Notes under the pieces: model-generated
The model's database searches: none
Told to the model about the DNA's origin: nothing
The model's input: only the letters and a program-made list of their open reading frames with translations
Origin: an uncultured Christensenella sp.
GTDB lineage: Bacteria; Bacillota; Clostridia; Christensenellales; UBA3700
Reading direction: 5' to 3'
Assembly (NCBI GenBank): GCA_910583735.1
Contig: CAJTXS010000001.1
Coordinates: forward strand, 80,402-144,401
DNA length: 64,000 bases
Position numbers and translations under genes: made by a program
In this document: in pieces, positions 1 to 64,000 of the stretch
How the letters are laid out: each line of letters starts with the position of its first letter
Numbering within the stretch: the first letter of the stretch is position 1

Positions 1-226
1 ATGACGATGCCGTCGAGGTCGCCAAAGGGAAGCATGTGGCGTCTATCGATTGCGATACCGTCATGTTCTTCTCGGTCTGTTTCCTGAGACCGTGCGGTCC
101 GTCCGAAACCATCACTTCAGGCACGCCCAAGCGTTCGATATCCTTAAAGTGCCACATATCCGTGCCCGAGCACAGAGATGCCTTTTCTTCAAGAGTCAAT
201 TGACTGACTATTTCGGGATGTTTCAT
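1..226 (-). CDS. Glycoside hydrolase family 3 (beta-glucosidase-like), N-terminal fragment; the gene continues past the left edge
   Basis: Reverse-complement translation from ATG at 226-224 gives MKHPEIVSQLTLEEKASLCSGTDMWHFKDIERLGVPEVMVSDGPHGLRKQTEKNMTVSQSIDATCFPLATSTASS. The LTLEEKA...LG[IV]P...V.DGPHGLRKQ block is the conserved GH3 N-terminus. It is absent from the ORF track because there is no stop in the window. Confidence 0.8.
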   Translation of the reverse strand, partial: MKHPEIVSQLTLEEKASLCSGTDMWHFKDIERLGVPEVMVSDGPHGLRKQTEKNMTVSQSIDATCFPLATSTASS

Positions 227-588
227 AATTTTCCTCACATATCAAATGTTAATATTATTGTAACATTATAATTACAGCGCGTCAATATCAAAACTTTGCG
301 CCGAGAAATAAAAAGACAAATATTTTTCGTTAAATTGCTCTGTCGGAAAGTATAAGCCACAAGACGAATTATAGCGACCGATACGGATTATATCGCGCTT
401 ATATCGATAAATTAATACAAATATATATCGACGTCGTCAATATTGTATATTTTGCGCACTTCACAGGGGTGTAGAATGAGTATGCGGTCAATCTTGTATG
501 CGTATATCGTATGTATAGCGTCTTATACTCGTATGATATATTAAAGCTATATTCGGTTAACCGACGCTATTGTATCTGGAGGCAGAGT

Positions 589-855
589 ATGATGCGTATC
601 GACTTCGGCACAAGGCAATGCGAGCCCATCAACGCCCGCGCAGAGATGTGCGCGGGCGATAAGATATTCTTAGACAGCGTGGTGAGGAGGGCAAAGCTCG
701 TCATGCAGGACATGTTTATCTTATCGGACAGATATAAGGAGCTCATACCGTCCGATACGCTTGGCGGCATTTACTCGGTGACGGTGCTGCTCGAGGATAT
801 CAGGGACTCGCTTTTGCTGGGGAGCGCGACTTGTAAAGAGGTAGTAAATAGATAA
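589..855 (+). CDS. Hypothetical small protein (88 aa)
   Basis: The ORF-track ORF 511-855 was trimmed to ATG 589, which sits 6 nt after a GGAGG SD (578-582). It ends at TAA 853-855, immediately before a terminator hairpin. I recognise no family. Confidence 0.45.
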   Translation: MMRIDFGTRQCEPINARAEMCAGDKIFLDSVVRRAKLVMQDMFILSDRYKELIPSDTLGGIYSVTVLLEDIRDSLLLGSATCKEVVNR

Positions 856-890
856 AAAAATAGGGAGCATTACGCTCCCTTGATTATTTA
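854..890. terminator. Bidirectional intrinsic terminator between convergent genes
   Basis: Stem AGGGAGC (862-868) pairs with GCTCCCT (74-80 of the same block, i.e. 874-880) around a 5-nt loop. An A7 run (854-860) gives a U-tract for the minus-strand XRE transcript. A T-rich tail (tgattattta) serves the plus strand. Confidence 0.7.
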
Positions 891-901
891 TAATAGTGAA
901 A

Positions 902-1108
902 TCAGATAATCTTCTTGTAGCCGAGCAACTCGTCGGTGGTGATATCGAATATATCCGCGAGCTTGCACAGCGTCTGCAATGAGGGCTCCGAAGTGCCGTT
1001 TTCGTAATGCGATACAGTTCTTTGAGAAACTCCCAGACTGTCTGCGAGCATCATTTGAGATATTTTTTTCTGTTTTCTGAACATTCTCAGGTTTTTTGCA
1101 AAATTCAT
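902..1108 (-). CDS. XRE-family helix-turn-helix transcriptional regulator (68 aa)
   Basis: MNFAKNLRMFRKQKKISQMMLADSLGVSQRTVSHYENGTSEPSLQTLCKLADIFDITTDELLG is a canonical Cro/CI-type HTH_3 pattern (ISQ..LA..LGVS...VS.YE.G...P....L..LA..F.....ELL). Confidence 0.9.
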   Translation of the reverse strand: MNFAKNLRMFRKQKKISQMMLADSLGVSQRTVSHYENGTSEPSLQTLCKLADIFDITTDELLGYKKII

Positions 1109-1393
1109 ATACGTATCTCCCTGTCAGTTATTATAGCATAACTTAAGTAAAATTTCAATATCTTTTTTCATATCGATTTATTGCCGCCCGATATCGATTA
1201 TATACATCGCAATATATCTTGAGCGCGTATTGTCATGTTTTAACGCGGGTAAGAGGCGTATCTCTCATTTTAATATAAAAAAATTCATTTCAAAACGGAT
1301 ATGCGCGCGGATTTTTATATCGGTAAGATAGCGCGCACGATTGCGTCGAATACTTATTATATAAAGATAAATAATATATAGACGGTAAAGTAG

Positions 1394-1422
1394 TTGAAAA
1401 GGCTGCGCTTTTCCGTTATAAT
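1394..1422 (+). promoter_or_regulatory. Sigma-70-type promoter for the 1,072-aa lipoprotein gene
   Basis: TTGAAA (1394-1399), a 17-nt spacer, then TATAAT (1417-1422), 47 nt upstream of ATG 1469. Confidence 0.6.
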
Positions 1423-1468
1423 ATATACGTATACATAAAGGATACAATTCGCCATCGGGTGGAAATAT

Positions 1469-4400
1469 ATGAATAAAAAGAGAATTACAGCTATTATATT
1501 GATAATATGCGCGGTCTTGACGATAGTCGCCGCGGTTGCCGCATGTAATGGCGCCAAGCAGCTTGACGAGCCTAAAGGCTTTACTTTGGATAAGGACAAC
1601 GACGCTCTCGTGTGGGACGCGGTCGAGAATGCTTACAGCTATGCAGTATATTACACCATAGGACGCGACGGCGAGCGCAGAGGCAATCAGATAGTCAAGG
1701 AGCCGAAAGTCTCTTTATCGGGCATAGTCGAGCAGGGCGAATATATTATATATGTTCAGGCGCTTGCGGAAAACGACGAATTTAAGGACAGCAAGATATC
1801 CGAGTACGTATATAAAAGGGGCAACAATATCGCAACTCCAACAGGCGGCAAAGTAGAGGTTAAGCAGAAAGAGGGCGGTAAATACCTCTCCGTGACATGG
1901 AATGCCGTATCCAACGCGGCGTCTTATACCGTAACCGTGCGCTCCAAGACGGGCGATAAGGAGCTGGTTTCGCTTAATGTCGAGGGCGCGGCTTGCGAGC
2001 TTACTGAGTTCGAGGACAAGGATTCGTCCAACAACGTTCAGATTAAGAAGTTCGCCGAGACGCCCGACCTCTATTACATTACAGTGCGCGCGAATTCTTC
2101 TTCCGACGAATATATGAATTCCGCCCGTTATACCTTTGAGTACGTGGTCAAGGGCACTCTCAACACGCCTTACATCACTAAGCTGGAGATATCGGGAGAA
2201 AACTCCAAGAGGATAAGATGGGACGGCAACACCAACTCCCAAGGCGTCACCGTAGAGGCTTGGCGCATAGGAGATGGCGAGACTAAGGAGAGCGTACTCG
2301 AAAAGGCGCAGAATAATACCTTCGACAAGGAGACGGAGGGTAACTATTATTCTTATACTCCGTCGTCTAAGACAGCTACCACATGCCAGATATCTTCTTT
2401 GAATATTGCTAAGCCGGGCGAGTATGTGCTCACCGTCACCGCGAAGGGCGATGAGAGCGGTATATACGACACCGTGGGACCCGTATCCGGAGACGCGGGA
2501 GATATATATACTGTAAGAAGGCTGTCCGACGTCATACAGGCGGCTTCCGCAGTCATACCTCAAGGCAGCGATGTATATGCTCATCTCGATTATAAGAACG
2601 GAGCCAACAGACTGTACGACGCGGTTAAGATATATGTAAGCAAGAGCTATCTCGAGATAGCCGATACCTTTAAGATAGTGCTGACTTCTTACAATGTGAC
2701 TTCGTCCAATTCCATCAATGACATAAGCGTCAATATCAATGTTAAGCCGGAAGAATCCGAAGAGGGCGAGCAGACGAGAACCGGCGAGAAGAAGTACACA
2801 GTGTCGGATACCTACAACGGTTCGGAGATAGCCGAAAGCGGCGAATATATCGTAATCACCTACGATATTGACAAGATATTCCATGCCGAAGAAGACGGAG
2901 AGATTGTCCATAAGCAATCTATGGACAGCGCCAAGTCGGCATACGGAAGGTATTTCAATGTGTCTGTGCAGGCAAGCAACGGTAAGACCGATTCGGGACA
3001 AAAGACCGCATATATCGCAGGCGGCTCTAAGACAATGGACAATTACTATCTGTCTTACTGCGAGCCCGAAACGGACGAGCAAGGCAGATATGTGATAGAC
3101 ACCGCTTACGTTAAGGACGGCGATGTAGATACGGCGCAGATTAAGACCTTTGCATTTGCCAAGCTCATGTATATCCAAGCGCTTATGCTCAAGAACGATA
3201 ATTGCAGCGGTAAGACTTTCGTAATAGCGGAGAATATCGACGCGAGCGGCAACGCTTGGCTCTCTCTCGAGGGCTTTGCGGGCTCTATCGTGAGCGGCAC
3301 CGCCAAGTATACCGCGCCCGACGGAACTACGAGCGAGACGGAAGGAAATTATTATATAAGGAATCTTGTCGTCAAGAACAGCGGCGCAATAGAATACTCT
3401 AAGAAGGAAGAGGACGCTACGACTATCAAGAGCTTCGGCAAGCAATACGGGCTCTTCGCATCGATTAACGAGACGGGCTCTATTGTCGGAGTCGGCTTCA
3501 TTAATATACAGCTTACCGACAGCGAGTATAAGTTCACATATAAGGTAGAGGAGAACGATAAGGAAGTCGATAAGACGGATTATCTCTACACCGATTATAC
3601 GGGAGCGCTCGCAGGTATCAATAAGGGCAGGATCGAGGACGTATATGTCAGCGGCGAGATTAAGTCGCACAATTATGTCGGAGGCGTAACAGGCAGCAAT
3701 GTATCGGGCGCAACGCTACGCGCGGTAGAGTGCTCTGTCAAGATTACTGCCGAGCATAAAGATGAGAATGTCAACGCGGCTGTAGGCGGACTGGTTGCTG
3801 TCAATGCGGGCGATATATTCGCATCGTCTGCTTTGGGCGAAGTATCAGTCGAGTCCGACTTCGAGAGCAGCAGCGATAAGTATCTCGCGGTAGGAGGCTT
3901 ACTCGGCATTAATGCCACTTCCGGCAGGGTCGAGAGCAGCTATGCGGAGTGCGACGTCAAGACTGTATCCGCAAGAGTTAACTATACGGGCGGCTTCGTG
4001 GGCTTTAACGAGGCGGGCGCAAGAGTAGTATCTTGCTATGCGGGCGCCAAGCATTCGGGCAATATCGCAGGCAGCGGCAACGCGGTCAGAGGTTTCGCGG
4101 CAGGCGGATTCGCAGGTAAGAACAGCGGCAGCATCAATACCGCATACTCCGTTGCGAGAGTGTCGGGCGATATGAGCGACGGCACGGGCGGCTTTGCCGG
4201 TATTAACGACGGTACTATTGATTACGCTTATGCCGCGGGCAGGACGCTTAGAGGCGGCGTGGAGCTTAACGGAGATAAGTCTATGTTCGCAGGCAGCGGA
4301 ACAATGGGACTTACCGATTGCTTTGTACAGAGATATATTTCCGATTTGAGCACGGTCAACAACGCTTTACTCAAGGAGCACGGCATGTCCAATGCCGACG

Positions 4401-4687
4401 GATATAATACCTATGTTCTCGACGGGGTGCTGTATCCCAACGTGAGAGAGGCTAAGGTCAACAGGAACGGAATATGCGACGCCAAGGCAATTGCCGCAGT
4501 GAACGATTCCGTCGCTACGGCGCTGTATACCTCTCCCGATTTCAATCTCGAAGGATATACTCTCGATGTTAAGATAAGCGGGGGTATGTCGAGCTTCAGC
4601 ATGTCGGGCACCGTATTGCTCAAGTATCAGCTTGTTAAGGACGGAGCGATTATGTCGTCGTCTACAATAGTAATTACTGTAAGCTAG
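1469..4687 (+). CDS. Surface lipoprotein with Fn3-like domains and GLUG-motif repeats (1,072 aa)
   Basis: The signal peptide MNKKRITAIILIICAVLTIVAAVAAC has lipobox V-A-A-C. Fn3-like signatures W-x-x-V-x-N-A-x-S-Y occur at W codons 1613 (LVWDAVENAYSYAVYY), 1898 (VTWNAVSNAASYTVTV) and 2219. About seven GLUG-like repeats lie at 3595-4250 (AVGGLVAVNAGDI, VGGLLGINATSGRVESSYA, TGGFVGFNEAGARVVSCYA, AGGFAGKNSGSINTAYS, TGGFAGINDGTIDYAYA). Confidence 0.85.
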   Translation: MNKKRITAIILIICAVLTIVAAVAACNGAKQLDEPKGFTLDKDNDALVWDAVENAYSYAVYYTIGRDGERRGNQIVKEPKVSLSGIVEQGEYIIYVQALAENDEFKDSKISEYVYKRGNNIATPTGGKVEVKQKEGGKYLSVTWNAVSNAASYTVTVRSKTGDKELVSLNVEGAACELTEFEDKDSSNNVQIKKFAETPDLYYITVRANSSSDEYMNSARYTFEYVVKGTLNTPYITKLEISGENSKRIRWDGNTNSQGVTVEAWRIGDGETKESVLEKAQNNTFDKETEGNYYSYTPSSKTATTCQISSLNIAKPGEYVLTVTAKGDESGIYDTVGPVSGDAGDIYTVRRLSDVIQAASAVIPQGSDVYAHLDYKNGANRLYDAVKIYVSKSYLEIADTFKIVLTSYNVTSSNSINDISVNINVKPEESEEGEQTRTGEKKYTVSDTYNGSEIAESGEYIVITYDIDKIFHAEEDGEIVHKQSMDSAKSAYGRYFNVSVQASNGKTDSGQKTAYIAGGSKTMDNYYLSYCEPETDEQGRYVIDTAYVKDGDVDTAQIKTFAFAKLMYIQALMLKNDNCSGKTFVIAENIDASGNAWLSLEGFAGSIVSGTAKYTAPDGTTSETEGNYYIRNLVVKNSGAIEYSKKEEDATTIKSFGKQYGLFASINETGSIVGVGFINIQLTDSEYKFTYKVEENDKEVDKTDYLYTDYTGALAGINKGRIEDVYVSGEIKSHNYVGGVTGSNVSGATLRAVECSVKITAEHKDENVNAAVGGLVAVNAGDIFASSALGEVSVESDFESSSDKYLAVGGLLGINATSGRVESSYAECDVKTVSARVNYTGGFVGFNEAGARVVSCYAGAKHSGNIAGSGNAVRGFAAGGFAGKNSGSINTAYSVARVSGDMSDGTGGFAGINDGTIDYAYAAGRTLRGGVELNGDKSMFAGSGTMGLTDCFVQRYISDLSTVNNALLKEHGMSNADGYNTYVLDGVLYPNVREAKVNRNGICDAKAIAAVNDSVATALYTSPDFNLEGYTLDVKISGGMSSFSMSGTVLLKYQLVKDGAIMSSSTIVITVS

Positions 4688-4717
4688 AAACGCATTAGTT
4701 GAGAATGCTGCATTGGA

Positions 4718-4754
4718 AGTGGGGCGCGGCTTGTCTGCGTCCCATTTTCGTTTT
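4718..4754 (+). terminator. Intrinsic terminator after the lipoprotein gene
   Basis: Stem GGGGCGC (4721-4727) pairs with GCGTCCC (4737-4743), with one G-U pair, followed by TTTTCGTTTT. Confidence 0.6.
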
Positions 4755-5233
4755 ATAAGCTTTATGTCTGCTTTATAGTGACAGCATACTTTAATATTGT
4801 CATGAGCGCGTGTGTATTATAAATATATAATAAGCTAACGCATTTTTTGTATTCGCCTACCTATTTTTAGCAATAACTAATCTTCGAAATGTGTTACTTT
4901 ATAAAGCTGCTTTTTCGGATGTATATCATCAATATGTATAAGCTGCGGGCAACGCGATGTCGGATAAATATTTCCAATTCGATTGCAAGCTGTTTACAGT
5001 TTTATTCATGAGATGCTGCATTGCATCGCTTGTGCGACAATCTTTATATTCTCTATATCAAGCAGCCTTTATATTAATAGTTAAGCGTGTCGCTATTATA
5101 GCAATAGGCTCTTTTACGGACATAAAAGCTGTCTTTTAGACAATATTTAAGCCGCAGATTTTCTATTTGGATATGCATCGAACGATCAATGTCGTAAAAT
5201 CGAAATTCTTGTAAAAAATCATTATTCAAATAC

Positions 5234-5262
5234 TTGACAGTTAATGAGCGTAATTATATAAT
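5234..5262 (+). promoter_or_regulatory. Consensus sigma-70-type promoter of the regulator/pot operon
   Basis: Perfect TTGACA (5234-5239), a 17-nt spacer, then TATAAT (5257-5262), 84 nt upstream of ATG 5346. Confidence 0.7.
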
Positions 5263-5345
5263 TTGTTTACTATTACTAAACCAAGTGTTTATTAAAATCA
5301 AACTAATATCGGATTGGATTAGTATAAGTAAACAAGAGGTCAAGT

Positions 5346-5879
5346 ATGGATATAGGCGAGAAAATCAAATTGCTCCGATACAGATGCGGTCTTACGCAAG
5401 AGGAGCTTGCGGATAGGTGCGAACTTACCAAAGGTTACATATCGCAGCTCGAGAATGATGTCACATCCCCGTCGATAGCTACGCTGATGGATATATTGGC
5501 GGCTTTGGGGAGCGACCTTAAGCAGTTTTTCAGCGAGGAAGTGGAGGAGCAAGCGGTCTTTTCTTCCGGCGACTATTTCGTCAAGAAGAATTCCGGGCAG
5601 ACGATCGTGTGGCTCGTGCCCAATTCTCAAAAGAACGAGATGGAGCCCATCCTTACCGAGCTTAAGCCGGGCGTGGCTACCATGCAGGATATGCCGCACG
5701 AGGGCGAGGAGTTCGGCTACGTACTGTCGGGAGAGGTGAGACTGCATCTCGGTAAAAAGACGTACGACGTGCCCAAGGGCAGCAGTTTTTATTTCACAGC
5801 GTCAAAAATTCATTATTTGACCAATGAGGGCAAGACCACGGCTAAGGTGCTGTGGGTGTCTGCGCCTCCCACTTTCTGA
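5346..5879 (+). CDS. XRE HTH + cupin-domain transcriptional regulator (PuuR-like)
   Basis: The N-terminal HTH is [35 protein letters not shown]. The C-terminal cupin-like beta-barrel is [19 protein letters not shown]...[10 protein letters not shown]. It lies directly upstream of potABCD. Confidence 0.85.
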
Positions 5880-5893
5880 TATCGGAGACAGAT

Positions 5894-7531
5894 ATGAATT
5901 CAATCATAGAACTTAAGCAACTCACCAAGAGGTTCGGCGATAAGACGGTCGTCGACAATGTCAATTTGACCATTAAAAAGGGCGACTTCGTCACCTTGCT
6001 GGGACCGAGCGGCTGCGGCAAGACTACCACTTTGCGCATGATAGCGGGACTCGATTATCCCACCGAGGGCGAAGTGTTGTTCAACGGCAGCGATATGGCG
6101 GGACTGCCTCCGCACAAGAGACCCGTCAATACGGTCTTTCAGAAGTACGCGCTCTTTCCCCATCTCAATGTGTTCGAGAATATCGCGTTCGGACTGCGTC
6201 TTAAGACTGTCGAGGTAGAGGCGGCGGACAGAAAGGGCGTAGCTTATATGAAGAAAATCAAGCTCAGCGATATGCCCGTAGAGCAGACTTATACGGACAG
6301 AAAGGGTAACGCAAAGGTCAAGACCGTCAAGTTTAAGAATCAATATAAGATAGAGGAATACGTAGATAAAAAGGGTAGAGCCAAGAAGCGCAAGGTATGG
6401 CTGTACGACAAGTATATCACCGACAAGGTCAAGCGCGCGCTCAAGATAGTGGGCTTGACCGATTACGAGAACAGGGATGTCAATTCGCTCTCGGGCGGAC
6501 AGCAACAGCGCGTGGCTATAGCGAGAGCTATAGTCAACGAGCCGCAAGTACTGCTTCTCGACGAGCCTCTCGGCGCTCTCGACCTTAAGATGAGGCAGGA
6601 AATGCAGTTGGAGCTTAAGGAGATGCACCGCAACCTCGGTATCACATTTATCTATGTCACGCACGATCAAGAAGAGGCGCTCACCATGAGCGACTCGGTA
6701 GTGGTAATGCGCGACGGCAAGATATTGCAGGTGGGCAGCCCTATAGATATATACAACGAGCCCGCCAACTCTTACGTGGCGGATTTTATAGGCGAGTCAA
6801 ATATATTGAACGGCGTCATGCTTGAGGATTACAGCGTCAAGTTTATATCGCACACATTCGAGTGCGTGGACAAGGGCTTTGCACCCAATCAGAACGTCGA
6901 CGTAGTCATACGTCCAGAGGACTGGCTCGTATCGTCCGACATTAAGGGGGCGCAGATCACAGGTGTTATCACATCCAGCCTGTTCAGAGGCGTGCATTAC
7001 GAGATGGAATGCTTGAGCAACGACCACACGCTAATTATCCACAATGTGGACGAATTCCCCGTGGGTAGCACCGTCGGGCTATGCGTCGCGCCCGACGACA
7101 TACATATCATGAGGAAGGAAAAGGAGTTTAACTCTTTCAAGGCGGTCTTTGTCTCCGACAATCAGTTGCAGATATGCGGAGCGACTTTCGATTGCGATCC
7201 CGCAGCGCTTATTGCGGGGGCAAGCTATGACGCGGAAGGCGATATCGTAGTGATAGAGGGAGAGCAAGTCAGTCTTAAGGGCAGAGAGATAGATGTTAGA
7301 GTAGACTTCGATAAGATAGAGATAGAGGACGACGAGAACAATGCTCCGCTCGCAGGCAATATCGAGTCGATGATTTACAACGGCAAGAGCTACATTGTGT
7401 CTATCATGACCGACGCGGGAGAAGTTGTGCTCGCCGATACGGAGTATCTGTGGGATAAGGGCGACAGGATAGGCGTCAAGATAGCGCCTTGCGACTTTAT
7501 AGCGATAAGGAGCGACGATGAAGAAGTTTAA
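5894..7531 (+). CDS. potA: Spermidine/putrescine ABC importer ATPase PotA, atypically long (545 aa)
   Basis: Walker A is GPSGCGKTT, the Q-loop region is [21 protein letters not shown], the signature is [14 protein letters not shown] and Walker B is [11 protein letters not shown]. The start was moved to ATG 5894 (GGAG SD at 5884-5887); the track start 5852 overlaps the regulator gene. It contains an insertion (about 6208-6425) and an additional C-terminal domain. Confidence 0.9.
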
Positions 7532-8327
7532 GACATTCACGCGCAAGTATCTGTGCTTGCCTTACGGCATATTTATGTTCGTCTTTATAGTCATGCCGCT
7601 CATAATATTGCTCCTGTACGCATTCTCGGTCAAGGACGGCACCGGCGGACTTTCTTTCGAGTTCACGTTCGACAACTTTGCATCGGTGTTCAAGAGCGAC
7701 AACCTCGCTATGCTGGGCAGGTCGCTGCTCATAGGACTTATCACTACGCTGATATGCCTTATTATCGGATATCCCGTAGCCTATCTGCTTGCAGACAAGA
7801 AGTTGCGATTCGGACCTACGATAGTTATGCTGTTCATGATACCCATGTGGGTTAACTTCCTCCTGCGCACGCTCGCGACAAAAGCGATGTTTGAATTCAT
7901 AGGCATAGAGATGGGCATGGGCACGGTGATATTCGGCATGGTATACAATTATCTGCCGTTTATGATAATGCCTATATATACCACTATCAGTAAGATAGAT
8001 TACTCGCTGGTAGAAGGCGCCGCAGACCTCGGCGCCAATTCCGCAGTCACGTTTACCAAGGTGATTTTCCCGCTGTCTATCCCCGGTGTGCTCAGCGGCA
8101 TAACCATGGTGTTCACGCCTACGATTACCACCTTTGCTATATCCAAGCTGCTCAGCGGCAGCAAGATATCGCTGATAGGCGACTATATCGACTTGCAGGT
8201 AGAGTACATGAATTACAATGTTGCAGCAGCTATCTCGTTAGTAATAGTGGTGATAGTGGGAATATCCATGCTGGTGGTCAATAAGTACGACAAGGACAAC
8301 TCGACGATGGGAGGCGGATTATGGTAA
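7518..8327 (+). CDS. potB: Spermidine/putrescine ABC permease PotB
   Basis: Multi-TM protein in the potA-B-C-D order, with a start overlapping the potA stop. The EAA-like loop is [26 protein letters not shown]. Confidence 0.85.
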
Positions 8328-9160
8328 AGTATAATAAGAAAAAGATAATCGCGTCCGTCTTCCTCGGACTGGTGATTGCGATACTGTATCTGCCTATCAT
8401 ATGGCTGATAGTATTCTCCTTCACCAATACCACATCGATATCCAACTGGAGCGGCTTCTCGCTCGATGCGTATAAGGAGCTCTTTGCAGGGACGTCGAGC
8501 GGCGAGATATTCTCCGCGCTGTGCAATACCTTGTTTATAGCATTGATAGCTTCGGCAATATCCACCATACTCGGGACGCTCGCTGCAATCGGCATCAACA
8601 GCCTGCGCAACAAGAGAGTAAAGGCTGCCTATTCCGCCGTCAATCAGATACCTATGGTAAATTCCGAGATAGTTAGCGCGATAGGCTTAATGCTGCTGTT
8701 CGGATTGTTCAAGACGATATTTCCCATGCAAGGCAATGTCGAGATGGTAGCGGTAATATTCGCTCACGTGGCGTTCTGTACGCCTTATGTGGTCCTTAAC
8801 GTGTTGCCTCGTATAAGGCAGACGGACAATAAGATATACGAGGCGGCGCTCGATCTCGGTTGCACACCGTGGCAGGCGCTGCGTAAGGTAGTCATACCCG
8901 ATATTATGCCGGGCATTGTGATGGGCTTTATGATGAGCGTTACGCTGTCGGTAGACGACTTCGTAATCACCAACTTCACAATAGACGGCTTTTATACACT
9001 GTCCACTTTGATATACTCTAAGGCGAGCGGTAAGAAGCCTCTGCCCATAGAGATGAGGGCGTTGTCTGCGATTATCTTCATCGTAATACTGCTTGTCATG
9101 CTGGGCATAACCAAAGCCAACCAAAAGAGCGCGGATAAAGACAAGGCGGTGAAGAAATGA
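8321..9160 (+). CDS. potC: Spermidine/putrescine ABC permease PotC
   Basis: Multi-TM protein with EAA loop YEAALDLGCTPWQALRKVVIPDIMPG. It overlaps both neighbours, which suggests translational coupling. Confidence 0.85.
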   Translation: MVKYNKKKIIASVFLGLVIAILYLPIIWLIVFSFTNTTSISNWSGFSLDAYKELFAGTSSGEIFSALCNTLFIALIASAISTILGTLAAIGINSLRNKRVKAAYSAVNQIPMVNSEIVSAIGLMLLFGLFKTIFPMQGNVEMVAVIFAHVAFCTPYVVLNVLPRIRQTDNKIYEAALDLGCTPWQALRKVVIPDIMPGIVMGFMMSVTLSVDDFVITNFTIDGFYTLSTLIYSKASGKKPLPIEMRALSAIIFIVILLVMLGITKANQKSADKDKAVKK

Positions 9161-10698
9161 AAGCTGTCAAGGTAAAGAAGATTCTCGCCGCGGTATTGAC
9201 TGTGGCGCTGTGCGCGCTCATAATTTTGCCTATCGCCTTGGGTTACTCGCCCAGAGATAAGGTGCTTAAGATATATAATGTAGACGAGTATATCGATCCC
9301 GAGCTGCTGAGCGACTTCGAGCAGTATTACGAGGCGGTTACTGGTGAGAGCATCAAGGTGGAATATATGACATTCCCCACCAATGAGAGCATGCTCAATA
9401 AGATTGCGGGCAAGAAGTCAGATTACGATATCGTCGTGCCGTCCGATTACATGGTCGAGAAGATGATTAGGCTTGACCTGCTGCAGCCGCTTTATACTAC
9501 AGAGCAACTGTCCTCGCTCATCAAGGACGAGGACGCGTATGCTACTTGGATTGAGGAGTATTACGGGCAGTGGCGCGACAGAATGGGATATGATATCTAC
9601 TTCGATGACGAGATGAGCTATACAGACTATCGCAAGTCGGTATCGGACGGCGGATGCGTTGCGGATATGTTTAAGGACAGCAGCGATGATGCTTATTTTA
9701 CCTTTGACAAGGACGGAGTCTATTCCGCGCCCTATATGTGGGGGACGCTGGGTATTGTATACAATTTCACTACGCTTAAAGAAAGGGGCTATACGGGCGA
9801 TAAGCTGCAGAGCTTGCTCGACGCCGGCTGGAGCGTGCTGTGGGACGATGCCTTTAAGGGCAGAATAGATATGAAGGACAGTATTAGAGACACGTACGCC
9901 GCGGGCGCGTTGTATACTTACAACAGCAATCCCGGCAAGTACGGCGAGCTCAATGTAGGCGATATTCTCAACAACGGCAACGAGGGCTTCGTCGCAGACG
10001 TGGGCAACATGCTCAAGAGACAGAAAGAGATATTGCACGAGTACGAGACGGATACGGGCAAGCAGAGCATTATCGACGGCAGGACGGACTTCCTCTTGCA
10101 GTGGTCGGGCGACGCCATGTACTCCATAGCGCTTGCGCAAGAGGCCGGCGTCGAGCTGGGATATAATCTGCCTAATGAAGGCTCCAATCTGTGGCTGGAC
10201 TGCATGTGCATACCCAAGTACGCAAAGAATGTCGACGCAGCCAATCTGTTTATCAACTTTATGTGCATGTCCTCGAGCAGTATCTCCAATATGGAATATA
10301 TCGGCTATACCTCCGCCAATGCGACGCCTTATATCATAGATTATTGGATGGAGTACGGAATAGTCGCGGGCGAAGAGGATGCCGAAGATTGCGAAATAAT
10401 GGACTTGTCTTACTTCTTCGGAGATATCGGTGCGCAGTTGCCTGTGTATACGGACGATTATACTTCTTTCCTGTGCGAGTACGAAGAGGACGATGACGGC
10501 AACATAGTGTATTCGGACGGTACTGCGGTATATTACGATCCCAAGACGGATATAGGCGGATACACCGTAGCCGACTCCTTTAGGGCGCAGTATCCCACAT
10601 TGGAACAGGTTAAGAGGTGCGCGGTCATGAGGGATTACGACGACGATACGTACGAGCTGCTCATCGCGATGTGGACATCGATTAAGGGCGCATGGTAG
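9157..10698 (+). CDS. potD: Spermidine/putrescine substrate-binding protein PotD, extended (513 aa)
   Basis: N-terminal hydrophobic anchor followed by LKIYNVDEYIDPELLSDFE...SDYDIVVPSDYMVEKMIRLDLLQPL, typical of the PotD/PotF SBP family. It is the last gene of the pot operon. Confidence 0.8.
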   Translation: MKAVKVKKILAAVLTVALCALIILPIALGYSPRDKVLKIYNVDEYIDPELLSDFEQYYEAVTGESIKVEYMTFPTNESMLNKIAGKKSDYDIVVPSDYMVEKMIRLDLLQPLYTTEQLSSLIKDEDAYATWIEEYYGQWRDRMGYDIYFDDEMSYTDYRKSVSDGGCVADMFKDSSDDAYFTFDKDGVYSAPYMWGTLGIVYNFTTLKERGYTGDKLQSLLDAGWSVLWDDAFKGRIDMKDSIRDTYAAGALYTYNSNPGKYGELNVGDILNNGNEGFVADVGNMLKRQKEILHEYETDTGKQSIIDGRTDFLLQWSGDAMYSIALAQEAGVELGYNLPNEGSNLWLDCMCIPKYAKNVDAANLFINFMCMSSSSISNMEYIGYTSANATPYIIDYWMEYGIVAGEEDAEDCEIMDLSYFFGDIGAQLPVYTDDYTSFLCEYEEDDDGNIVYSDGTAVYYDPKTDIGGYTVADSFRAQYPTLEQVKRCAVMRDYDDDTYELLIAMWTSIKGAW

Positions 10699-10728
10699 TG
10701 CGTTGCGATAACCTATTTAAGTAAAAAG

Positions 10729-10761
10729 AAAGAGTTCGGCATATCCGTCGGACTCTTTTTA
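10729..10761 (+). terminator. Intrinsic terminator after potD
   Basis: AAGAGTTCGGC (10730-10740) pairs with GTCGGACTCTT (10747-10757), with wobbles, followed by TTT. An A-rich run precedes the stem. Confidence 0.6.
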
Positions 10762-10837
10762 ATATTGTTCGATTGAATTGAGCGGCTGTTATTATATTTA
10801 AGCGTTTTAGATTGCTTTGACTTTTAACGCTGTCGCG

Positions 10838-11767
10838 CTATACGTTCATCAGCAGTACCAGGACGGGCAGCGTGACTATAGATAATATTGTGCCGAGCAG
10901 CAACGTATTGGCGGCTCGCTCCTGTCCCTGTCCCAGTATCTCGGCATAGTTGAGCACCACGCTCGCAACGGGGCAGCAGCACATCACATACAGGCATTGC
11001 TTTAGCTCTAAGTCCACGGGCATAAACCACACTATCGCAAAGGCTGTAAGCGGGAATATAACTTGATTGATAAAGACCGTAAGGTATTGCATGCCGTCGG
11101 TAAAGATAGGCTTAATCTTCATTGTCGCAAGGCGCATACCCATTACAAGCATACACATGGGCGTCGTCATCTTGCCGAGGACAGTCGCCATATCCGCAAT
11201 CTCGGCGGGCAATTTAGTAGACGTGAGGAAGAGCGGCAGAGCCACCGCAATAGAGAGCGTCGCGGGATTGATAAGGATCTTCTTGATGCTGATATACTTC
11301 CTATCGCCCGATATTATGAATGATGCCAGCGTCCAGCCGATGAGGCTCATTGACAGGAAGTACATCATCGAGTATACCGCCACATTCTGATTGTCGGGGA
11401 AGAGCGCTTGCAGTATAGGCACGCCGAAGAATGAGCAGTTGGTCAGCACTGTAGCCACCGAGCCTATCCTATACTTAACGTCGTCGAATTTCTTTTTCCA
11501 TAACAGGTAGAAGAACATCAAGAAGGCAATCTGCAGCGCCGTTACGATTCCGAAGAAGATGCCCATATTCTTGAGCAGCTGCGGCGTATAATCCGCTAAG
11601 TTGAATGAGTACAGAGTCAAGCCTGGTTGACATACGTACATAAGCACCGTTGCAAAGGCGGGTATAGCCGTCGCTTTCACCATCTTGGTCTTGACGACCA
11701 AGAAGCCGGGCACCGCATATGCGAGCATTATCGCGACCCATATAAGAGTGGTTAGGAAAGCGCTCAT
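10838..11767 (-). CDS. AEC (auxin efflux carrier) family permease
   Basis: A 309-aa polytopic membrane protein. The two-halves architecture and sequence are typical of AEC/malate-permease-like transporters. An AAGGAG SD lies 7 nt upstream of the start. Confidence 0.7.
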   Translation of the reverse strand: MSAFLTTLIWVAIMLAYAVPGFLVVKTKMVKATAIPAFATVLMYVCQPGLTLYSFNLADYTPQLLKNMGIFFGIVTALQIAFLMFFYLLWKKKFDDVKYRIGSVATVLTNCSFFGVPILQALFPDNQNVAVYSMMYFLSMSLIGWTLASFIISGDRKYISIKKILINPATLSIAVALPLFLTSTKLPAEIADMATVLGKMTTPMCMLVMGMRLATMKIKPIFTDGMQYLTVFINQVIFPLTAFAIVWFMPVDLELKQCLYVMCCCPVASVVLNYAEILGQGQERAANTLLLGTILSIVTLPVLVLLMNV

Positions 11768-11995
11768 ACTGTATCTCCTTAATTTAGATTATATTATACA
11801 CTCAATGCATTTAACTGGCAACAAAAGCGCGAATATTACGCGCAGATATTACGAGTTTTTTCTCGGAGAATTATAGGAGAGGTAGGCTTGATTCCGAAAA
11901 GCGTATCATTGATAGCCGATACGCTGTATCGCGACGTCGAAATCTAATAAATTATAATTAAATGACGCTTGGCTCAATCTTAAATCGTCATTAAA

Positions 11996-12024
11996 TTGAC
12001 AAGTATATAAGTATATCTTATAAT
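11996..12024 (+). promoter_or_regulatory. Consensus sigma-70-type promoter
   Basis: Perfect TTGACA (11996-12001), a 17-nt spacer, then TATAAT (12019-12024), 19 nt upstream of ATG 12043. Confidence 0.65.
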
Positions 12025-12042
12025 TAAAGCGGTTGAGTAATC

Positions 12043-12507
12043 ATGAGAAAGTTCGCAATAGTTAACAAGGCTTTTATAATGACGTCGCTGGCGCTTGTCG
12101 CGGCTGTGCTGCTTATTATTTTATGCGCGCCTTTCGCTGCTGCGGAGCAAGACAATACGGTGTCCGTCTCCATCAACTCTTTCCGTAAGACCAAGGTCGA
12201 AGATAAGAGCGTGGGCGACAAGATATATTTGGATACGCCCATGATCCCCGACGGCTATACTTTTGCGGGGTGGAGCGACGGCAAGCAGATATATCCTTCG
12301 CAGACGGAGATAGAGATTACGAGCGAGCATATCGAGGACGGGCTCAATCTTAAAGCTGTGTACGAGCCGATTAAAAGGGATAATACGTTATACATTATTA
12401 TCGGCGCGTCGATAGGCGGTCTGATACTGATAATGATTATTTTGGCGGCAATTATTATTAGGCATAGGAAGAATGCTCTTAAGCAGGACGATGCGGAGCG
12501 CAGCTGA
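12043..12507 (+). CDS. Small membrane-anchored protein with one InlB-B/Listeria-Bacteroides (Flg_new) repeat
   Basis: It has a signal peptide (…LCAPFAAAEQ), the repeat core PDGYTFAGWSDGKQIYPSQTEIEIT...LNLKAVY, and a C-terminal TM segment (LYIIIGASIGGLILIMIILAAIII) followed by a basic stop-transfer RHRK. Confidence 0.7.
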   Translation: MRKFAIVNKAFIMTSLALVAAVLLIILCAPFAAAEQDNTVSVSINSFRKTKVEDKSVGDKIYLDTPMIPDGYTFAGWSDGKQIYPSQTEIEITSEHIEDGLNLKAVYEPIKRDNTLYIIIGASIGGLILIMIILAAIIIRHRKNALKQDDAERS

Positions 12508-12540
12508 TAATGTCGCCGCAATTCCGAGTAATAGACGTAG

Positions 12541-12711
12541 ATAGTTGGGAGAGGAGATAGCGCCTTGCTGCCTATAGTGGATTAGTGCAAGTTCTCAATG
12601 TCGGACGGCAGGCCGATAATGCCTGTATCGGTACATGCGCATCATTCTTTTGTTGACGGAATACATGTGACGCAATTTATGCGCGCACTGCAAAATATTT
12701 TGGATAAATAA
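12541..12711 (+). pseudogene. Relic of a chloramphenicol-acetyltransferase-like gene (C-terminal about 56 codons, internal TAG)
   Basis: The frame reads IVGRGDSALLPIVD*CKFSMSDGRPIMPVSVHAHHSFVDGIHVTQFMRALQNILDK*. The MP[VL]S[VI]..HH...DG.H...F...LQ block and its spacing to the preceding P-h-h-T/D motif match CAT C-termini (…APVFTMGKY…[18 protein letters not shown]…). There is no N-terminal part, and an in-frame TAG lies at 12583-12585. Confidence 0.5.
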
Positions 12712-12739
12712 AATCAGCTTAAATAATCAAAAAATCACT

Positions 12740-13531
12740 TTATGCGGCTACTCGGTTAAGAGACTGCGGCGCCCCTGCGCTCTGTCGCTCGATTGCACTC
12801 TGTAGGTATGCGCTCAATATCCCCGTAACCTTTTCGTAGCCTCTCTTATTGAGATGCAATCCCTCGACGGATAGCTCTTTATACATATATCCGTCGCTGC
12901 CGGTAATGTGCGAGTGTACGTCTGCATATGTCACATTGAGCTCGGCGCACATGTCTTCTATCAAAATATTGGATGCGAGTATGTCCTCTTTGGTCCTTGT
13001 GCCTACTATGCGCTTGGATAATCCCATTACGTTGGGATTAACAGGGTATAGGGACTGCACGATTATTTTGCAGTCGGGCAGCTCTGCCTGCACGGCGGTT
13101 ATTATCTGTCTGAGATTGGCGCTTAGGCTCTGAGGCGTACCGCCGTGTCCGAGGTCGTTGGCGCCGCCGAGCAACACCAATACGCTCGGTTCGGTCACAA
13201 GGACATTGTCCTCCAACCTCTCGAGCATGTGAGATGTCACATCGCCGGATATTCCGCGGTTGAGGGTGGGGAAGTCGTAATATTCTTGTAAGTCATACAT
13301 TTCCGTCAACGAGTCGCCGAAGAATACAACGCTGCCTTTAGGGGCGTCGACGCTTATCTTCGCGTATCGCTTAGCCTTTATGTCCTTTACCCAATCCGTC
13401 GTGATGAAAGCCCAGCCGTATATGTCATAGAAGAAAGAAAAGACGGAGCACAGTATTATGAGCAGAGCCAATACCGTCACGAAAATAATGGCGGGTATGC
13501 TCTTTTGTCTTTTAATTGCGCTGTGCGTCAT
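12740..13531 (-). CDS. SGNH/GDSL-family hydrolase with an N-terminal membrane anchor
   Basis: Block I is VVFFGDSLTE, block III is LLGGANDL, and a TM helix lies near the N-terminus (IPAIIFVTVLALLIILCSVFSFF). Confidence 0.8.
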   Translation of the reverse strand: MTHSAIKRQKSIPAIIFVTVLALLIILCSVFSFFYDIYGWAFITTDWVKDIKAKRYAKISVDAPKGSVVFFGDSLTEMYDLQEYYDFPTLNRGISGDVTSHMLERLEDNVLVTEPSVLVLLGGANDLGHGGTPQSLSANLRQIITAVQAELPDCKIIVQSLYPVNPNVMGLSKRIVGTRTKEDILASNILIEDMCAELNVTYADVHSHITGSDGYMYKELSVEGLHLNKRGYEKVTGILSAYLQSAIERQSAGAPQSLNRVAA

Positions 13532-13638
13532 CTATTATATATCCTTCTTCCATTTAATTACAGGCTATATAATCAACAAAGTAATTGAATTATAGTACCT
13601 TATATGTTATATTATTATTATAATACTACGGAGCGATT

Positions 13639-16620
13639 ATGGCAAGAGAATATCTCGACGATGGTATAGAAGGAGAGGATAGCTATCTCAACGCTGAGGA
13701 AGAACTCGAGCAAACGAGTGATTCCGAGTCGTCTGACGAAGAGAGCGAAGAGAAGAACTTCGAGCCGGATGCCGATTACGACGGCGACGACGCGAATGCT
13801 CCTCCCGCCAAGAATAAGAAGAAGCATTGCTGTCTTACATGTCTTATCACAGTACTTATCATTACTGCGGTATTTATTGCCGCGGCTTTGGGCGGCTCGT
13901 ATTTTGCATGGGATCATTATATCGGCAAGGAGTCGGGCGTCAACCTTTTCCAAGCGTCTACGCTTATGCGTCGCGCCTTTAAGTCGGACGACTCGCGCGT
14001 AGACAACAGATATACTGGCAGCGACCTCGACGCGTTTTACGACGGCTTGCTGGGGGCTCTGTGTATGAAAGTCCCCGAGGGTTACGATTGGGACTTGGGC
14101 AAGTTGGTCATGTCTTACGTTAAGGGCGAGGGCAGCGAAGAGGAAGCACAGACGTTGCTTTCGGTAGTCAACGCCGAGTCCGACAGCGTCAATTCAACAG
14201 GCAATGCAGAACTCGATAAATTGCTCAACTCGCTTTCTTTCGATTGGGACGCTATCAAGAGCGATGCTGATAAGGGCGTGTTGCAGATTAACGGCAAGCA
14301 GCTTGGAGCATTCATCGGCGACGCGCTCAAGAGCGTGCTATCCGACCCCGAGTTGACGGGGCTTAGAGCAGACTTCGGCGACTGCATATTTATCGAGCAG
14401 GTCAATATCAAGGGTAAAGATATAATAGACGATCCGTCTACGGTAATTACCGTTACTATCAAGATCATGCCCAAGCATATCGTAGAGGTATGCGCGGACA
14501 GCTATCTCGAGCCCTTACCCTCTATTGCAAGGAAGTTGATTAAGACATTGGTGCCTTCATCTATGTATATCACGGCCGACTTGAGACCGTGCGACAACGG
14601 CGGCAGCGCAATGCTGTATTTCAACGGACTCGACGACGAGCAGATGGGCAAGATATTCTCCGTTGTAGACGCGGTAATTAAGCTCACGGGCTCCGATGTG
14701 AGCGTAAGAGACAGTCTGCTGCGTCAAGTCAACGAGACCGTATGCAACTCTATCGACAGCCTTAGGAAGATAGTGCCCGTTAATTTTGTTGCCGACGGAC
14801 TCAAGACATTGCCCGTAGATTTCATGCTCGGAGCGCTGAAAGTGGACTTGAGTGCGGCGCAGTTCTTCGATGTGGTGAGATATATCGCTTCTCCCGATCA
14901 TTATTACACGCAAGATATGCTTGACGAATTCAAGTATGTCAATTACGACGCCGAGGCGCAAGAGCTCGTAAATACCGTCAAGGGCAATTACGGTCTCGCC
15001 AAGGCGGACGAGATAACCGCAGACAACTTATATTCCAGTATCAAGGGTATGTTCGACGGCAACAGCGCCTTTATAGACAAGATAGACGTCGTCAGCGTTA
15101 TGACGGACGAGCGAATTGTCTGGGACGGCTATGTGCCTTTAAGTTACGGCGGCTTTGCTGGGCTAGTGAGAGGATACATGGAGGAGAACGCAACGCAAAG
15201 CGGCGGAATGGTATTCAAGCTGTGTTCTCTCGAGTACGACGAGGTTAAGTCGGCTGCAACAGGCGGCAGATACGTCAAGCTGCGTATAGAGCTCGATATC
15301 AGGCAGACGCTTCGCAATATGAATATCAATATTGCCGACAACGGCGTGTATGCCAACTTGATTAAGCAGATTATTCCGTCCAAGACTTACGTGAGCGCGG
15401 AAGCGGATTTATCGGCTATGTTAAGCGGGCAGGAGATGGGCGTTGCAATAGAGTTCAACGACTGCGGAGACGGCACGGAGGAGATGCTCGACAACTTGGT
15501 CAGACTTCTCTCTTCGTTAGGCGTGAGCGGCGATACGCTCAATTCGCTCAGTTATCAAGGCTTAAAGAGCCGCATAGCAGACGCTGTGGCAGGTATCAAT
15601 AAGAGCGGCAACGTCAATATGATCAAGGCTATCGACGATCAGTTCATATACATAGACAATGTCTACAGTCTGCTTTATAATTACGCGTATACGGGCAAGG
15701 CGGAGGAGCAGGGCAAGGAGCCGATTAGCCTGCAGAGATTTGCCTCGGCGCTTCAATCGCTGTACAGATTCGACAGTTCCGTATCTGGCGAGGGCGACGC
15801 TCCCACGGCGGTGAGCTCCGCCACTTACATGGGCAAGGATTACGCTCCCGCGGAGGGCGACAGCAGCTGGTCGCTGGATATCAGCAATCCCGCAGCTAAG
15901 CTGTCGGTTACGGACAGACTGATAGGCAACGTGCTCATTGCAAGAGAGAAACAGGCGGCAGGCAGCTCGGACGACAAGTCGCTGTCTAAAGAGATGGGCT
16001 TGACGGGCGAGATTATCTACGGTCAGTCTTATTGGATAGAGCAAGTTAGCATCGTCACCCCTCACTCTGCGGAAGGGCAGCGCATGATATCGTATTACGA
16101 GAAGGCGATAACGTCATTCAATCCCGACTACGATAAGACGAGGGAGAGCTATCTTGTCGTAACTATCGCAGTTGATGTGGACGCTTTCACAGGCGTGCCC
16201 AACAGCGCGAAATTACTGCCAGGCAACGTCTATTTGACTATATTCATGAATGTGACCGAAGGACAGCGCTACTACGGCGCGGGCGGTAGCGTGGTCAATC
16301 CCGACGCGTACGAGCTCGATATAATCATCAATAACATCGATGCTCAGACGCAGAGCGATCTCTTCGAGATAGTGGGCGCGATAGACGCCGATATGGCTCG
16401 CAGCCTCTTCTCCCAAGAGAAGATAACTCAACTGCGCAATAATCTGCACAAGTTCATGATAGAGTTCGCTCTATACAAGTCGGACGGCGCGCTTCTGCCC
16501 GATATATGCATAGGCGAGATACTTGACGCATCGGCGCCCGAGAGCGTAGGCGCAGACGAGAGCGGATTGGGCAAGTTGTCATTTAAGGTGTCCGACTTGC
16601 TCGCCATTATCAAGCCGTAA
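13639..16620 (+). CDS. Orphan 993-aa single-pass membrane protein with an acidic N-terminal tail
   Basis: The first 60 residues are D/E/S-rich (…EEELEQTSDSESSDEESEEKNFEPDADYDGDD…). One TM helix follows (CLITVLIITAVFIAAALGGSYFAW), then about 880 aa with three related segments. No family recognised. Confidence 0.75.
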   Translation: MAREYLDDGIEGEDSYLNAEEELEQTSDSESSDEESEEKNFEPDADYDGDDANAPPAKNKKKHCCLTCLITVLIITAVFIAAALGGSYFAWDHYIGKESGVNLFQASTLMRRAFKSDDSRVDNRYTGSDLDAFYDGLLGALCMKVPEGYDWDLGKLVMSYVKGEGSEEEAQTLLSVVNAESDSVNSTGNAELDKLLNSLSFDWDAIKSDADKGVLQINGKQLGAFIGDALKSVLSDPELTGLRADFGDCIFIEQVNIKGKDIIDDPSTVITVTIKIMPKHIVEVCADSYLEPLPSIARKLIKTLVPSSMYITADLRPCDNGGSAMLYFNGLDDEQMGKIFSVVDAVIKLTGSDVSVRDSLLRQVNETVCNSIDSLRKIVPVNFVADGLKTLPVDFMLGALKVDLSAAQFFDVVRYIASPDHYYTQDMLDEFKYVNYDAEAQELVNTVKGNYGLAKADEITADNLYSSIKGMFDGNSAFIDKIDVVSVMTDERIVWDGYVPLSYGGFAGLVRGYMEENATQSGGMVFKLCSLEYDEVKSAATGGRYVKLRIELDIRQTLRNMNINIADNGVYANLIKQIIPSKTYVSAEADLSAMLSGQEMGVAIEFNDCGDGTEEMLDNLVRLLSSLGVSGDTLNSLSYQGLKSRIADAVAGINKSGNVNMIKAIDDQFIYIDNVYSLLYNYAYTGKAEEQGKEPISLQRFASALQSLYRFDSSVSGEGDAPTAVSSATYMGKDYAPAEGDSSWSLDISNPAAKLSVTDRLIGNVLIAREKQAAGSSDDKSLSKEMGLTGEIIYGQSYWIEQVSIVTPHSAEGQRMISYYEKAITSFNPDYDKTRESYLVVTIAVDVDAFTGVPNSAKLLPGNVYLTIFMNVTEGQRYYGAGGSVVNPDAYELDIIINNIDAQTQSDLFEIVGAIDADMARSLFSQEKITQLRNNLHKFMIEFALYKSDGALLPDICIGEILDASAPESVGADESGLGKLSFKVSDLLAIIKP

Positions 16621-16727
16621 CGGCGCGATATACGGCGAGAGATACAGACGCAATAACTATTGATTTTCTCAATATAGTTAAGTGCCGCGGCGGTGGTCGT
16701 GCGGCGCGGAGTAAGTTAATTAAATCC

Positions 16728-16766
16728 AAGCGGGGGATACGATATACGTCCCTCGCTTATTATTTT
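16728..16766 (+). terminator. Intrinsic terminator after the 993-aa gene
   Basis: AGCGGGGGA (16729-16737) pairs with TCCCTCGCT (16749-16757), with one G-U pair, followed by TATTATTTT. Confidence 0.5.
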
Positions 16767-16822
16767 GCAAGATATATGAGTATATAGATGAACGAGATGC
16801 ATAATAAAGACAGAGCAGTCGA

Positions 16823-16851
16823 TTGATTTTATCGCGGCAAAGATATATAAT
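16823..16851 (+). promoter_or_regulatory. Sigma-70-type promoter of the PfkB operon
   Basis: TTGATT (16823-16828), a 17-nt spacer, then TATAAT (16846-16851). Confidence 0.6.
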
Positions 16852-16904
16852 GAGTTTAACGCAGACGTATATTATAAGCGTCGAGCGGATTATAAGGGGT
16901 GAAT

Positions 16905-17795
16905 ATGGGTATAAAGTACGATACTACCGTAATCGGTCATATATCGCTTGACTACAATATCGACTATCTTGACGACGAGATAATCGAGGTGGGCGGCGCT
17001 GTAATTTATTCGTCTGCCGCAGCTTACGCTTTGGGACATAAAGTCGCGGTCGTTACCAAACTTGCGCCGTGCGATGCGGAAAGAGCCGAAGTATTTACTA
17101 TTCCGAGCAAAGACATCAATGTCATACCTTCATCGAAGTCCACTTCTATTAGGAATAAATATTACACGCCCGATAAAGAAAGGCGCAGTTGCACTTGCAT
17201 ATCTCAAGGCGATCCTTTCTCGATTAATGACATCCCCGACTTCGACAGCAAGATATTTCACTTTGCGGGACTTATATACGGCGATTTCGACGGTAAGTTG
17301 ATTAAGAGCGTATCTAAGAGGGGTAAGGTTGCCGTGGACGTTCAAGCTCTTTTGAGACATGTTGACCCCAAGACGGGCGCGATGTACTTCGAGGACTGGA
17401 GCGATAAGCTCGATATATTGCCATATATAGATTATCTCAAGACAGACGCTGCGGAGGCTGAGATACTTACGGGAGAGACCGATAGGGCGAAGGCTGCCGA
17501 GATACTGTACTCTTGGGGCGCAAAGGAAGTCGTTATTACGCACAATACCGAGGTGCTCGCCTACGACGGACAGCAAGTATACACCTGTCCCATTAAGGCG
17601 AGGAACCTATCGGGACGCAGCGGCAGAGGCGACACTACCTTTGCGGCGTATATCACCGAGAGATTGAATAATTCCGTTGCGGATTCCCTGCTGTGGGCGA
17701 CAGCCGCCGTATCTGCCAAGATGGAGACTCCCGGACCTTATAAGGGCACAAGAGCGGATATCGCCGATTATATCGACAGATTTTATAAGGAGTAG
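16905..17795 (+). CDS. PfkB-family carbohydrate kinase
   Basis: Ribokinase-like fold markers are present: N-terminal GHISLD...GGAVIYSS and C-terminal GRGDTTFAAY (anion-hole/DTxGAGD-like). ATG 16905 is preferred over GTG 16899 because the AAGGGG SD ends at 16899. Confidence 0.8.
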   Translation: MGIKYDTTVIGHISLDYNIDYLDDEIIEVGGAVIYSSAAAYALGHKVAVVTKLAPCDAERAEVFTIPSKDINVIPSSKSTSIRNKYYTPDKERRSCTCISQGDPFSINDIPDFDSKIFHFAGLIYGDFDGKLIKSVSKRGKVAVDVQALLRHVDPKTGAMYFEDWSDKLDILPYIDYLKTDAAEAEILTGETDRAKAAEILYSWGAKEVVITHNTEVLAYDGQQVYTCPIKARNLSGRSGRGDTTFAAYITERLNNSVADSLLWATAAVSAKMETPGPYKGTRADIADYIDRFYKE

Positions 17796-17798
17796 ATT

Positions 17799-18059
17799 AT
17801 GTTTCATTCATATAAGACGAGCGGCACGTGTTCAGTACGCATAGATTTGGAGCTTAGGGACGACAAGGTATACAATGTCAAGTTTTACGGCGGATGCCCG
17901 GGCAATTTATCGGCTATCCCAATACTCGTACAGGGTATGAGCGTTAACGAAATAGAGGATAAACTCAAGGATGTCAAGTGCGGAATGAAGAATACTTCTT
18001 GCGCGGCGCAGCTTGCCAAGGCGGTTAGGACTGCTTATGATGAGGAGAAGGGCGTATGA
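17799..18059 (+). CDS. TSCPD-domain small protein (TIGR03905-like, 86 aa)
   Basis: The GTCS...V.F.GGCPGN...I..L..G....E......CG...TSC..QLA pattern is characteristic of the 4-Cys TSCPD family. Confidence 0.7.
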   Translation: MFHSYKTSGTCSVRIDLELRDDKVYNVKFYGGCPGNLSAIPILVQGMSVNEIEDKLKDVKCGMKNTSCAAQLAKAVRTAYDEEKGV

Positions 18060-18418
18060 GCGTTGTAACTTTCGATACGAGAGTTAGACAGGACGAGCGC
18101 AATAGCGCTTTCTACGACAGCGTGAGAGAGGCGTTGCTCGGCTATGCGGGCGTCAAGAGCCGTTGCAGTATCAGATGCGACAGCTTCCGCTATAGGGGCA
18201 AGTTGATTGCCAAGATTGCTATCGGAGGCAGAACGCTTAAGCTGTATCTCGACGCAAAAGTGCCCGACGGCATCAAGGCGAGCAATGTAGATAAGGGCGG
18301 CATTGACGCGTACAGCGAAGTGCCTCTGTTGCTGCCTCTTAAGTCGGGGGTTGCGGTTAGGAAAGCCATCGCGGTGATAGACTCGATGATGAGAGATAAG
18401 GGCATTGTCAAGGCGTAA
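18056..18418 (+). CDS. Hypothetical protein (120 aa), translationally coupled to the TSCPD gene
   Basis: ATGA start/stop overlap at 18056-18059. It is basic and I recognise no family. Confidence 0.55.
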   Translation: MSVVTFDTRVRQDERNSAFYDSVREALLGYAGVKSRCSIRCDSFRYRGKLIAKIAIGGRTLKLYLDAKVPDGIKASNVDKGGIDAYSEVPLLLPLKSGVAVRKAIAVIDSMMRDKGIVKA

Positions 18419-18444
18419 GCCTGTTCATATTGATTAAATAAAAT

Positions 18445-18468
18445 AAGAGAGGCGATTGCCTCTCTTTT
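18445..18468. terminator. Bidirectional intrinsic terminator
   Basis: A perfect 9-bp stem, AAGAGAGGC (18445-18453) with GCCTCTCTT (18458-18466), around a GATT loop. It is flanked by A-rich and T-rich runs between convergent genes. Confidence 0.75.
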
Positions 18469-18487
18469 CCTTATATTATATGTAAGT

Positions 18488-19189
18488 TTAAGCGTACAGC
18501 AGAGAAAATGCGTATAATATCTGCGCCGCGAAGTAGAGCGCCATTATGGGGTAGTTGAGCAACTTCTTGTCGATATTTATATTTGCGAAGTAGTAGCTGC
18601 CGAGCACCGTGTCGGAGAGGCAGAAGCAAATCGAGCCTATCAGCGCAAGCAACGAACCTGTCGAGGGATAGAGGTGATATCTGCTTGCGGAAGCAAAGAG
18701 CGTAAGACTCAATAAAATCCCGTAGCTTATCATTATCGGGATTCTCTTTTTTTCTACGCTCAAGAATTTGCTTGCAATACCGCCCACCGTCGGAATAATG
18801 GAGTATGCGGCAAGGGGAATGAATAGAGGAGAAAGTCTCCATCCGGCAGCGTACATAAATCCTACGAAATATAATATTTGAGCGATGGCAAAAGACGCGA
18901 CGCCGAGCGAAAAAGCTCCGAAGTCGTCCTCGGCGGATAGAGGATACTCTTTTTTTGCAAGGAAGTAATCTCCGGCGAACGAGGGGATAAAGCCCGCGTA
19001 TATCACCGCGGGAGCAGCTCCGTTTACGGGCGATAATGCGCAACTTGCGGCGCCGAGCGCAAGGAAAAATGCTGCGGCAGTCATCTTGGCGTCTTTAGCA
19101 AGTCTATAGCGTTCTTTATGATACAGCACTGCCGTAAGTATTCCGAAAAGCATTGTCAAAGCGCCGAAGATGTATATTAGGTAAATCAT
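18488..19189 (-). CDS. YhhN-family (lysoplasmalogenase-like) membrane protein
   Basis: Polytopic protein of 233 aa. FAGDYFL and FCLSDTVLG resemble the conserved GDxxL and SDxxL motifs of YhhN/TMEM86. There is no obvious SD at the start. Confidence 0.55.
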   Translation of the reverse strand: MIYLIYIFGALTMLFGILTAVLYHKERYRLAKDAKMTAAAFFLALGAASCALSPVNGAAPAVIYAGFIPSFAGDYFLAKKEYPLSAEDDFGAFSLGVASFAIAQILYFVGFMYAAGWRLSPLFIPLAAYSIIPTVGGIASKFLSVEKKRIPIMISYGILLSLTLFASASRYHLYPSTGSLLALIGSICFCLSDTVLGSYYFANINIDKKLLNYPIMALYFAAQILYAFSLLYA

Positions 19190-19283
19190 ATATAAATTAT
19201 TACATATATTTTACGCTTCGTCAATACCGATTAAAATATTTCTATCGCGCCTTCGTAAAGGTATAAAAAAATTATATTAAATA

Positions 19284-19313
19284 TAGACAGTAATTAAGCC
19301 GTTATGTTATAAT
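19284..19313 (+). promoter_or_regulatory. Extended -10 promoter abutting the sialidase start codon
   Basis: TAGACA (19284-19289), an 18-nt spacer containing TGT, then TATAAT (19308-19313; TGnTATAAT from 19305). The A of ATG 19320 lies 7 nt after the -10 element, and there is no SD in between. Confidence 0.5.
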
Positions 19314-19319
19314 TCTAAT

Positions 19320-20651
19320 ATGGGCAATACAATATTCAATCAAGTATTTTCAAGAGCGACAGGCAATGCCGACAATTACAGGATTCCCGCTATAGTTAAG
19401 ACTAAGAGCGGCGTAATAGTAGCTTGCGCCGACGAGCGATATTATACGGGCGCGGACAACCCCAATCGCATCGACAAGGTAATAAGGCGATCTACGGACG
19501 GCGGAGTTACTTGGCAGGAACAGATTGTCGCCGTCAAGGAATACGGCGAGAGCAAAATGAACGCGTCTGCGGCAATCGACCCCTGCTTGCTCTACGACGA
19601 GGATAGCAATACCGTATTTATGATATATCTGCATTCGCCGTCCAAGGTATGGATTCTCGATTCCGCCAAGGGCACGGGATATGACAGCGCGGGACGTAAA
19701 CTCTTGAAGATAGGCAAGAGCATAGCTTACGTTGCCGACAGTAACGATATCATATACGCCGACGGCAAGCGCAGCGGATACGTATACGACGGCGATGCCT
19801 ATGTATACAAGGACGGAGAGAATGCGGGCGATATATACAGCGGTACGGGACCCGTAAGAGAGTATCCTACATGCTTCCTCTATATATGCAAGAGCACGGA
19901 CGAAGGATTGACCTGGAGCAAGCCCGAGTGCCTCAATCTGCAAGTCAAGGATAAGTATATGACATTTATAGGCGCATGCCCGGGCGCGGGGTTGAAGATT
20001 AAGAACGGCAAGCATGCGGGCAGGCTCGTATTACCCATATATTTCAATACGCTTAGCAAGATGCTCAGTCTGTCATCGTGCGTAATATACAGCGACGACG
20101 GCGGAGTTACCTGGAAGAGGGGCAAGTCGCCCAACGACGGCAGACGCAGCTTTATATTTAAGCTGTCGTCGAGATTTGTCGGCGAGCCGGATATGATTAC
20201 GGAAAGCCAAGTAATCGAGATGCCGGACGGCGTATTGCGTATGTTTATGCGCAATCACAGTCCCAAGAGGTTGATATCTATGGCAGAGAGCAGGGACGGC
20301 GGCGAGACTTGGACTAATTACAGATATAATAAAGCGCTTGTGCATCCTATATGCCAGGTGAGCGCAATCAACGCTATGTATAAGGGCAGGGAAGTCACGC
20401 TTGTATGCAATTCCGCAGACAAGAAAAAGCGCATCAACGGCACGATAAGACTGTCATACGATTACGGAGAGACTTTCGTCGCATCTGCTTTGGTTAAGGA
20501 AGGCGAGTTCGTCTACAGCAGTATGGTTCAGGCGGACGACGGCGATATCGTATTACTGTACGAGGGCAGCACCATGCACGAGACGGTTGATTCGTTGAAG
20601 TTTTCAATCGAAGAGATAGAGAAGGGAAGCGTAATATATGGCAGAGCTTAA
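19320..20651 (+). CDS. nanH: Exo-alpha-sialidase (GH33), no signal peptide
   Basis: The RIP motif is YRIPAIV. Four Asp-boxes are present: STDGGVTW, STDEGLTW, SDDGGVTW and SRDGGETW. Confidence 0.9.
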   Translation: MGNTIFNQVFSRATGNADNYRIPAIVKTKSGVIVACADERYYTGADNPNRIDKVIRRSTDGGVTWQEQIVAVKEYGESKMNASAAIDPCLLYDEDSNTVFMIYLHSPSKVWILDSAKGTGYDSAGRKLLKIGKSIAYVADSNDIIYADGKRSGYVYDGDAYVYKDGENAGDIYSGTGPVREYPTCFLYICKSTDEGLTWSKPECLNLQVKDKYMTFIGACPGAGLKIKNGKHAGRLVLPIYFNTLSKMLSLSSCVIYSDDGGVTWKRGKSPNDGRRSFIFKLSSRFVGEPDMITESQVIEMPDGVLRMFMRNHSPKRLISMAESRDGGETWTNYRYNKALVHPICQVSAINAMYKGREVTLVCNSADKKKRINGTIRLSYDYGETFVASALVKEGEFVYSSMVQADDGDIVLLYEGSTMHETVDSLKFSIEEIEKGSVIYGRA

Positions 20652-21306
20652 CAGAGGACTGATAGTGTCGTGCCAGGCGGTTAAGGGCGAACCCTTATAC
20701 GGCTTAAATATGATGGGACACTTTGCCCGCGCGGCGGTGCTCGGCGGCGCCGTAGGTATCAGGACGGGCTATATCTCCGACATTAAGTCCGTGCGCAGCG
20801 AAGTGGATGTGCCTATAATCGGAATTATCAAGCAGGTATACGAAGGCAGCGACGTATATATTACCCCCACACTCGAAGAGGTTAAGGCTCTGATAGACAG
20901 CCCTTGCGACGTAATCGCTCTCGACTGCACGCTCAGAGCGCGTCCTAAAGAGACCCTCGAGGAGCTGGTCAAGTACATTAGAGCCAACGCGCCGAGTATG
21001 GCTATTATGGCGGATTGCGACAATCTCGAAAGCGCTGCTGAGGCGGACAGGCTGGGCTTTGACTATATCGGTACTACCATGCGCGGCTATACGCAGGCGA
21101 CCAAGGGGATGGAGATACCCGATTACGACTTCATAGCTCGGCTGGTTGAGTTGTATCCGGATAGGCGTATCATCGCGGAAGGCGGCATATGGGAGAGAGG
21201 TCAACTCGATAAGGTATGGTCGCTGGGCGTGTATGCAGTCGTGATAGGCTCCGCAATTACGAGACCCATGGATATAACTAAGAGATTTGCACAGGTGATC
21301 AAATGA
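20638..21306 (+). CDS. nanE: N-acetylmannosamine-6-phosphate 2-epimerase
   Basis: GLIVSCQA...GAVGIR...IIGIIK...ITPT...DVIALD...ADCDN...GFDYIGTT..GYT matches the NanE family along its full length. It overlaps the nanH end. Confidence 0.9.
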   Translation: MAELNRGLIVSCQAVKGEPLYGLNMMGHFARAAVLGGAVGIRTGYISDIKSVRSEVDVPIIGIIKQVYEGSDVYITPTLEEVKALIDSPCDVIALDCTLRARPKETLEELVKYIRANAPSMAIMADCDNLESAAEADRLGFDYIGTTMRGYTQATKGMEIPDYDFIARLVELYPDRRIIAEGGIWERGQLDKVWSLGVYAVVIGSAITRPMDITKRFAQVIK

Positions 21307-22199
21307 GAGTAATAGGAGTAGATATAGGCGGCACAGGGATTAAGTCTGCGTTGATAGAATGCGGAGCGCCCGACGATGCCGCGTCGTATAATATAATCGA
21401 CCGCTCTTCGGTACATACCGACGGCAAGCAGGGCAGAGACAGAATAATCGAAAATATCTGTCTTGCAATAGGAAAATATATTGATTTGGCAGACAGCGCT
21501 ATAATAGGCGTAGGGTCGGCGGGCGATATAGACGACAGCTGCGGCGTCATTACTTACGCTACCAATGCTCTGCAAGGCTTTACGGGACTTAATTTGCGCG
21601 AAGTGCTTGTCAAGAGATTCGGTAAGAGAGTCAACTTAATCAACGATGCTGTTGCGGCGCTTATAGGCGAGGCATACGTGGGAAGTAGTCTGAGAGGCAG
21701 ACCCATGATGCTCACGCTCGGCACGGGCTTGGGCTGCGCGATGATAGAGGATATAGACGCTCCGCTCGGCAGCGGCAGCGTAGACAATATCAGGCTTGGT
21801 CACATAGAGTTGCATAAAGACGGCAGAGAATGTAAATGCGGCTTGAAGGGCTGCGCGGAGCAATATGTATCCGCGACCGGACTAAAGCTCAATGCGGGTA
21901 TGGACAGAGTGCAGGATATACTCTCTTGCGATGCCAATAGGGGTGCGGTGAGAGACTTTATAGCCGATTTCAAGTCGGTGCTTGAATATGCCTGCGACAG
22001 ATATTCCCCTACGAGTATTATTGTGGGCGGCGGAGTTGTCGAAATGGCTCAATATTGGTGGGACGATCTTGCTGCCGCATGCAGTCAGGATATAGCCTCT
22101 AAGCTGGTAAAGGCTCGCTTAGGCAATAGGGCTGCTCTGTTCGGCAGCGTATATGCGGCGCTTAACGGCAAGTACGGCTTGCAGAACGGCATATATTAA
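21303..22199 (+). CDS. nanK: ROK-family sugar kinase (probable N-acetylmannosamine kinase)
   Basis: The ATP-binding N-terminus is IGVDIGGTGIKSALI, and the ROK zinc motif is CKCGLKGCAEQYVS. The position between nanE and nanA supports the call. Confidence 0.8.
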   Translation: MRVIGVDIGGTGIKSALIECGAPDDAASYNIIDRSSVHTDGKQGRDRIIENICLAIGKYIDLADSAIIGVGSAGDIDDSCGVITYATNALQGFTGLNLREVLVKRFGKRVNLINDAVAALIGEAYVGSSLRGRPMMLTLGTGLGCAMIEDIDAPLGSGSVDNIRLGHIELHKDGRECKCGLKGCAEQYVSATGLKLNAGMDRVQDILSCDANRGAVRDFIADFKSVLEYACDRYSPTSIIVGGGVVEMAQYWWDDLAAACSQDIASKLVKARLGNRAALFGSVYAALNGKYGLQNGIY

Positions 22200-22240
22200 A
22201 ATAACAATTTTTTGAAAGTACACACTTTCGGGAGGATGTA

Positions 22241-23116
22241 ATGGACAGTAAATTCAAGGGCGTATTTCCTGCGCTGCTTACCCCTTTTAAGGCCGACGGA
22301 AGCATTAACGACGACTCGGTAGCAAAGCTGGTAGAGTACAACGTACGCAAGGGCGTGGACGGATTTTACGTGGGAGGCTCGACGGGCGAGGGCATGCTCC
22401 TTACCGTTGACGAGCGCAAGCAGCTCTTTAGAGCGTCAGCGGAGGCCAATGCTGGCAGGACCACTATGATAGCGCACGTAGGCACTATTTGCACCGACCA
22501 TGCCATCGAGCTTGCAAAGTATGCTAAGGAAGTGGGTTTCGACGCTATATCCGCGGTAGCTCCTTACTATTACAGCTTTAGCTACGACGCTATCAAGAAC
22601 TACTATCTCGACATAGTAAACAGCGTAGATATCCCTATGATAATCTACAATTTCCCCAATGCGAGCGGCTTTAACTTCACCAAGGCGATTGCGGAAGAGA
22701 TGTTCGCATGTTCGGACAGATTTATCGGTATTAAGCATACTACGTCCGACTTGTTTTTGTTGCAGCAGTTCAAGAGCATGTCGGCTAAACCCGTCGTATA
22801 CAACGGTTGGGACGAGATGTTTATTGCGGGACTCAGCATGGGCGCGGACGGCGGCATAGGCTCTACCTACAACCTTATGGCGGACAAGTTCATAGACATA
22901 TATAACTACTTCCAAAAGGGCGATTTACGCGCGGCGCAGGCGAAGCAGCTCGAGGCTAACGCGGTAATATCCGAGCTCATCAAATACGGCGTATTCGCTG
23001 CGGAGAAGGCTGTGCTTGACGCTCTCGGAATACCTATGGGCGACTGCCGCAGACCGTTCCGTCCTATATCGGACGAGGGCAGAGCAAAAATGACGCAAAT
23101 TGCCAAATCGCTTTGA
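22241..23116 (+). CDS. nanA: N-acetylneuraminate lyase (DapA family)
   Basis: KGVFPALLTPF...GVDGFYVGGSTGE...GIKHTT (Schiff-base Lys context) is typical of NanA/DapA aldolases. Confidence 0.9.
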   Translation: MDSKFKGVFPALLTPFKADGSINDDSVAKLVEYNVRKGVDGFYVGGSTGEGMLLTVDERKQLFRASAEANAGRTTMIAHVGTICTDHAIELAKYAKEVGFDAISAVAPYYYSFSYDAIKNYYLDIVNSVDIPMIIYNFPNASGFNFTKAIAEEMFACSDRFIGIKHTTSDLFLLQQFKSMSAKPVVYNGWDEMFIAGLSMGADGGIGSTYNLMADKFIDIYNYFQKGDLRAAQAKQLEANAVISELIKYGVFAAEKAVLDALGIPMGDCRRPFRPISDEGRAKMTQIAKSL

Positions 23117-23164
23117 TTTTTTTTGACAGCGTTATATCTATATGATATACTTATATGGCAATCA

Positions 23165-23240
<76 letters not shown>

Positions 23241-23247
23241 AGAATGA

Positions 23248-23292
23248 CTCGGAACAAGATAGCGATTTATTTTGTTTCGGGTTTTTCTTTTT
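23248..23292 (+). terminator. Probable terminator after the tRNA
   Basis: CTCGGAACAA (23248-23257) pairs with TTGTTTCGGG (23272-23281), with two wobbles, followed by TTTTTCTTTTT. Confidence 0.5.
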
Positions 23293-23569
23293 ATGCGAGA
23301 TAGGGGAACATCGCCGGTATATTTCGACGGCATAAGCATCGAAAGTAGCTTGATAGTCTGCATATAATCTTATTCGAGGTTACATTGTGGCAATTGAGTG
23401 AGTTAAAGGCGATGTTAAATTTCGCAAATTCTTAATCTTATTTATCAGTAAATATAAATTATAAAATGTTTATATATAGGGGTTGGTACAATAAAAAATT
23501 GCCGACGCTCGAGGGCGTCGGTTTCTTATGACTTCTTGAGCGCATACAGGCAGACAAGGAGGTTATATA

Positions 23570-24505
23570 ATGACAACAGACGAATACTTTGACCTATGGT
23601 TAAAGGAGCAGGAGGGTAAAATTAAGGCGCGTACGCTCAATCGATATGCCGAGCTCATTGCTACGCATATTAAGCCTTCGTTCGAGGGCATACCCATCAA
23701 GAAAGTTACCAAAGATATGATAGAGCGCTACGTAGCGGAGTATCTGCAGGCGCAGGCAGGGCTTGCCGACAATTCCGTATTGCAGATAATGGGAGTGATT
23801 AAACGCGCCTTTAAGCAAGCTGCGATTAAAGGCATAATCAGAGTCAATCCCACGCTCGACATCTCGCTTAAGCACAGACAGAAGAAGATAGACGCCTTTA
23901 CCGAGCGCGAGCAGAGGAAGCTGGAGCGCTTCATTATCAGCAGCGGCAGGGCTAGATATTACGGCATATTGATAGCGCTGTATACGGGACTGCGCATAGG
24001 GGAATTGCTCGCATTGACGTGGGACGACGTCGATATGCGCAACGCCACGCTCTCGATAAGCAAGACAGTAGGCAACCTTAGGATAAGCAAGGGACAGAGC
24101 AATCCCTATCTCGGCACGCCTAAGACTGCCGCGGGAGTGAGAGTAATACCTTATCCTAAGCAGCTTACGCCTCTGTTTCGTCTGCTCAAGTCAGTGGGAG
24201 GCGAGTATGTGGTGTCTACCATCAAGGGCGGCTATGTGCAGGTCAACAGCTATCAAAAGACCTTTTGCAACATACTGCGTATGCTCAAGATCACGCACAA
24301 GGGCTTCCATAGTCTCAGACATACCTACGCCACGCGAGCGCTCGAGTCGGGCGCGGATATGAAGACGCTTTCGGAGATGCTCGGTCACAGCAGCCCTACC
24401 GTCACGCTCGCAAGATACGCTCACAGCACCGAGAAACAGAAAGTAAAACTTACGCAGCAAGTCGGGTCGAGACTTAAGAGGACCGATTACTATTTGGAGA
24501 TGTAA
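23570..24505 (+). mobile_element. int: Tyrosine site-specific recombinase (phage-integrase family), intact, 311 aa
   Basis: The N-terminal SAM-like core-binding domain is followed by catalytic residues in the correct order: TGLRIGEL (Arg), HSLRHTYAT (His-x-x-Arg), LGHSS (His) and RYAH (Tyr). An AAGGAGG SD is present. It starts 329 bp after tRNA-Ala. Confidence 0.9.
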
Positions 24506-24569
24506 AGGTAGAGAAGGCTACCGCATTAATCAATGCGCTGCAATCGTCGCGATTAGCCCTATGTGTATT

Positions 24570-24980
24570 TTACTTTGCGGCAGCGGCAAGTTGTGATTTA
24601 AGAGCGCGTATTACGGGCTTGTCTGCGGGCGCCCAGTCGTCTTGAATCAGTTCGTCTGCGGACATCCACTTGTATTCCGCATGCTCTTTAAGCGTGAAGT
24701 CGGACAACCTGTCGCAACGGTATAGGTGCAGCGAGACAGAGTAGTCGGGATATGTGTAGTCAACGCTCATGTACTTTTCTCGGACGAGACAGTCGAGGTC
24801 CAACTCTTCCTTTAACTCTCTTGCGAGGGCGGAAGCTTCGTCTTCTCCGCGTTCGACTTTTCCGCCTGCGAACTCCCATTTATACGCGACGAGAGGATTG
24901 GACGAAGCGCCTCGCTTAAGCGCCAGCAACTTGCTCTCTTCGACGATAATTGCGCCTACTACTTCGTAATGCTTATTCAT
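24570..24980 (-). CDS. Nudix hydrolase (MutT-like)
   Basis: The Nudix box is GGKVERGEDEASALARELKEELDL (GX5EX7REUXEEXGU). Confidence 0.85.
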   Translation of the reverse strand: MNKHYEVVGAIIVEESKLLALKRGASSNPLVAYKWEFAGGKVERGEDEASALARELKEELDLDCLVREKYMSVDYTYPDYSVSLHLYRCDRLSDFTLKEHAEYKWMSADELIQDDWAPADKPVIRALKSQLAAAAK

Positions 24981-25164
24981 ATCTCAATTATAAGGCTTGA
25001 GGAGCGGATATTGCAACGCATAAGAGGTGAATTGATATTATCCGTCAATGCGGATATAGCTATTAGTGTTGCAATTAATGTAAAGATAGGGGAGAGACAG
25101 GCATCTTTGCGGTATATTACTGCGGACAGCTTGCAGCTTTATAACCTACGGATATCTCAAGAGA

Positions 25165-25195
25165 ATGAAAAATCCACCCTATTTCGGGTGGATTT
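25165..25195 (-). terminator. Intrinsic terminator of the marR-ABC operon
   Basis: An 8-bp stem, ATCCACCC (25172-25179) with GGGTGGAT (25186-25193). On the minus strand it is followed by TTTTTC (plus-strand gaaaaa, 25166-25171). Confidence 0.7.
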
Positions 25196-25218
25196 AATTG
25201 CCTTAACTGCGGCGTGTA

Positions 25219-27126
25219 TTATTCGAGTTCAAATGCTCCCGTGTACAGCTGATAATAAGTTCCCTTCTTCTCAATCAACTGATTATGCGAGCCGCGCTCT
25301 ATTATCTCGCCGTGATCGAGCACCATGATTGCGTCCGAATTCCTTACCGTAGACAGCCTGTGCGCTATTACGAATACCGTCCTGCCTTCCATAAGTTTAT
25401 CCATACCGTCCTGCACCAGTTTCTCGGTATGGGTGTCTATGCTCGAAGTGGCTTCGTCGAGTATCATAACGGGCGCGTCGGCAACTGCTGCGCGAGCAAT
25501 CGAAAGCAGCTGTCTTTGTCCTTGCGACAGATTGGCTCCGTCCGCCTCGAGCATGGTGTCGAAGCCCTCGGGCAGGCGCGTTATAAAGTCATAGGCGTTG
25601 GCGATTTTCGACGCTTCGATACACTCTTCGTCCGTTGCGTCCAGCTTGCCGTATCGGATATTCTCCATTATCGTGCCTGTAAACAGATTGGTATCTTGCA
25701 ACACTATGCCCAGCGAGCGGCGCAAGTCGGGCTTCTTGATCTTATTGATATTGATGCCGTCGTAACGTATCTTGCCGTCGTCTATGTCGTAGAATCTGTT
25801 GAGCAAATTGGTTATCGTCGTTTTGCCTGCGCCTGTCGCGCCTACAAAAGCTACCTTTTGCCCCGGCTTGGCGTACAGAGAGATGTCTTTTAGCACGAGC
25901 TTGTCGGGATTGTACCCGAAGTCCATATTTTCGATATATATATCGCCTTGCAGCAGTTGATAGGTTGTGGTATCGTCGGCCTTGTGGTAGTGCTTCCACG
26001 CCCATATGCCTGTGCGTGTTTCCGACTCCGTAAGGTTGCCGTTATCGTCGTACTTTGCGTTGACGAGCGTCACATAGCCCTCGTCCTGCTCGGGAGTTTC
26101 GTCGATGAGGTCGAATATTCGCTGCGCTCCCGCAATACCCATGGCTACGGAATTGACCTGCTGCGATACCATGCCTACTTGTTGTGTAAACATCTTGCTC
26201 ATGCTCAAGAATGCTACCACCACGCCTATGCTGAGAGGCTCCAATCCGCGCAGACTTACATTGCTCGCGCCGGAAAGGAACAGCGACGCGCCGACGAGCG
26301 CAAGCACTACGTACAGCAGGTTGCCTATATTTCCCAGTATCGGCATTAGTATATTGGAGTACTTATTGGCGCTCTCGGTAGCCTTGAACAGCTCGTTGTT
26401 GACCTTGTCGAAGGCAGCTTTTGCTTCCTTCTCATGGCAGAACACCTTGATGACTTTCTGTCCCGACAGCGATTCCTCTATATATCCGTCTACGCTGCCC
26501 ATCGCTTGCTGCTGCTTGATAAAGTAGCGCACGCTGTGACCTGCGATATGACGCGATATGAGCGTCATTGCTGCGACCGCGACCACTACAACCAGCGACA
26601 GCCAAATGCTGTAATACAGCATTAATACGACGGCGGAAATAATGGTAACAGACGACGATATCAGCTGTGGGAAACTCGAGCCTATCATTTGACGGAGCGC
26701 ATCGACATCGTTGGTGTAAACACTCATTATGTCGCCCGTCTTGGTGGTATCGAAGTAACGTATGGGCAACGTCTGCATCTTGCCGAACATCGTATTACGT
26801 ATATCGGCGAGGAAGTGTTGCGTGACTATTCCCATCAGTCTTGTATAGACGAATGAGCCGATTATAGCAGCCGCGAATATACACGACATAGAACCTACGA
26901 ACTTGAGCATGGGAATGAAGCTGTATTCCGCGCCGCTTACGGCAGACGATATCAGCGGCTCGAGATAGTCGTCTACCAGACTGGCGATGAAGATAGAGCT
27001 GGATATCGAGCCCGCGCAGCTTAGCAGGATGCAGAATACTATGAGGATGAGTTGCCACTTGTATCTTTTGAAGAGCTCACGAGACACTCTTGTAAGAGCT
27101 GTCGATTTGCTATGTCTTTTACTCAT
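25219..27126 (-). CDS. ABC exporter, fused TMD-NBD half-transporter (ABCB/multidrug type), subunit 2
   Basis: Six-TM domain plus NBD: Walker A GATGAGKTT, signature LSQGQRQLLSIARA, Walker B MILDEATSSID. The start is set at ATG 27126-27124, 9 nt after the AAGGAGG SD, overlapping the upstream stop by 8 nt. Confidence 0.9.
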   Translation of the reverse strand: MSKRHSKSTALTRVSRELFKRYKWQLILIVFCILLSCAGSISSSIFIASLVDDYLEPLISSAVSGAEYSFIPMLKFVGSMSCIFAAAIIGSFVYTRLMGIVTQHFLADIRNTMFGKMQTLPIRYFDTTKTGDIMSVYTNDVDALRQMIGSSFPQLISSSVTIISAVVLMLYYSIWLSLVVVVAVAAMTLISRHIAGHSVRYFIKQQQAMGSVDGYIEESLSGQKVIKVFCHEKEAKAAFDKVNNELFKATESANKYSNILMPILGNIGNLLYVVLALVGASLFLSGASNVSLRGLEPLSIGVVVAFLSMSKMFTQQVGMVSQQVNSVAMGIAGAQRIFDLIDETPEQDEGYVTLVNAKYDDNGNLTESETRTGIWAWKHYHKADDTTTYQLLQGDIYIENMDFGYNPDKLVLKDISLYAKPGQKVAFVGATGAGKTTITNLLNRFYDIDDGKIRYDGININKIKKPDLRRSLGIVLQDTNLFTGTIMENIRYGKLDATDEECIEASKIANAYDFITRLPEGFDTMLEADGANLSQGQRQLLSIARAAVADAPVMILDEATSSIDTHTEKLVQDGMDKLMEGRTVFVIAHRLSTVRNSDAIMVLDHGEIIERGSHNQLIEKKGTYYQLYTGAFELE

Positions 27127-28897
27127 TGACGTCATCCTCCTTTCCGTTGATCTGCGCGTCATAGATTTCTTTATATATTCCGCCTTTGCTCATCAGCTCG
27201 GCGTGACTGCCCATCTCCGCAATTCCGCCGCCTTGCATGACGATTATCTTGTCCGCATCCTGTACCGAAGATACACGCTGGGCAATTATTATCTTGGTCG
27301 TCCCGGGTATATTATCCGATAACGCTTTACGTATCTGCGCGTCGGTCTTGGTATCGACTGCGGATGTGGAATCGTCGAATATTATTATCTTAGGATTCTT
27401 AAGGAGCGCTCGCGCAATGCACAGACGCTGCTTTTGACCGCCCGATACGTTGGTGCCGCCTTGCTCGATGTATGTGTCGTAGCCGTCGGGGAACGACTCT
27501 ATAAAAGGCGCCGCCTGAGCTTGGACGCAAGCGTCCTTTATCTCTTCCAATGTGGCGTCGGGATTGCCCCAACGCATATTTTCTGTAATTGTGCCGCTGA
27601 AGAGCGTATTTTTCTGTAGCACCATAGCTACGCTGTTGCGCAGCGCGTCGAGATCGTACTTCCTTACGTCAATACCGCCTACTTCTACGCTGCCTTTGCT
27701 TGCGTCGTATAGTCTTGGTATCAACTGGACAAGCGTTGTCTTGGACGAACCGGTGCCTCCCAGTATGCCTATTGTAGAGCCCGACGGAATGTGCAGCCGA
27801 ATATCGGTAAGACAGTATTTGCCTGACTCGTCCTTGTAGCTGAATGACACGTCGTTGAAGCTGATCGAGCCGTCCTTTACTTCGGTTATTGCATTGTCGG
27901 GATTGTGCAGAGAGCTTTCTTCGTTGAGTACCTCCGCTATGCGGTTGCCGCTTGTGACGGACATTGATATGATTACGAGCACTATGGCGAGCATCATGAG
28001 ACTTTGCAATATCATGAAAGCATACGATATCAAGTTCATCAATTTGCCCGTATCCATAGAGCCGAACCAATACGTACCGTCGATTCCGCCGAGTGACTTG
28101 ACTGTGATAATGCCTCCGAGCACCGCTACGAGTATCATTATTATGTATATAGAGAACTGCATTACCGGAGAGCATATCGCAAGGAGTTTTTCGGCGCGCG
28201 TAAAGTCATCCTTGATATCGTCGGACGCGGCTACGAATTTCTTTTGCTCGTAATCCTCGCGCACATACGCCTTGACAACTCGCGCTCCGCGCACGTTTTC
28301 CTGTACGCTCTCGTTCAGTTTGTCGTATTTCTTGAATACTTTTATGAATATAGGTCTGACTTTCAGCCCTATTAAGGCTAAAGTCAATCCGACAATCGGT
28401 ATAGCCACCAGGAATATCAGCGCCAGATACACGTTGACGAAGAAGGACATTACAAGAGAAAATACCAACATCAGAGGCGTACGCACAGCTATGCGTATGA
28501 TCATCATGTAGGACATCTGTACGTTGGTGACGTCCGTCGTCATCCTTGTAACCAATGATGAGGTCGAGAACTTATCAATATTGGCGAAGGAAAAGCCCTG
28601 TATCTTATAAAACATATCCTGTCTTAGATTTTTGGCAAAGCCTGCCGATGCCGTGGCGCAATATTTGCCCGACAGTATGCCCATTACAAGAGATATCGAT
28701 GCCATGCCGATCAATATAGCGCCGTAGATGACTACGGTGGTTATCTTCATCGGATTGGTCCTTTCCATATAATTAATCAGATCCGCCATAACAAACGGTA
28801 TTAAAACTTCAAGTATAACCTCGATAGATACCGTAATCGGAGTGATTATACTTGCCCGTTTATAGTTGCGTATACTTTTAGCCAGCGTTTTTATCAT
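27119..28897 (-). CDS. ABC exporter, fused TMD-NBD half-transporter (ABCB/multidrug type), subunit 1
   Basis: Walker A GGTGSSKTT, signature VSGGQKQRLCIARA, Walker B IIFDDSTSAVD. It is paired with the downstream half-transporter, suggesting a heterodimer in the style of BmrCD/LmrCD. Confidence 0.9.
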   Translation of the reverse strand: MIKTLAKSIRNYKRASIITPITVSIEVILEVLIPFVMADLINYMERTNPMKITTVVIYGAILIGMASISLVMGILSGKYCATASAGFAKNLRQDMFYKIQGFSFANIDKFSTSSLVTRMTTDVTNVQMSYMMIIRIAVRTPLMLVFSLVMSFFVNVYLALIFLVAIPIVGLTLALIGLKVRPIFIKVFKKYDKLNESVQENVRGARVVKAYVREDYEQKKFVAASDDIKDDFTRAEKLLAICSPVMQFSIYIIMILVAVLGGIITVKSLGGIDGTYWFGSMDTGKLMNLISYAFMILQSLMMLAIVLVIISMSVTSGNRIAEVLNEESSLHNPDNAITEVKDGSISFNDVSFSYKDESGKYCLTDIRLHIPSGSTIGILGGTGSSKTTLVQLIPRLYDASKGSVEVGGIDVRKYDLDALRNSVAMVLQKNTLFSGTITENMRWGNPDATLEEIKDACVQAQAAPFIESFPDGYDTYIEQGGTNVSGGQKQRLCIARALLKNPKIIIFDDSTSAVDTKTDAQIRKALSDNIPGTTKIIIAQRVSSVQDADKIIVMQGGGIAEMGSHAELMSKGGIYKEIYDAQINGKEDDVNE

Positions 28898-28948
28898 AAA
28901 TTCACCTGTTAAATAAATTATGCGTTGGGACGCGCCCTAATTATAAAT

Positions 28949-29395
28949 TTATTGTTTTTCTATATTATTTTTTATCTTATCCACTATCGCGAAGAAGGTA
29001 TCGAGCTCGTCCCGAGATACGGCGGAGCTCATTGTCTTCTCGATTTTATCGATAGCGGCAAGGTAAGCTGCATTGAGATTGAGGGCCTTATCGGTGAGCA
29101 CCAACTTGCGCAGCCTTGCGTCTTGGGCGACGCTTTCGCGTACTATATAGCCGCTCTTAACCATTGCGTTGATGGTCTGTGTAACGGTAGGGCGTTTGAT
29201 ATTGAATTCGTTCTCGATATCTTTTTGATATACGGACTTGCCGAGTTGCAGTTGATTATGAATATAACCTATTATCCATCCTTGCAGCCTGCTTTGGTAG
29301 CCATCTTCATCCCCCCCCCGAGACGTTAGAGTATTGAACTCCTTATCGATGAGGTTGTTAAGATTGCGTATTTCGTATCCTATTTCGCGTTTCAT
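28949..29395 (-). CDS. MarR-family transcriptional regulator
   Basis: A 148-aa protein with a winged-HTH core (…IKRPTVTQTINAMVKSGYIVRESVAQDARLRKLVLTDKA…). It is the first gene of the marR-ABC-ABC operon. Confidence 0.85.
   Translation of the reverse strand: MKREIGYEIRNLNNLIDKEFNTLTSRGGDEDGYQSRLQGWIIGYIHNQLQLGKSVYQKDIENEFNIKRPTVTQTINAMVKSGYIVRESVAQDARLRKLVLTDKALNLNAAYLAAIDKIEKTMSSAVSRDELDTFFAIVDKIKNNIEKQ
29311..29319 (-). repeat. Homopolymeric G9 (C9 on the plus strand) inside the marR coding sequence
   Basis: Plus strand is ...ttcat ccccccccc gagacg.... On the coding strand this reads ACG TCT CGG GGG GGG GAT (T-S-R-G-G-D, codons 25-30). Confidence 0.95.
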
Positions 29396-29420
29396 GCCGA
29401 TATTATACCGCTATCATTTA

Positions 29421-29434
29421 GTTAGTATGCTAAC
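29421..29434. promoter_or_regulatory. Candidate MarR operator (imperfect palindrome)
   Basis: GTTAGTATGCTAAC has 5-bp arms GTTAG/CTAAC around TATG. It abuts the -10 element and covers the predicted TSS of marR. Confidence 0.45.
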
Positions 29435-29463
29435 ATTATATATATCTTATCTTATAGAGTCAA
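29435..29463 (-). promoter_or_regulatory. Sigma-70-type promoter of the marR-ABC operon
   Basis: The minus strand reads TTGACT (29463-29458), a 17-nt spacer, then TATAAT (29440-29435). Confidence 0.65.
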
Positions 29464-29545
29464 GTTTCGTATAGGATAATATTGTAAAATGAGTGTAAAA
29501 GTAAGAGAGCGGCTCATCGCCGCTCCCTATTATAATATCTATTCG

Positions 29546-29770
29546 TTATCTTGCAAGTAATTTCAAGTCGTTAGTAAAGAGAATGGTAATCAAGTCTATT
29601 ACATAGAATATAGGCGCAAGAATCAGGTTGAGCACCGCGCCCAAATAATTGCGACGCATAGCTCTGATCACGATACCCAATATAATATTGGTTACAGGTA
29701 TGATAGCCATTATAAGATTGAGTATCCACGCCATTCCGAAGTAGCCTTTTTCATTTACGTTATGATCCAT
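29546..29770 (-). CDS. Small two-TM membrane protein (74 aa)
   Basis: The start was trimmed to ATG 29770-29768, 10 nt after an AAAGGAGG SD. It has two hydrophobic helices (GMAWILNLIMAIIPVTNIILGIVI; GAVLNLILAPIFYVIDLITILF). Family not recognised. Confidence 0.6.
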   Translation of the reverse strand: MDHNVNEKGYFGMAWILNLIMAIIPVTNIILGIVIRAMRRNYLGAVLNLILAPIFYVIDLITILFTNDLKLLAR

Positions 29771-29968
29771 TAACGATATACCTCCTTTGGTGTACATAGT
29801 ATATTTCAATTATTGATTTCTAAACATATATACTCATTTTATCCATATTATTTGCCGGCGGTGTGACGTCTTTAATGTTAATAAATATTAATACATAATA
29901 TATTTTAACCGAATTATGCGACTTCGTAATATTTATGGATAGGTGAAGAATATTTGCGACTTATTAAT

Positions 29969-29985
29969 TGTATATTATGTGCACT
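29969..29985 (+). repeat. 17-bp direct repeat, copy 1
   Basis: TGTATATTATGTGCACT, identical to the sequence at 30046-30062. Confidence 0.9.
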
Positions 29986-30045
29986 ATCGACGTATAAATG
30001 GTAATTTTTGGCAATTATTAAAGACAGTATCTTGCATTAAATAAA

Positions 30046-30062
30046 TGTATATTATGTGCACT
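30046..30062 (+). repeat. 17-bp direct repeat, copy 2
   Basis: TGTATATTATGTGCACT, 77 bp (start to start) from copy 1. It contains the GTGCAC palindrome. Confidence 0.9.
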
Positions 30063-30945
30063 TTATACGGGGGCGGGATTGATTTCAATATTATGCCGTA
30101 TAATATTGCCTTGATTTATATTGGCGAATATGTCTATCCGAATTTTTGTCCGCGCCATATTATACATATTTAGGCGCAGCCCCAAGAGTTGCGGTTGATC
30201 TATGTACTGCTTTGTTATAATAGGTTTCAAGACGGTAGCAGCCGCATGTCTGTATACAGGTTTAGTTGCTGCCAAAGAGCAAGAAGGCGATAGCATAATT
30301 GCAATTTTTTAAGACGTATATTGCAACAATCCGCGCTTACATACCCCGTATATCGTTTGGTTATTTTATCGAGTGCAACTGTACCGCGTCGGATTCGTGC
30401 ATATTGCGAAATTTTTTGTCGCGCGTATGCCGGGTTCGATTCGTATTGCCCAAGTGGCGATGGCTCCTACGATACGGCAACTGTTTTTTCGATTGTATAT
30501 GCGGGTGATACGGAGTGCAATGCGCTATTTTACAATGGGCGTGCTTGGAGCTGTGCGAGCCCTCGTATATATATCGCCGATTATCTGTCGCGACGTTAAA
30601 ATAAAGTAATTAAGCGGGATATTAAAGAGCTTTTTGCAATAAAAAAACTATAAAATTATTTAATTTATGTGAAAGTTATGAATATTTTGCTGTCTGCATT
30701 GATTACTCACAATTTTGAAAAAAATTGGAAAAATTTACTGCATTTAAGAATTTATACTTCTAAAATGTGATAACAAATTAGATTTTACATAATTTTTACA
30801 TTTGTATTTGCATTTATTTTGCAATGAAAATCACTTTATTTTGTCTCTTGAAATTTCTTAAAATATGTCGATATGGAAGCAAATGTAAATGAAATAGGTG
30901 TCTATTAAGAAGTATTGTGGCTATTTTTCAAATGTAACCGCGGTA

Positions 30946-30974
30946 TTGACAATGCGGGCGCATATTATTATAAT
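30946..30974 (+). promoter_or_regulatory. Perfect consensus sigma-70-type promoter of the giant lipoprotein gene
   Basis: TTGACA (30946-30951), spacer atgcgggcgcatattat (17 nt), then TATAAT (30969-30974). ATG 31026 lies 52 nt downstream of the -10 element. Confidence 0.75.
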
Positions 30975-31025
30975 AATCTAAAACAGGCACGACCTGATTG
31001 CTTACATCGTAAGGGAGAGAAGATT

Positions 31026-31115
31026 ATGGGAAGCAAGAAAGGCAAATTCTTAGCGTTGGCGATTGTGATCGTTATGCTGGTAGCGCTTAGCGGGGCATTG
31101 ATATTGTCCGCATGC
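31026..31115 (+). other. Sec/SPase-II lipoprotein signal peptide of the giant protein
   Basis: The n-region is KKGK, followed by a 20-residue hydrophobic core and lipobox L-S-A-C, with the Cys codon at 31113-31115. Confidence 0.75.
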
Positions 31116-34100
31116 GATTCCGGTGTGACGGTTATTTTCGATGCCGGCGCGGGTACTTTCGAGAGCGGCAACAGCATAATGACGCTTAACAACGTTGCTC
31201 CGGGTACCGTTATTAATCTCAAGGATTACAATCCTAAGAACGGAGGGCAGAAATTCGTCGGTTGGGACGACGAGTCTCTCATGTCGTATACGGACGAATA
31301 TACGATTCCTTCCGACGCCAAAGGAGTCATTAAACTGACTGCTAAGTGGAGAGCGGGTAATTCCGGGGGCGGTTCCGGCGTATTGTCACCGCTATTCTCT
31401 GTGCTTAACAGTATCTCCAAGGGCGACAAGATTAATACTCATATCAAGGGTTCGGGTATTTCCGGCGGTAAAGAGTACGGTCTTGAATACATATCCAACA
31501 TAAGTCGCGGTCTGGGCAATAATGCGTTGGATTACGATTTGGGCTTCCAACTCACCGAAGACGGAACGCCCAAGCTCGGCATATATATCGTTGATATTCA
31601 AGGTGCTGCCGGCGGTCTGTTCATAGACACCAAGCCTTCCGATCCCGATTCCAAGCCCATATATATCGAAGATTTCAATATGGATTATCTCCTCAGCGTC
31701 GCTGAGAAGCTTCCTTCTTTCTTGCAAGAGTTGCTTAATTCCCAGTCCTTGGTGAGCGGTATTATAGACGGCGTAGTTCTCTCCATGTTTATGTCTGTCA
31801 ATACCACTACGAGCGGCAGCGTTACCAACTATGACATTACTATCTCTCCTCTCAAGTTGGTCAACGGACTTACGAGCCTGTTGGAGAATCCTCTTATAGC
31901 AGGCGTTGTCGGCGGATTCCTCAGCAGTATAGACCTCAATCCCTTGCTTACATGGCTTAAGGATAATGTCCCCGATGTGGACTTTATCGTCAGAGCGGGC
32001 GTTAATTCCGCAGGTCAGCTCGCAGGAAATATCGAGCTCGACCTTATCGACAATTCGGTAGGCGAATCCACCTTTACATTTAACACGGCGCAGCTTACGC
32101 ACGGCACATATGACAGCGAGACTCTTTCGCTTGTACCCGATAAGGTAAATAATTATGTGGCTTGGTCTTTGGGAAATATTAAGCTTTCCGCCAATTTGGA
32201 CCTCAGCACAGCGGGCAACAACGTAGACGTAGGCGCTCTGATCAATACATTTGTCCCCGGGACGCTTCCTCAGGGGCTGATATTGCTCGACGCCAACCTC
32301 GGATACCGTCTCGATGCCATTATCGATATAGATATCAAGCAAGCCAATCCTGCCGAAGATAAGAATCTTATCGCAATCGAACTGTATGAGAAGGGTAAAT
32401 ACGGCTCCGAGAATGCGATATTGGGAGTATATTACAGGAACGGCTCGCTGTATATTAACATAGGCAACATACTCAATAAATTGCCTTCCGCAAGCGGCAA
32501 CGGAGAAGTCGCCAAGTTGTGGAGCGGCAAGGGCATAAAGATAAGCGGACTCAACCTTAACGAATTGGTCGGCGCTATTAAGCAGCGCGCCGTCTCGGAG
32601 ATCGATAAGCTGTTCGGCACCGATCACGGCAAGATAGAGCAGTCCGGTATGGAGAGCACGCTTAAGATGCTCACTCAGCACGATTCCGTAATGGCTTTGT
32701 CCGTGGACGAAGAGGGCGAGACATATATCTCTCCCGGCTGGGGCAACTTCATCTCCATGCTGTTTAAGGTATTGAAAATCGACGGTGAATACGTCGATGT
32801 GACCAACACTGCGGACGGCGGAGAGCTTGCGCTGACCATCAATAACAATCTTATCGATTCCATAATGGCTGCGCTTAAGGGGCTTATCCCCAATTTCGGC
32901 GGTATAGATCTGCCCGATATCGGAGAAGGCAAGCTATTTATAAAGGTAAATAAATACGGACTGGAATCTATAGGTATAGATCATACTATAGGCGGTATCA
33001 ACCTCGGCTTGAGTTTGAGCGACTTCTTGCTCTTGCAGCCCATAATGTTCGGCGACGATGACGCGCAGCAAGATTTCGCATCTTACATCGATTCTTGCGT
33101 GGGCGACGAGTCGGGATATACTACGAGCATCAATGAGTTGATTAACGAGGTGCTCTACGGCGGTATTAAGGGCAGCATCAATCTCGATCTGTCGTTCAGC
33201 GGCGGAGAGTACAATTTGTCCGAGCTTCTGTCAATGTTCGGACTGTCGCTCGGCGATATTAAGATAAAGATAGACAATCCGAATGCCAAGATAGCTCTCG
33301 GACTGGATTTCGGTCTCTATATCGATGAGAATAATCCCGACAGAGACAGCGCGCTCTATCTCGAGCTCGTTGCAAGAGAGCCCGTATATCTGGAGAATCC
33401 CGACGGCGGAACGGCGCTTATCAATGAAGGTATTATATTAGGTATATATTTATATAAAGATGCCATCTATCTCGATGCGTCCAATCTCAAGATACTTAAT
33501 CTGGAGATGCCTATCTATAAACTTGATAATGTGGGTGCAGGCTCCGCTATAGAGGCGTTGCTCGCGCAGCTTCCCAATCTCGATCTCAACCTCGACCTCA
33601 GCGGCGTTATCGAGTCCATTAAGGGCAATCCCAATGCCGGGGAAGGCGAGGCTGAAGCGGCTGCGGCGCTTGCGGAGCTCACCAAGGATAGCGGCGGAGT
33701 GCTTTCCACTTCGCAGGTTATGTCCAACTCCGGCGCCATAGCGCTCTATCTCGGCAGCGACGCGATTAAGCTCTCTGCGACGGTAGGCGCAATATTCACA
33801 TTGCTCAGCACCTTCAATGTCAATCTCGGCTTCGATATCAACGACTATATACAGGGCGAGATTCCGCTGGAGATAGAATATAGAGACGGCAAGCTGTCGC
33901 TTAAAGTCACAGCCAATCTGCTATCTACGGTAGACGGTAAAGACAGCAACCTTACTCTTGCTCTCGGCATAGATCTTGCAGATGTCAATATCGCGGGATG
34001 CAAGCAGGAGATTAAGGAGCGAGTCGACAACGTAGGCTCCGATTATATCAATCAAGAGCTCGACGACTATGTCATCAAGGGCTTGCTTAACGCCGTACTC

Positions 34101-37100
34101 GATACTCAGATTTCTATCAATATAATGCTCAAGCAGGGCAGACTCGACGTGCTTAAACTGGTCGATTACTTGCTCACCACGCTCAAGGTCAGCGTAAGCC
34201 TGTCCGATTTGGATTTGGACGGTAGCATAGGTACCGATTCGCTCGAGGCTACGCTTAATATTAAGCTCGCTATGTCCAATTCCGACAATCCTATTATGGG
34301 TATAGAGCTGATTGCGGGCGAGACGGGCAGCGCGGGTGTGTTGTTCAGTCTGTACTTGGATAAGAACAATGCCTATATCGACCTCAATGTACTCGGACTC
34401 GGCAAGTATAAGGTCAGCAATACCGGACTTATGGGTATGCTTACCGACTTGCTCGACGGATTTAGCGAGAGCGTAAGTCTCAAGGGCTTGCTCAACCTCG
34501 ACAGCTTGCTCGACGTAAGCAAGACTATCGCGCTTAAGGCCATCACTTCCGTCAATGCGGGCACTACCGTGGTATGGAACAGATACGGTCAAGCAAACGA
34601 TATATATTACAATGTATACGGCGTTACGCCCGGCGTAAACGGCGCTGCCGATACTGTAGAGGCAATCGCTATGGGCGTAACTCATAACGATGCGTCTATA
34701 TTCGTCGACGGAAAGTTCATGATTGTCGACGCGGACAACAGATACGGATATTACAGAGTAGACGTATGCACGCTTAAGAACGGCAACGAGAAGGTAATCG
34801 TCTCGGCTACTGCGTCTGCAGAAGACTTCGATTATGGCGCGAAGGCTGAGTATAGTAAAGATATCAAGTCTACCGATATATCTTGGAACGTATATAACGG
34901 CAAGTATAAGTACGCCGTAACGCAGATAGGTTCCGACGGACAGAGCAGAGACGTCGATATATCTTCTGCCGTCATCGAAGGCGGAGTATTCAAATTTACC
35001 GCAGACGCTACGGGAGTAGTATCTTATAAGGTAAGAGTATTCATCCCTGGCGAGGATATCACCGTAGATGAATTTACATTCGCAGTAACTAAGGTGGATT
35101 CCGACAAGCCTCAAGAACCCGCAGCTATAGACGTTGCAATCAACGATATCGCAAGGTCCGTATCTTGGAGCGGCGTAGAGGGCGCATCTTACTACGAAGT
35201 ATCCTTGGCGATTGCGGGAGCTGCAGCCGCGGAGTGGACTACTAAAGTATCCGCGGGCGGCAATCTTACAACCAAGTGGTATAACGAGTACAAAAATTAC
35301 TCGATTACAGTCGTCGCTTACGATAAGGACGGCAATAAGATCACCGAAGGCGCATCGAGCACAAGCTATAACATAATCGACGCGTTGCTCTCCGGACTTA
35401 CTATCAACAACGGTATAATCGGACTGGAGATCACGGGCAAAGTATTCGGCGACATACTTGCCAATCTGATAGGCGAGAATTACAGGATTGAGATACTCGA
35501 CGTTGCGCTCAGAGATGTCAATATCTTCACGGGAACGGCGGATCTCGAGTTGAATATCTACGATTCTATAGGTCCCGACGCAGGCAAGATAACCGTGAGC
35601 GCGGGCATAGCCATATCTCCTACAGATGTGGACGCGCTTGCTGCCGATGTTGAAGCGATGAATGCGGAGGGCTCGGGATACTCCGAGATAGACTTCGCTT
35701 TCGGCGGCAATGTCGTCAAGGGTATATGGGATCTCTTCGACGAGGGCGTAATGCTCGGTATGGACCTCGAGATAAAGTTCGCTAAGGGAAGTTACAATCT
35801 CAGCAAGTTGTTCGCTATGTTCGGTGATAATCTGGCAAGCATGCTCGAGAACGGTCCCGTATGGACCTTCGAGGCGGATACATCCGTCAAGCTCGAGCTT
35901 AAGCTCGGTATTATACTCGACGACATTTCCAAGCTGAGCGAGGAGGCGCGTAAGAAACTTCCTCAGGGTATGCTCAAGGCTCCTCAGATAATGTTGAGCA
36001 TAGGATTCCCTCAAGGACTCGTACTCGGCAACGACGTTGCGATCAAGCCTAATTCCTCTATAGACGTATTCCTCAATTACGAAGGCTTGTCGATAGATTT
36101 GTCCGGTATCAGCATACTCGGATTGACTTTACCTAAGTACAGAGCGGAAGGGTTCGACTTCTTCGGCTTCCTTAACGGATACCTGCTCAAGCTCGAGCAG
36201 ATGATAGGCGCTCAGTACAATCCCGACGGATTGGTTATAGACGCCGCTAATTCCTCCGTGATTACATCGGGCGATACATCCGCTCTCAATCTCAAGTGGA
36301 AGAGCTATGTGGGCGCAGAGGGATACAGCTATGTAGTCAATAAGGCGGGCGCGGAATCTTCCGAAGAGGTAAAGCTCGGTAAGGATGCGACATCCGCTAC
36401 CATCGACGTCACAGGATTGAAAGACGGCGACAATGTTACCTTAAATGTGCTCGACACTATGGGCAACGCGTATGCAAGCGCAATTTATTACGCTAAGATA
36501 GTGGACGGCGAGCTAACTTTCGAGCTCAACGTAGGTCAAGCGCGCATGGCAAGAGCACAGGGCGACGACGTATCCTTGATGATAACTAAGGATAAGTTGA
36601 GCCTTATGATTACATCGCAGGCGTTGCTGTCGATAATCAAACTCGTATACGGCGATAAAATCGATATCGATTTGCCCGACCTCGATTTGACGATATTCGG
36701 AGAGATAGGCAATATCGACGGAGTTACCGGAATACTTCTGAAGGTCGTAGGCGACTTGATTAAGCCCGAGGGCTATGTCGGCACCGATCCTACGTTGGAG
36801 ATGTCTCTCAAGCTCTATTTCGACTCGGGCGAAGCGGTCAAAAACCTCAATATAGGCGATAAGTACGCCGCATTCATAGCAGCTGCGGACAATGCGGGCA
36901 GCAAGTTGATATCCGGCTTGCTCGACTCCCTGTTCAATACTTCGTTCAGCCTGTATATAGATTTGGCGGCGGAGCAGGGCTTCGATATAATCGACGTGCT
37001 CAATATGTTTATCGGCGACAAGATAGATCTGTCGACGCTTAACTTGGATACTATCGTCAACAACAATAGCGGTAACAAGCTGTTGGAACTCAAGCTTACT

Positions 37101-40100
37101 ACGTCGGGATCGTATTCGGATTTCGAGCAAGTGGCTATTCTCCTTCAGATTAACTACATGGGTAAAGAGCTTATTGCGCTGGCAGTAAGGGACGGCGACG
37201 CATATCTCGATCTGTCGGGCATAGGCGCCGGAGTGATCAAGGTCACCGATAGCAGTACCCCGCTTACCGCCAACATTAAGAAAATGTTGGACGACATGAT
37301 AGGCAAAATCGAAATCGATATCGAAGAGAAGCTCAACGGTCTGCTGGGCATAGGTAAGCCTCAGCAGGGCAACGTCTCGACTCTTGCGACAGGCGGCGCA
37401 GATCAAGCCGCTAACGCTGCCGCGCCTATCGACACATCTTCTTTGATAGCAGCTATCATCGATATGGTAGTAATCAACGACTCTGTAATTAAGCTGTATG
37501 CTACCAGCGAGATGATCAAGGGCTTGCTCAATCAGTTCTTCTCCATCTCTCTCAACATAGAGCTCAACGGAGATATTGATATATTCAACGGCGAGGCGCA
37601 AGTCAACGTCAGTCTCAAGGATAGCGCAGACAAGGCAATAACTCTGTCCTTGGGTCTGTCTATCAATGCTATGACCAATGCCGAGCTCAGCGCTCTCGAG
37701 CAAGATCTTGACGGCAGAGCGGCGTCGTTCGACGGCGTAGTTATAGATTTAAGCAATATAGTTGGCAGCGTAGCCGATCTGTTGAACGGCTTGGATCTCT
37801 CCATAGAGCTGGACGTCAACTTCGGCGCCAACGACAATGTCAATCTCTGGGATGTAATCGGAGTTATATTGACTTCTTTGGTCAAGGCGGACGGAGCTGT
37901 TAACGACGTGTTCGAAGCTCTCGGCGAGCAAGGCTTCCGCTGGCAGCTTGATACGGCTACGGATATTAACCTTAAGCTGAAACTGGCTACGGACATCAGG
38001 ACTAAGACAGTCAATGGCGAAGAGGTCATAGACGAGGAGACCAGCGCTATCGTAGTCGGACTTATCGCCGGCACGGATTTGACTATAGGCTATGACGCCA
38101 CCGATAACAATCGCGAAGTCATAATCAAGCAGGGCGAGGGCATCTATCTCGTAATCAAGGGCGGCAAGCTCTATATCGACCTCAGCTGCGTACACATACT
38201 CGGACTTACTTTGCCCGTGCTTCGCGCAGATAACTTTGACGTAATGTCTTATCTCACTGGCATTGTCGGCGACGTCAAGCAGGCTGTAGACAAAATCTTC
38301 GGCGGCACAGTCCGGAGTGAGGCGGAAGGCGGCGACGAGGCTGCTACCGTCGGAAGTTCCGAGATGGCGCTTGACGGCGGCTCGGACGGAAGTATCTTGA
38401 TAGGTCAGGATATTACTTTCAGCATAGGACTAAAGGCTGTACTGTCTCTGCTTAGCGAGATGGGATTGGTTGATTTGACCGCGCTTAAGCTCGATTGGAA
38501 TATAGTCGCCACCACAGGCGTGCAGAACGGCTTGCTTAAGATAGCTATCGAGCATAACGGAGAGTCGACTCCTATAATCGGATTTAACGCGGCGCTTACG
38601 CTCGGCGTTAAGTTGCGCGGCGAAGCCGATCAAGAGGCGGACGCGGAGCGCGCCGATCTGTTGGATAAGGCAACAGGCGCCGATGTGAGATACGCGGACA
38701 GCACGAGCAACGTGATAGACGCTATGCTCAACAAGGTGCTCAATACTACGATTAAGCTGGGTATAAGCGCTCATAGCGCTTCCGATAAGTTCAATATATC
38801 AAGACTTCTGTCTCAGTTGATAGGTTTGATTGCTACGGGAAGCAACGGATTGGATAGCAGTAAGGCATTCAATATAGACGTATCCGATCTCGAGCGTCTG
38901 GAGTTGACTATAACGCTTAGCGGTAAGGCGGATAACCTGTCTCAGCTGTCTGCTATGATCCGCATTGATTCCGTATACAAGAACTATCAAGGAGTTGACG
39001 TTAATAACAAGATTCTTGCTATATATGTCGATTCCGGCAACTTGTATGCAGATTTGTCGGCATTGCTCAGTAATGTAAATATCATTAAGATCAACAATTC
39101 CGCAATCATGAATATACTGTCCGACACGCTCAACAAGCTGTTGTCGGGGGTCAATCTCGATCTTAACGATATCATTAATATCAAGCCTAAGGCTCAGCAA
39201 CCCGATGGCGGCGCATCTCTTGCGCCTGCCGCGGCTGCCGATGCCAATGCGCTCGATGTAGCGGAATTGATTAAGAGCGTAGCCAAGATAGTAAGGCTGC
39301 ACAATACTTCCATAGCGCTCGAGGCGAGCACGGATGCGATAGACCAATTGTTGTTCGGCATGTTCGGCATTCATCTCGATGTATTGGATGTTAACGGCGC
39401 CATTTATCTGATTAACGGCAGAGCGGAGCTTAACGCCAATATATACGACTATGACGGCAATGCGCTTACGGTCGGATTGGGTCTTTCTATTGCGGAGAAT
39501 GGCATAGACGAGACTGCGGCTCTTAAGAGTGCTATCGCTCACGCAGAGGCTACCGCGGTAGAGCTTGACTTCACCAATGGCAAGACGCTGGCTCAGACGG
39601 TACTGGATGTGCTCGGCGGAGTGAGCTTGCAGCTTGACGTCAAGGTGCAGTTGCCCGAGGGCGTATTCGGCATAGGCGATCTGCTGAGCGGATTCGGCAT
39701 CGATATAGCCGATGCCAATGCCTTCGAGTTGATTATCAGCGGCGGAGACTTGAGACTCGACGCTTCGCTGATAGCTAAGGCTGCCTTCGACTACGACAAT
39801 CCCAATAATACAACCGTCATGCTGGAAGTCGTCATGAATTCCGACGCGGTATTCGGAGCTGTCGGCGGCGAAGATAATATCGTATTCCACGCAGGCGACA
39901 GGATATTAGGTATATATATTAAGGGCTCCGAGCTGTATGTGGATTTGAGCAGCTTGACGCTTTTGGGTATAGAGTTGCCCGTGTATTATACCGCCAACTT
40001 CAATATCCAAGGCTTTATCAACTATTTACTTAATAAGTTGATCGGCGGATTGGACAGCATGATATTCGGCGAGTTTGCAGTTAATGCCGAGTATAGCGAC

Positions 40101-43100
40101 AGCGCCACCAAGATGGTTTGGAATCAGGTAGACGGAGCGGACGCTTATCTCGTCAAAGTTAACGGTGAGAAAGTCGGCACCGTGCTTGCCGATGCCGAGG
40201 TGGACGGAAAGTATGCGTTTACTCCCGCAGCAGATAAGTTGACAGGCATCTACACTGTAGAAGTAGTGCCTATGGTCAAGAAGGCTGTCGAAGGCTCCGA
40301 GCAGTTCAATTACGTTGAGATGGGCGGACGCATCGGTAAGTATACCAACGCCTTTAATCTGTATACCTCTTACGGCGCGGACGGAAGCGCCAACATCGCA
40401 TGGGATCGTATCAGCGGCGCGCAGTTCTACACCGTTAAGGTTAACGGCGAGAAGATTGCGGACACCGAAGAGACGAGCATCGTCATAGACAATCTTGTCG
40501 GCGGCGAAGTGATAGAGGTTGTGCCTTATAAGACTGTAGACGACGTAGTACAGGCGATTAACGATTATATCGGTAGGATAGTATTCAAGACATCGCAGGC
40601 TCCCGTAAGCACTGTCGCGGGCATCGACGACCTCGATGTCAACGAGCTATTCCTCTTGGGAATATCGAGAGATCAGATTAATATCAAGCTGTCTCTCGAT
40701 GCGGTACAGGCAATCTTGCAGGCGCTCAACCTCGACGTAGCTTTAGGCGGATACGACGCGGTAATCGACATTACGCTTAAGCCCAATCAGGATTGGCTCT
40801 CGCTCAGTTTCGAAAGCAATCTCGGCGAGGCATACGGCGGTACGAATGCTTCGGGCGAAATAGCTTTGAGCGTATTCGATATTTACAACGGAGACGCATT
40901 AGACGGCTTTAAGCAATCTTTGGCAAGCGACTCGATATGGGATATACTTGCCTCTAAGAAAGACAATGCATACAGCAATATCGTAGACGGCTTACTCGAT
41001 AAGATGCTTAATCTGTCCGCGACGCTCGATATAAGTGTGAGCGGAGATACGGCGCTCAATCTAAGGAATGTGCTCAACAGCGTATTCTCTCAGATAGATC
41101 AGCTTAAAGATTTGAGCATTACAGAGGACATCATGCTCGAGCTGTCCGGTCTCGATCTGCAGCTGGCGCTCAATTTGGGCATAGACCTGTCTTCAGTAAA
41201 TAATACGGTAATATCTATAGCGCTCAACGATATGCGCGGCGGTAAGAATAATCTGCTGGGTATACATCTGTTCCAAGGCAAACTTATCATAGATGCTACA
41301 GGTATAGCATTCGGCAGATACGTTATAGATGGCGCGGAGCTGTTCCAAGGTCTGTTCGATATGCTCAACGGCGCTATAAGCGGCTTGCGTAACGCTACGG
41401 ATATGGACGGCTTGCTCGATATGCTTTACGGTCTTGTCGACAAGACTCCCGAGCAGACCGGCGATAGCATTAGCATGGCGGATACCGAAGAAAAGGGCAA
41501 TTTGCCTGCGGGTACGCACAGTATTGCTGTAAGAGTGAGCACTGACGCCAACGCCGGTACGACGACCTTCTCTTGGGATAGCGTTCCTACGGCTATGAGA
41601 TATAGGCTCATGCTGTATTCGGGTTATGATTTGACCAATAAGACAAATCTTATAAGGGAAGCCGACTTCATGCCCGCAGGTCTTGATATCTGCAATACCG
41701 TAAGAGAGACCAGCGTAACATTCAGTACGGCGGCGCTGAACAAGATAGGATTTATCAAAGACTCCATGTCTCCTTTCGACGGCGTGTTGCAGTCGGGATA
41801 TTACTACTTCGTCGTAGAGGCTGTACGTAAGTACGGCGCTGACTCCGTCGAGCCCATTTACAGCGAGGACGGACTGGTTATCAACGGCGGCTATACCAAC
41901 TTCAGCGTGCTCAAGAGCATACTGAGTATGGTTAAGATTAAGAATGATAAGATAAGTCTTACTGCATCCGCTGCGACAATTAATAAGTTGCTTGCGGGTA
42001 CGCTCGGCATCAACTTCGATTGGGCAAGCGTCGTACTCGACATTGATCTCTTCGACGGTATAGGTAATCTTGACTTTACGGTAAGCGACGGCGACAGGGC
42101 TGTAATTGCCGACAATGTAACTTTGCAGAAGAACGCAACTTCAGTAGAGCTCGGTTGGGATACAGTAGAGAATGCCGATTACTATGAAATAAATATTACA
42201 GATATATCGGGTAAGAACAAGATAGATACCGTACAGGTGCATAGCGGAGATATGACCGTAAGCGGCAACAGAGCAAGCTACAGCGTAGATGCGACCGCTT
42301 ATCCTTGGTTGTTGACTAAGGAATTGCGTTACAGAGTAAGCGCGATATTCGACAGCGTAAATACCGCGGTAATCAATCTTACGCTTGCTACCGGCGATAA
42401 CGGTAGGGAGAAAGCCGTCGAGGCAATGAAAGAGAACGGTATCTTGGTTGAGTTCGGTGAAAATTCCGATTATACCATAGCGCCCGAGATTCCTTCGCTC
42501 AGCGAGATTAACGGCGTAAGCATTAAGCAGTTTGTAGAAGGAATACTTTCCGTAGTCAGACTCGAGGCTTCGCTCGATATATTCATCTCGAGAGGCTCGT
42601 ATAATATCAGCTCGCTCATCAACAGTCTGCTCGAGAAACTCAATCTCAATGTAGAGGGCTTGGACGAGTCCGGTATAGTATGGACTCTTACGGACGATCT
42701 TAGATTTACTATAGACCTCAAGTTGCTCTTCAGTCTCGGCGCGACAGCGGAAGATACTAAGTTCGTGCTCGAAGTTTCCAGCGGCGGTCTGTCGCTTACC
42801 GAAGCGGACGGCAGCGTAATAGGCGTCATCAACGAGGGACTGTTGCTCGGTCTGTATTATCAGAACGGTAATGCGTTCGTAGATCTGAGCAATGTGACGT
42901 TGCTCGGTATACAGATGCCTTGCTATACGTTTGATATAGATGTTCACGGTCTGCTAACGGATTTGATAGACAGTCTGTTCAAAGATTTCGACTTCTCCGT
43001 ACTCGGCAAGGGATTGTCGGTCAATGTGGAGGGAAATGCCAACGGCGACAGGTATGCGACTTGGAACAACTACAGCAAGAGCGCAGAGTATAAGGTAGAA

Positions 43101-46100
43101 GTGTTTAAGGCCGTGGATGGCGCGGACGGCGCTCTGTCTTGGGTCAGCGCCGGTTCGGTGACCGCTCCTGCGGGCGCTACAAGGGCTAATATAACATCTC
43201 TCGTAGGCAGAGACAGTCGTTATAAAGTAGAAGTGACGGCATTCGACGCCGAAGGCTCGGAGATAGCTAAAGACGAGAAGATATGCGGCGTAGAGGCGCA
43301 AGAGCAAAGGATGAGTCTTGCAAGCGATATGGATTCGCTCGATATGAGACAGCTGATAATGCTCGGCATCTCTTCGGATAAGTTGCACCTCGAAGTTACG
43401 ACTAAGGCGGTTGCTTCGCTGCTGGCAAGCTTCATTTCCGGCAATGAGACCGTAGCAATGATAACCGATATCCTCGGACTGTTCGATTTGAGGTTGGTTG
43501 GAGAGTGGCAGGCAAAAGAGGCGCTTACGCTTAAGTTGCAGGGCGATCTGTTCAATACCGATTTCAAGCCCGTTGCGGTAGCTTGCGACAATGTAAGCTA
43601 TGTCGTATCGGACGACTTGAGAGGCGTGACATTCACTTGGGACGAGATAGACGCCGCGGACGGTTACGAGTTGACAATTAAGAACAGTTCGGACGTTACG
43701 GTTGCTACAGCCAAGAGCGATACCAATAGCGTATATGTGCCTTTTGACAGTATATTCACTCAAGCTGTGCTTGCTCCTAACGGCGGCAGCTGGAGCGCGG
43801 TCGGAATTGTGGAGAATCCTCTCAATGTGACGCTTAAACTTCACACCGAGAAGTTGCTCAATCCCGACGAGATGGGCAAGGTGCCCGAAGAGATAGACGG
43901 TATACTTGCAGGCGTGGATATCGATAAAGCTAAGGAAGAGTACGGCTCTAAGCTCATTGCCGGCTTGCTCGACAAGATTTATAATCTCGACTTGAGCATA
44001 GCGCTTGATTTCAGTCAAGTGGACGGATTCAGCTTGTCCGAAGTATTGTCCGTAATGGTAGGCAATCTCATACTCGGCGCGACGGGTATATCCGTCGGCG
44101 AGCTTACCGACGCTTTGGATCTGCGTTTGAGCACCGATGCGACCACTGTGGCGCTCGATATCATGCTCAATGTGGATAGAGTGAATCCTGCGGACACGAA
44201 TATCGCCATACAGCTCAGTTCCGTAATCGGCGGATATAATAAGGACATATTGCTTGCGCTCTATATCTACAGCAACAAGCTGGTAGTAGATATGCGCGCT
44301 ATAGGCTTGAGAGCGTACGAGATACGCAATCTCGAGTACATCGTATCGCTACAGGAAGAGTTATTCGGACTGATTGACAGCCTCATCGGCGATATCGAGA
44401 TAGATATCACAGAGGTCATCGGCGGATTGCTCAATCCTAAGAACGATGTCAATGGCGACAATAACGGCGGAGATGTCTCGGATGAGCCCGGCGTTGGCGA
44501 CAGCGCGCTCGGAGAGGAGACGTTGCCTTCGATAGGCGTACGCGTAGTCAACTCCAGAGACAGCGAAGGCAATAGGGTAACCGCTCTTAAGTGGAATGAT
44601 GTAGACGGCGCAGTCAAGTATGTATTGACTATGCCCGCCGAGGACGGCAGCAAGACAGAGATTACATTGAGCGGCAACGAGTACGAGTTCGTATCTTCCG
44701 CTTCCGTCTACGGCAAGCCTTACGAAGTTAAGATAGAAGCATACAATGCCGACGATGTGCTCATCGCGGTAGGCAGCAGAGGCGCCAACGGGGTCATCGC
44801 ATCCCTGCTTAACGCGCTGTCCCTGCACAACTCCATTATCAGACTTGATGTGACGAGCGATATACTGGATACGATATTGTCTACGCTTCTTAAGGATATA
44901 AGCATCAATATGGATCCTATCGATTCGCTGGATGCAAATATAGACATCTTCAACGGCAACGCAGAGGCCAAGATAAATCTTGTCCTCAAGCAAGGCGAAA
45001 CGGGAGCCGTAGTCAACAATCTCGTGCTTGGCGCGACATTGGGACTTGCGATGGCGCCCGAGCTCTATAAGGTAGACAGCACAACGGGTATATCCGATCC
45101 CGATACGGTAATTCAGAAGTCCTTGGATGCAATAGGCGAAGTTACCGTAGTCGATCTCGGAGTCGGCGACCCTGCGGGCAGAATAGCCAACGCGATATTC
45201 AGCGCGCTGTCGACATCTTCGCTTTCGGTAGATATCTCCGTTGCGTTTAACGCGGGTACATACGACCTTGCCGAGCTTCTCAAGAGCTTCGGACTGGATA
45301 TACTCGGCGATACGCATCTGTATTGGACATTCAACCGTGATACGGAGATAGCGCTTACCTTAGAGCTCAGCGCGAGGATTTCGCCCAATGCTTACAATGA
45401 CAGTCTGTTACTGTTTGATATTAAAGCAGGCAACGATATTATCTTCCCTGCCGTAAGTTTGGGCGGTAAGAATTACGGCGAGTTCCGTATAGACGCGGGA
45501 GATTCGATTTTGAGCGTGTTCGGCAGGTCCAACACCAACGGCACCTCTTACATCTATCTTGACCTCTCCGGCTTCAGCGTACTCGGCATACCGTTGCCCG
45601 TACTCAGAGCGGAGTACAACTTCGGCAGGATGATCATCAATGAGATATATGACCTCGCCGCTAAGATAACCGGACAGTATAAGCCCGAGATATTCTACGA
45701 AGCTGACGATCAGGGCAATATGCGCCTATTCTGGGAGGCGAGAGAGTTCGGCGTAGAGCAGATCAAGTATGACTTTAAGGTGGTCAATGCCGATAACAAC
45801 GCAGAGATAGTTAACATCAAGGGCAGCGAATTCCTCAACGGAAGCAATGTAGTGGATACAAGCTATGTTCTCGGTAAAGACAAAGTTGCTACGCGTATGA
45901 ACGTAAGCATTACGGCATACTTTGAATACACTTTGACCGACGGCAAGCCCGCGCGCAGAATCGTTGCGGAGAATACCGCGTTCATTGACTTGTCTTCGCA
46001 AGCCGAAGTAGCAGAGTATAGCGCCGACGATGTCAATAAAGATACTCAGGATAAGGGTCTTGACATACTCGACACTGTTAAGCTCGAGTACACGGGTCTC

Positions 46101-49100
46101 AACAAGGCTCGCGCAAGCTGGCTCGCTAAGGAAGGCGTAGTAGCTTACGAGATCTATCTTGTATCTTCGGGCACGGGCGCAAGGATACCTATGTCCAGAG
46201 ATGTGGCGGAGCAAGGCAAAGCTACAGTCATAGGAGCAGGCAGAGTCGAGGGATACGATACGCTCGGTATTAACGGCGACGGCATCAAGCCCGGCACGGA
46301 AATATCCATAGAGATTGATACTTCTCCGTTGTTTGCGTCCGCAGGCAGCGCGCTCGGCAGATATCAATCGATGTTCGCATCGGGATTGAGCGCCCCCGCT
46401 CCTTCAATAGGCGACGTCAATAGCAGCGAGGATTACTACGGATATTATATAGTTGTCAACTGCTACGGCAATGTCAAGGAGACAGAGGATTCCGAAACTC
46501 CCGCGGTCGATAAATACGAGCTTGTGGCAAGGGGTGCGGCGGACAGCTATGGCGCCGTCAACGTCAACTTTGTTCCCAAGTCCGGAGCTGCGGCAGGTAA
46601 AGGCAACTATATAATCAGCTGGGACAATGTCCCCGGCGCTGTCAGATACAGCGTATTGCCTTACTACTCGCGCAAGAATATTACTTCTGCCGGCATGACC
46701 GTGGATTACATTGCGGTAGGCAAGAGCTCTTCCGCAGCGAGCGGCTACAACTTGAGCGATCTGCTTGTGACGGGCAATTTCGTCAATATATACAATGTGG
46801 ATTACTCGGGAGCTTATAACATAGAGTTGTGCGCATACGATACATACGGCAATATCGTCGGATATAGTGTGGTTACCAACTCCATAAAGGCTAACGGCGG
46901 TAAACTCGTGCCTATGGCAGTGATCGAGATAATAGCGAAGGCGGATCAGTTGGGTATAGTAGTCCAGCTGGATGCTGTAGCGGCTATGCTTGACGCCTTT
47001 GGCGTAAGTCTCGGCTCGTTTGACCTCGGCGCGCTCGATCTCGAGGCTGCTGTCGGACTTAAGACTTATGTAGAACGCGTAGTCAAGCCGACTGATGTCG
47101 GCGCTGATAAAGTGGATAGCGTAGATGTATACGGAGCGCATCTCAAGGGATTGAATTCGGGCTATGAGTATACCGTTAAGATAACGCATACCAATGAAGG
47201 CAGGCTCATCTCAGAGAAAGAGTACAGCTTGAACTCCGATTACAGCGGCAAGATGGATGTCGAGTTTATTATGAATGCGCTTGGCGAATATAACTTCTGC
47301 GTATTTGATAACAGCGGCGCTAAGGTGATTGATTTCACAAGCCGCACGCTCAAGAAGTATTGTCTCGACGTAGTCGGCGACTTGATGCAGAACGTCAATA
47401 CCGCGGGAGCGGTGGTGAACGCGGGCGAAACGAGCGGAAGCGTAACTGCCGCGATTAATTCCGGAGCATTGTCTTACACATGGTCCGCTATCGAAGGCGC
47501 TACCAACTACAGCGTCAGGGTAGATTACTTCAAGGATCTGTCCGTGAGCGGCGCGCCCGATGCGACAGAGACCAAGAGCGTGAGCGGAACATCGATGCAG
47601 AGCTCGTTGAGTCTCGAGCAAGGCTCATATCTCGTGACTGTTACGGCGGGCAACGGAGCTTCGTCGGGTAAGTATATACAGGTGATGTTCACTGTCGGAA
47701 GCAATAAGCAGCTCGCGAGTAACGCAGGCAAGGTGCTCGGACAGATAGGCGTGACTACAGACGGCCGTCTGATATACTGGAACGCTATGAGCGGAGCTTA
47801 TACCTACGGATTGGATATATGCGAGAGAGAGAACGGCAAAATCGTCAAGTCTGCGGTATATGACGGACTTACGGGCACGGTGCACAGCGTTACGCTCAAC
47901 CATGCCGGTTCGTACGATGTGATTGTCAGAGGATACGATGCCGACGGCAATATGTTGCCCGATATCTACAGCGCGCATATCGATGTGGGCGGCAGGTCCG
48001 ATTTTGTCATAAACGCTACTGTATCTTATGACGATATAGTAATAGGCGGCGGAGAGAGCGATTACAACAATCTGAGCAACCTAATTAACACAAAGGCCAA
48101 CGCTTATCACAGCGGCGACTATGCTACGACTGTAAGAATGTTGATGTTCAACTATCTGCAAGATGTGGGACTCGGACTCAAACTTGACCTGTCCGCGACC
48201 CAGACAGTCATCAATATGGCGGATATGATTAACAAGATATTCAACGCCGTCAACGGCACCTCGCCTATAGGCGCGCCTATCAGACTGGATATCAAGGGCA
48301 TACGCGACATGGGTATGACGCTCAATCTTGAGTGGCATCTCGACTATACCCGCAACAGCACCACGCAGATGGTTACCGGTATCAACGGTCAAGGTACTAC
48401 TCTCAAGGTCGAGTTGAACTATTACGAGGGCAACAATACCAAGACATTGCTCGGCTTCTATCTGAAGGATAGGTCCTTCTATATCGCGCTGCAAGGATTG
48501 GGATTGTTCAATATCAAGATGTCGTCCAACAGGATGATCAATAACCTTACCGGTACATTGTACTCCGTGCTCGACAACTTGACTCAGAAGCTGGACGACA
48601 CCATAGACGGGGCGCTTGGCACAGACGCCGGCGACGGTATCGACTTCAGCGTATTGCTCAAGGCTCTCTTGGGCGAATACGCAGAGATAGATCTCGGCAG
48701 TATAATCGTCGGCAACAGCGTTTTGGAAACCGACGAATTGCAGCCTGTGGCTAAGAGCGAATCGTTGCAAGACATGGATATCAGTTATATCATAACCAAG
48801 TTGCTCGGCGTGGTTTCGCTTGAGAATTCCTCGCTGCTTGTCAACGCTACTTCCGCGATAATCGATACGGTATTTGCGGATCTGCTGGGCGTAGAACTCG
48901 GTCTTGACTTGGATCTGTCCGTGCTGGTAGGCATACTTAACGGCGATATCGCAGCCAGCTTGCGTATCGACAACGTAACTATCCAAGCCGAGCTCGATTT
49001 GCACATCAATGACGGCAGCGATTACAGCGGACTCACAGTTCCCAATATGAACTTTATCGACCTCAATGTCGAGCAAAGCAGCGGTACGCAGCTTGCGATG

Positions 49101-52100
49101 TCGCTGATAGCAAGCAGCGGACTCAATCTGTCTATCGACCTCTCCAATGCGTCTGTCGAGAGCATAGCTTTCTACAACTACGATGCGGACGGAGCGTATA
49201 GGTTCGGCTATCCTGCGGCTGTGCGTGTCAGCGTCGAGGCGCTTAACGAAGACCGCACTATATCCGAGAACCTTAACGGCTCCATGCAGGTTGAGCGCGG
49301 AGGCTTGCTTGTCACTTTGGTCGGTATCGATACCAACGAGTATAACACAAAGGGCGCCGGTACGACGTTGCCTTTGGCATACGTGTACATTTCGCCTAAC
49401 GACTCGCTTACGGTTAAGCTGGCTAAGGGATGGTTTATAATCGAGGCAAACGCTATAGGTATTAACGTTACCGTAGACCTCGGAGATAATCTGTATGCGT
49501 CTTCGATGGAGAGCTTGATCCGCAGCTTTGTACCTGCGGGCACTTTCCCCGTTACCATCAGCGTGCCCAACCTCGGTATTATGAATACCTTGGGCGGCTT
49601 GCTCGACAAAGTTATCAACCTTATTATAGGCGACGAGAGCAGCTCGGGCAACACAGGCGACGTAACCGAGGAGGATACTTCTTCCGGTACGGGAGAGACT
49701 GTTGTCGATTACGGCATAAAGGTCTATGCGTACGGCTCCAACAATCCTGTTGTGGAAGGATCTACGTTTAGGATAGAGCATAATCGCGCTACCAACGCAG
49801 ACGGAGTCGCATTCGACGGTTACAACCTTAGAGTTATGCGTGCCGACGGCTACGAATTGCTCAATGTGACTTATCCCGCAAGCGCTACTACAAGCGGCGG
49901 TAAGTACGGATACAACGTCAACTTTAACTGGTATGAAGATTATCGCATAGTAGTCGAAGGATATATGAATAAGACCGGTTTCGATAAGATACTCGGCGAG
50001 CTTGATATATGGGCTTTGCTGGGCGGCAACCGTAAGGGAAGCAATCCTGCGACATTGCCGACGGGCGGCGCGTATCCTACTGCCGAGGCTTGGACAGAGG
50101 ATGACTTCGGTATAACAGCGGCGCTGTCCGGAACGGGTAACTTCAATCTCAGTGTCGACTTCGATACTTACTATCTGAATAAGCTTATCGACGACATAAT
50201 GGATTTGGTATTCGGAGCCAATACGATTCTCGACCTCAGCTCTATGGGACTGAGACATAATTACCTGTCTCACACATGGTGGGATAGGACATCGCGTTCG
50301 TCTACATGGCTCAATACCATGGACTTCGGCAGCAACGGAAGTCGTATGGCTATGCAATTCGATCCTACGTCTACTCTTGACTCTATATCCGTACAGCTAA
50401 TGCCGCTGCTTGCAGACGCACTCGAGTTGATCAATATCAATATAGACGTCAGTGTAGGTCCCGCTATCAAGATTAAGCTTAACGGTCCTGCAATAAGAGC
50501 CGGAGACGACAATCTTAAGTCAAACGAAACAATGGCTAATCTCAACAGAATCTTCATGCATCTGTTGCCTTTTGCGGTGTGGAATACGGCTAGTCTCAAT
50601 GTGTCTTTGATAGACGGCACGATTGCCAATATCTCCTTCGACGGCGAGGACAAAGGTCTTGCGGTGAGAGATGAGAACGGCAGAGTGCTTACGCACGAGG
50701 TACAGACCTTCTACGGTAAGTACAACGAGGGCGAGAGCCGTGACCAGTATTACTACGATACGGGTAAGCCGGACGACTACACCTACAGCAATATGAGCGG
50801 CAGAGGCGGCGTGAGGAAATTGACTTCCAACGGCAGAACTAAGACGTCTACGGTAGTGAGGAACGGCAAGTCTTATACCGCATACGGTTATACCGTAACC
50901 TACAACGCCGTAGGAGTCGCAGGCTCTAACTCGGGCGGACTGCAGTACAGCGGAGCTATCTCCAACACCGCAGGCACGAGCGGAAGCCGTATGAATCTCG
51001 ACTTCACATATGTGCGTACGGGTTCGGCTATCATCAATAGATCTACGCAGAGCGGCACAGGATTCAATACCGGTAGCGACTCCTCGCAGTGGGGTAAACC
51101 TATGGGAACGACGTTTGTCGTCGGACAGAACGACATAGCGCCTTTCCATACCAAGATAGATATCTACAACGGATCCGCGTCTGTAGGCAACTCGTCGACC
51201 ACTACCGATCATACTTCGGGTATAGTGAGTTGGGGTGGATTGCCCGCGTATGTCGAGTATGATCCGCTTGCTATGGGCGATGCATATGCCGCGGCAGACT
51301 ATATGATGAAGAGATACTTCTTATCGGGACTTACCGCGAGATATCAGCTCGGCTCCAGCTTTGCAAGAGGTCAGATAACCTATGCGGTTAACGGCGCGAC
51401 TCTTACAGCTGCTAATCTTGCTTCTGCCCTTAGCTCGTCCAACGAGGTGACTGTAGTGGCAACGGCTGTATTCGGCGGCTCTGTCGGCTCTAAGTCGTTA
51501 AGCATAGTAGTACATCGCAATACGTCCACTATAGTGTCTATCGACAAGGTAAAGATGCATTACTTCGACTCGTTGCCTCAGTATGTGGTTGTGACCACAA
51601 GCGAGGGCAAGCGTAAGAAGTATGACGTGACGACCAACCGTAATAAGGTGGGCGACGAGAATAAAGTCCTGCTTACCGACTACGATCCCGCTACGGTATC
51701 GGCGGCGCAAGGCGCTACGGTAAAGGCTAAGTTGACCTTTGTTGACGGTACGGTGAGCAATCTGTTCGAGATAGAGTATGTAGACTCGACATTGAGCCTC
51801 GAGAACAGCAAGGAGCTTGACCTGTATTCGTTCAACAACATCGACGATGTCGTGAGCGCAATCAACGGAATCAAGGTCACATATGCCGACGGCGACGCAG
51901 TGCTGAGCGATGACATGACGCTCGGTAACGGCGGCAGCGGCAGCAACATGCAAGTATACTCGGCTAAGGCGGGTAGATGGATAGCGCTTGGCAACTGGGC
52001 TAGCAGCGTACTCGATATTAAGGGCGATACGATTTATATCCCCGTATCGATAAGCCAGAATGCAGGCGACTGGGGCAGCGGCAGATTGAGCCAGTCCTCG

Positions 52101-52751
52101 ACTATAGTCATCAATATAGCGACTAAGTTGCCCGAGTATGTCACGGTAAGAGACGGCGAGGCGGATACGATAGTTGTACGTCCCTACGACCACTATCTGT
52201 CGCTTGCAAAAGGCGACGACAGCTTGGCGGCTCTGCCCGGAAGTATCACGGCGCATTACGCTAACGGTACGTCCGAGAATATATCCGTCAGATGGAAGAA
52301 CACCGATGGCAGATACGTGCGTTCCAATTCGATAATAACCGGTTGGAATACCATGGGCGCCGAAGGTAAGTTGTATGTGGAGAACGATGAGGTCATCTAT
52401 CAGAAGTTCCACTGGGCTTACGGCAGAGATGACTTGCGCGGCAAAGTAATCAATTACAAGATGGAGTCGGGCAGAGTCGTCGGTATGATGTTCGACTTGG
52501 ACGGAGACGGAGTGTACGAGTCTGCTACTCCCGACATGAAGAGTAAGCAGGTCGATGCTCAGGTCGAGTTCTCGGGCGGATATAAGATGATATTGCCGGT
52601 AGCGCTCGACATCATAGGCAACAGACTTATCGGTTATGTCGGCTATGACGTGGAGGCGTACAAAGCCAACAGTCTGAATATCTGCGACTACGAAGGATAT
52701 AGCTTTAAGCAGGCATTCAGCATTACAAAAGATGCAAGCAGCTTGTTCTGA
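31026..52751 (+). CDS. Giant surface lipoprotein, 7,241 aa (InlB-B repeat + unassigned supermodules + Fn3-like units + Ig-like C-terminus)
   Basis: A single open frame runs to TGA 52749-52751. ATG 31026 is preceded by an AGGGAGAG SD. The signal is MGSKKGKFLALAIVIVMLVALSGALILSAC. Recognisable domain signatures recur throughout. All long antisense ORFs in this region lack any such features. Confidence 0.9.
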   Translation: MGSKKGKFLALAIVIVMLVALSGALILSACDSGVTVIFDAGAGTFESGNSIMTLNNVAPGTVINLKDYNPKNGGQKFVGWDDESLMSYTDEYTIPSDAKGVIKLTAKWRAGNSGGGSGVLSPLFSVLNSISKGDKINTHIKGSGISGGKEYGLEYISNISRGLGNNALDYDLGFQLTEDGTPKLGIYIVDIQGAAGGLFIDTKPSDPDSKPIYIEDFNMDYLLSVAEKLPSFLQELLNSQSLVSGIIDGVVLSMFMSVNTTTSGSVTNYDITISPLKLVNGLTSLLENPLIAGVVGGFLSSIDLNPLLTWLKDNVPDVDFIVRAGVNSAGQLAGNIELDLIDNSVGESTFTFNTAQLTHGTYDSETLSLVPDKVNNYVAWSLGNIKLSANLDLSTAGNNVDVGALINTFVPGTLPQGLILLDANLGYRLDAIIDIDIKQANPAEDKNLIAIELYEKGKYGSENAILGVYYRNGSLYINIGNILNKLPSASGNGEVAKLWSGKGIKISGLNLNELVGAIKQRAVSEIDKLFGTDHGKIEQSGMESTLKMLTQHDSVMALSVDEEGETYISPGWGNFISMLFKVLKIDGEYVDVTNTADGGELALTINNNLIDSIMAALKGLIPNFGGIDLPDIGEGKLFIKVNKYGLESIGIDHTIGGINLGLSLSDFLLLQPIMFGDDDAQQDFASYIDSCVGDESGYTTSINELINEVLYGGIKGSINLDLSFSGGEYNLSELLSMFGLSLGDIKIKIDNPNAKIALGLDFGLYIDENNPDRDSALYLELVAREPVYLENPDGGTALINEGIILGIYLYKDAIYLDASNLKILNLEMPIYKLDNVGAGSAIEALLAQLPNLDLNLDLSGVIESIKGNPNAGEGEAEAAAALAELTKDSGGVLSTSQVMSNSGAIALYLGSDAIKLSATVGAIFTLLSTFNVNLGFDINDYIQGEIPLEIEYRDGKLSLKVTANLLSTVDGKDSNLTLALGIDLADVNIAGCKQEIKERVDNVGSDYINQELDDYVIKGLLNAVLDTQISINIMLKQGRLDVLKLVDYLLTTLKVSVSLSDLDLDGSIGTDSLEATLNIKLAMSNSDNPIMGIELIAGETGSAGVLFSLYLDKNNAYIDLNVLGLGKYKVSNTGLMGMLTDLLDGFSESVSLKGLLNLDSLLDVSKTIALKAITSVNAGTTVVWNRYGQANDIYYNVYGVTPGVNGAADTVEAIAMGVTHNDASIFVDGKFMIVDADNRYGYYRVDVCTLKNGNEKVIVSATASAEDFDYGAKAEYSKDIKSTDISWNVYNGKYKYAVTQIGSDGQSRDVDISSAVIEGGVFKFTADATGVVSYKVRVFIPGEDITVDEFTFAVTKVDSDKPQEPAAIDVAINDIARSVSWSGVEGASYYEVSLAIAGAAAAEWTTKVSAGGNLTTKWYNEYKNYSITVVAYDKDGNKITEGASSTSYNIIDALLSGLTINNGIIGLEITGKVFGDILANLIGENYRIEILDVALRDVNIFTGTADLELNIYDSIGPDAGKITVSAGIAISPTDVDALAADVEAMNAEGSGYSEIDFAFGGNVVKGIWDLFDEGVMLGMDLEIKFAKGSYNLSKLFAMFGDNLASMLENGPVWTFEADTSVKLELKLGIILDDISKLSEEARKKLPQGMLKAPQIMLSIGFPQGLVLGNDVAIKPNSSIDVFLNYEGLSIDLSGISILGLTLPKYRAEGFDFFGFLNGYLLKLEQMIGAQYNPDGLVIDAANSSVITSGDTSALNLKWKSYVGAEGYSYVVNKAGAESSEEVKLGKDATSATIDVTGLKDGDNVTLNVLDTMGNAYASAIYYAKIVDGELTFELNVGQARMARAQGDDVSLMITKDKLSLMITSQALLSIIKLVYGDKIDIDLPDLDLTIFGEIGNIDGVTGILLKVVGDLIKPEGYVGTDPTLEMSLKLYFDSGEAVKNLNIGDKYAAFIAAADNAGSKLISGLLDSLFNTSFSLYIDLAAEQGFDIIDVLNMFIGDKIDLSTLNLDTIVNNNSGNKLLELKLTTSGSYSDFEQVAILLQINYMGKELIALAVRDGDAYLDLSGIGAGVIKVTDSSTPLTANIKKMLDDMIGKIEIDIEEKLNGLLGIGKPQQGNVSTLATGGADQAANAAAPIDTSSLIAAIIDMVVINDSVIKLYATSEMIKGLLNQFFSISLNIELNGDIDIFNGEAQVNVSLKDSADKAITLSLGLSINAMTNAELSALEQDLDGRAASFDGVVIDLSNIVGSVADLLNGLDLSIELDVNFGANDNVNLWDVIGVILTSLVKADGAVNDVFEALGEQGFRWQLDTATDINLKLKLATDIRTKTVNGEEVIDEETSAIVVGLIAGTDLTIGYDATDNNREVIIKQGEGIYLVIKGGKLYIDLSCVHILGLTLPVLRADNFDVMSYLTGIVGDVKQAVDKIFGGTVRSEAEGGDEAATVGSSEMALDGGSDGSILIGQDITFSIGLKAVLSLLSEMGLVDLTALKLDWNIVATTGVQNGLLKIAIEHNGESTPIIGFNAALTLGVKLRGEADQEADAERADLLDKATGADVRYADSTSNVIDAMLNKVLNTTIKLGISAHSASDKFNISRLLSQLIGLIATGSNGLDSSKAFNIDVSDLERLELTITLSGKADNLSQLSAMIRIDSVYKNYQGVDVNNKILAIYVDSGNLYADLSALLSNVNIIKINNSAIMNILSDTLNKLLSGVNLDLNDIINIKPKAQQPDGGASLAPAAAADANALDVAELIKSVAKIVRLHNTSIALEASTDAIDQLLFGMFGIHLDVLDVNGAIYLINGRAELNANIYDYDGNALTVGLGLSIAENGIDETAALKSAIAHAEATAVELDFTNGKTLAQTVLDVLGGVSLQLDVKVQLPEGVFGIGDLLSGFGIDIADANAFELIISGGDLRLDASLIAKAAFDYDNPNNTTVMLEVVMNSDAVFGAVGGEDNIVFHAGDRILGIYIKGSELYVDLSSLTLLGIELPVYYTANFNIQGFINYLLNKLIGGLDSMIFGEFAVNAEYSDSATKMVWNQVDGADAYLVKVNGEKVGTVLADAEVDGKYAFTPAADKLTGIYTVEVVPMVKKAVEGSEQFNYVEMGGRIGKYTNAFNLYTSYGADGSANIAWDRISGAQFYTVKVNGEKIADTEETSIVIDNLVGGEVIEVVPYKTVDDVVQAINDYIGRIVFKTSQAPVSTVAGIDDLDVNELFLLGISRDQINIKLSLDAVQAILQALNLDVALGGYDAVIDITLKPNQDWLSLSFESNLGEAYGGTNASGEIALSVFDIYNGDALDGFKQSLASDSIWDILASKKDNAYSNIVDGLLDKMLNLSATLDISVSGDTALNLRNVLNSVFSQIDQLKDLSITEDIMLELSGLDLQLALNLGIDLSSVNNTVISIALNDMRGGKNNLLGIHLFQGKLIIDATGIAFGRYVIDGAELFQGLFDMLNGAISGLRNATDMDGLLDMLYGLVDKTPEQTGDSISMADTEEKGNLPAGTHSIAVRVSTDANAGTTTFSWDSVPTAMRYRLMLYSGYDLTNKTNLIREADFMPAGLDICNTVRETSVTFSTAALNKIGFIKDSMSPFDGVLQSGYYYFVVEAVRKYGADSVEPIYSEDGLVINGGYTNFSVLKSILSMVKIKNDKISLTASAATINKLLAGTLGINFDWASVVLDIDLFDGIGNLDFTVSDGDRAVIADNVTLQKNATSVELGWDTVENADYYEINITDISGKNKIDTVQVHSGDMTVSGNRASYSVDATAYPWLLTKELRYRVSAIFDSVNTAVINLTLATGDNGREKAVEAMKENGILVEFGENSDYTIAPEIPSLSEINGVSIKQFVEGILSVVRLEASLDIFISRGSYNISSLINSLLEKLNLNVEGLDESGIVWTLTDDLRFTIDLKLLFSLGATAEDTKFVLEVSSGGLSLTEADGSVIGVINEGLLLGLYYQNGNAFVDLSNVTLLGIQMPCYTFDIDVHGLLTDLIDSLFKDFDFSVLGKGLSVNVEGNANGDRYATWNNYSKSAEYKVEVFKAVDGADGALSWVSAGSVTAPAGATRANITSLVGRDSRYKVEVTAFDAEGSEIAKDEKICGVEAQEQRMSLASDMDSLDMRQLIMLGISSDKLHLEVTTKAVASLLASFISGNETVAMITDILGLFDLRLVGEWQAKEALTLKLQGDLFNTDFKPVAVACDNVSYVVSDDLRGVTFTWDEIDAADGYELTIKNSSDVTVATAKSDTNSVYVPFDSIFTQAVLAPNGGSWSAVGIVENPLNVTLKLHTEKLLNPDEMGKVPEEIDGILAGVDIDKAKEEYGSKLIAGLLDKIYNLDLSIALDFSQVDGFSLSEVLSVMVGNLILGATGISVGELTDALDLRLSTDATTVALDIMLNVDRVNPADTNIAIQLSSVIGGYNKDILLALYIYSNKLVVDMRAIGLRAYEIRNLEYIVSLQEELFGLIDSLIGDIEIDITEVIGGLLNPKNDVNGDNNGGDVSDEPGVGDSALGEETLPSIGVRVVNSRDSEGNRVTALKWNDVDGAVKYVLTMPAEDGSKTEITLSGNEYEFVSSASVYGKPYEVKIEAYNADDVLIAVGSRGANGVIASLLNALSLHNSIIRLDVTSDILDTILSTLLKDISINMDPIDSLDANIDIFNGNAEAKINLVLKQGETGAVVNNLVLGATLGLAMAPELYKVDSTTGISDPDTVIQKSLDAIGEVTVVDLGVGDPAGRIANAIFSALSTSSLSVDISVAFNAGTYDLAELLKSFGLDILGDTHLYWTFNRDTEIALTLELSARISPNAYNDSLLLFDIKAGNDIIFPAVSLGGKNYGEFRIDAGDSILSVFGRSNTNGTSYIYLDLSGFSVLGIPLPVLRAEYNFGRMIINEIYDLAAKITGQYKPEIFYEADDQGNMRLFWEAREFGVEQIKYDFKVVNADNNAEIVNIKGSEFLNGSNVVDTSYVLGKDKVATRMNVSITAYFEYTLTDGKPARRIVAENTAFIDLSSQAEVAEYSADDVNKDTQDKGLDILDTVKLEYTGLNKARASWLAKEGVVAYEIYLVSSGTGARIPMSRDVAEQGKATVIGAGRVEGYDTLGINGDGIKPGTEISIEIDTSPLFASAGSALGRYQSMFASGLSAPAPSIGDVNSSEDYYGYYIVVNCYGNVKETEDSETPAVDKYELVARGAADSYGAVNVNFVPKSGAAAGKGNYIISWDNVPGAVRYSVLPYYSRKNITSAGMTVDYIAVGKSSSAASGYNLSDLLVTGNFVNIYNVDYSGAYNIELCAYDTYGNIVGYSVVTNSIKANGGKLVPMAVIEIIAKADQLGIVVQLDAVAAMLDAFGVSLGSFDLGALDLEAAVGLKTYVERVVKPTDVGADKVDSVDVYGAHLKGLNSGYEYTVKITHTNEGRLISEKEYSLNSDYSGKMDVEFIMNALGEYNFCVFDNSGAKVIDFTSRTLKKYCLDVVGDLMQNVNTAGAVVNAGETSGSVTAAINSGALSYTWSAIEGATNYSVRVDYFKDLSVSGAPDATETKSVSGTSMQSSLSLEQGSYLVTVTAGNGASSGKYIQVMFTVGSNKQLASNAGKVLGQIGVTTDGRLIYWNAMSGAYTYGLDICERENGKIVKSAVYDGLTGTVHSVTLNHAGSYDVIVRGYDADGNMLPDIYSAHIDVGGRSDFVINATVSYDDIVIGGGESDYNNLSNLINTKANAYHSGDYATTVRMLMFNYLQDVGLGLKLDLSATQTVINMADMINKIFNAVNGTSPIGAPIRLDIKGIRDMGMTLNLEWHLDYTRNSTTQMVTGINGQGTTLKVELNYYEGNNTKTLLGFYLKDRSFYIALQGLGLFNIKMSSNRMINNLTGTLYSVLDNLTQKLDDTIDGALGTDAGDGIDFSVLLKALLGEYAEIDLGSIIVGNSVLETDELQPVAKSESLQDMDISYIITKLLGVVSLENSSLLVNATSAIIDTVFADLLGVELGLDLDLSVLVGILNGDIAASLRIDNVTIQAELDLHINDGSDYSGLTVPNMNFIDLNVEQSSGTQLAMSLIASSGLNLSIDLSNASVESIAFYNYDADGAYRFGYPAAVRVSVEALNEDRTISENLNGSMQVERGGLLVTLVGIDTNEYNTKGAGTTLPLAYVYISPNDSLTVKLAKGWFIIEANAIGINVTVDLGDNLYASSMESLIRSFVPAGTFPVTISVPNLGIMNTLGGLLDKVINLIIGDESSSGNTGDVTEEDTSSGTGETVVDYGIKVYAYGSNNPVVEGSTFRIEHNRATNADGVAFDGYNLRVMRADGYELLNVTYPASATTSGGKYGYNVNFNWYEDYRIVVEGYMNKTGFDKILGELDIWALLGGNRKGSNPATLPTGGAYPTAEAWTEDDFGITAALSGTGNFNLSVDFDTYYLNKLIDDIMDLVFGANTILDLSSMGLRHNYLSHTWWDRTSRSSTWLNTMDFGSNGSRMAMQFDPTSTLDSISVQLMPLLADALELININIDVSVGPAIKIKLNGPAIRAGDDNLKSNETMANLNRIFMHLLPFAVWNTASLNVSLIDGTIANISFDGEDKGLAVRDENGRVLTHEVQTFYGKYNEGESRDQYYYDTGKPDDYTYSNMSGRGGVRKLTSNGRTKTSTVVRNGKSYTAYGYTVTYNAVGVAGSNSGGLQYSGAISNTAGTSGSRMNLDFTYVRTGSAIINRSTQSGTGFNTGSDSSQWGKPMGTTFVVGQNDIAPFHTKIDIYNGSASVGNSSTTTDHTSGIVSWGGLPAYVEYDPLAMGDAYAAADYMMKRYFLSGLTARYQLGSSFARGQITYAVNGATLTAANLASALSSSNEVTVVATAVFGGSVGSKSLSIVVHRNTSTIVSIDKVKMHYFDSLPQYVVVTTSEGKRKKYDVTTNRNKVGDENKVLLTDYDPATVSAAQGATVKAKLTFVDGTVSNLFEIEYVDSTLSLENSKELDLYSFNNIDDVVSAINGIKVTYADGDAVLSDDMTLGNGGSGSNMQVYSAKAGRWIALGNWASSVLDIKGDTIYIPVSISQNAGDWGSGRLSQSSTIVINIATKLPEYVTVRDGEADTIVVRPYDHYLSLAKGDDSLAALPGSITAHYANGTSENISVRWKNTDGRYVRSNSIITGWNTMGAEGKLYVENDEVIYQKFHWAYGRDDLRGKVINYKMESGRVVGMMFDLDGDGVYESATPDMKSKQVDAQVEFSGGYKMILPVALDIIGNRLIGYVGYDVEAYKANSLNICDYEGYSFKQAFSITKDASSLF
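31125..31349 (+). other. InlB-B / Listeria-Bacteroides (Flg_new) repeat
   Basis: VTVIFDAGAGTFESGNSIMTLNNVAPGTVINLKDYNPKNGGQKFVGWDD...IKLTAKW fits the ytVtFd..GG......G.....P...G..F.GW......L.AkW pattern. Confidence 0.7.
32418..48545 (+). repeat. Array of divergent protein-level supermodules (about 6 copies; 13 copies of the core motif hLGhYh..G.hYhDLS)
   Basis: Core motif codons start at 32418, 33432, 34341, 36060, 37170, 38139, 39012, 39903, 41253, 42840, 44247, 45507 and 48447. Two flavours alternate. I noticed no near-identical nucleotide repeats. Confidence 0.7.
51500..52330 (+). other. C-terminal Ig-like (Big_4-like) region of the giant protein
   Basis: LP..V.V....G......V.W-type strings are present: LPQYVVVTTSEGKRKKYDV (about 51573), LPEYVTVRDGEADTIVV, and LPGSITAHYANGTSENISVRWKN (52233-52301). 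The assignment is tentative. Confidence 0.4.
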
Positions 52752-52761
52752 TTGATACAAT

Positions 52762-52790
52762 CCGCGGCGGATAGCCTATATTCGCCGCGG
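52762..52790 (+). other. GC-rich hairpin without a U-tract directly after the giant gene
   Basis: CCGCGGCG (52762-52769) pairs with CGCCGCGG (52783-52790) around a 13-nt loop. It is followed by AAAAATAAGG, not a T-run. Confidence 0.6.
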
Positions 52791-52838
52791 AAAAATAAGG
52801 AAATTCTTAATTAAGGGCTTCCTTATATAAAATAACTG

Positions 52839-52847
52839 TGCTATAAT
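52839..52847 (+). promoter_or_regulatory. Candidate extended -10 promoter for the second giant gene
   Basis: TGCTATAAT (TGn + TATAAT at 52842-52847). The -35 is weak (TTCCTT, 52819-52824). It lies 129 nt upstream of ATG 52976. Confidence 0.4.
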
Positions 52848-52975
52848 TTATACGGGTAGCTCCGTATAGAGATGCCGATTTTTGCATTTATCGGATTATT
52901 ACGGCGCGGTCGCGGCGCAGGAAAAGGCGACAGATAAGCGGAAGGGTATAGAGATATATCGCAGGGAGGAAAATT

Positions 52976-55900
52976 ATGAGTAAGAGCAGACGTTATGCTT
53001 TAATAGCGGCGGTTACGGTAGCGGTGCTGGTTATATGCTCCGTAGCTGTTGTCTTACTGACGGACGGTAAAGGGTCGAACGGCGACGGAGGCGTAATCGC
53101 TTCGGGCGCTGCAACGACTGTTAAGACTACAGCCGGCAGCGTTGACAACGATTACTTAGTTAAAGAATTTCTTAAGCTGTACAGAAATCCTCAGGATAAG
53201 ATACTCTCAGACGGCTCTCCCTCCGTTTGGTATACTCAAAAGGCAAATTCTGCTACAAGTATCTATATAATCAATAAGACAGGATCTAAGACTCCCGTTC
53301 CAAATGTTCAGGCAGGACAGCAGGTGCCCTCGATAATCAGCGGTCATGAGTGGTGGGCATTCAAGTCTGGAAGTGTGACGTATGTCGTACCTATAACGCG
53401 CGCGTCGTCCACGTCGATATGTTTTACGCTCGATAATTTCCTTACTACGCCTAATGTATATACTTCCGCCAATACGTACGCGTTGATTGAGGAGGACGTA
53501 ACTTATTCTCCCAGAGTAATCAACAGCGTTCAATATAACGACACTACGGTGTCGCCTTATAACTTCAATGCGACTCTCGACGGCGCGGGACACAAGATAA
53601 CCGCATCCGAAGCATACGAGATGTCTTTGACCATTAACGGCGGAGATGCCGGCTCGAGACTTAATAAGCCTTATATTACTTGGGGTACTCAGGGCGGCGG
53701 CGGATATTCCGATTATCATCTTAATGCGCACAGTATGTTTATAGGCAATATAGGCAGGGGTACGCTTAAGAATTTCACGCTTGACGACGGCGGCTACAAC
53801 ATGCGCATAGTTCAGCACAATAATACTACCGCAGGCGGAGATACCACCGTAGTTAACACGGCATACGGCGCGCTTGTAGGAGTTGCGGGCGTATATAATA
53901 ATAAGGCTGCCGGCGGTACGGACGGCGATCCCAATGATCCTTACGATTATTCCAACAGCGCGCGCTCCAATATCAACAATGTTAATCTGCTCCTTAACGG
54001 CGACCATACTATGTTCACCCGGAATGATGGCATGAATATGGCATCGTTGATTATGGGCGGCGCTGTCGGTTACAACGCCAACTGCAATATCGATAATCTT
54101 ACCGTCACTATCAACGGTAGGATATCTCCTTATGCGTTGAGGCAAGGACGTCCCTCGTTTTCCTTGGGTTTCAAACCCGCTACTAAATACGACATACTCG
54201 GCGGAGTGTGCGGAATATCTGCTTACAGCGGCACATTTAAGAAGGTAATAGTCGCCGGCTCGGGCAATCTGTTCTGCGATTGGTACGTAACCGTAAAGGA
54301 TGCGAGCAGAGTTGCAAACGACTTCGGCGAAGCTGCCGGTATTGTATTCGGTCAGATCATGAAGCCTACTACGGCAGAAGGCGTAATTATAGATTTCCCT
54401 TATAAAAATATTTGGTTCCGCAATATAGGAGGCAGTTCTTCGATATGGGATATTATCGGACTGTTTGTGGGTAGAAAAGGCTCGGTTCTCAACTCTACCT
54501 CATACTCCTTGACATACAAAGATATTTATTTGACAAACAATGTTTTTGCGGGTATTAACGATGCTAATTTGCCGGCTAATAAATACGATGCGGTCGGTAA
54601 CGGAACGTCTTATACATGGGAGCCCGGTTATATGGGTAAGACATATCTTGACGACGGTACAGTTACCGATCACCATAGCGCGGCTACCAGCATAACGATG
54701 CCTATTAGATTCAATACGGATGAGCCGGATGGCACGCCCTTTACGGTATGTTCGGATGATATTACCTCGATCGGCTTCTCGCAAGATGCCAACTATATGA
54801 TAGAGATCGCAGCTAACGGCAACGGTATCGTATGGGACGCTACATGGAATAACAAGAATGGCACGGTATACAATACCGCGACATCCGGACATTCGGTATA
54901 CGACCCGGTATATGTGCAAAATACGGCTACCGGAGTTAAGCTCAAGGCTTACGGACAGTTTTCGGGTACCAACTCCAACGGTCGCAATCTCGTCCTTAAC
55001 GTATCCAAGGGCGATTCTGCCACGTATTCGTTCGACAGCGGCAGTATAACTAAAGAGTATAACGGCAAGGCTATCGATTATCCCGACCTTAGGGTCAAGA
55101 TGGCGAGCAACAACAGCTACAATCAAGACTTCCAACAGATATTTAACGGCAGAAGCGGCGTAATGATGCACCTTCCCGTCGACGATCAGACGGTAGGAGC
55201 TGTAGGTCCTAAGATATTGGATTCTTCAGGCAACAATGTATTCTCCGGAATATATAACGGAAAGACATATTCGTGGCAAGGCTCTATGGACGCCAACAGA
55301 AACAGTATCGGGCACGCATATTTTGCCAATATGTACTCGTCTGTGCAGAAGTATATCCCTTCTTCCGGTCTGTATACCAATGTAGACGACAGCGATAATG
55401 CTACGGCAGAGTCGAGCAGGAAAAAGGCTAAAGACGCTGGTAAATATAAGTTTAACGTAACTGCTGCCGGCGCATATATAGCGATGAGGATAGGCACAGG
55501 GTCTTCTACATATTACATGTTGCTGACTCCCGACGGAGATTCGTCATTCGAGTATGTGGTCTCGCCCAAGTCCCTCGGAATCAATCTCGAGACGCCTGAT
55601 ATCAACTACAACGGCAATAGCGTCAACTTCCAGTATGCCGGCGACAACCCTACCGCAAGGGCAAGATATTCGCTTACGGGAATATTGGCGGGAGACGATG
55701 TTAAAGCCGATCCTACCAAGATAGGTTATTACAATTCCAACGGCACGTCTATTACGCAAGCCGTCGATGCGGCTACATATAGATTGAGTGTAAAAGGTCT
55801 TGTAGGCACCGACGCAAGCAACTACACCATCGACGCTATACAGAACTTTACCGTTCATCCGCTCAATGTGCAGGTTTCGCCGGGTTCGATTGTAATTGAT

Positions 55901-58900
55901 TACGGCAATACCGTTGCTTCTCAAGCGGAATTTACGGGTTATACATATAGGATTACCGACCGCAACGGAAATGCTGCGGAGATAACTGCCTTGCCTTCAG
56001 GCGTTAATATGCTATTCGACGCAATGATAGAAGAGGGTAAATATCTGTTCGGAACAGGCAATACGCAGTACAGGGGCAGACTTAATGCCGGCTCATATCC
56101 TATATATCTGCGCGGTATTACGTTTAACGACGAGTCGCAGAGAAGTAACTATGTCATTCTCAATGACATGCTCGACCCTTCCGGTTCCGGCGCGTCGAGA
56201 GGTACGCTGTATGTAAATAAGGCTGCGCTTACGCTTTCGCAGGTAACTCTGCCTACGGGACTTGTATACGGCGACAGTTACGGTAATCCTACTTATAAGA
56301 TTACAGGTCTTGTATACGGCGATACGATAGACGCTGCAAGCGAGAAGTGGATATATGATATTGCATCTAACGGGATAGGTTATCTCTCCAGCCCTCGCGC
56401 CGCAGGCGATCATACGGTCAGCCTCGTAGACTTCAGCATAGGCGGAGTGTCCGTTTCTTCCGAGAACGGCAACTATGTCTATTCCGACTCCGCTGTGCGT
56501 ACCAATTTCAACATAGCGGCGAAGCATATCAATCTTAATGTCGATTTCGATACCGCTACCGTATACAGATATAAGGGCTCGGCATGGGAGTTCGCTACAG
56601 AGATAGCGGCTAATGATGTAGCTTATCCTACGGACGATCTCAAGACGCCTATAGTATTGCAATCGTATAAGGATATCAATCATACTCAAAGCGCAGATAT
56701 AGAGAATGTGGGCAAGTATTACCTTGCTGCATCTTTCAGCGGTAGCTACGAAGCCGTCAAGTCTGATGGAAGCCGCGTGCAGGTTTCTACCGACGGCTCA
56801 TACATTTTCGACGCATTGCTCGATACCAACGGGATAGAGTTCGACACCGTTGATATACACAAAGCTACTATTGCATTCGTTGGTTTAAGCGAAAAGCAGA
56901 CTGTAGTATATAATGACGAGATGCAGAAGTTCGCATTTACTCGCGACAATATTACAGCGCTCAACGACAGCGATGCGGAAACGCTGTACGCTATGATAAG
57001 AGTCGAGTATAACGGAGCTCATGAGGTTGACGGCGTCGAGACGGCAGGCACGTACAATGTTACGCTTTCGCTCGAAGAGACAGCCAACTATGAGTCTGTA
57101 TACAAAGAGGGGCTTTACTTCGAGATACAGAAAGAGGATATGACCGTTGTTATCAACGGCGGCAAGGACTTCGTCAAGGAATATAACGCCAATATTGTTC
57201 CAGCCGTAACGGTTACCGTAACAGGTAACAATTCGGGAGTCAATGTCAATACGCACGAGTTGCAAGCCAATCTCGTATCCACGGTATTCACCGATTTAAG
57301 CGGTGTAGAGGTTGCTTCCGCGCAAGCCGTAGGCAACTATATAATGAAAGTGAGCTATACGGGTACTGTCAACAGAAATCCCGCTACAGCAAGCATCAGA
57401 GTAACCGTCAATCCAAAAGTATTGACTTTCGCGCTGTATGATAGCGAGGGCGAGAATATAGCAGACAGCCGCAAGGAAGTGCGCACCTATAATAAGGCCG
57501 CGTACGAAGCGGATTACTCGCTGCTCGGAGTAGTCGCGGGTGAGAGCGTAGTACCTACCTTTGTATTCAAAGGAGAAGACGGCAGAGCGCTATCCTCCGC
57601 TCCTATCAATGCCAATACAAAGAAGTCTAACGGAGTATACAATTCTTATACGGTAGAGGTTACGTTGCCTTCGACATATTCCAACTATACTATGTCTAAG
57701 GTTACCTATTCGTTGACTATCGAAAGATATGTTCTGTCGGTAGACTCCCTCACGCGTACGTCTTATGCTTTGCGCAACGGCGGTATGTATACGCACGATG
57801 ATTATATCGGCTGGATAAGCGAGTCCATACGTATGTACGATGCGGACGGCACTGTCTTCACCACCGAGCAGCTCGATCAGATCATGCAGTCTCATACCAC
57901 AGCGGGCTCGTATGACGGATTTATGTTCGAGTTATACGGTTCGTCCGATCACAGCACAAGCATTACGGACATAATAAGCCAGTACGACGACTATCAAGGC
58001 AATCTGCACTTGCATATTCTCGTCAACGAGGCTGTACTTCAGCTTGCGATGTTTACGGACGGAAATTACGACGTTGCGTCGGATGCAACCGTTCATGTCA
58101 ACGCAATCGATATCACCATCCTGCAGATGGGTATTATGATTACCGTCGACGGAGAGGACGGCAATAAGGATATCACTCGCGTCTATGACGGAGGCGACTT
58201 CAAGATAGGCTTCAGACTCTTTACCTATAATGCCAATACTTCGTACGGAGCGAGCATCGATGCCGGTAACGGTGAGATTATTCATTCCAACACCGAGTAT
58301 AAAGGTATAGACACCGTCATATCCTTGCAGATAAGCGTCACAGGTAAAATCGGTAAGAATACGCCTTTCTCCGAGAGCATATTGCTTTCGCCCGGTACGA
58401 GCGACTTCGCTAATTTCTTTGCTCAAGACGGCGACGACATTGTCGGACTTGTCGGCAAGGCTAAACCTATCCATGCAGGCGTATACAACATCAATTATGT
58501 GCTAAACGTAAGTTCCATGCCTCAAGGCGGCAGCGTGCCTTCTACTTGGATTATGCAGACCACTACAAGACTGGTCATCAATCCCGTGCAGGTGACTCCC
58601 GACGGAGAACTTGCGGATATCACTATAGCATATCACCACGTTATAGATAATGCGCTGCTCGAGAGTTCCAACAGCAACGATGTTTCTTTTATCTCGCAGC
58701 ATAAGGGTCTTATGATGCAGTATTCCTCCGATGTCCTCGGCATCATGCCCAATGTCGGAGAGTATATCTATAATGCGACGCTGGCAATAGATCCCGATTA
58801 TGTCGGACCCGCGATATTGCTCAGCGACTACGATCTGCATGAGAATGAAGGCAAGATAATAGTAGAAAAGCTCAACGTCAATGTAAGCGTAGGCAACCTT

Positions 58901-61900
58901 GAGTTCGTGTACGGTACCGATTACAACAGGCTGGTAAGCGACTTACTTACGATAGAGTATACCAACGAGCCCGAATTCTGCGACGGAACAGATCATGGGG
59001 AGCTTATATCGAGATTCTTGTCCTTGATGTTCAACACAGACAAGGTCAATCCCAATGTCGGATTACATGAGGGAATGATAGAGCCTAAGTATAGCAATCC
59101 CGGCACCAACATCAACTTCGTCACGGTTAAGAAAGGCGACGTTACGGTCACGGCTAAGCCTTTGGTGATTACCTGGGGAGATAGGAGCGGCGTATACGGA
59201 ACAAGCGATATTGCGCTCGGCTCTTATACAATGGATACTACGCTCGTCATCGGAGACAGACTGTCATCCGCTTCCTCTGCAATAGTGTATAATGCGGGAG
59301 CCGAGATTACGGATATTTCATCACTGTCCGTCGGCGTATACAGTTACGGATATGCCAAAGTGGTCTTTGTAGATCAAGACGGCGAAGATGTGAGCGGGAA
59401 TTACAACATCACCAATCAGAATAAAGGTAAGTATACCGTAAGTCCCATTCAATTACGCGGTAGCTATGTCAAGTCGTTCGAGCCCTCATATACAGGTTCG
59501 GAAATAACGGATATATTTACCTTCAAAGTGTCTGACAGTATCACTATTCCCAACGGGGAAGAGCTCGTATGGCAGATTAAGTATTATGCGTCCAAAGATG
59601 ACGTGACGGCAGACGGCAACACCGTGACTGTTGCTGCGGTAGGCGATTACTGGGCGATGGCGCGTCTCGTGTCTGTAAACGGCGGAGCGGGCAATGTCAA
59701 CAATTATGCGCTCACGGATATAGGCTGGTCGCAGTTCAAAGTATCTAAGGCCAATCTTACTCTGTCGTCTATCGACGGATACGATTCATCGTTCAACGCT
59801 ACTGCTGTATATAGCGGCAGCGCGGACAATAAGCTGTTCGGCGCAGGTGCGTTACATCTCACATTCAACAACGGTAAACCGTACGATGCAGATGTGCACG
59901 GCGCGTTGACTGTTACAATCAGCGCGGTTTGGACCAAGGAGACAGGCACTAAACTTTCTCAAGTATTCGATGCCGGCGAATATGCAATTACCGTCGCCGT
60001 AACGGGCGCAGATAATTTTGCAGACGCTACGTTTACTAATATTACTCTTACGGTCAATCCTGCGCAGATAGCAAGAGACGACATATTCAACTATGTCTCG
60101 GTTACTACTCCTGCGGACGGATATGTATACAACGCTTTGCCTCAACATCCCGAAGTAGCTCTTAAGTCGGGCATTACAGGCAGTATATCCGTTAGATATT
60201 ATGAGGTAATCATCCTTTCGCTCGAGGAAAGAGACGATACTGTTAACGCAGGCGATTATACCATAAGGCTTACGTTCGACAGCCGTAATTACGTATACGA
60301 CGACTATGCGTATCTGAACAATGCTGTGGACACTTACTGGACGTATACTATTAACCGTTCGGATAAGATTGCAGTCAATATCTCTACGACTGAGCAATAT
60401 TACAACGGTAATTCGCAGCGTCCCGACGACATCCTTATCACCCTGCTTGCAGGTACCGATCAGGCTAAGACGATCAGATATCCCAGCTCGGAAGTCGACG
60501 CTACGCTCTATTTCTATGAGAAGAGCAGCGGCGGTAACGGAACCTCGACTATAATGTACAATAATAAGTACTATACGTATAAGGTCGCTAATCCTCCGAT
60601 AACGAGCGTTGTCGCTAAGCCCGGCGATTACTACGTCATGCTGCATATCAATCAGATCAATGACGGCAACTTCGTCAATAATATCGACGCATATTATGTC
60701 ATTAATTCGGGCGCAGATCTCGGCGTATACACCGTCAAGAAGGGCATAATGTCCGTATCCGCTACAAGAAATATCGAGAAGCAATACGACGGCGTCGTCG
60801 GTATTAACGGTAAAGACGTGATTTACGAAGAGGGCGGCAACTGGTATATCAATGACGAGATAATATCCATCGCAGGCGCTTACGATTACAAGTTCGGCAC
60901 CGTCACTATCGATGTAAGCTACTTTGTCGAAAACGACGGCGAAAAGGATATATACACAAGACTTTATCGCTGGACATGGTATTTGTCTCAGCGCTATGAC
61001 GGAGACGGCAATCCAGTCAACGGCATGCTCGAGCAAAATAAACCTGTAAAGCACTACTATTCCAGCGGTGAGTTGGGTATAGAGACGCAGACCGGACCGT
61101 ATAAGAATGTATTCGATTTCGCATTTGCGGGCAAGTATAAGATAGATATCGAAATTGACAACTCGCAAAGCGCTTATTACAGTCAGGCAAGAGAGATTGT
61201 CTTTGACGAGGACGGCAACAGCAGCGAGCAGAATGTCAACCATCATGCAAGCGGCGGCGCAACTATTACGCTCAATAACTCCGCATTCTCGATAGCAGAG
61301 GCGGACAGATTGACATATTACAACGATTACAGCGCGTCTAACGCTCCGCTCAAGGCTAATCCCAACCATTACTTCCACGGAATAGCCGGCGAGGACAGCG
61401 GCGATGTGATCAGAATAGACGGCAAGGACTATAAGCAATTCAAGGATGCGAACGGCGACGGCTATGAAGATATGTTGACTTCCGACCTTACGTTCGAGTA
61501 CTTCACGGATAGGGCTTGCACCATCGCTATAGCAAGAAACAATATCTATAATGCCGGTAAGTATTATATTCGCGTGACATATGCCGGCGACGAAATCAGA
61601 TACAATTCCTCGACATGGTTGATTGAGTACATAATCAGACCTGCCGAGTATTGGTTTGAACTGATAAGCGACAGCACAGAGGAGTACGAGACTGAGTTCG
61701 GTACGGCTTTCGACCTCAACAAGATGTCTATCGGACACGATATCTCGCCTGTGGAAGGAAGAGGTAAGAACACGCAGTTCGAGAACAATGTTCGCAATTT
61801 GATCAGCGTACGCAACGAGGGCAAGAGCACTTACAACGGCTATGCCACTCCCGTAGGCAAATATACTATATTCTACGGATGGACATGGTCGGTTGCCTCC

Positions 61901-64000
61901 AACAATGAAATACGCAACAACGTCGAGTTGATAGACCTCTCCAGCTCCGACTCCAAGACGAGTATTACCGTTAAACCGGCGCAACTCGTATCAGGCGTCA
62001 ACTCTACGCTCGACAGAGACAGATTGCCTGCGGGCAAGGAGTTCTCCGCTGCGGTGACTTCCGGCGCGTGGGAGCAGGAGATCAGAAACAGCATTGAGAT
62101 TACGATGAACTATTTCGACGAGTCGGGCAACGTCGTTGCCGGCGGCGAAAAGTATAACGTAAGTCAATATACCTTCTCGTATACTTGGAATAGGACGGGC
62201 GAGGGCGATTATGCGGTAGTAGACGGTATCTACTCGGTAGGTAAGTATAAGATAACAGTCAATATGACCGACCCCAATATTTCGGGATGCGACTTTGTGA
62301 TAGACTTCGAGGTCACTAAGGCGATTGCCAATGTAGAGATAGGTGAGACGGGCTCTAAGGTGTACGATGCGAAGGCATGGAATGTCTCGTATAAGATTAC
62401 TACGCCCGAAGGCTCTATCGACAGAGATATCACATCGGAATTCGGACAGGGCGATATACATGTCACATACTATAAGGACGGTCAGATAGTAAGCAGCGTT
62501 GTCGATGCAGGCGACTATACTATAGAGATATATGTCGACGAAACCGACGACTATGCTCGGTCCGATGTTGCAAGCGCGACATTTAAGGTAAATAAAGCCA
62601 ATGTAGACATCAGCTACAATACAGGCTATGTCAACAACCAGGAGTATATCGGTAAGTACAACGTAGACGCGGACAATGTCGCTACTATTATGCTTAACGG
62701 CGAAGTATATGCCGCCGATAAAGCAAACAGATATATATTGTATATAACATGCGAGGACTGGGGATACAACGGTAGCGCTTCGGCTACGCAGATAGTTAGA
62801 GAGTATGCTCAGGCAGTAGCCGGCGGCAGCAGTATGTATCTTACCGACTGGCTCGATGCCAATCATCCCGAGATATCCTACTTCAAGACCGACACAGGCG
62901 TATATAATGTCGGCAGCTATTATCCCGTTATGCTGTATCTCGGAGACAACAATGTAGATTACTCCGTAGATATAACGGCAGGAACAGAGATCCCCGAGGT
63001 AGTGATATACAGAAGGGCGATATCGGTCAATGTCACAGGCGGTCTCTCGTATTGGCTCACTTACGGCGACGAGCGTATTAATCCTATGGATATACAGCAG
63101 GCGTTTAACCGTGCGGACTGCACATATTATGAGGTCGTGGGCTATGTCGAGGGCGACGCTGTGCCCGAGGTAAGATGGACGGTAGCAGACCTGGATAATA
63201 CTTATCAGGCGGGAAGCAATGCGGGCGAGTATACAGGCGCGTATTATGTGCAGGGCGAGTTGTCCGACAGCGCAGTCAACGGCAACTATTATCTCGAGGC
63301 GGTGTATGAGGAAATCGATCTGTATGTCGCAAGACAGAAGTTCGTACTTGACTCCAATGCAATGTCCGCATATCTTGCAAGCGAAGGCGATTCTGCGCTC
63401 AGCGTGCAGATTATCGACGGCAAGGCTACGATAGACAGGGTATACAGCGGCAATGCTTATTCCAATATAGCGTTGGCTTACGACGGAATTTACAATAAGG
63501 ACGGCGAAGGCGTAATTACGGCAGGTAAGGATTTGTATGACAAAATCATCGTTCCTCCCGCAATAGCGACATATTCGCTTACCGATGTGGGCAGCGTTAC
63601 CGCTATGTTCACGATGGAGCTTAAGGATATCGTCAATTATGAATTTATGAATGCGGCTGAATTCATAGATATCTCTGTCACTTTGAATGTCAATAAAGCG
63701 GATGTAGAGGTAAGGCTTAGGGATTCGTTGTCATTCAAGGACGGCGAGGGCTATGACGCAGCGCGTAATGAGCTCACTTTGCAGTATGTCGGTAAGGCAT
63801 TCAACTTCGCCGATTACTTCGAAGTGAGAGATGTCACCAACGACGTCGAAGTAGTCAACGGATTTAAGAATATTATTTGGAGCGTAGATTTCGGAGCTAA
63901 TGCCGTGCCTACGTTGCCCGGTGTATATAGCGGAATATCGCTTGTGGTGCACAGCAATAATTACGACGTAAAGATAGGCGGAGTAAGCGCGAATTATGTC
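52976..64000 (+). CDS. Second giant surface protein, partial (at least 3,675 aa; runs off the window): N-terminal TM anchor, GLUG-like region, MBG-like repeat array
   Basis: ATG 52976 sits 5 nt after a GGGAGGA SD. MSKSRRYALIAAVTVAVLVICSVAVVLLTDG is a signal/anchor. I translated 52976 to about 56340 codon by codon and spot-checked 57041, 57326, 58502, 59969, 60002, 62504, 63002 and 63962; all were in frame with no stop. It is missing from the ORF track only because no stop occurs before 64000. Confidence 0.9.
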   Translation, partial: MSKSRRYALIAAVTVAVLVICSVAVVLLTDGKGSNGDGGVIASGAATTVKTTAGSVDNDYLVKEFLKLYRNPQDKILSDGSPSVWYTQKANSATSIYIINKTGSKTPVPNVQAGQQVPSIISGHEWWAFKSGSVTYVVPITRASSTSICFTLDNFLTTPNVYTSANTYALIEEDVTYSPRVINSVQYNDTTVSPYNFNATLDGAGHKITASEAYEMSLTINGGDAGSRLNKPYITWGTQGGGGYSDYHLNAHSMFIGNIGRGTLKNFTLDDGGYNMRIVQHNNTTAGGDTTVVNTAYGALVGVAGVYNNKAAGGTDGDPNDPYDYSNSARSNINNVNLLLNGDHTMFTRNDGMNMASLIMGGAVGYNANCNIDNLTVTINGRISPYALRQGRPSFSLGFKPATKYDILGGVCGISAYSGTFKKVIVAGSGNLFCDWYVTVKDASRVANDFGEAAGIVFGQIMKPTTAEGVIIDFPYKNIWFRNIGGSSSIWDIIGLFVGRKGSVLNSTSYSLTYKDIYLTNNVFAGINDANLPANKYDAVGNGTSYTWEPGYMGKTYLDDGTVTDHHSAATSITMPIRFNTDEPDGTPFTVCSDDITSIGFSQDANYMIEIAANGNGIVWDATWNNKNGTVYNTATSGHSVYDPVYVQNTATGVKLKAYGQFSGTNSNGRNLVLNVSKGDSATYSFDSGSITKEYNGKAIDYPDLRVKMASNNSYNQDFQQIFNGRSGVMMHLPVDDQTVGAVGPKILDSSGNNVFSGIYNGKTYSWQGSMDANRNSIGHAYFANMYSSVQKYIPSSGLYTNVDDSDNATAESSRKKAKDAGKYKFNVTAAGAYIAMRIGTGSSTYYMLLTPDGDSSFEYVVSPKSLGINLETPDINYNGNSVNFQYAGDNPTARARYSLTGILAGDDVKADPTKIGYYNSNGTSITQAVDAATYRLSVKGLVGTDASNYTIDAIQNFTVHPLNVQVSPGSIVIDYGNTVASQAEFTGYTYRITDRNGNAAEITALPSGVNMLFDAMIEEGKYLFGTGNTQYRGRLNAGSYPIYLRGITFNDESQRSNYVILNDMLDPSGSGASRGTLYVNKAALTLSQVTLPTGLVYGDSYGNPTYKITGLVYGDTIDAASEKWIYDIASNGIGYLSSPRAAGDHTVSLVDFSIGGVSVSSENGNYVYSDSAVRTNFNIAAKHINLNVDFDTATVYRYKGSAWEFATEIAANDVAYPTDDLKTPIVLQSYKDINHTQSADIENVGKYYLAASFSGSYEAVKSDGSRVQVSTDGSYIFDALLDTNGIEFDTVDIHKATIAFVGLSEKQTVVYNDEMQKFAFTRDNITALNDSDAETLYAMIRVEYNGAHEVDGVETAGTYNVTLSLEETANYESVYKEGLYFEIQKEDMTVVINGGKDFVKEYNANIVPAVTVTVTGNNSGVNVNTHELQANLVSTVFTDLSGVEVASAQAVGNYIMKVSYTGTVNRNPATASIRVTVNPKVLTFALYDSEGENIADSRKEVRTYNKAAYEADYSLLGVVAGESVVPTFVFKGEDGRALSSAPINANTKKSNGVYNSYTVEVTLPSTYSNYTMSKVTYSLTIERYVLSVDSLTRTSYALRNGGMYTHDDYIGWISESIRMYDADGTVFTTEQLDQIMQSHTTAGSYDGFMFELYGSSDHSTSITDIISQYDDYQGNLHLHILVNEAVLQLAMFTDGNYDVASDATVHVNAIDITILQMGIMITVDGEDGNKDITRVYDGGDFKIGFRLFTYNANTSYGASIDAGNGEIIHSNTEYKGIDTVISLQISVTGKIGKNTPFSESILLSPGTSDFANFFAQDGDDIVGLVGKAKPIHAGVYNINYVLNVSSMPQGGSVPSTWIMQTTTRLVINPVQVTPDGELADITIAYHHVIDNALLESSNSNDVSFISQHKGLMMQYSSDVLGIMPNVGEYIYNATLAIDPDYVGPAILLSDYDLHENEGKIIVEKLNVNVSVGNLEFVYGTDYNRLVSDLLTIEYTNEPEFCDGTDHGELISRFLSLMFNTDKVNPNVGLHEGMIEPKYSNPGTNINFVTVKKGDVTVTAKPLVITWGDRSGVYGTSDIALGSYTMDTTLVIGDRLSSASSAIVYNAGAEITDISSLSVGVYSYGYAKVVFVDQDGEDVSGNYNITNQNKGKYTVSPIQLRGSYVKSFEPSYTGSEITDIFTFKVSDSITIPNGEELVWQIKYYASKDDVTADGNTVTVAAVGDYWAMARLVSVNGGAGNVNNYALTDIGWSQFKVSKANLTLSSIDGYDSSFNATAVYSGSADNKLFGAGALHLTFNNGKPYDADVHGALTVTISAVWTKETGTKLSQVFDAGEYAITVAVTGADNFADATFTNITLTVNPAQIARDDIFNYVSVTTPADGYVYNALPQHPEVALKSGITGSISVRYYEVIILSLEERDDTVNAGDYTIRLTFDSRNYVYDDYAYLNNAVDTYWTYTINRSDKIAVNISTTEQYYNGNSQRPDDILITLLAGTDQAKTIRYPSSEVDATLYFYEKSSGGNGTSTIMYNNKYYTYKVANPPITSVVAKPGDYYVMLHINQINDGNFVNNIDAYYVINSGADLGVYTVKKGIMSVSATRNIEKQYDGVVGINGKDVIYEEGGNWYINDEIISIAGAYDYKFGTVTIDVSYFVENDGEKDIYTRLYRWTWYLSQRYDGDGNPVNGMLEQNKPVKHYYSSGELGIETQTGPYKNVFDFAFAGKYKIDIEIDNSQSAYYSQAREIVFDEDGNSSEQNVNHHASGGATITLNNSAFSIAEADRLTYYNDYSASNAPLKANPNHYFHGIAGEDSGDVIRIDGKDYKQFKDANGDGYEDMLTSDLTFEYFTDRACTIAIARNNIYNAGKYYIRVTYAGDEIRYNSSTWLIEYIIRPAEYWFELISDSTEEYETEFGTAFDLNKMSIGHDISPVEGRGKNTQFENNVRNLISVRNEGKSTYNGYATPVGKYTIFYGWTWSVASNNEIRNNVELIDLSSSDSKTSITVKPAQLVSGVNSTLDRDRLPAGKEFSAAVTSGAWEQEIRNSIEITMNYFDESGNVVAGGEKYNVSQYTFSYTWNRTGEGDYAVVDGIYSVGKYKITVNMTDPNISGCDFVIDFEVTKAIANVEIGETGSKVYDAKAWNVSYKITTPEGSIDRDITSEFGQGDIHVTYYKDGQIVSSVVDAGDYTIEIYVDETDDYARSDVASATFKVNKANVDISYNTGYVNNQEYIGKYNVDADNVATIMLNGEVYAADKANRYILYITCEDWGYNGSASATQIVREYAQAVAGGSSMYLTDWLDANHPEISYFKTDTGVYNVGSYYPVMLYLGDNNVDYSVDITAGTEIPEVVIYRRAISVNVTGGLSYWLTYGDERINPMDIQQAFNRADCTYYEVVGYVEGDAVPEVRWTVADLDNTYQAGSNAGEYTGAYYVQGELSDSAVNGNYYLEAVYEEIDLYVARQKFVLDSNAMSAYLASEGDSALSVQIIDGKATIDRVYSGNAYSNIALAYDGIYNKDGEGVITAGKDLYDKIIVPPAIATYSLTDVGSVTAMFTMELKDIVNYEFMNAAEFIDISVTLNVNKADVEVRLRDSLSFKDGEGYDAARNELTLQYVGKAFNFADYFEVRDVTNDVEVVNGFKNIIWSVDFGANAVPTLPGVYSGISLVVHSNNYDVKIGGVSANYV
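55545..64000 (+). repeat. Array of about twenty MBG-like repeats (protein level, period about 90-120 aa)
   Basis: The recurrent pattern is [AV]G.Y.h.h........NY........h.[IV].[KP]..h.h. Examples: TAGTYNVTLSLEETANYESVYKEGLYFEIQKEDMTVV (57041), AVGNYIMKVSYTGTVNRNPATASIRVTVNPKVLTF (57326), DAGEYAITVAVTGADNFADATFTNITLTVNPAQIA (59969) and DAGDYTIEIYVDETDDYARSDVASATFKVNKANVDI (62504). Confidence 0.65.

Follow-up and report, generated by a model that had tools for sequence, protein, structure and literature searches.

The stretch of DNA analysed here, hereafter the window (64 kb), carries a gene of an uncultured gut Clostridia bacterium that runs on the + strand from an ATG at 31026 to a TGA at 52749–52751, through 7,241 uninterrupted codons with no internal stop and no N, within a stop-free frame that extends upstream to 30909/30915. 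The organism is taken to be monoderm. A second giant open reading frame, ORF2, follows downstream, and genes for sialic-acid utilisation form a cluster in the same window. An earlier note on this DNA had proposed the 21.7-kb frame of 7,241 residues, its start at ATG 31026, a Shine-Dalgarno sequence 6 nt upstream and a consensus promoter, and all four were borne out (Table 1). The promoter, a full 12/12 match to consensus, sits within a 1.6-kb AT-rich intergenic region, while the start gains comparative support from a related locus, L002, that has a stop codon five codons upstream of the same ATG. Rfam found a tRNA elsewhere and nothing in the long leader, where a riboswitch or some other RNA element had been considered, and no terminator was called by a consensus scan at the hairpins that follow the stop codon. 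The gene also contains long ORFs on its antisense strand, the longest of 758 aa, which are regarded as by-products of coding-strand composition, not as genes.

Table 1. Coordinates of features at the giant-protein locus, in positions of the window
Feature	Position	Strand	Basis
Sigma-70-type promoter, TTGACA-17 nt-TATAAT	30946..30974	+	12/12 consensus match
Shine-Dalgarno AGGGAGAG, 6 nt 5' of ATG	31012..31019	+	read directly from sequence
Predicted giant lipoprotein gene, precursor 7,241 aa	31026..52751	+	open frame; dN/dS 0.09 vs L002; collinear with P0003
Predicted Sec/SPase-II signal peptide, aa 1-29: n-region MGSKKGK, long h-region, lipobox L-S-A	31026..31112	+	pattern matches
Lipobox cysteine Cys30, then Asp at +2	31113..31115	+	pattern matches; family comparison
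Listeria-Bacteroides (Flg_new / InlB-B-type) repeat, aa 35-107	31128..31346	+	sub-threshold Pfam PF09479
Family-conserved N-terminal region, aa 120-880: N-terminal domain and modules 1-2	31383..33665	+	alignment with 13 orthologues
Module copy 1 (partial), aa 287-493	31884..32504	+	iterated internal HMM
Module copy 2, aa 596-851	32811..33578	+	iterated internal HMM
Module copy 3, aa 905-1149	33738..34472	+	iterated internal HMM
Span with at least 10 small Fn3-like beta-sandwich domains, motif W..V.GA..Y	35127..47651	+	internal HMM
Module copy 4, aa 1456-1726	35391..36203	+	iterated internal HMM
Module copy 5, aa 1849-2098	36570..37319	+	iterated internal HMM
Module copy 6, aa 2146-2420	37461..38285	+	iterated internal HMM
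Module copy 7, aa 2458-2708	38397..39149	+	iterated internal HMM
Module copy 8, aa 2754-3008	39285..40049	+	iterated internal HMM
Module copy 9, aa 3209-3453	40650..41384	+	iterated internal HMM
Module copy 10, aa 3634-3987, split by Fn3-like insert aa 3698-3759	41925..42986	+	internal HMMs
Module copy 11, aa 4111-4456, Fn3-like insert aa 4199-4254	43356..44393	+	internal HMMs
Module copy 12, aa 4596-4880	44811..45665	+	iterated internal HMM
Module copy 13 (partial), aa 5630-5855	47913..48590	+	iterated internal HMM
Module copy 14 (N-terminal half), aa 5928-6047	48807..49166	+	iterated internal HMM
C-terminal region, aa 6050-7241, family-conserved, ends in Ig-like domains	49173..52748	+	about 20 family members match aa 6150-6900
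Big_4 stretch (PF07532), aa ~7068-7093	52227..52304	+	27.5 bits vs cut-off 22.1; partial match, above cut-off
Two strong hairpins right after stop codon, without U tract	52761..52826	+	MFE -34.3 kcal/mol, z -5.2
Putative partner gene ORF2, second giant ORF, >3,674 aa, open to window end	52976..64000	+	ATG 52976, GGGAGG SD, N-terminal TM MSKSRRYALIAAVTVAVLVICSVAVVLL

A frame of this length in a MAG-type assembly invites the suspicion of an assembly chimera, a repeat collapse or a pseudogene open by chance, as giant ORFs are classic sites of mis-assembly. The gene, however, contains no DNA repeats longer than 30 nt and no tandem repeats, which rules out repeat collapse, and its internal protein repeats are ancient, at 24–30% amino acid identity. 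L002, which lies on contig CAMWNK010000003.1 of an independent MAG, is 83% identical at the amino acid level and shows no break in the frame in any of the 4,208 codons available, with a dN/dS of 0.09 over 4,194 codons that is uniform across 500-codon bins; a single-protein scan of genome contigs returned one close MAG only. Moreover, a homologue of 7,116 aa (P0003) is collinear with the giant from residue 1 to the C-terminus at 25–44% identity, and its 90% cluster holds many copies of 7,104–7,128 aa, independently assembled more than ten times, one of which recurs on 26 contigs, the longest of 1.04 Mb. Neither the frameshift nor the assembly error that had been raised as a concern in the earlier note was found. 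The ORF is a genuine, selectively maintained gene, and the artefact explanation is effectively refuted, with only a vanishing probability left to it.

Lipoprotein signals consist of a positively charged n-region, a hydrophobic h-region and a lipobox of the form [LVI][ASTVI][GAS]C, with the cysteine lying within about the first 40 residues. The N-terminus of the giant, MGSKKGKFLALAIVIVMLVALSGALILSAC/DSG, displays each of these at the sequence level (MGSKKGK, then FLALAIVIVMLVALSGALI, then LSAC with the cysteine as residue 30), and it fits the PROSITE PS51257-type rule as well as the G+LPP lipobox pattern, in agreement with the Sec/SPase-II signal proposed earlier. A lipobox cysteine is likewise present in 41 of 42 N-terminally complete relatives, including P0003 and P0020, with true sites at about residues 14–49, and lipid tethering would thus be a trait of the family and not a one-off. 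Other anchors claimed to be absent were indeed absent: there is no LPXTG-like motif (LP.T[GASN], NP.TG) anywhere in the giant, no C-terminal hydrophobic segment (the chain ends in ...KQAFSITKDASSLF) and no second hydrophobic segment able to span a membrane, while Pfam and NCBIfam scans of the whole length at E<=0.1 returned no SLH, LysM, CWB/CWB2 or choline-binding domain and no catalytic family. Anchoring by sortase (LPXTG) or SLH domains was rejected for want of the motifs, and searches of Pfam, NCBIfam and the PDB turned up no wall anchor or known giant-adhesin family that covers the length, a possibility that had earlier been left standing.

The giant is apparently a Sec-exported prolipoprotein tethered to the membrane by its N-terminal lipid alone. 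Lgt would attach a diacylglyceryl group to Cys30 of the exported protein, and signal peptidase II would cut between LSA and the cysteine, giving an acidic chain of 7,212 residues and 771 kDa (computed pI 4.3) with the lipid as its sole membrane attachment. It is conceivable that the N-terminal segment is instead a type-II signal anchor, an uncleaved transmembrane helix that holds the protein in place of a lipid and beside which the cysteine is incidental, and the unusually long h-region (about 20 residues, F8 to L27) fits such a helix. This is nevertheless improbable, given that [LVIFA]-x-[AGS]-C ends the hydrophobic segment in all but one of the N-complete relatives against very low N-terminal identity otherwise, that cysteine is scarce elsewhere in the giant (15 in 7,241 residues) and that both published lipobox patterns match.

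The layout of the chain comprises a List_Bact-type repeat and an N-terminal domain, about 14 modules accompanied by Fn3-like domains, and a conserved C-terminal Ig-like (Big_4-type) end. A Pfam domain scan at E<=0.1 gave two matches only, Flg_new/List_Bact_rpt and Big_4. The first of these (PF09479, E 0.0086) spans profile positions 2–65 of 65 at 16.6 bits against a cut-off of 27, and TIGR02543 matches the N-terminal repeat weakly, at 14.2 bits against 20.95; Big_4 matches in relatives are similarly weak or faint. The modules, diverged alpha/beta units of about 255 aa recovered by an iterated internal HMM, account for 49% of the chain. Whole-protein self-BLAST gave the identity match only, and the internal repeats were seen after the protein had been cut into fragments, whose comparison yielded the identities among copies given above.

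Roughly 10–20 Fn3-like domains are interspersed with the modules, two of them as insertions within a module; at least ten were detected by an internal HMM, with lengths of about 60–90 aa and starts at aa 1368, 1746, 3019, 3114, 3504, 3698, 4199, 4513, 5187 and 5473. Their resemblance to Fn3 is at the level of the motif W..V.GA..Y, which is typical of bacterial Fn3-like domains. The Fn3-like content reported earlier thus stands as far as this motif goes, recurring as it does in at least ten domains under an internal HMM, but it finds no support from the Pfam fn3 model (PF00041), which had no match in the giant at E<=0.1. Conservation among family members extends to the C-terminal ~1,200 aa, and the last Ig-like strand motif (GYDV...) is kept in P0003, P0050, P0010 and P0045, so this end is not a variable toxin tip. 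Pfam detected no toxin domain in the giant, and a polymorphic toxin or contact-dependent effector was ruled out on these two grounds.

Relatives of the giant are few. An exhaustive profile search for the module found only 55 clusters among 1.84 billion (1.84e9) representatives, and their members, typically 2,000–7,300 aa in length, differ mainly in module number and contain no LPXTG; the giant and its ~7,100-aa homologue are jointly the largest. A total of 234 copies of the module were collected. The module has no sequence match in Pfam, NCBIfam or the PDB, PDB sequence and profile searches gave no match, and the N-terminal regions of 14 orthologues drew nothing relevant from Pfam even at E<=10. 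A word-indexed homology search with the C-terminus of the giant yielded one match, and the only source name carried by relatives is "hypothetical protein [Clostridia bacterium]". Homology searching thereby places the giant in a rare, unannotated and previously undescribed family of predicted Clostridia giant lipoproteins.

The one confident structural model, built with AlphaFold2 for aa 120–880, about 10% of the protein, is of moderate quality (pLDDT 70.1, pTM 0.59) and has, for every ~250 aa, some 11 long antiparallel strands together with helices. Every Foldseek match with a probability of about 0.9 or more has a LolA-type fold or a related open half-barrel, namely LolB (9tpm; probability 0.97, E 2.7e-3), S. 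aureus SAOUHSC_02783 (4egd; 0.96, TM 0.40), LppX (2byo; 0.93, TM 0.44), EPD-BCP1 (8i34; 0.93, TM 0.49) and LolA (8t5j; 0.91), with a LolA-like protein (3bk5; 0.69) and DUF1329 (4z48; 0.66) following at lower probability. The best half-barrel matches are weak, with E of 2.7e-3 to 0.16, none at E<=1e-3, and target-normalised TM of 0.32–0.49. Foldseek against viral structures found no match. A beta-groove of the AsmA/TamB type was also rejected, there being no AsmA, TamB or DUF490 match in Pfam and none in the top 50 Foldseek PDB matches. A model of a single module, built with nine internal paralogues, reached a pLDDT of 46, and its Foldseek matches were discarded as noise. On the larger model, part of aa 120–880 may weakly resemble the LolA/LolB/LppX half-barrels.

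The gene downstream appears to belong to the same system; the earlier note had picked up neither this second giant ORF nor the repeated module and its family. A large same-strand gene lies no more than 55 nt 3' of the lipoprotein gene, or overlaps it, in all ten related loci examined; its products are mutually homologous and all possess an N-terminal signal or TM, and most of those that are complete also possess a C-terminal TM and basic tail. The lengths of lipoprotein and partner are correlated (r=0.77, p=0.015, n=9; kinship not corrected for). In the window, the giant gene and ORF2 are separated by 224 nt with strong hairpins and a possible extended -10, making their co-transcription uncertain. 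ORF2 has no Pfam match and its N-terminus found none in a word-indexed homology search, but its repeat region is related to that of the MBG_2/MBG_3-bearing partner in locus L011 (E 1.7e-5 in a small database; i-E ~1e-4), and it occupies the equivalent position. This weakly suggests that ORF2 is a member of the partner family. Gene order and homology across the related loci point to a conserved two-gene cassette that would encode a giant lipoprotein and a membrane-anchored MBG-type repeat protein. Surface giants built from MBG domains (PF18676 / PF18887) accordingly provide one point of comparison for the neighbour gene, whereas the giant lipoprotein itself lacks an MBG domain.

Comparison with other known systems reveals a mixture of features. 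The giant resembles Gram-positive lipoproteins, as substrates of Lgt and Lsp, in its basic n-region, hydrophobic core, LSAC, early cysteine and Asp at +2. Those proteins range from <20 to >60 kDa and are mostly substrate-binding proteins and enzymes (PMC7530257), whereas the giant is repeat-built, without a substrate-binding or enzyme domain, and at 771 kDa it lies far outside their range, as the earlier note had remarked. It is acidic, multi-thousand-residue and repeat-built, contains Ig/Fn3-like domains and lacks a catalytic one, all of which it shares with giant surface fibres such as S. aureus Ebh and the LPXTG repeat adhesins, and like them it is presumed to project beyond the wall. Unlike theirs, which is a C-terminal TM or LPXTG, its predicted anchor is an N-terminal lipid, and it lacks FIVAR, GA, DUF1542, Cna-B or any other known adhesin repeat in Pfam, its core module being new.

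The giant proteins of Omnitrophota and other phyla, of >10,000–85,000 aa, have numerous TM helices, contain SecA-like domains and come chiefly from ultra-small predatory bacteria (bioRxiv 10.1101/2023.11.21.568195). They too are rare, metagenome-derived and for the most part without annotation, with a predicted role in extracellular attachment (same source), but the present giant has a single N-terminal lipobox and none of their TM-helix or SecA-like domains, and belongs to a different family. The proteins of the LolA/LolB/LppX–LprG group, including GerS and SAOUHSC_02783, provide the best structural matches for part of aa 120–880, and several are themselves lipoproteins. They are, however, single domains of ~200 aa, each an open antiparallel beta half-barrel with helices, while the giant reiterates an alpha/beta unit of similar size ~14 times; the two share no sequence similarity, the structural match is weak (E>=2.7e-3, TM 0.3–0.5) and the fold may differ. 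Finally, giant RTX adhesins exported by type I secretion systems (T1SS) bear C-terminal RTX nonapeptide repeats and a T1SS signal and have no N-terminal Sec signal. An adhesin of that kind (LapA or SiiE type) was rejected here, as an N-terminal SPII signal is present and Pfam found no HemolysinCabind or other RTX match.

Taken as a whole, we think it probable, though well short of assured, that this is a genuine prolipoprotein gene whose product serves as a lipid-tethered surface fibre or adhesin scaffold working with its partner. Tethered to the membrane without the help of sortase, the giant would form an extracellular fibre that crosses the wall and carries its conserved Ig-like C-terminus well away from the cell, serving as an adhesin or surface scaffold. 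Its partner in this would be the protein of the adjacent gene. In related loci that protein has a signal at its N-terminus, a head at its distal end and a TM with basic tail at its C-terminus; it would be anchored the opposite way round, and the two proteins scale together in length. No recognised adhesive or ligand-binding domain was found in the giant, and the adhesin or fibre role remains what the earlier note had called it, an inference.

Several other accounts of the protein deserve weighing. In one unlikely reading, the cassette could represent a two-component organelle of an undescribed kind, in which an N-lipid giant and a C-TM partner with co-evolved lengths meet at their distal ends as a paired fibre or closed arch. 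The lipoprotein backbone would string together ~14 LolA-like half-barrels with room for hydrophobic cargo. Such an organelle would be a Sec-only, sortase-independent appendage of >100 nm in uncultured gut Clostridia, possibly lipid-carrying. The half-barrel likeness also underlies a rather unlikely proposal that the modules and/or the N-terminal domain are LolA/LolB/LppX-like half-barrels with hydrophobic cavities, which would make the chain a tethered array or conduit for hydrophobic molecules across the thick wall and not a passive fibre. LppX-type lipoproteins carry lipids in mycobacteria, and candidate cargo here would include glycolipids, lipoteichoic-acid precursors, lipoprotein acyl chains and host lipids. 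The strand-rich model and the uniform half-barrel character of its most probable Foldseek matches are consistent with this proposal, but those matches miss E<=1e-3 at low TM, the ~250 aligned residues may be the N-terminal domain only, a LolA-clan Pfam match is absent even at E<=10, and the single-module model is unusable. Moreover, the Fn3-like domains between and inside the modules speak against a continuous groove, and a LolA-like fold in Clostridia need not mean lipid binding, as with GerS of Clostridioides difficile, a LolA-like lipoprotein that activates an amidase (10.1101/2025.01.13.632879).

It is also conceivable, if doubtful and a shade more so, that the lipid anchor marks only an export or assembly intermediate and that the protein is then shed or processed, ending up in a sheath, a matrix, an S-layer-like coat or material associated with vesicles. 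Release of lipoproteins does occur in Gram-positive bacteria (PMC7530257), the giant is very acidic, and one lipid offers little hold on 771 kDa. Against such a fate, Asp at +2 has been reported to strengthen membrane retention of lipoproteins in S. aureus (PMC7530257), neither a protease domain nor a conserved cleavage motif turned up, and the partner keeps membrane anchors of its own.

If the predicted lipidation of the tethered fibre is true, the family would comprise lipoproteins more than 10 times larger than the Gram-positive range of <20 to >60 kDa (PMC7530257), and intriguing questions would follow: how a 771-kDa chain is exported by Sec and threaded through peptidoglycan, whether one diacylglycerol can retain a protein of that mass, and why a lipid tether should be used over a sortase anchor. 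The rarity of the module, together with its lack of any sequence match in the databases searched, makes it a clean target for structure determination. The family also offers a natural series, from 2 to 14 modules with partners that scale in length, in which the control of fibre length could be put to the test. In these uncultured and probably host-associated Clostridia, the two-gene cassette may encode a major surface or colonisation structure.

The giant frame is stop-free on the forward strand from 30909 to 52748 in a frame scan of the window, and the ORF as listed runs from TTG 30915 to TGA 52751. Translated from ATG 31026, it yields 7,241 residues and its only stop is the terminal one, in a window containing no N, and the open frame described in the earlier note was thus borne out. 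The consensus promoter and Shine-Dalgarno (SD) sequence reported there were both confirmed (Table), the promoter lying within a 1.6-kb AT-rich intergenic region. The proposed start also holds: L002, the close locus from another metagenome-assembled genome (MAG), shares the identical MGSKKGKF... start with a stop codon just five codons 5' of its ATG, and P0003, a distant homologue, begins equivalently (MGKSKHK...). By these comparisons, ATG 31026 is the true start.

Repeat searches over the ORF detected neither tandem repeats nor direct DNA repeats of more than 30 nt, and the protein-level internal repeats are only 24–30% identical, so that mis-assembly through collapsed or expanded repeats is of no concern. 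L002 (CAMWNK010000003.1, "uncultured Clostridia bacterium") is an independent MAG with the same upstream synteny, and its frame is open across all 4,208 codons covered. Over 4,194 aligned codons the two proteins share 83% amino acid identity (dS 1.17, dN 0.108, dN/dS 0.09), and with dN/dS at 0.07–0.14 across all 500-codon bins, the giant protein is under uniform purifying selection. The alignment of P0003 (7,116 aa) to the window protein is collinear, starting at residue 1 and reaching the final residues, with 25–44% identity; the 90%-identity cluster to which P0003 belongs comprises 30 members, including many independently assembled copies of 7,104–7,128 aa, and one copy in the cluster occurs on 26 contigs, the largest of 1.04 Mb. 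Taken together, the selection seen against L002, the repeat-free DNA and the independent full-length homologues mark the giant architecture as ancient and reproducible. The ORF is contiguous, as the note had it, and this is a genuine gene maintained by selection; that it is an artefact is extremely improbable. Many long ORFs also occur antisense to it (Table), and these probably arise from the amino acid and codon composition of the coding strand and are unlikely to be genes.

Table. Features of the giant-gene region and its surroundings
Feature	Position	Strand	Details
Large protein	1469-4687	+	1,072 aa; GLUG motif its sole annotation
Large protein	13639-16620	+	993 aa; no Pfam match
Sialic-acid utilisation cluster	19320-23116	+	BNR sialidase, NanE epimerase, ROK kinase, NanA-type lyase
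tRNA-Ala(GGC)	23165-23240		Directly followed by integrase
Tyrosine integrase	23570-24505		
Promoter of giant gene	30946-30974	+	TTGACA-17-TATAAT, perfect match
SD of giant gene	31012-31019	+	AGGGAGAG, 6 nt 5' of ATG, read from sequence
Long antisense ORFs	31392-52760	-	Many, e.g. 48081-50357 (758 aa), 33921-36014 (697 aa)
Module copy 10	41925-42986	+	Contains an inserted Fn3-like domain; internal HMMs
Module copy 11	43356-44393	+	Contains an inserted Fn3-like domain; internal HMMs
Two very stable hairpins	52761-52826		Directly 3' of giant stop; z = -5.2; no U tract
Possible extended -10	52839-52847		TGCTATAAT, 3' of the hairpins
ORF2, second giant ORF	52976-64000 (runs off window)	+	ATG, GGGAGG SD, N-terminal TM, >3,674 codons

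Residues 1–30 (MGSKKGKFLALAIVIVMLVALSGALILSAC) conform to the PROSITE-type rule for lipoboxes and to the G+LPP pattern of Gram-positive lipoproteins. The most persuasive evidence is comparative: among 42 N-terminally complete family members, 41 have a hydrophobic segment ending in [LVIFA]-x-[AGS]-C. Sequence around this motif shows hardly any conservation, and retention of the lipobox in spite of this argues that lipid tethering would be a conserved property of the family; an uncleaved signal anchor in its place is highly unlikely. The giant lipoprotein and about a dozen relatives carry Asp at +2 after the lipobox Cys, a residue reported to strengthen membrane retention in S. aureus (PMC7530257). 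Scans of the whole chain revealed neither an LPXTG-type motif nor a second stretch with TM-grade hydrophobicity free of charged residues, the C-terminus is hydrophilic, and no SLH, LysM, CWB or choline-binding domain was found with Pfam or NCBIfam. The earlier claims of a lipobox and of no other anchor (LPXTG, SLH, LysM, wall-binding or C-terminal TM) are therefore both supported, and the predicted anchorage is by a conserved lipobox alone. The predicted mature protein has 7,212 aa, a mass of 771 kDa and a pI of 4.3; sizes given for Gram-positive lipoproteins run from "<20 kDa up to >60 kDa" (PMC7530257).

An iterated internal HMM resolved ~14 copies of a novel ~255-residue module, accounting for 49% of the chain and each closing with an LG(I/V)Y...LY(I/V)DLS...L.LP.Y motif and then a helix. 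A second internal HMM located at least 10 small Fn3-like beta-sandwich domains with a W..V.GA..Y motif, which lie between modules and, in two cases, within modules 10 and 11. These two insertions indicate that the module accepts a whole domain in a loop, and the arrangement fits a backbone of modules decorated by small Fn3-like domains. The Fn3-like content noted earlier corresponds to these motif-bearing domains, and of the InlB-B content there is a sub-threshold similarity of residues 35–107 to the Listeria-Bacteroides repeat (Pfam, NCBIfam). The last ~1,200 residues are conserved family-wide and terminate in Ig-like domains, and one short Big_4 stretch in this region is the only above-threshold match in Pfam or NCBIfam. 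No PDB match was obtained by sequence or profile. Across these searches known families cover at most a few tens of residues, in keeping with the view that no known wall-anchor or giant-adhesin family spans most of the length.

The module family is rare and unannotated. An exhaustive search of 1.84 billion cluster representatives with a profile of nine module copies returned just 55 proteins at E<=1e-3 (44 at E<=1e-10), whose sole source name is "hypothetical protein [Clostridia bacterium]". N-terminally complete members are mostly 2,000–7,300 aa, with 2 to 14 modules each, the extreme expansions being the window protein and the lineage of P0003. A further lipobox giant, P0049 (7,286 aa; NCBI/ENA, 146-kb contig), has ~5 recognisable modules over 4,800 residues and may represent a separate, still more divergent branch.

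AlphaFold modelling of a single module gave a pLDDT of 46. For residues 120–880, using an alignment of 13 orthologous regions, the model (pLDDT 70.1, pTM 0.59) has runs of long antiparallel strands (10–13 residues) interrupted by helices. Foldseek returned no PDB match at E<=1e-3, and all matches with a probability of ~0.9 or above share an open half-barrel fold: LolB (9tpm, 0.97), S. aureus SAOUHSC_02783 (4egd, 0.96), M. tuberculosis LppX (2byo, 0.93), EPD-BCP1 (0.93) and LolA (8t5j, 0.91). A Vibrio LolA-like domain (3bk5, 0.69) and DUF1329 (4z48, 0.66) scored lower. This likeness, over ~250 aligned residues, may lie in the N-terminal domain, in the module or in both, and is best regarded as a lead. 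It is conceivable that the protein is a lipid-handling chain of LolA-like domains, but GerS of C. difficile is a LolA-like lipoprotein that acts as an amidase activator (10.1101/2025.01.13.632879), a clostridial precedent by which the fold need not imply lipid transport, and such a role is considered unlikely.

A second giant ORF, ORF2, which the earlier note did not mention, begins directly downstream, 224 nt past the stop codon. In all ten related loci examined (L001, L003–L011) the gene after that of the family lipoprotein is large, lies on the same strand and starts within 55 nt of it or overlaps it by a few bases, and this neighbour is conserved. These partners (1,196–3,064 aa where complete) are mutually homologous (E-values down to 1e-36) and have a signal or TM segment at the N-terminus; at the C-terminus, the majority of those that are complete have a TM helix and then a Lys/Arg-rich tail. 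Four have MBG_2/MBG_3 Pfam matches. ORF2 has no Pfam match and no homologue in a word-indexed search. Its matches to the related-locus partners are weak, with E 1.7e-5 for the MBG region of the partner in L011 and i-E ~1e-4 for others, and its position and N-terminus are consistent with the partner family. Longer lipoproteins tend to go with longer partners (r=0.77, p=0.015, n=9, without phylogenetic correction), a trend extended by the window pair (7,241 and >3,674 aa). The C-terminal TM helix and basic tail would give partners an anchoring polarity opposite to that of the lipoprotein. With each protein tethered by a different end of its sequence, the distal parts would be the C-terminus of the lipoprotein and the N-terminal head of the partner. 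Co-transcription of the giant gene and ORF2 is uncertain because of the two strong hairpins and possible extended -10. This region could stabilise the 3' end or act as an attenuator, and could contain an internal promoter for ORF2.

Four of the ten loci (L005, L006, L009 and L011) have an OmpR-type response regulator directly 5' of the cassette, accompanied by its histidine kinase in three of these, and L003 has a SigI/RsgI-like (sigma/anti-sigma) pair there, which suggests signal-controlled expression; the window has a divergent MarR gene 5' of the giant gene. The tRNA and integrase genes are followed by NUDIX, two ABC exporters, MarR and the giant gene pair, an integrase-ABC-giant order also found in L002, and the tRNA-integrase site may mark one edge of an integrated island. 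The region is rich in large, putatively surface-exposed proteins, including two more with little or no annotation (Table), and the sialic-acid cluster points to an organism that lives with a host and forages on mucin.

Lipoproteins are known, and so are giant surface proteins built of repeats; new here are their combination at giant scale, the module, the family and the pairing of the two genes, none of which was found in Pfam, NCBIfam, PDB or the literature searched. Release or processing of the giant lipoprotein into a coat is also judged unlikely. We somewhat favour a lipid-tethered extracellular fibre or adhesin scaffold, which would reach past the cell wall and act together with its partner.

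Follow-up and report, generated by a model that had tools for sequence, protein, structure and literature searches.

The window, a stretch of 64,000 nt from an uncultured Christensenella sp., contained a giant gene of 7,241 aa in a single ORF (31026..52751) on the + strand, as were all features given below. The mechanical start of the ORF was a TTG at 30915; a promoter-like site (TTGACA-17-TATAAT, 30946..30974; consensus match 12/12) lay 3' of this TTG and about 50 nt 5' of the ATG at 31026, which was therefore the true start. The gene had a call of identical length (7,241 aa) in the NCBI MAG GCA_949840785.1, and its relatives (7,104-7,128 aa) were uninterrupted in many independent assemblies.

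Read from the sequence, positions 31026..31115 encoded a type II (lipoprotein) signal peptide, MGSKKGKFLALAIVIVMLVALSGALILSAC, with the lipobox L-S-A-C. The N-terminus, MGSKKGK-FLALAIVIVMLVALSGALI-LSAC, had a charged n-region, a hydrophobic h-region and a lipobox, in agreement with the sequence criterion for bacterial lipoproteins (Lgt/LspA substrates; positive n-region, hydrophobic h-region and lipobox [LVI][ASTVI][GAS]C within approximately the first 40 residues). Among the long family members beginning with M, 44 of 49 had a lipobox. The giant protein is thus probably lipidated and surface-exposed, with an N-terminal lipid anchor. Its C-terminus (…YEGYSFKQAFSITKDASSLF, then stop) had no LPXTG, hydrophobic tail or other classical wall anchor, and a sortase-anchored Gram-positive giant adhesin (SasG, Ebh-like) was rejected because LPXTG and the hydrophobic stretch were missing there. 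The composition (D+E 12.9%, K+R 6.9%, 15 Cys in 7,241 aa) was typical of an extracellular protein.

Towards the C-terminus, jackhmmer delimited a module conserved across the family (50052..50774; …F-D-x-Y-x-x-N-K-L-I-D-D-x-M…F-G…N-Y-L…W-W-D-R), followed by a Big_4-like Ig segment (52227..52304; Pfam PF07532, E 8.6e-06, 25.6 bits, cut-off 22.1), for which four relatives had weak Big_4 matches at the equivalent relative position. Beyond this one short segment, no adhesin-type domain exceeded the curated Pfam threshold in the giant protein. An RTX/BIg type I-secreted giant adhesin (LapA, MpIBP) was rejected as well: Pfam returned no HemolysinCabind and no Big-type array other than the short Big_4, and the repeat unit described below, 280 aa and mixed alpha/beta, did not correspond to BIg domains of ~100 aa.

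Downstream, a second giant gene (52976..64000) ran past the end of the window. Its product measured at least 3,675 aa and had a membrane anchor at the N-terminus; the gene was a probable operon partner, no terminator-like site being found between the two giant genes. All four related loci (4/4) had one or two same-strand giant genes downstream of the lipoprotein gene, with gaps of 13-25 bp. The downstream giant of the window had no BLAST similarity to those of the related loci at E ≤ 1e-5.

The original prediction had placed 13 copies of a core motif, six of a second motif (seg1) and four of G-x-Y-N-L-S in this gene, and all were found there in the frame of one ORF; the seg1 at 35404 was present, but its coordinate was one base out of frame. 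Spacing between type I cores, recalculated from the checked coordinates, was 1764-2937 nt, in line with what had been proposed. The absence of near-identical DNA repeats was borne out, as direct repeats of ≥30 nt were all ≤73% identical to the reference copy, and Tandem Repeats Finder reported nothing. At the protein level, chunked self-BLAST gave 47 non-redundant off-diagonal HSPs at E < 0.01 (best 3e-13), HMMs built from four copies recovered the left-out copies (3e-17, 2e-15, 2e-17 and 1e-10), and, of the HMMs built from homologues of other organisms alone, the A model matched 14 segments and the B model 13 (E ≤ 1e-3), with zero segments in the reversed sequence and in 20 shuffles. The repeat is far above chance. 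The idea that the periodicity reflects biased composition, or hydrophobic motifs recurring by chance along a long beta-rich protein, to which the short, hydrophobic and degenerate nature of the motifs and the lack of a DNA-level repeat might point, is already refuted by full-length collinear alignment of six supermodules over ~570 columns, which also upheld the proposed sixfold iteration of a two-half supermodule, by independent HMM E-values down to 1e-55 with empty reversed and shuffled controls, and by the occurrence of the same units in 64 foreign protein clusters.

Most of the giant protein was taken up by a unit of ~280 aa, present in 12 full copies, with a further half copy and a head fragment. 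Full units alternated as six AB supermodules of ~570 aa each, with Fn3-like domains between and within units. The N-terminal half unit b0 (32118..32471; famA 3.4e-11, famB 7.2e-12), which was also matched by HMMs built without window sequences, comprised the core beta-meander only; the core at 32418 was present, but belonged to this half unit and not to a full one. Supermodule 1 was formed by A1 (type I; 32748..33617; famA 2.7e-73) and B1 (type II; 33675..34514; famB 1.9e-57), supermodule 2 by A2 (35373..36197; famA 4.4e-52) and B2 (36543..37337; famB 4.4e-56), supermodule 3, which was without inserts, by A3 (37443..38306; famA 2.5e-54) and B3 (38361..39179; famB 9.1e-46), and supermodule 4 by A4 (39267..40049; famA 1.2e-64) and B4 (40620..41420; famB 1.5e-57). 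Unit A5 (41910..42998; famA 2.5e-46 across the insert) was split by a beta-rich insert of ~90 aa (ORF aa 3732-3821), seen in the alignment in a hairpin loop of the N-terminal subdomain and Fn3-like by eye, and in the corresponding hairpin loop of B5 (43326..44423; famB 1.6e-16 and 9.7e-39 in two pieces) an Fn3-like domain (43596-43874) was inserted. Unit A6 (44793..45662; famA 5.4e-59) was followed by B6 (46887..48608; famB 5.4e-13 for the head, 8.7e-47 for the body), split by inserts including two Fn3-like ones (47439-47717 and 47736-48014). The seg1 at 48822 was present, but belonged to a truncated seventh A unit of which only the head remained (a7; 48789..49004; famA 5.3e-06).

The two alternating core flavours proposed from the motifs were recovered, but as homologous copies of one ~280-aa unit and not as two unrelated halves: profiles of A (type I) and B (type II) aligned by hhalign with 99.6% probability (E 1.1e-22) over 248 collinear columns. 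By profile comparison, A and B are two diverged copies of one ~280-residue domain. Identity was ~14% between adjacent units and 21-29% between units of the same flavour. Neighbouring repeat domains are known to diverge, and the low identity between adjacent units fits this rule. Both the homology between the halves and the lipoprotein signal had been missed in the earlier motif reading.

Domains with a W..GA..Y motif and a profile resemblance to Fn3 were located between supermodules 1 and 2 (35124..35402, the last of a beta-rich cluster at ~34527-35372, also supported by alignment), between A2 and B2 (36255..36533), between A4 and B4 (two domains, 40077..40637), before A6 (44550..44828) and between A6 and B6 (two domains, 46077..46856, of a large cluster at ~45702-46889); within units, Fn3-like inserts occupied one shared hairpin loop in A5, B5 and B6. 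The profile of 10 inserts of ~90 aa had fibronectin type-III domain proteins as its top PDB matches (7jgu, E 3.9e-4; 7jgt, E 2.7e-3), in keeping with the predicted Fn3-like nature of the inserts; against Pfam, none of the inserts reached a threshold, with scattered PKD and Big_13 hints.

As had been predicted, the module fell outside the families covered by the searches. The 280-aa unit had zero matches to Pfam-A 2025 and NCBIfam r20 in the giant protein, nor to Pfam in 27 family supermodules, and PDB-sequence profile searches gave nothing significant (best E 0.15 and 0.36). The AlphaFold model of supermodule 3 was of moderate quality (pLDDT 61.5 overall, and <50 in the N-terminal third of each unit) and had beta-meanders flanked by amphipathic helices (28% helix, 32% strand), a mixed alpha/beta arrangement that disagreed with the suggested beta-rich rod or solenoid. 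With this model, Foldseek found 0 matches in the PDB at E ≤ 1e-3 (TM ~0.1) and one in BFVD (8e-4, TM 0.09), which was noise. Judged from these searches, the ~280-residue unit is a previously undescribed domain, absent from the libraries searched.

The family was rare: an exhaustive profile search of 1.84 billion representatives returned 64 clusters. When genomes were scanned with the back-translated C-terminal motif, 22 of 23 matches were Christensenellales loci, all of them HMM-confirmed (22/22), and the family occurred in Christensenellales MAGs only. Copy number ranged from one AB pair up to (AB)6, or A4-9 then one B; b-A-B-a was the commonest arrangement and a frame common to most family members, with (AB)2 and (AB)3 also present.

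The array is best explained as a stalk of variable length in a giant surface protein that has a lipid anchor at its N-terminus (probability about 0.6). The giant protein would be exported, and the lipid anchor would probably hold it to the outside of the cytoplasmic membrane. The domain array with its Fn3-like decorations would form a long acidic stalk, whose length would be set by the number of units and which would project the conserved C-terminal module and the Ig-like domains away from the cell. Cooperation with the one or two giant membrane-anchored proteins encoded directly downstream may be envisaged, with adhesion, aggregation or the building of a surface layer as the likely role of these proteins. 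Fn3-like insertions between units and in loops, together with a variable unit number, would be tolerable for a passive spacer. Also in favour of this explanation, cultured Christensenella species form flocs, in which they retain methanogens (PMC7002349). The stalk role and an adhesive function of the giant protein are likely from sequence evidence, and the array is most likely a new protein family and not a new kind of biology.

With its 280 aa and 4-5 helices, the unit would be uncommonly large for a domain that serves as a spacer alone, and binding may therefore be an activity of each individual unit. Accordingly modified, the explanation would be that each ~280-aa unit binds a ligand (glycan, protein or partner cell surface) and that the array is a multivalent surface and not a passive stalk. 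Consistent with this, the unit is large and mixed alpha/beta, its C-terminal beta-meander is well conserved and its core has invariant D, S and P residues; sialic-acid utilisation genes adjoin the locus both here and in the P0019 locus, and the top non-significant Foldseek matches are sheet-wraps-helix folds (e.g. hot-dog and helix-grip). However, no binding-domain family was significantly matched, most of the conserved positions were hydrophobic or lay in turns, as is usual in a structural core, copy number varied freely and loops accepted whole Fn3-like domains; a binding array is unlikely.

Giant lipoproteins and downstream giants might form an outer non-LPS layer of the atypical 'Gram-negative-like' Christensenellales envelope, or long membrane-rooted tethers or conduits holding partner cells (Methanobrevibacter) in flocs; this is improbable, and if true, the 280-aa units would be a new extended scaffold or hydrophobic conduit, lipid-anchored in the membrane.

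Units forming a continuous hydrophobic groove or tube (AsmA/TamB/YhdP, bridge-like lipid-transfer, TULIP) and moving lipids or hydrophobic molecules outward from the membrane are very improbable. The giant protein resembles AsmA-like/TamB/YhdP and eukaryotic bridge-like lipid-transfer proteins in being very long and modular, in having its N-terminus anchored at the membrane and in its long, two-faced, amphipathic strands with hydrophobic/polar alternation, and the Christensenella envelope is atypical, with a cell wall structure described as Gram-negative (PMC11448272). Yet C. minuta, a cultured relative in the Christensenellales and not the source MAG, lacks LPS and outer-membrane genes, including LpxABCD, LptA and BamA, and because of this there is no known second membrane that would need supply (PMC11448272). 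The AsmA/TamB-like alternative of the original prediction also failed on profile evidence: AsmA, AsmA_2, TamB (DUF490), DUF748 and Chorein_N gave no Pfam match at E ≤ 1 in the giant protein or at E ≤ 10 in the 27 family supermodules, NCBIfam returned no AsmA-like or TamB match in the giant protein, and hhalign of family profile A4 against E. coli TamB (b4221) gave a probability of 0.3% (E 0.23). The null Foldseek result against the PDB, the interruption of units by Fn3-like domains, and a lipobox in place of an inner-membrane helix are further differences, and the 28% of residues in amphipathic helices would suffice to cover the sheets in the model.

For the stalk, the closest likeness is SasG/Aap of staphylococci, in which alternating E and G5 domains form a rod and the repeat number varies by strain and sets reach. 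Shared features are a long surface stalk, two alternating related flavours, variable number and dissimilar neighbours; however, the E-G5 repeat is a single-layer beta-sheet of ~128 aa, compared to a mixed alpha/beta unit of ~280 aa here, SasG has a C-terminal LPXTG anchor instead of an N-terminal lipobox, and E-G5 had no sequence (Pfam) or fold (Foldseek PDB) match to the giant's units. Large repeat surface lipoproteins of Mollicutes (e.g. Mycoplasma hominis Lmp) likewise combine an N-terminal lipid anchor with a surface array of large diverged repeats, but they are much smaller than the giant protein, and no homology to them was found, none being among the 64 matches of the exhaustive profile search.

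The giants of the 'Hodor' gut megaplasmids are uncharacterised secreted proteins of >7,300 aa, co-transcribed with an adjoining giant gene of ~2,642 aa (PMC12934698). They are alike in being giant secreted proteins of gut bacteria with a second giant gene adjacent, but contain S-layer and MBG domains and are presumed to have a sortase anchor (PMC12934698), whereas the giant protein of the window has a lipobox and, by Pfam, none of these domains. In the present family, MBG matches were confined to the downstream partner genes of some related loci: one downstream giant matched MBG_2 and MBG_3, another weakly MBG_3, and the others neither.

The unit of about 280 aa iterated in the giant, a 7,241-aa protein encoded at 31026-52751 (plus strand), is a real, undescribed domain family. 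Self-BLAST of the whole giant gave the diagonal only, and hence the protein was cut into chunks; these produced 47 non-redundant off-diagonal HSPs (E < 0.01; best 3e-13), confirming the periodicity of the original prediction. The motifs listed there were all present and in frame on the plus strand, with one position, 35404, placed one base off. HMMs seeded with four copies found the copies not used as seeds, with E-values from 1e-10 to 3e-17. Six contiguous supermodules, each a pair of one A (type I) and one B (type II) half, were aligned collinearly, and the proposed two-half organization was thus retained. With profiles built only from foreign homologues, 14 segments of the giant were detected by the A model and 13 by the B model (E ≤ 1e-3), against none in its reversed sequence or in 20 shuffles.

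Family-wide profiles of A and B aligned end to end with each other (hhalign probability 99.6%; E 1.1e-22; 248 columns; 14% identity). By profile comparison the two halves are homologous, which makes about 280 aa the true repeat unit. When whole supermodules and single units were put into one alignment, A was collapsed onto B; the result was useless as a profile but hinted at the same homology. Identity among units of the same flavour was 21-29%. Located with the family profiles, the architecture of the giant was b0-(A-B)x6-a7: a half unit, b0 (32118-32471, plus strand), twelve full units, six A and six B (between 32748 and 48608, plus strand), and a7, a seventh A unit of which only the head is present (48789-49004, plus strand).

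The single open reading frame containing these units extends mechanically from 30915 to 52751 (plus strand), with TTG as first codon. A perfect promoter-like sigma-70 consensus (TTGACA-17 nt-TATAAT) was present at 30946-30974 (plus strand), about 50 nt 5' of the ATG at 31026, and the giant has a length of 7,241 aa in the gene call of NCBI MAG GCA_949840785.1. Because promoter position and MAG gene call both place the start at 31026, this ATG is the real start, and the TTG, located upstream of the promoter, is not. The N-terminus, MGSKKGKFLALAIVIVMLVALSGALILSAC, reads as a lipoprotein (type II) signal, whose lipobox is L-S-A-C. Among DNA repeats of ≥30 nt in the giant gene, none exceeded 73% identity to its reference copy, and no tandem repeats were found in the gene. 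Many independent assemblies contain intact close relatives of the giant, 7,104-7,128 aa long. Its composition was acidic (D+E 12.9%; K+R 6.9%) and Cys was scarce; as the whole protein is strongly acidic, calcium binding is possible.

Neither Pfam-A nor NCBIfam returned anything for the unit of about 280 aa in the giant, nor did Pfam-A at E ≤ 10 when 27 family supermodules were searched. Profile searches of PDB sequences with the unit reached only E 0.15 at best; the first 576 aa and the last 1,248 aa of the giant, used as queries against PDB sequences, had no matches. An earlier AlphaFold model from the six internal copies alone was too poor for use (pLDDT 41.5). With the 27-sequence family alignment as input, AlphaFold2 gave a model with mean pLDDT 61.5 and pTM 0.57, in which the C-terminal beta-meander was well predicted (10-residue block means 66-89 for A and 69-87 for B) and the N-terminal third of each unit poorly so. 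The model was mixed alpha/beta (32% strand, 28% helix), with a predicted order per unit of hairpin, helix, three-stranded meander, two to four helices, a long meander carrying the 'core' hairpin (the region of the h-L-G-h-Y motif), and a final long helix. Foldseek with this model resulted in no PDB matches at E ≤ 1e-3 (TM about 0.1) and only noise against BFVD. The module therefore remained unassigned, as predicted, in Pfam-A, NCBIfam, PDB sequences and Foldseek (PDB, BFVD). The two folds that had been suggested for it were not sustained: the predicted helix content disagreed with a beta-rich solenoid, and E. coli TamB, compared directly by hhalign, disagreed with an AsmA/TamB-like fold (probability 0.3%). 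A D-x-D-x-F-N-G stretch in A units, e.g., at 37570-37600 ('GDIDIFNGEA'), was the source of a weak similarity to calmodulin EF-hands; the calmodulin/EF-hand likeness of this 'DIDIFNG' stretch was non-significant (E 0.15) and was rejected.

Domains of about 90 aa with a W..GA..Y signature were placed between units of the giant. They also interrupted B5 and B6, in both cases at the same N-terminal hairpin loop; A5 had an insert of about 90 aa at the equivalent loop, Fn3-like by eye. For a profile of ten motif-defined domains, the best-scoring PDB entries were fibronectin type-III domains of solved structure (E 3.9e-4), in agreement with the Fn3-like inserts originally proposed; none of the ten passed a Pfam threshold.

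An exhaustive HMMER search of 1.84 billion cluster representatives, using the six-supermodule profile with Fn3 inserts removed, returned 64 proteins at E ≤ 1e-3 (40 of them at E ≤ 1e-30), nearly all of 2,000-7,800 aa. A lipobox was present in 44 of 49 long members starting with M (residues 14-49, mostly about 22-30). The commonest architecture was b-A-B-a; the lineage of the window had (AB)2, (AB)3 or (AB)6, in another lineage one B came after a run of four to nine A units, and distant members of 6,500-7,800 aa repeated little beyond the core half unit. As these distant members show mostly the core half unit alone, the core beta-meander may belong to a superfamily broader than the complete 280-aa unit. 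In four distant homologues of this size with a lipobox (P0049, P0055, P0058 and P0061), what was recognised was for the most part the C-terminal 'core' half unit alone, about 8-12 times; one of the four bears the name 'carboxypeptidase-like regulatory domain protein [Clostridia bacterium]'.

All members had in common a conserved C-terminal module (…F-D-P-Y-x-x-N-K-L-I-D-D-V-M…F-G…N-Y-L…W-D-R). Its motif, back-translated to a degenerate DNA pattern and scanned against one genome per GTDB species, was located at 23 loci. Of these, 22 lay in MAGs with the names Christensenellaceae, Christensenella sp., Candidatus Ornithoclostridium or uncultured Clostridia, and every one of the 22 was recognised by the A, B or C-terminal HMMs, which did not confirm the remaining locus, from Pedobacter. 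In the genome scan, the family was found only in Christensenellales. Scanning the GTDB representatives with one protein gave no close relative, and only five contigs in JGI metagenomes matched the degenerate pattern. Genes neighbouring the giant in the window had cluster mates named '[Clostridia bacterium]'. Several Christensenellales MAGs had two family copies on different contigs (loci L012/L023, L013/L016, L014/L024 and L015/L030), which are therefore paralogues within genomes.

In all four related loci inspected, one or two giant genes followed on the same strand, 13-25 bp 3' of the lipoprotein giant. Their products (1,837-3,064 aa, two cut at the locus end) carried an N-terminal membrane anchor; MBG_2 and MBG_3 matches were recorded for one and a weak MBG_3 match for another. 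The window had a second giant ORF at 52976-64000 (plus strand; at least 3,675 aa), which also encoded an N-terminal membrane anchor, ran off the window end and had no Pfam match; no terminator-like site was found between the two giant genes. Upstream genes varied by locus: a two-component system (two loci), a sigma factor plus an RsgI-like anti-sigma factor (one locus), and a MarR regulator at the window locus. The 'Hodor' megaplasmid giants, which have S-layer and MBG domains, were rejected as members, since they form another family.

The combined features fit best with a giant that would act as a stalk of variable length in a surface fibre or an adhesin system. They comprise the lipid-anchor signal, the extreme length, the acidic and cysteine-poor composition, the freely varying unit number, the tolerated whole-domain insertions, the dissimilarity of neighbouring units, the distal Ig-like segments and the giant membrane-anchored neighbours. 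That every unit is a binding module was considered unlikely. A lipid or hydrophobic conduit formed by the units together was considered much less probable still, being without sequence, profile or fold support in this analysis. A chance repeat was refuted by the segments that foreign-homologue profiles detected in the giant and not in the reversed or shuffled controls. The family falls in a well-known class, that of giant repetitive surface proteins of bacteria; less usual here are the predicted N-terminal lipid anchor, the large alpha/beta repeat unit and the block duplication of the AB pair.

Among gut lineages, Christensenellales show one of the most consistent links to host leanness; they flocculate with methanogens and have an atypical envelope and a surface of which very little is described. 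The family now defined comprises proteins of 2,000-7,800 aa and was seen only in Christensenellales in the scans made; its architecture is clear, it has a lipoprotein signal, and a probable operon partner is conserved. The finding on its own reveals no new biological principle; it provides a domain of about 280 aa, without match in the family and structure libraries searched, as a target for structural solution, a candidate behind an aggregation or adhesion phenotype, and a C-terminal motif as a marker for locating the family in metagenomes. In culture, Christensenella species form flocs in which Methanobrevibacter smithii is held (PMC7002349), and C. minuta stains Gram-negative yet is without LPS and outer-membrane genes (PMC11448272); given both, a large surface apparatus would be plausible.

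A related Clostridia MAG lists two other large ORFs of the window, at 1469-4687 (plus strand; 1,072 aa) and 13639-16620 (plus strand; 993 aa), as 'hypothetical protein', and the 993-aa product had no Pfam match. A sialic-acid utilisation cluster (BNR sialidase, NanE epimerase, ROK kinase and NanA lyase) was located at 19320-24505, with a tyrosine integrase (23570-24505) after the utilisation genes; sialidase, NanE and ROK genes were likewise found just upstream of the giant gene of the homologue P0019 (locus L010). The approximately 2 kb 5' of the giant gene (28897-31026) had a G+C of 0.40-0.42 vs. about 0.49, and contained a MarR-family gene and two small minus-strand ORFs in MAG GCA_949840785.1.

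Follow-up and report, generated by a model that had tools for sequence, protein, structure and literature searches.

The window that we analyzed, a 64,000-nucleotide (64-kb) stretch of DNA, ends inside a giant gene that encodes a putative surface protein. On the forward strand, the frame that opens with the ATG at 52976 runs to position 64000. In the translated window, it comprises 3,675 codons (11,025 nt = 3 × 3,675) without a single stop, whereas about 196 stops would be expected from base composition, and the remaining two sense frames contain 200 and 224 over the same interval. As the original prediction had claimed, this stop-free frame is preceded by a GGGAGGA Shine-Dalgarno sequence (52964-52970, forward strand), reaches the end of the window exactly on a codon boundary (...NYV), and is still open there. 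The Shine-Dalgarno sequence lies 5 nt upstream of the ATG and is conserved in the orthologous locus L006; the closest in-frame stop upstream of the ATG is a TAG at 52949, with no alternative start codon in between. The giant gene is missing from the supplied open reading frame (ORF) track because it runs off the window, and between 52976 and 64000 the track contains antisense entries only, all of them in the codon-aligned antisense frame. TTA, CTA, and TCA are seldom used as sense codons, leaving that frame with just 27 stops and explaining the antisense ORFs that had been called spurious. The GC content of the gene is the same as that of its surroundings. Its 3,675 encoded residues include 11 cysteines in all and an excess of G, V, S, T, N, D, and Y, a make-up that is typical of beta-rich secreted proteins.

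Our results demonstrate that this gene is real. Contigs from four independent metagenome runs cross positions 52500 to 64000, and they differ by substitutions alone, with no indels. A stop codon or frameshift within 52976-64000, which had been named as the finding that would speak against the prediction, occurs in none of these assemblies. We took the source runs to be metagenomes based on contig volumes of hundreds of Mb and the inclusion of metatranscriptomic libraries, and we claim no isolate. In a more divergent strain, the sole indels in the gene are frame-compensating (+2/+1 and -1/+1). Strain differences comprise 30 synonymous and 7 nonsynonymous changes with no stops, and 30 of the 37 listed single-nucleotide polymorphisms (SNPs) fall on third codon positions (p = 3e-9). 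When the gene was compared with an orthologue that is 78% identical, dN/dS was 0.098 across 3,671 codons (dS ~1.5), with values of 0.07 to 0.16 in every 300-codon window. Furthermore, metatranscriptome contigs span almost the whole gene, including a single 8.5-kb contig from the X30 metatranscriptome that begins 47 nt upstream of the ATG. Taken together, these observations show a transcribed gene whose reading frame is unbroken across independent assemblies and whose full length is under purifying selection, although RNA contigs can include DNA carry-over.

An argument could be made that the frame is instead a decaying pseudogene, or an artifact of assembly or ORF calling that arises from composition or collapsed repeats. 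No database domain reaches threshold, the antisense strand also has long ORFs, and searches for homologues in a word-indexed protein collection were empty for the first 900 aa of the protein, its C-terminal 700 aa, and the repeat profile described below. Yet, the missing stops, the concordance of four assemblies without indels, the bias of the SNP spectrum toward synonymous changes, and the low dN/dS relative to a colinear orthologue at a dS of ~1.5 all stand against it, as does the RNA coverage. In addition, sense codon usage accounts for the antisense ORFs, and self-BLAST revealed no near-identical internal repeats that could have collapsed in assembly. This explanation, the least probable of those that we considered, is effectively refuted by the present results.

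The giant gene stands in conserved tandem with the gene of a 7,241-aa lipoprotein, which lies upstream. The spacer between the two is 85% identical to that of L006, compared to 75% for coding DNA. Just 3' of the stop of the 7,241-aa gene, we read a hairpin from the sequence (CCGCGGCG-N13-CGCCGCGG; 52764-52792, forward strand). Both of its arms are identical in the L006 spacer, while the loop has diverged. An A-run rather than a U-run follows the hairpin, and a consensus terminator scan did not call the structure, which may mark the 3' end of a transcript or stabilize it. Farther downstream is an extended -10 element, TGCTATAAT (52839-52847, forward strand), which was also read from the sequence and is conserved in L006. 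Although a -35/-10 consensus scan did not call this element, because there is no good -35 there, it is likely the giant gene's own promoter. It is followed by a 47-nt leader block (52849-52895, forward strand) that occurs once in the 64-kb window and is identical between two species, with exact matches in L005 and L006 at 9874-9920. The block opens with a palindrome, TATACGG-N6-CCGTATA (52849-52868), making it a candidate operator or leader element. We dropped a riboswitch-type leader in favor of a promoter or operator because no Rfam family was matched and there was no excess folding stability (z = +0.47). Finally, two metatranscriptome assemblies contain a break between the two giant genes.

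The start of the protein has the features of an export signal or signal-anchor (aa 1-28; 52976-53059, forward strand), in which MSKSRRY is followed by a 21-residue hydrophobic segment. The Kyte-Doolittle value of 3.05 for aa 9-27 agrees with the N-terminal transmembrane (TM) or signal anchor that had been predicted. The MSKSRRY start is common to three relatives, and the hydrophobic segment is conserved in P0001, P0003, and P0051. Judged by sequence, the positively charged n-region and the hydrophobic segment fit export and thus an extracellular location. We found no obvious AxA cleavage site in aa 1-28 and no lipobox ([LVI][ASTVI][GAS]C) in the signal, where Cys21 falls mid-segment (LVIC-SVAVVLL). 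Both neighboring large proteins have a lipobox (LSAC followed by D, and VAAC followed by N).

Beyond the signal, aa 29-746 (53060-55213, forward strand) form an orphan region that is rich in G, N, T, and S. This region matched no family in Pfam, NCBIfam, or PHROGs and had no relative in the Protein Data Bank (PDB) by profile search. An exhaustive HMMER search among 1.84 billion representative proteins returned three true relatives, all fragments; two WD40 proteins from the HMMER search were rejected as repeat-amplified chance similarity to "IVWDAT." Among the N-terminal ~720 aa, there was no recognizable adhesive domain by Pfam, PDB profile, or HMMER searches, and an AF2 model was unusable (pLDDT 31). 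A profile of the region had no similarity, beyond signal peptides, to the upstream giant or to a GLUG lipoprotein encoded elsewhere in the window. With a dN/dS of 0.15 to 0.16, versus 0.07 to 0.10 in the rest of the protein, the region is the fastest-evolving part of the protein, and it is a candidate for a functional "head."

Behind the export signal and the orphan region lies a long tandem array, as in surface proteins of the MBG superfamily. A profile built from the protein itself supports 17 MBG-like units across aa 747-3209 (55214-62602, forward strand), each of about 95 aa (~85 to 105 aa). The first nine units start at aa 747, 972, 1185, 1300, 1391, 1759, 1874, 2063, and 2177, and the last eight at aa 2276, 2366, 2488, 2643, 2800, 2892, 3042, and 3118; gaps at aa 854-971, 1068-1184, 1482-1758, and 1959-2062 are occupied by more degenerate modules. 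The final 466 codons (aa 3210-3675; 62603-64000, forward strand) also consist of degenerate modules, for which motif scans revealed motif-level similarity alone, for example, AGEYTGAYYV...NGNYYL at aa 3416 and PGVYSGISLVVHSNNYDV at aa 3648. This stretch had no Pfam match, and the window edge cuts through one of its modules. The original prediction of about 20 repeats of the form [AV]GxY...NY...h.h.P is matched closely by these 17 units and by 21 occurrences of the core motif xGxY-h-x-h, a ten-fold excess over shuffled sequences (2.0 ± 1.5), mostly spaced 84 to 128 aa apart. The self-built profile yielded 0.1 matches on shuffled sequence, about 11 of 18 units exceeded all shuffles in leave-one-out scoring, and an independent match was found in another surface lipoprotein of the window (E = 1.7e-15). 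Pairwise identity among the units is 12 to 33%, and self-BLAST of the protein detected no repeats, which suggests that the copies are old and divergent.

The affiliation of these units with known families is less clear-cut. The gathering thresholds are 23.3 bits for MBG (PF17883), 25 bits for MBG_2 (PF18676), and 25 bits for YDG (PF18657), and no repeat unit reached any of them. The whole protein had no Pfam or NCBIfam matches, even at E ≤ 1, and the best MBG_2 score in a 500-aa piece was 16 bits versus the 25-bit cutoff. When 18 units were scanned in isolation, two matched MBG (best E = 9.5e-4) and one matched MBG_2 (E = 3.5e-4), while two gap segments gave matches below the cutoff to YDG (E = 0.0044; 17.7 bits) and MBG_2 (E = 0.027). 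Searching PDB sequences with the 18-unit profile (hmmsearch) recovered 4ng0 at E = 0.004 over 75 of 96 profile positions, and the 4ng0 sequence is itself a Pfam MBG domain at 70 bits. Alignment of the profile with 4ng0 in hhalign had a probability of 50% (E = 1.7e-4) over the C-terminal 38 columns, which is half a unit. An AF2 model of a unit was all beta with eight strands and low confidence (pLDDT 59). In a Foldseek search of the PDB, this low-confidence model returned generic FN3/Ig folds (E ≥ 0.09; TM ~0.45 to 0.5), with 4ng0 absent from the top 50 matches. The weak family matches and the 4ng0 alignment thus weakly favor the MBG assignment of the original prediction, and the Pfam thresholds do not. 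The comparisons show that the best resemblance of the units, at sub-threshold scores, is to MBG-type adhesin stalk domains, and we regard them as MBG-like rather than as demonstrable MBG members.

The GLUG-like strings that had been noted near the N terminus are present, yet they fared less well as members of a family. As an isolated 40-aa peptide, the first of them, IMGGAVGYNANCNIDNLTVT (aa 361-380; 54056-54115, forward strand), scored 21.1 bits against Pfam GLUG (PF07581; cutoff, 20.5 bits), but within a 250-aa segment its score was 16.2 bits. The second string and three similar glycine-rich strings had no Pfam GLUG score, and there was no GLUG match in 500-aa pieces or in the whole-protein scan. 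Membership in GLUG entails at least 20.5 bits and usually several consecutive motifs; as a positive control, a true GLUG segment from another part of the window reached 39 bits in three stretches. Hence, the Pfam scan that had been proposed as a check on both families produced sub-threshold MBG matches and a lone GLUG peptide of 40 aa, and nothing from the whole protein. One marginal motif points to GLUG, and the assignment is tentative. The 1,072-aa GLUG lipoprotein of the window (1469-4687), which is a surface protein too, has two units of the same repeat family as the giant protein (aa 255-336 and 404-488; E about 1e-11 to 1e-15 against the repeat profile). A lipobox signal and a true GLUG array of 39 bits set it apart from the giant protein.

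The length of the protein, which the original prediction left unknown, can be narrowed through its orthologue, MDE6550780.1 (P0051). This 4,477-aa protein is 78% identical, syntenic, and colinear over residues 1 to 3,675, and it runs on colinearly for 801 residues beyond that point. We infer that the product of the window gene is ~4,475 aa long (~490 kDa), with its own 3' end beyond the window; the giant protein is acidic (pI ~4.5). An exact 61-mer from the window end was absent from the genome and metagenome contigs searched, the last 400 aa, used as the query of protein-guided locus searches, had no match in either set of contigs, and 90% clusters of the orthologue's downstream genes had no member from the window's lineage. 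The X1 and X5 contigs extend ~18.5 kb farther, and the locus is also found in the NCBI MAG GCA_949840785.1 (contig CATKXP010000001.1). At its C terminus, the orthologue has a membrane segment followed by RRKKRE and then a second TM segment, a positively charged loop between TM2 and TM3, and a lipoprotein-like module of 147 aa fused in frame, although a lipoprotein cistron of its own may account for the last 170 codons. There is no LPXTG-type motif near this C terminus, with pattern matches solely at aa 1067 and 2041. Gram_pos_anchor scored 12.2 bits versus a cutoff of 20 over the TM segment and tail alone, and the tail had no PDB relative and no significant Pfam match. By extension from this one orthologue in one metagenome-assembled genome (MAG), the window protein would also have a C-terminal anchor.

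The setting of the orthologue also bears on the origin of the gene. An integrase gene is located ~29 kb upstream of the giant gene, one metagenome has a prophage-like insert beside that integrase, and C-terminal toxins are sometimes found on giant repeat proteins. These observations could be taken to indicate a receptor-binding or tail-fiber-like protein derived from a mobile element or phage, or a polymorphic-toxin delivery protein. We consider this very unlikely. Synteny around the gene is conserved on the chromosome, and in the orthologue it is followed by housekeeping genes (ComF, alpha-glucosidase, a two-component system, and PMI); the orthologue's C terminus consists of membrane segments with no toxin domain. 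Moreover, PHROG matches were zero, and the gene does not depart from its surroundings in GC content.

Our results are most consistent with a membrane-anchored, giant fibrillar adhesin-like surface protein of an uncultured mouse-gut Clostridia bacterium, a reading to which we assign a probability of roughly 0.6. The Firmicutes association that had been drawn from the repeats fits this host. The protein would be exported by the Sec pathway, and its repeat modules would form a long, beads-on-a-string stalk of more than 100 nm, at roughly 3 to 4 nm per Ig-like module. Its anchorage in the cytoplasmic membrane could come from the hydrophobic segment and charged tail at the C terminus, from an uncleaved N-terminal anchor, or from both, with the orphan N-terminal region displayed to bind host mucus or glycans, or other cells. 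Expression would be driven from the gene's own promoter with a conserved operator-like leader. An N-terminal anchor that stays uncleaved, however, would place the "head" beside the membrane and not at the fiber tip.

The protein is a divergent example of the known fibrillar-adhesin theme and not a new category of biology. Fibrillar adhesin-like proteins have been defined by their domains, and in Firmicutes they usually have an N-terminal head and a C-terminal anchor (Monzon et al. 2021; PMC8286594). The giant protein has the tandem-repeat stalk of such proteins, a terminal nonrepeat region, an extracellular location as predicted from sequence, and, judging by the orthologue, a putative C-terminal anchor, but that anchor would be a transmembrane segment instead of a sortase motif. 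The published definition would miss the giant protein because no adhesive or stalk Pfam domain reaches threshold. CmbA (Lar_0958) of Limosilactobacillus reuteri (PDB 4ng0; MBG PF17883) is likewise a fibrillar surface protein of a gut Firmicutes bacterium with tandem Ig-like repeats of ~100 aa, and the two share the signature Y(D/N)G ... AGxYxh ... NY ... h.I.P. However, the CmbA repeats are perfectly identical ~300-bp DNA repeats that form a macrosatellite of variable copy number (PMC13339910), whereas the divergent units described here are invisible to BLAST and stable among strains. CmbA is also anchored by LPXTG, which the orthologue lacks, and the giant protein is several times larger with an unrelated N-terminal region. 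Another giant Gram-positive surface protein that is mostly tandem Ig-like and among the largest genes of its genome is the Mobiluncus mulieris adhesin, with 7,651 aa and 51 Ig-like domains (PMC10619420), but it comes from the phylum Actinobacteria, and we found no sequence relationship.

One aspect of our data does not fit an adhesin well: a fast-evolving adhesin would be expected to have a dN/dS above the ~0.1 measured here. This strong and uniform purifying selection over the full length would suit an envelope-structural giant, that is, a membrane-tethered spacer or scaffold, perhaps double-tethered, that works with the 7,241-aa lipoprotein to organize or protect the cell surface. Such a role, which we regard as possible but considerably less probable than that of an adhesin, is also in keeping with the lack of indels and length variation among strains, the conserved pairing with a second giant surface lipoprotein, the failure to recognize an adhesive domain, and an orthologue that is hydrophobic at both ends with a positive loop between TM2 and TM3. 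A comparable case is Ebh of Staphylococcus aureus, a megadalton surface protein that is held by a C-terminal membrane-spanning segment and charged tail, not by LPXTG, and that has been proposed to have a structural role in the envelope. Ebh, however, is made of alpha-helical FIVAR/GA modules, while the giant protein is predicted to be all beta and has no Ebh homology by Pfam. More generally, Pfam and NCBIfam revealed neither Ebh-type (FIVAR/GA) nor S-layer domains, the sole family-level resemblance is to adhesin stalk repeats, and double anchoring comes from one MAG sequence in which the end may be a distinct cistron. For these reasons, we favor the fibrillar adhesin-like protein over a scaffold.

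A more elaborate arrangement, which we consider improbable, would combine tethering at both ends (an uncleaved N-terminal signal-anchor and a C-terminal TM hairpin that re-exposes the 147-aa module) with the 7,241-aa partner and the invariant leader. If true, the doubly tethered protein and the large lipoprotein would constitute a conserved two-giant surface system of ~35 kb of coding DNA under the control of an operator-like, sequence-invariant leader. Such an arrangement would be an envelope architecture not described before, assembled in uncultured gut Clostridia from a domain family that current databases do not recognize.

In gut-bacterial genomes, few components are as poorly annotated as giant surface proteins, and these proteins probably decide how uncultured commensals attach within the mucus layer and at which sites. 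Our findings highlight that a transcribed and tightly constrained protein of more than 400 kDa can escape Pfam, NCBIfam, and PHROGs, and that its relatives can number no more than a handful in billions of sequences. The repeat array offers a test sequence with which models of MBG-type stalk domains could be widened. Along with the repeat profile, the orphan N-terminal region and the conserved leader are targets for studying how a Clostridia lineage that is abundant in the mouse gut colonizes this environment.

Our results confirm the original prediction of a giant plus-strand frame that runs without a stop from nt 52976 to the edge of the window at nt 64000. These 11,025 nt translate into 3,675 codons with 0 stops, as against ~196 expected from base composition and the 200 and 224 held by the other two sense frames; the window edge falls between two codons. 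The proposed start at ATG 52976 also stands, with a Shine-Dalgarno sequence, GGGAGGA, 5 nt before it on the plus strand (52964-52970), an in-frame TAG nine codons upstream with no further start codon in between, and an N-terminal MSKSRRY that is common to the target and three relatives. Only antisense ORFs are listed here because the ORF listing omits frames that run off the window, and they are as spurious as had been supposed. Specifically, all six (53207-62866, minus strand, up to 710 aa) share the codon-aligned antisense frame, where just 27 stops occur since TTA, CTA, and TCA are rare in the sense frame (10, 3, and 14 of 3,675 codons). They are by-products of codon usage and not genes.

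The sequence was found in many mouse-gut metagenomes, and the proteins that neighbor the target in the window are identical to those of "Clostridia bacterium" MAGs in NCBI, ENA, and Logan assemblies. In four independent runs, 52500-64000 is spanned by long contigs that differ by substitutions alone, with no indel among them. Among the 37 strain differences listed within the gene, third codon positions account for 30 (p = 3e-9); 30 are synonymous, 7 are nonsynonymous, and 0 create a stop. In a more divergent strain, recovered from an RNA assembly, indels occur only as frame-compensating pairs (+2/+1 within 6 nt, −1/+1 within 4 nt). Furthermore, comparison with a 78%-identical orthologue gives a dN/dS of 0.098 (3,671 codons; dS ~1.5), with every 300-codon window between 0.07 and 0.16 and the weakest constraint in the first ~600 codons. 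Contigs from four metatranscriptomic runs cover nearly the entire gene, although DNA carry-over is possible since these are contigs and not reads. In one run (X30), an 8.5-kb contig begins at 52929, 47 nt 5' of the ATG, and in two of the four, the assembly is interrupted between the target and the giant gene upstream. Taken together, the intact frame, the synonymous bias, the dN/dS, and the RNA contigs effectively exclude a pseudogene or an assembly artifact.

Relatives of this gene are few. When residues 1-1200 were searched exhaustively with HMMER against 1.84 billion representatives, five matches came back, of which three were true relatives, all of them fragments (75%, 47%, and 46% identity). 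The other two, to WD40 proteins, were regarded as chance, with one short stretch matched many times. Also in the best fragment's 90% cluster is MDE6550780.1, a 4,477-aa "hypothetical protein" with no Pfam match on record. Residues 1-3675 of the target align with residues 1-3676 of this orthologue at 78.3% identity with five gaps of 1-3 residues, and the orthologue extends 801 residues farther. Its locus is syntenic: a ~7,246-aa gene lies upstream, 223 nt of spacer separate it from the 4,477-aa gene, and genes for ComF, alpha-glucosidase, a two-component system, and mannose-6-phosphate isomerase come after. By inference from this alignment, the full target would have ~4,475 codons and end ~2.4 kb past the window.

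The predicted N-terminal membrane or signal anchor corresponds to an export signal at residues 1-28, in which a hydrophobic stretch of 21 residues (hydropathy 3.05) comes after a positively charged n-region. This signal lacks the lipobox that is present in the window's two other large surface proteins. Residues 29-746, rich in G, N, T, and S, form an orphan region with zero matches in Pfam, NCBIfam, or PHROG, no related solved structure, profile searches included, and no similarity to the other large proteins of the window; an AF2 model of the region failed (pLDDT 31). GLUG-like strings had been predicted here. One of them (residues 361-380) exceeds the Pfam GLUG cutoff when scored alone (21.1 versus 20.5 bits) but drops to 16.2 bits in a 250-aa context; Pfam GLUG recognizes neither the second string nor three further glycine-rich ones. 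As a positive control, the genuine GLUG segment of the protein encoded at 1469-4687 scores 39 bits.

The repeat region runs from residue 747 onward. The xGxY-h-x-h core motif occurs 21 times in the target, compared to 2.0 ± 1.5 times in shuffles. A profile bootstrapped from motif-anchored segments delimits 17 units of ~85-105 aa between residues 747 and 3209, with 0.1 matches in shuffled sequence. Because such a profile is circular for its own seeds, two controls were used: about 11 of 18 units outscored every shuffle when left out, and the profile matched a unit in the 1469-4687 protein, absent from training, at E = 1.7e-15. Identity to the reference unit is only 12-33%, and self-BLAST of the target did not detect the units. 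Still more degenerate modules occur between the units and in the final 466 residues, and the window end cuts one of them. The original prediction described about twenty repeats as MBG-like, and no unit reached Pfam thresholds. Yet the weak matches recur and point one way: MBG_2 in 500-aa pieces (16 and 10.8 bits), MBG in 2 and MBG_2 in 1 of 18 isolated units (best E 9.5e-4 and 3.5e-4), and YDG and MBG_2 in two gap segments (E 0.0044 and 0.027). In a search of all PDB sequences, the 18-unit profile matched 4ng0, the Lar_0958/CmbA repeat, over almost all of the unit (E = 0.004); filamin repeats were matched as well, in their "aGxYxI" strand. Pfam scores 4ng0 itself as a true MBG domain (70 bits); hhalign paired it with the units at 50% probability, over the C-terminal half only. 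A low-confidence structure model of the unit is all-beta and matches generic FN3/Ig folds only. Thus the units are MBG-like in signature and probably in fold class, candidates for rather than proven members of the family, and the domain assignments of the original prediction were right in direction while unsupported at family thresholds.

The C terminus can be described from the orthologue, in which further modules are followed by an FN3-like stretch, an ~80-aa helical segment, a hydrophobic segment (about residues 4263-4287), and RRKKRE. A membrane segment with a charged tail is the classic Gram-positive ending, but here no LPXTG motif accompanies it. No stop codon follows RRKKRE, and the frame continues (22853-23434 of L006, the orthologue's locus). 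With GAAGGAG 8 nt before it, an in-frame GTG would begin a signal of the lipoprotein type (…KARKSK-TIAVLIAVVCIVIAFTFVMVG-C), after which come 147 more residues. This arrangement suggests either a small lipoprotein cistron, fused or nested in frame, or a transmembrane hairpin that re-exposes a C-terminal module.

The 224-nt spacer upstream of the target is 85% identical between the two species, compared to 75% for coding DNA, in which synonymous sites have nearly saturated. The spacer carries an extended −10 element, TGCTATAAT (52839-52847), and directly after it a 47-nt block that is identical in both species (52849-52895) and starts with the palindrome TATACGG-N6-CCGTATA; element and block together correspond to L006 9864-9920. 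The block has no Rfam match, no excess folding stability, and no second copy within the window; its likeliest role, as a candidate, is that of an operator or leader. A hairpin, CCGCGGCG-N13-CGCCGCGG (52764-52792), lies past the upstream gene's stop and has kept both arms in the orthologous spacer, though not its loop. What comes next is an A-run and not a U-run, so the hairpin is no canonical terminator.

Other large genes share this stretch. The upstream giant (30915-52751, ATG at 31026) is called as a product of 7,241-7,246 aa in several assemblies, and of 5,165 and 5,153 aa in two others; its signal is that of a lipoprotein (…LILSAC|DSG), its only domain matches are Big_4 near the C terminus and a weak Flg_new, and the target's repeat units are absent from it. 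The 1469-4687 protein, labelled "hypothetical protein" in MAG records, is a 1,072-aa lipoprotein (…VAAC|NG) with a genuine GLUG array (39 bits, three stretches) and two units of the target's divergent repeat family (residues 255-336 and 404-488). A 993-aa ORF (13639-16620) has no Pfam match, a very acidic N terminus, and then one transmembrane segment (residues 66-84), and is another orphan membrane protein. At 19320-24505, the window carries sialic-acid genes (DHDPS/NanA-like, ROK kinase, NanE, and BNR sialidase), whereas the same position in a comparison locus from metagenome SRR14811633 (L002, 15756-21779) holds a prophage-like block with a holin, an RVT_1 reverse transcriptase, and large unannotated proteins, adjoining a tyrosine integrase. 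The integrase thus marks a variable insertion site.

The order of the target, with signal, non-repeat N terminus, Ig-like array, and C-terminal anchor, matches the layout of Firmicutes fibrillar adhesins (PMC8286594), and we therefore propose a Sec-exported, membrane-retained fiber. The Ig-like modules would form a fiber >100 nm long, held at the membrane, that may present the orphan N-terminal region for binding in a mucus environment. CmbA is itself a mucus-binding fibrillar adhesin with domains of ~100 aa strung together like beads (PMC13339910). The neighboring sialidase/NanE/NanA/ROK cluster is in keeping with a mucus-associated lifestyle, without proving anything about the target protein. 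The main rival is an envelope-structural protein, possibly tethered at both ends; in its favor, purifying selection is unusually uniform and strong, copy-number variation is absent, and the pairing with the 7,241-aa lipoprotein is conserved. MAG records already list the gene, under the name hypothetical protein, and its functional kind is well known. What is unusual is its distance from every curated family, along with how few relatives it has.
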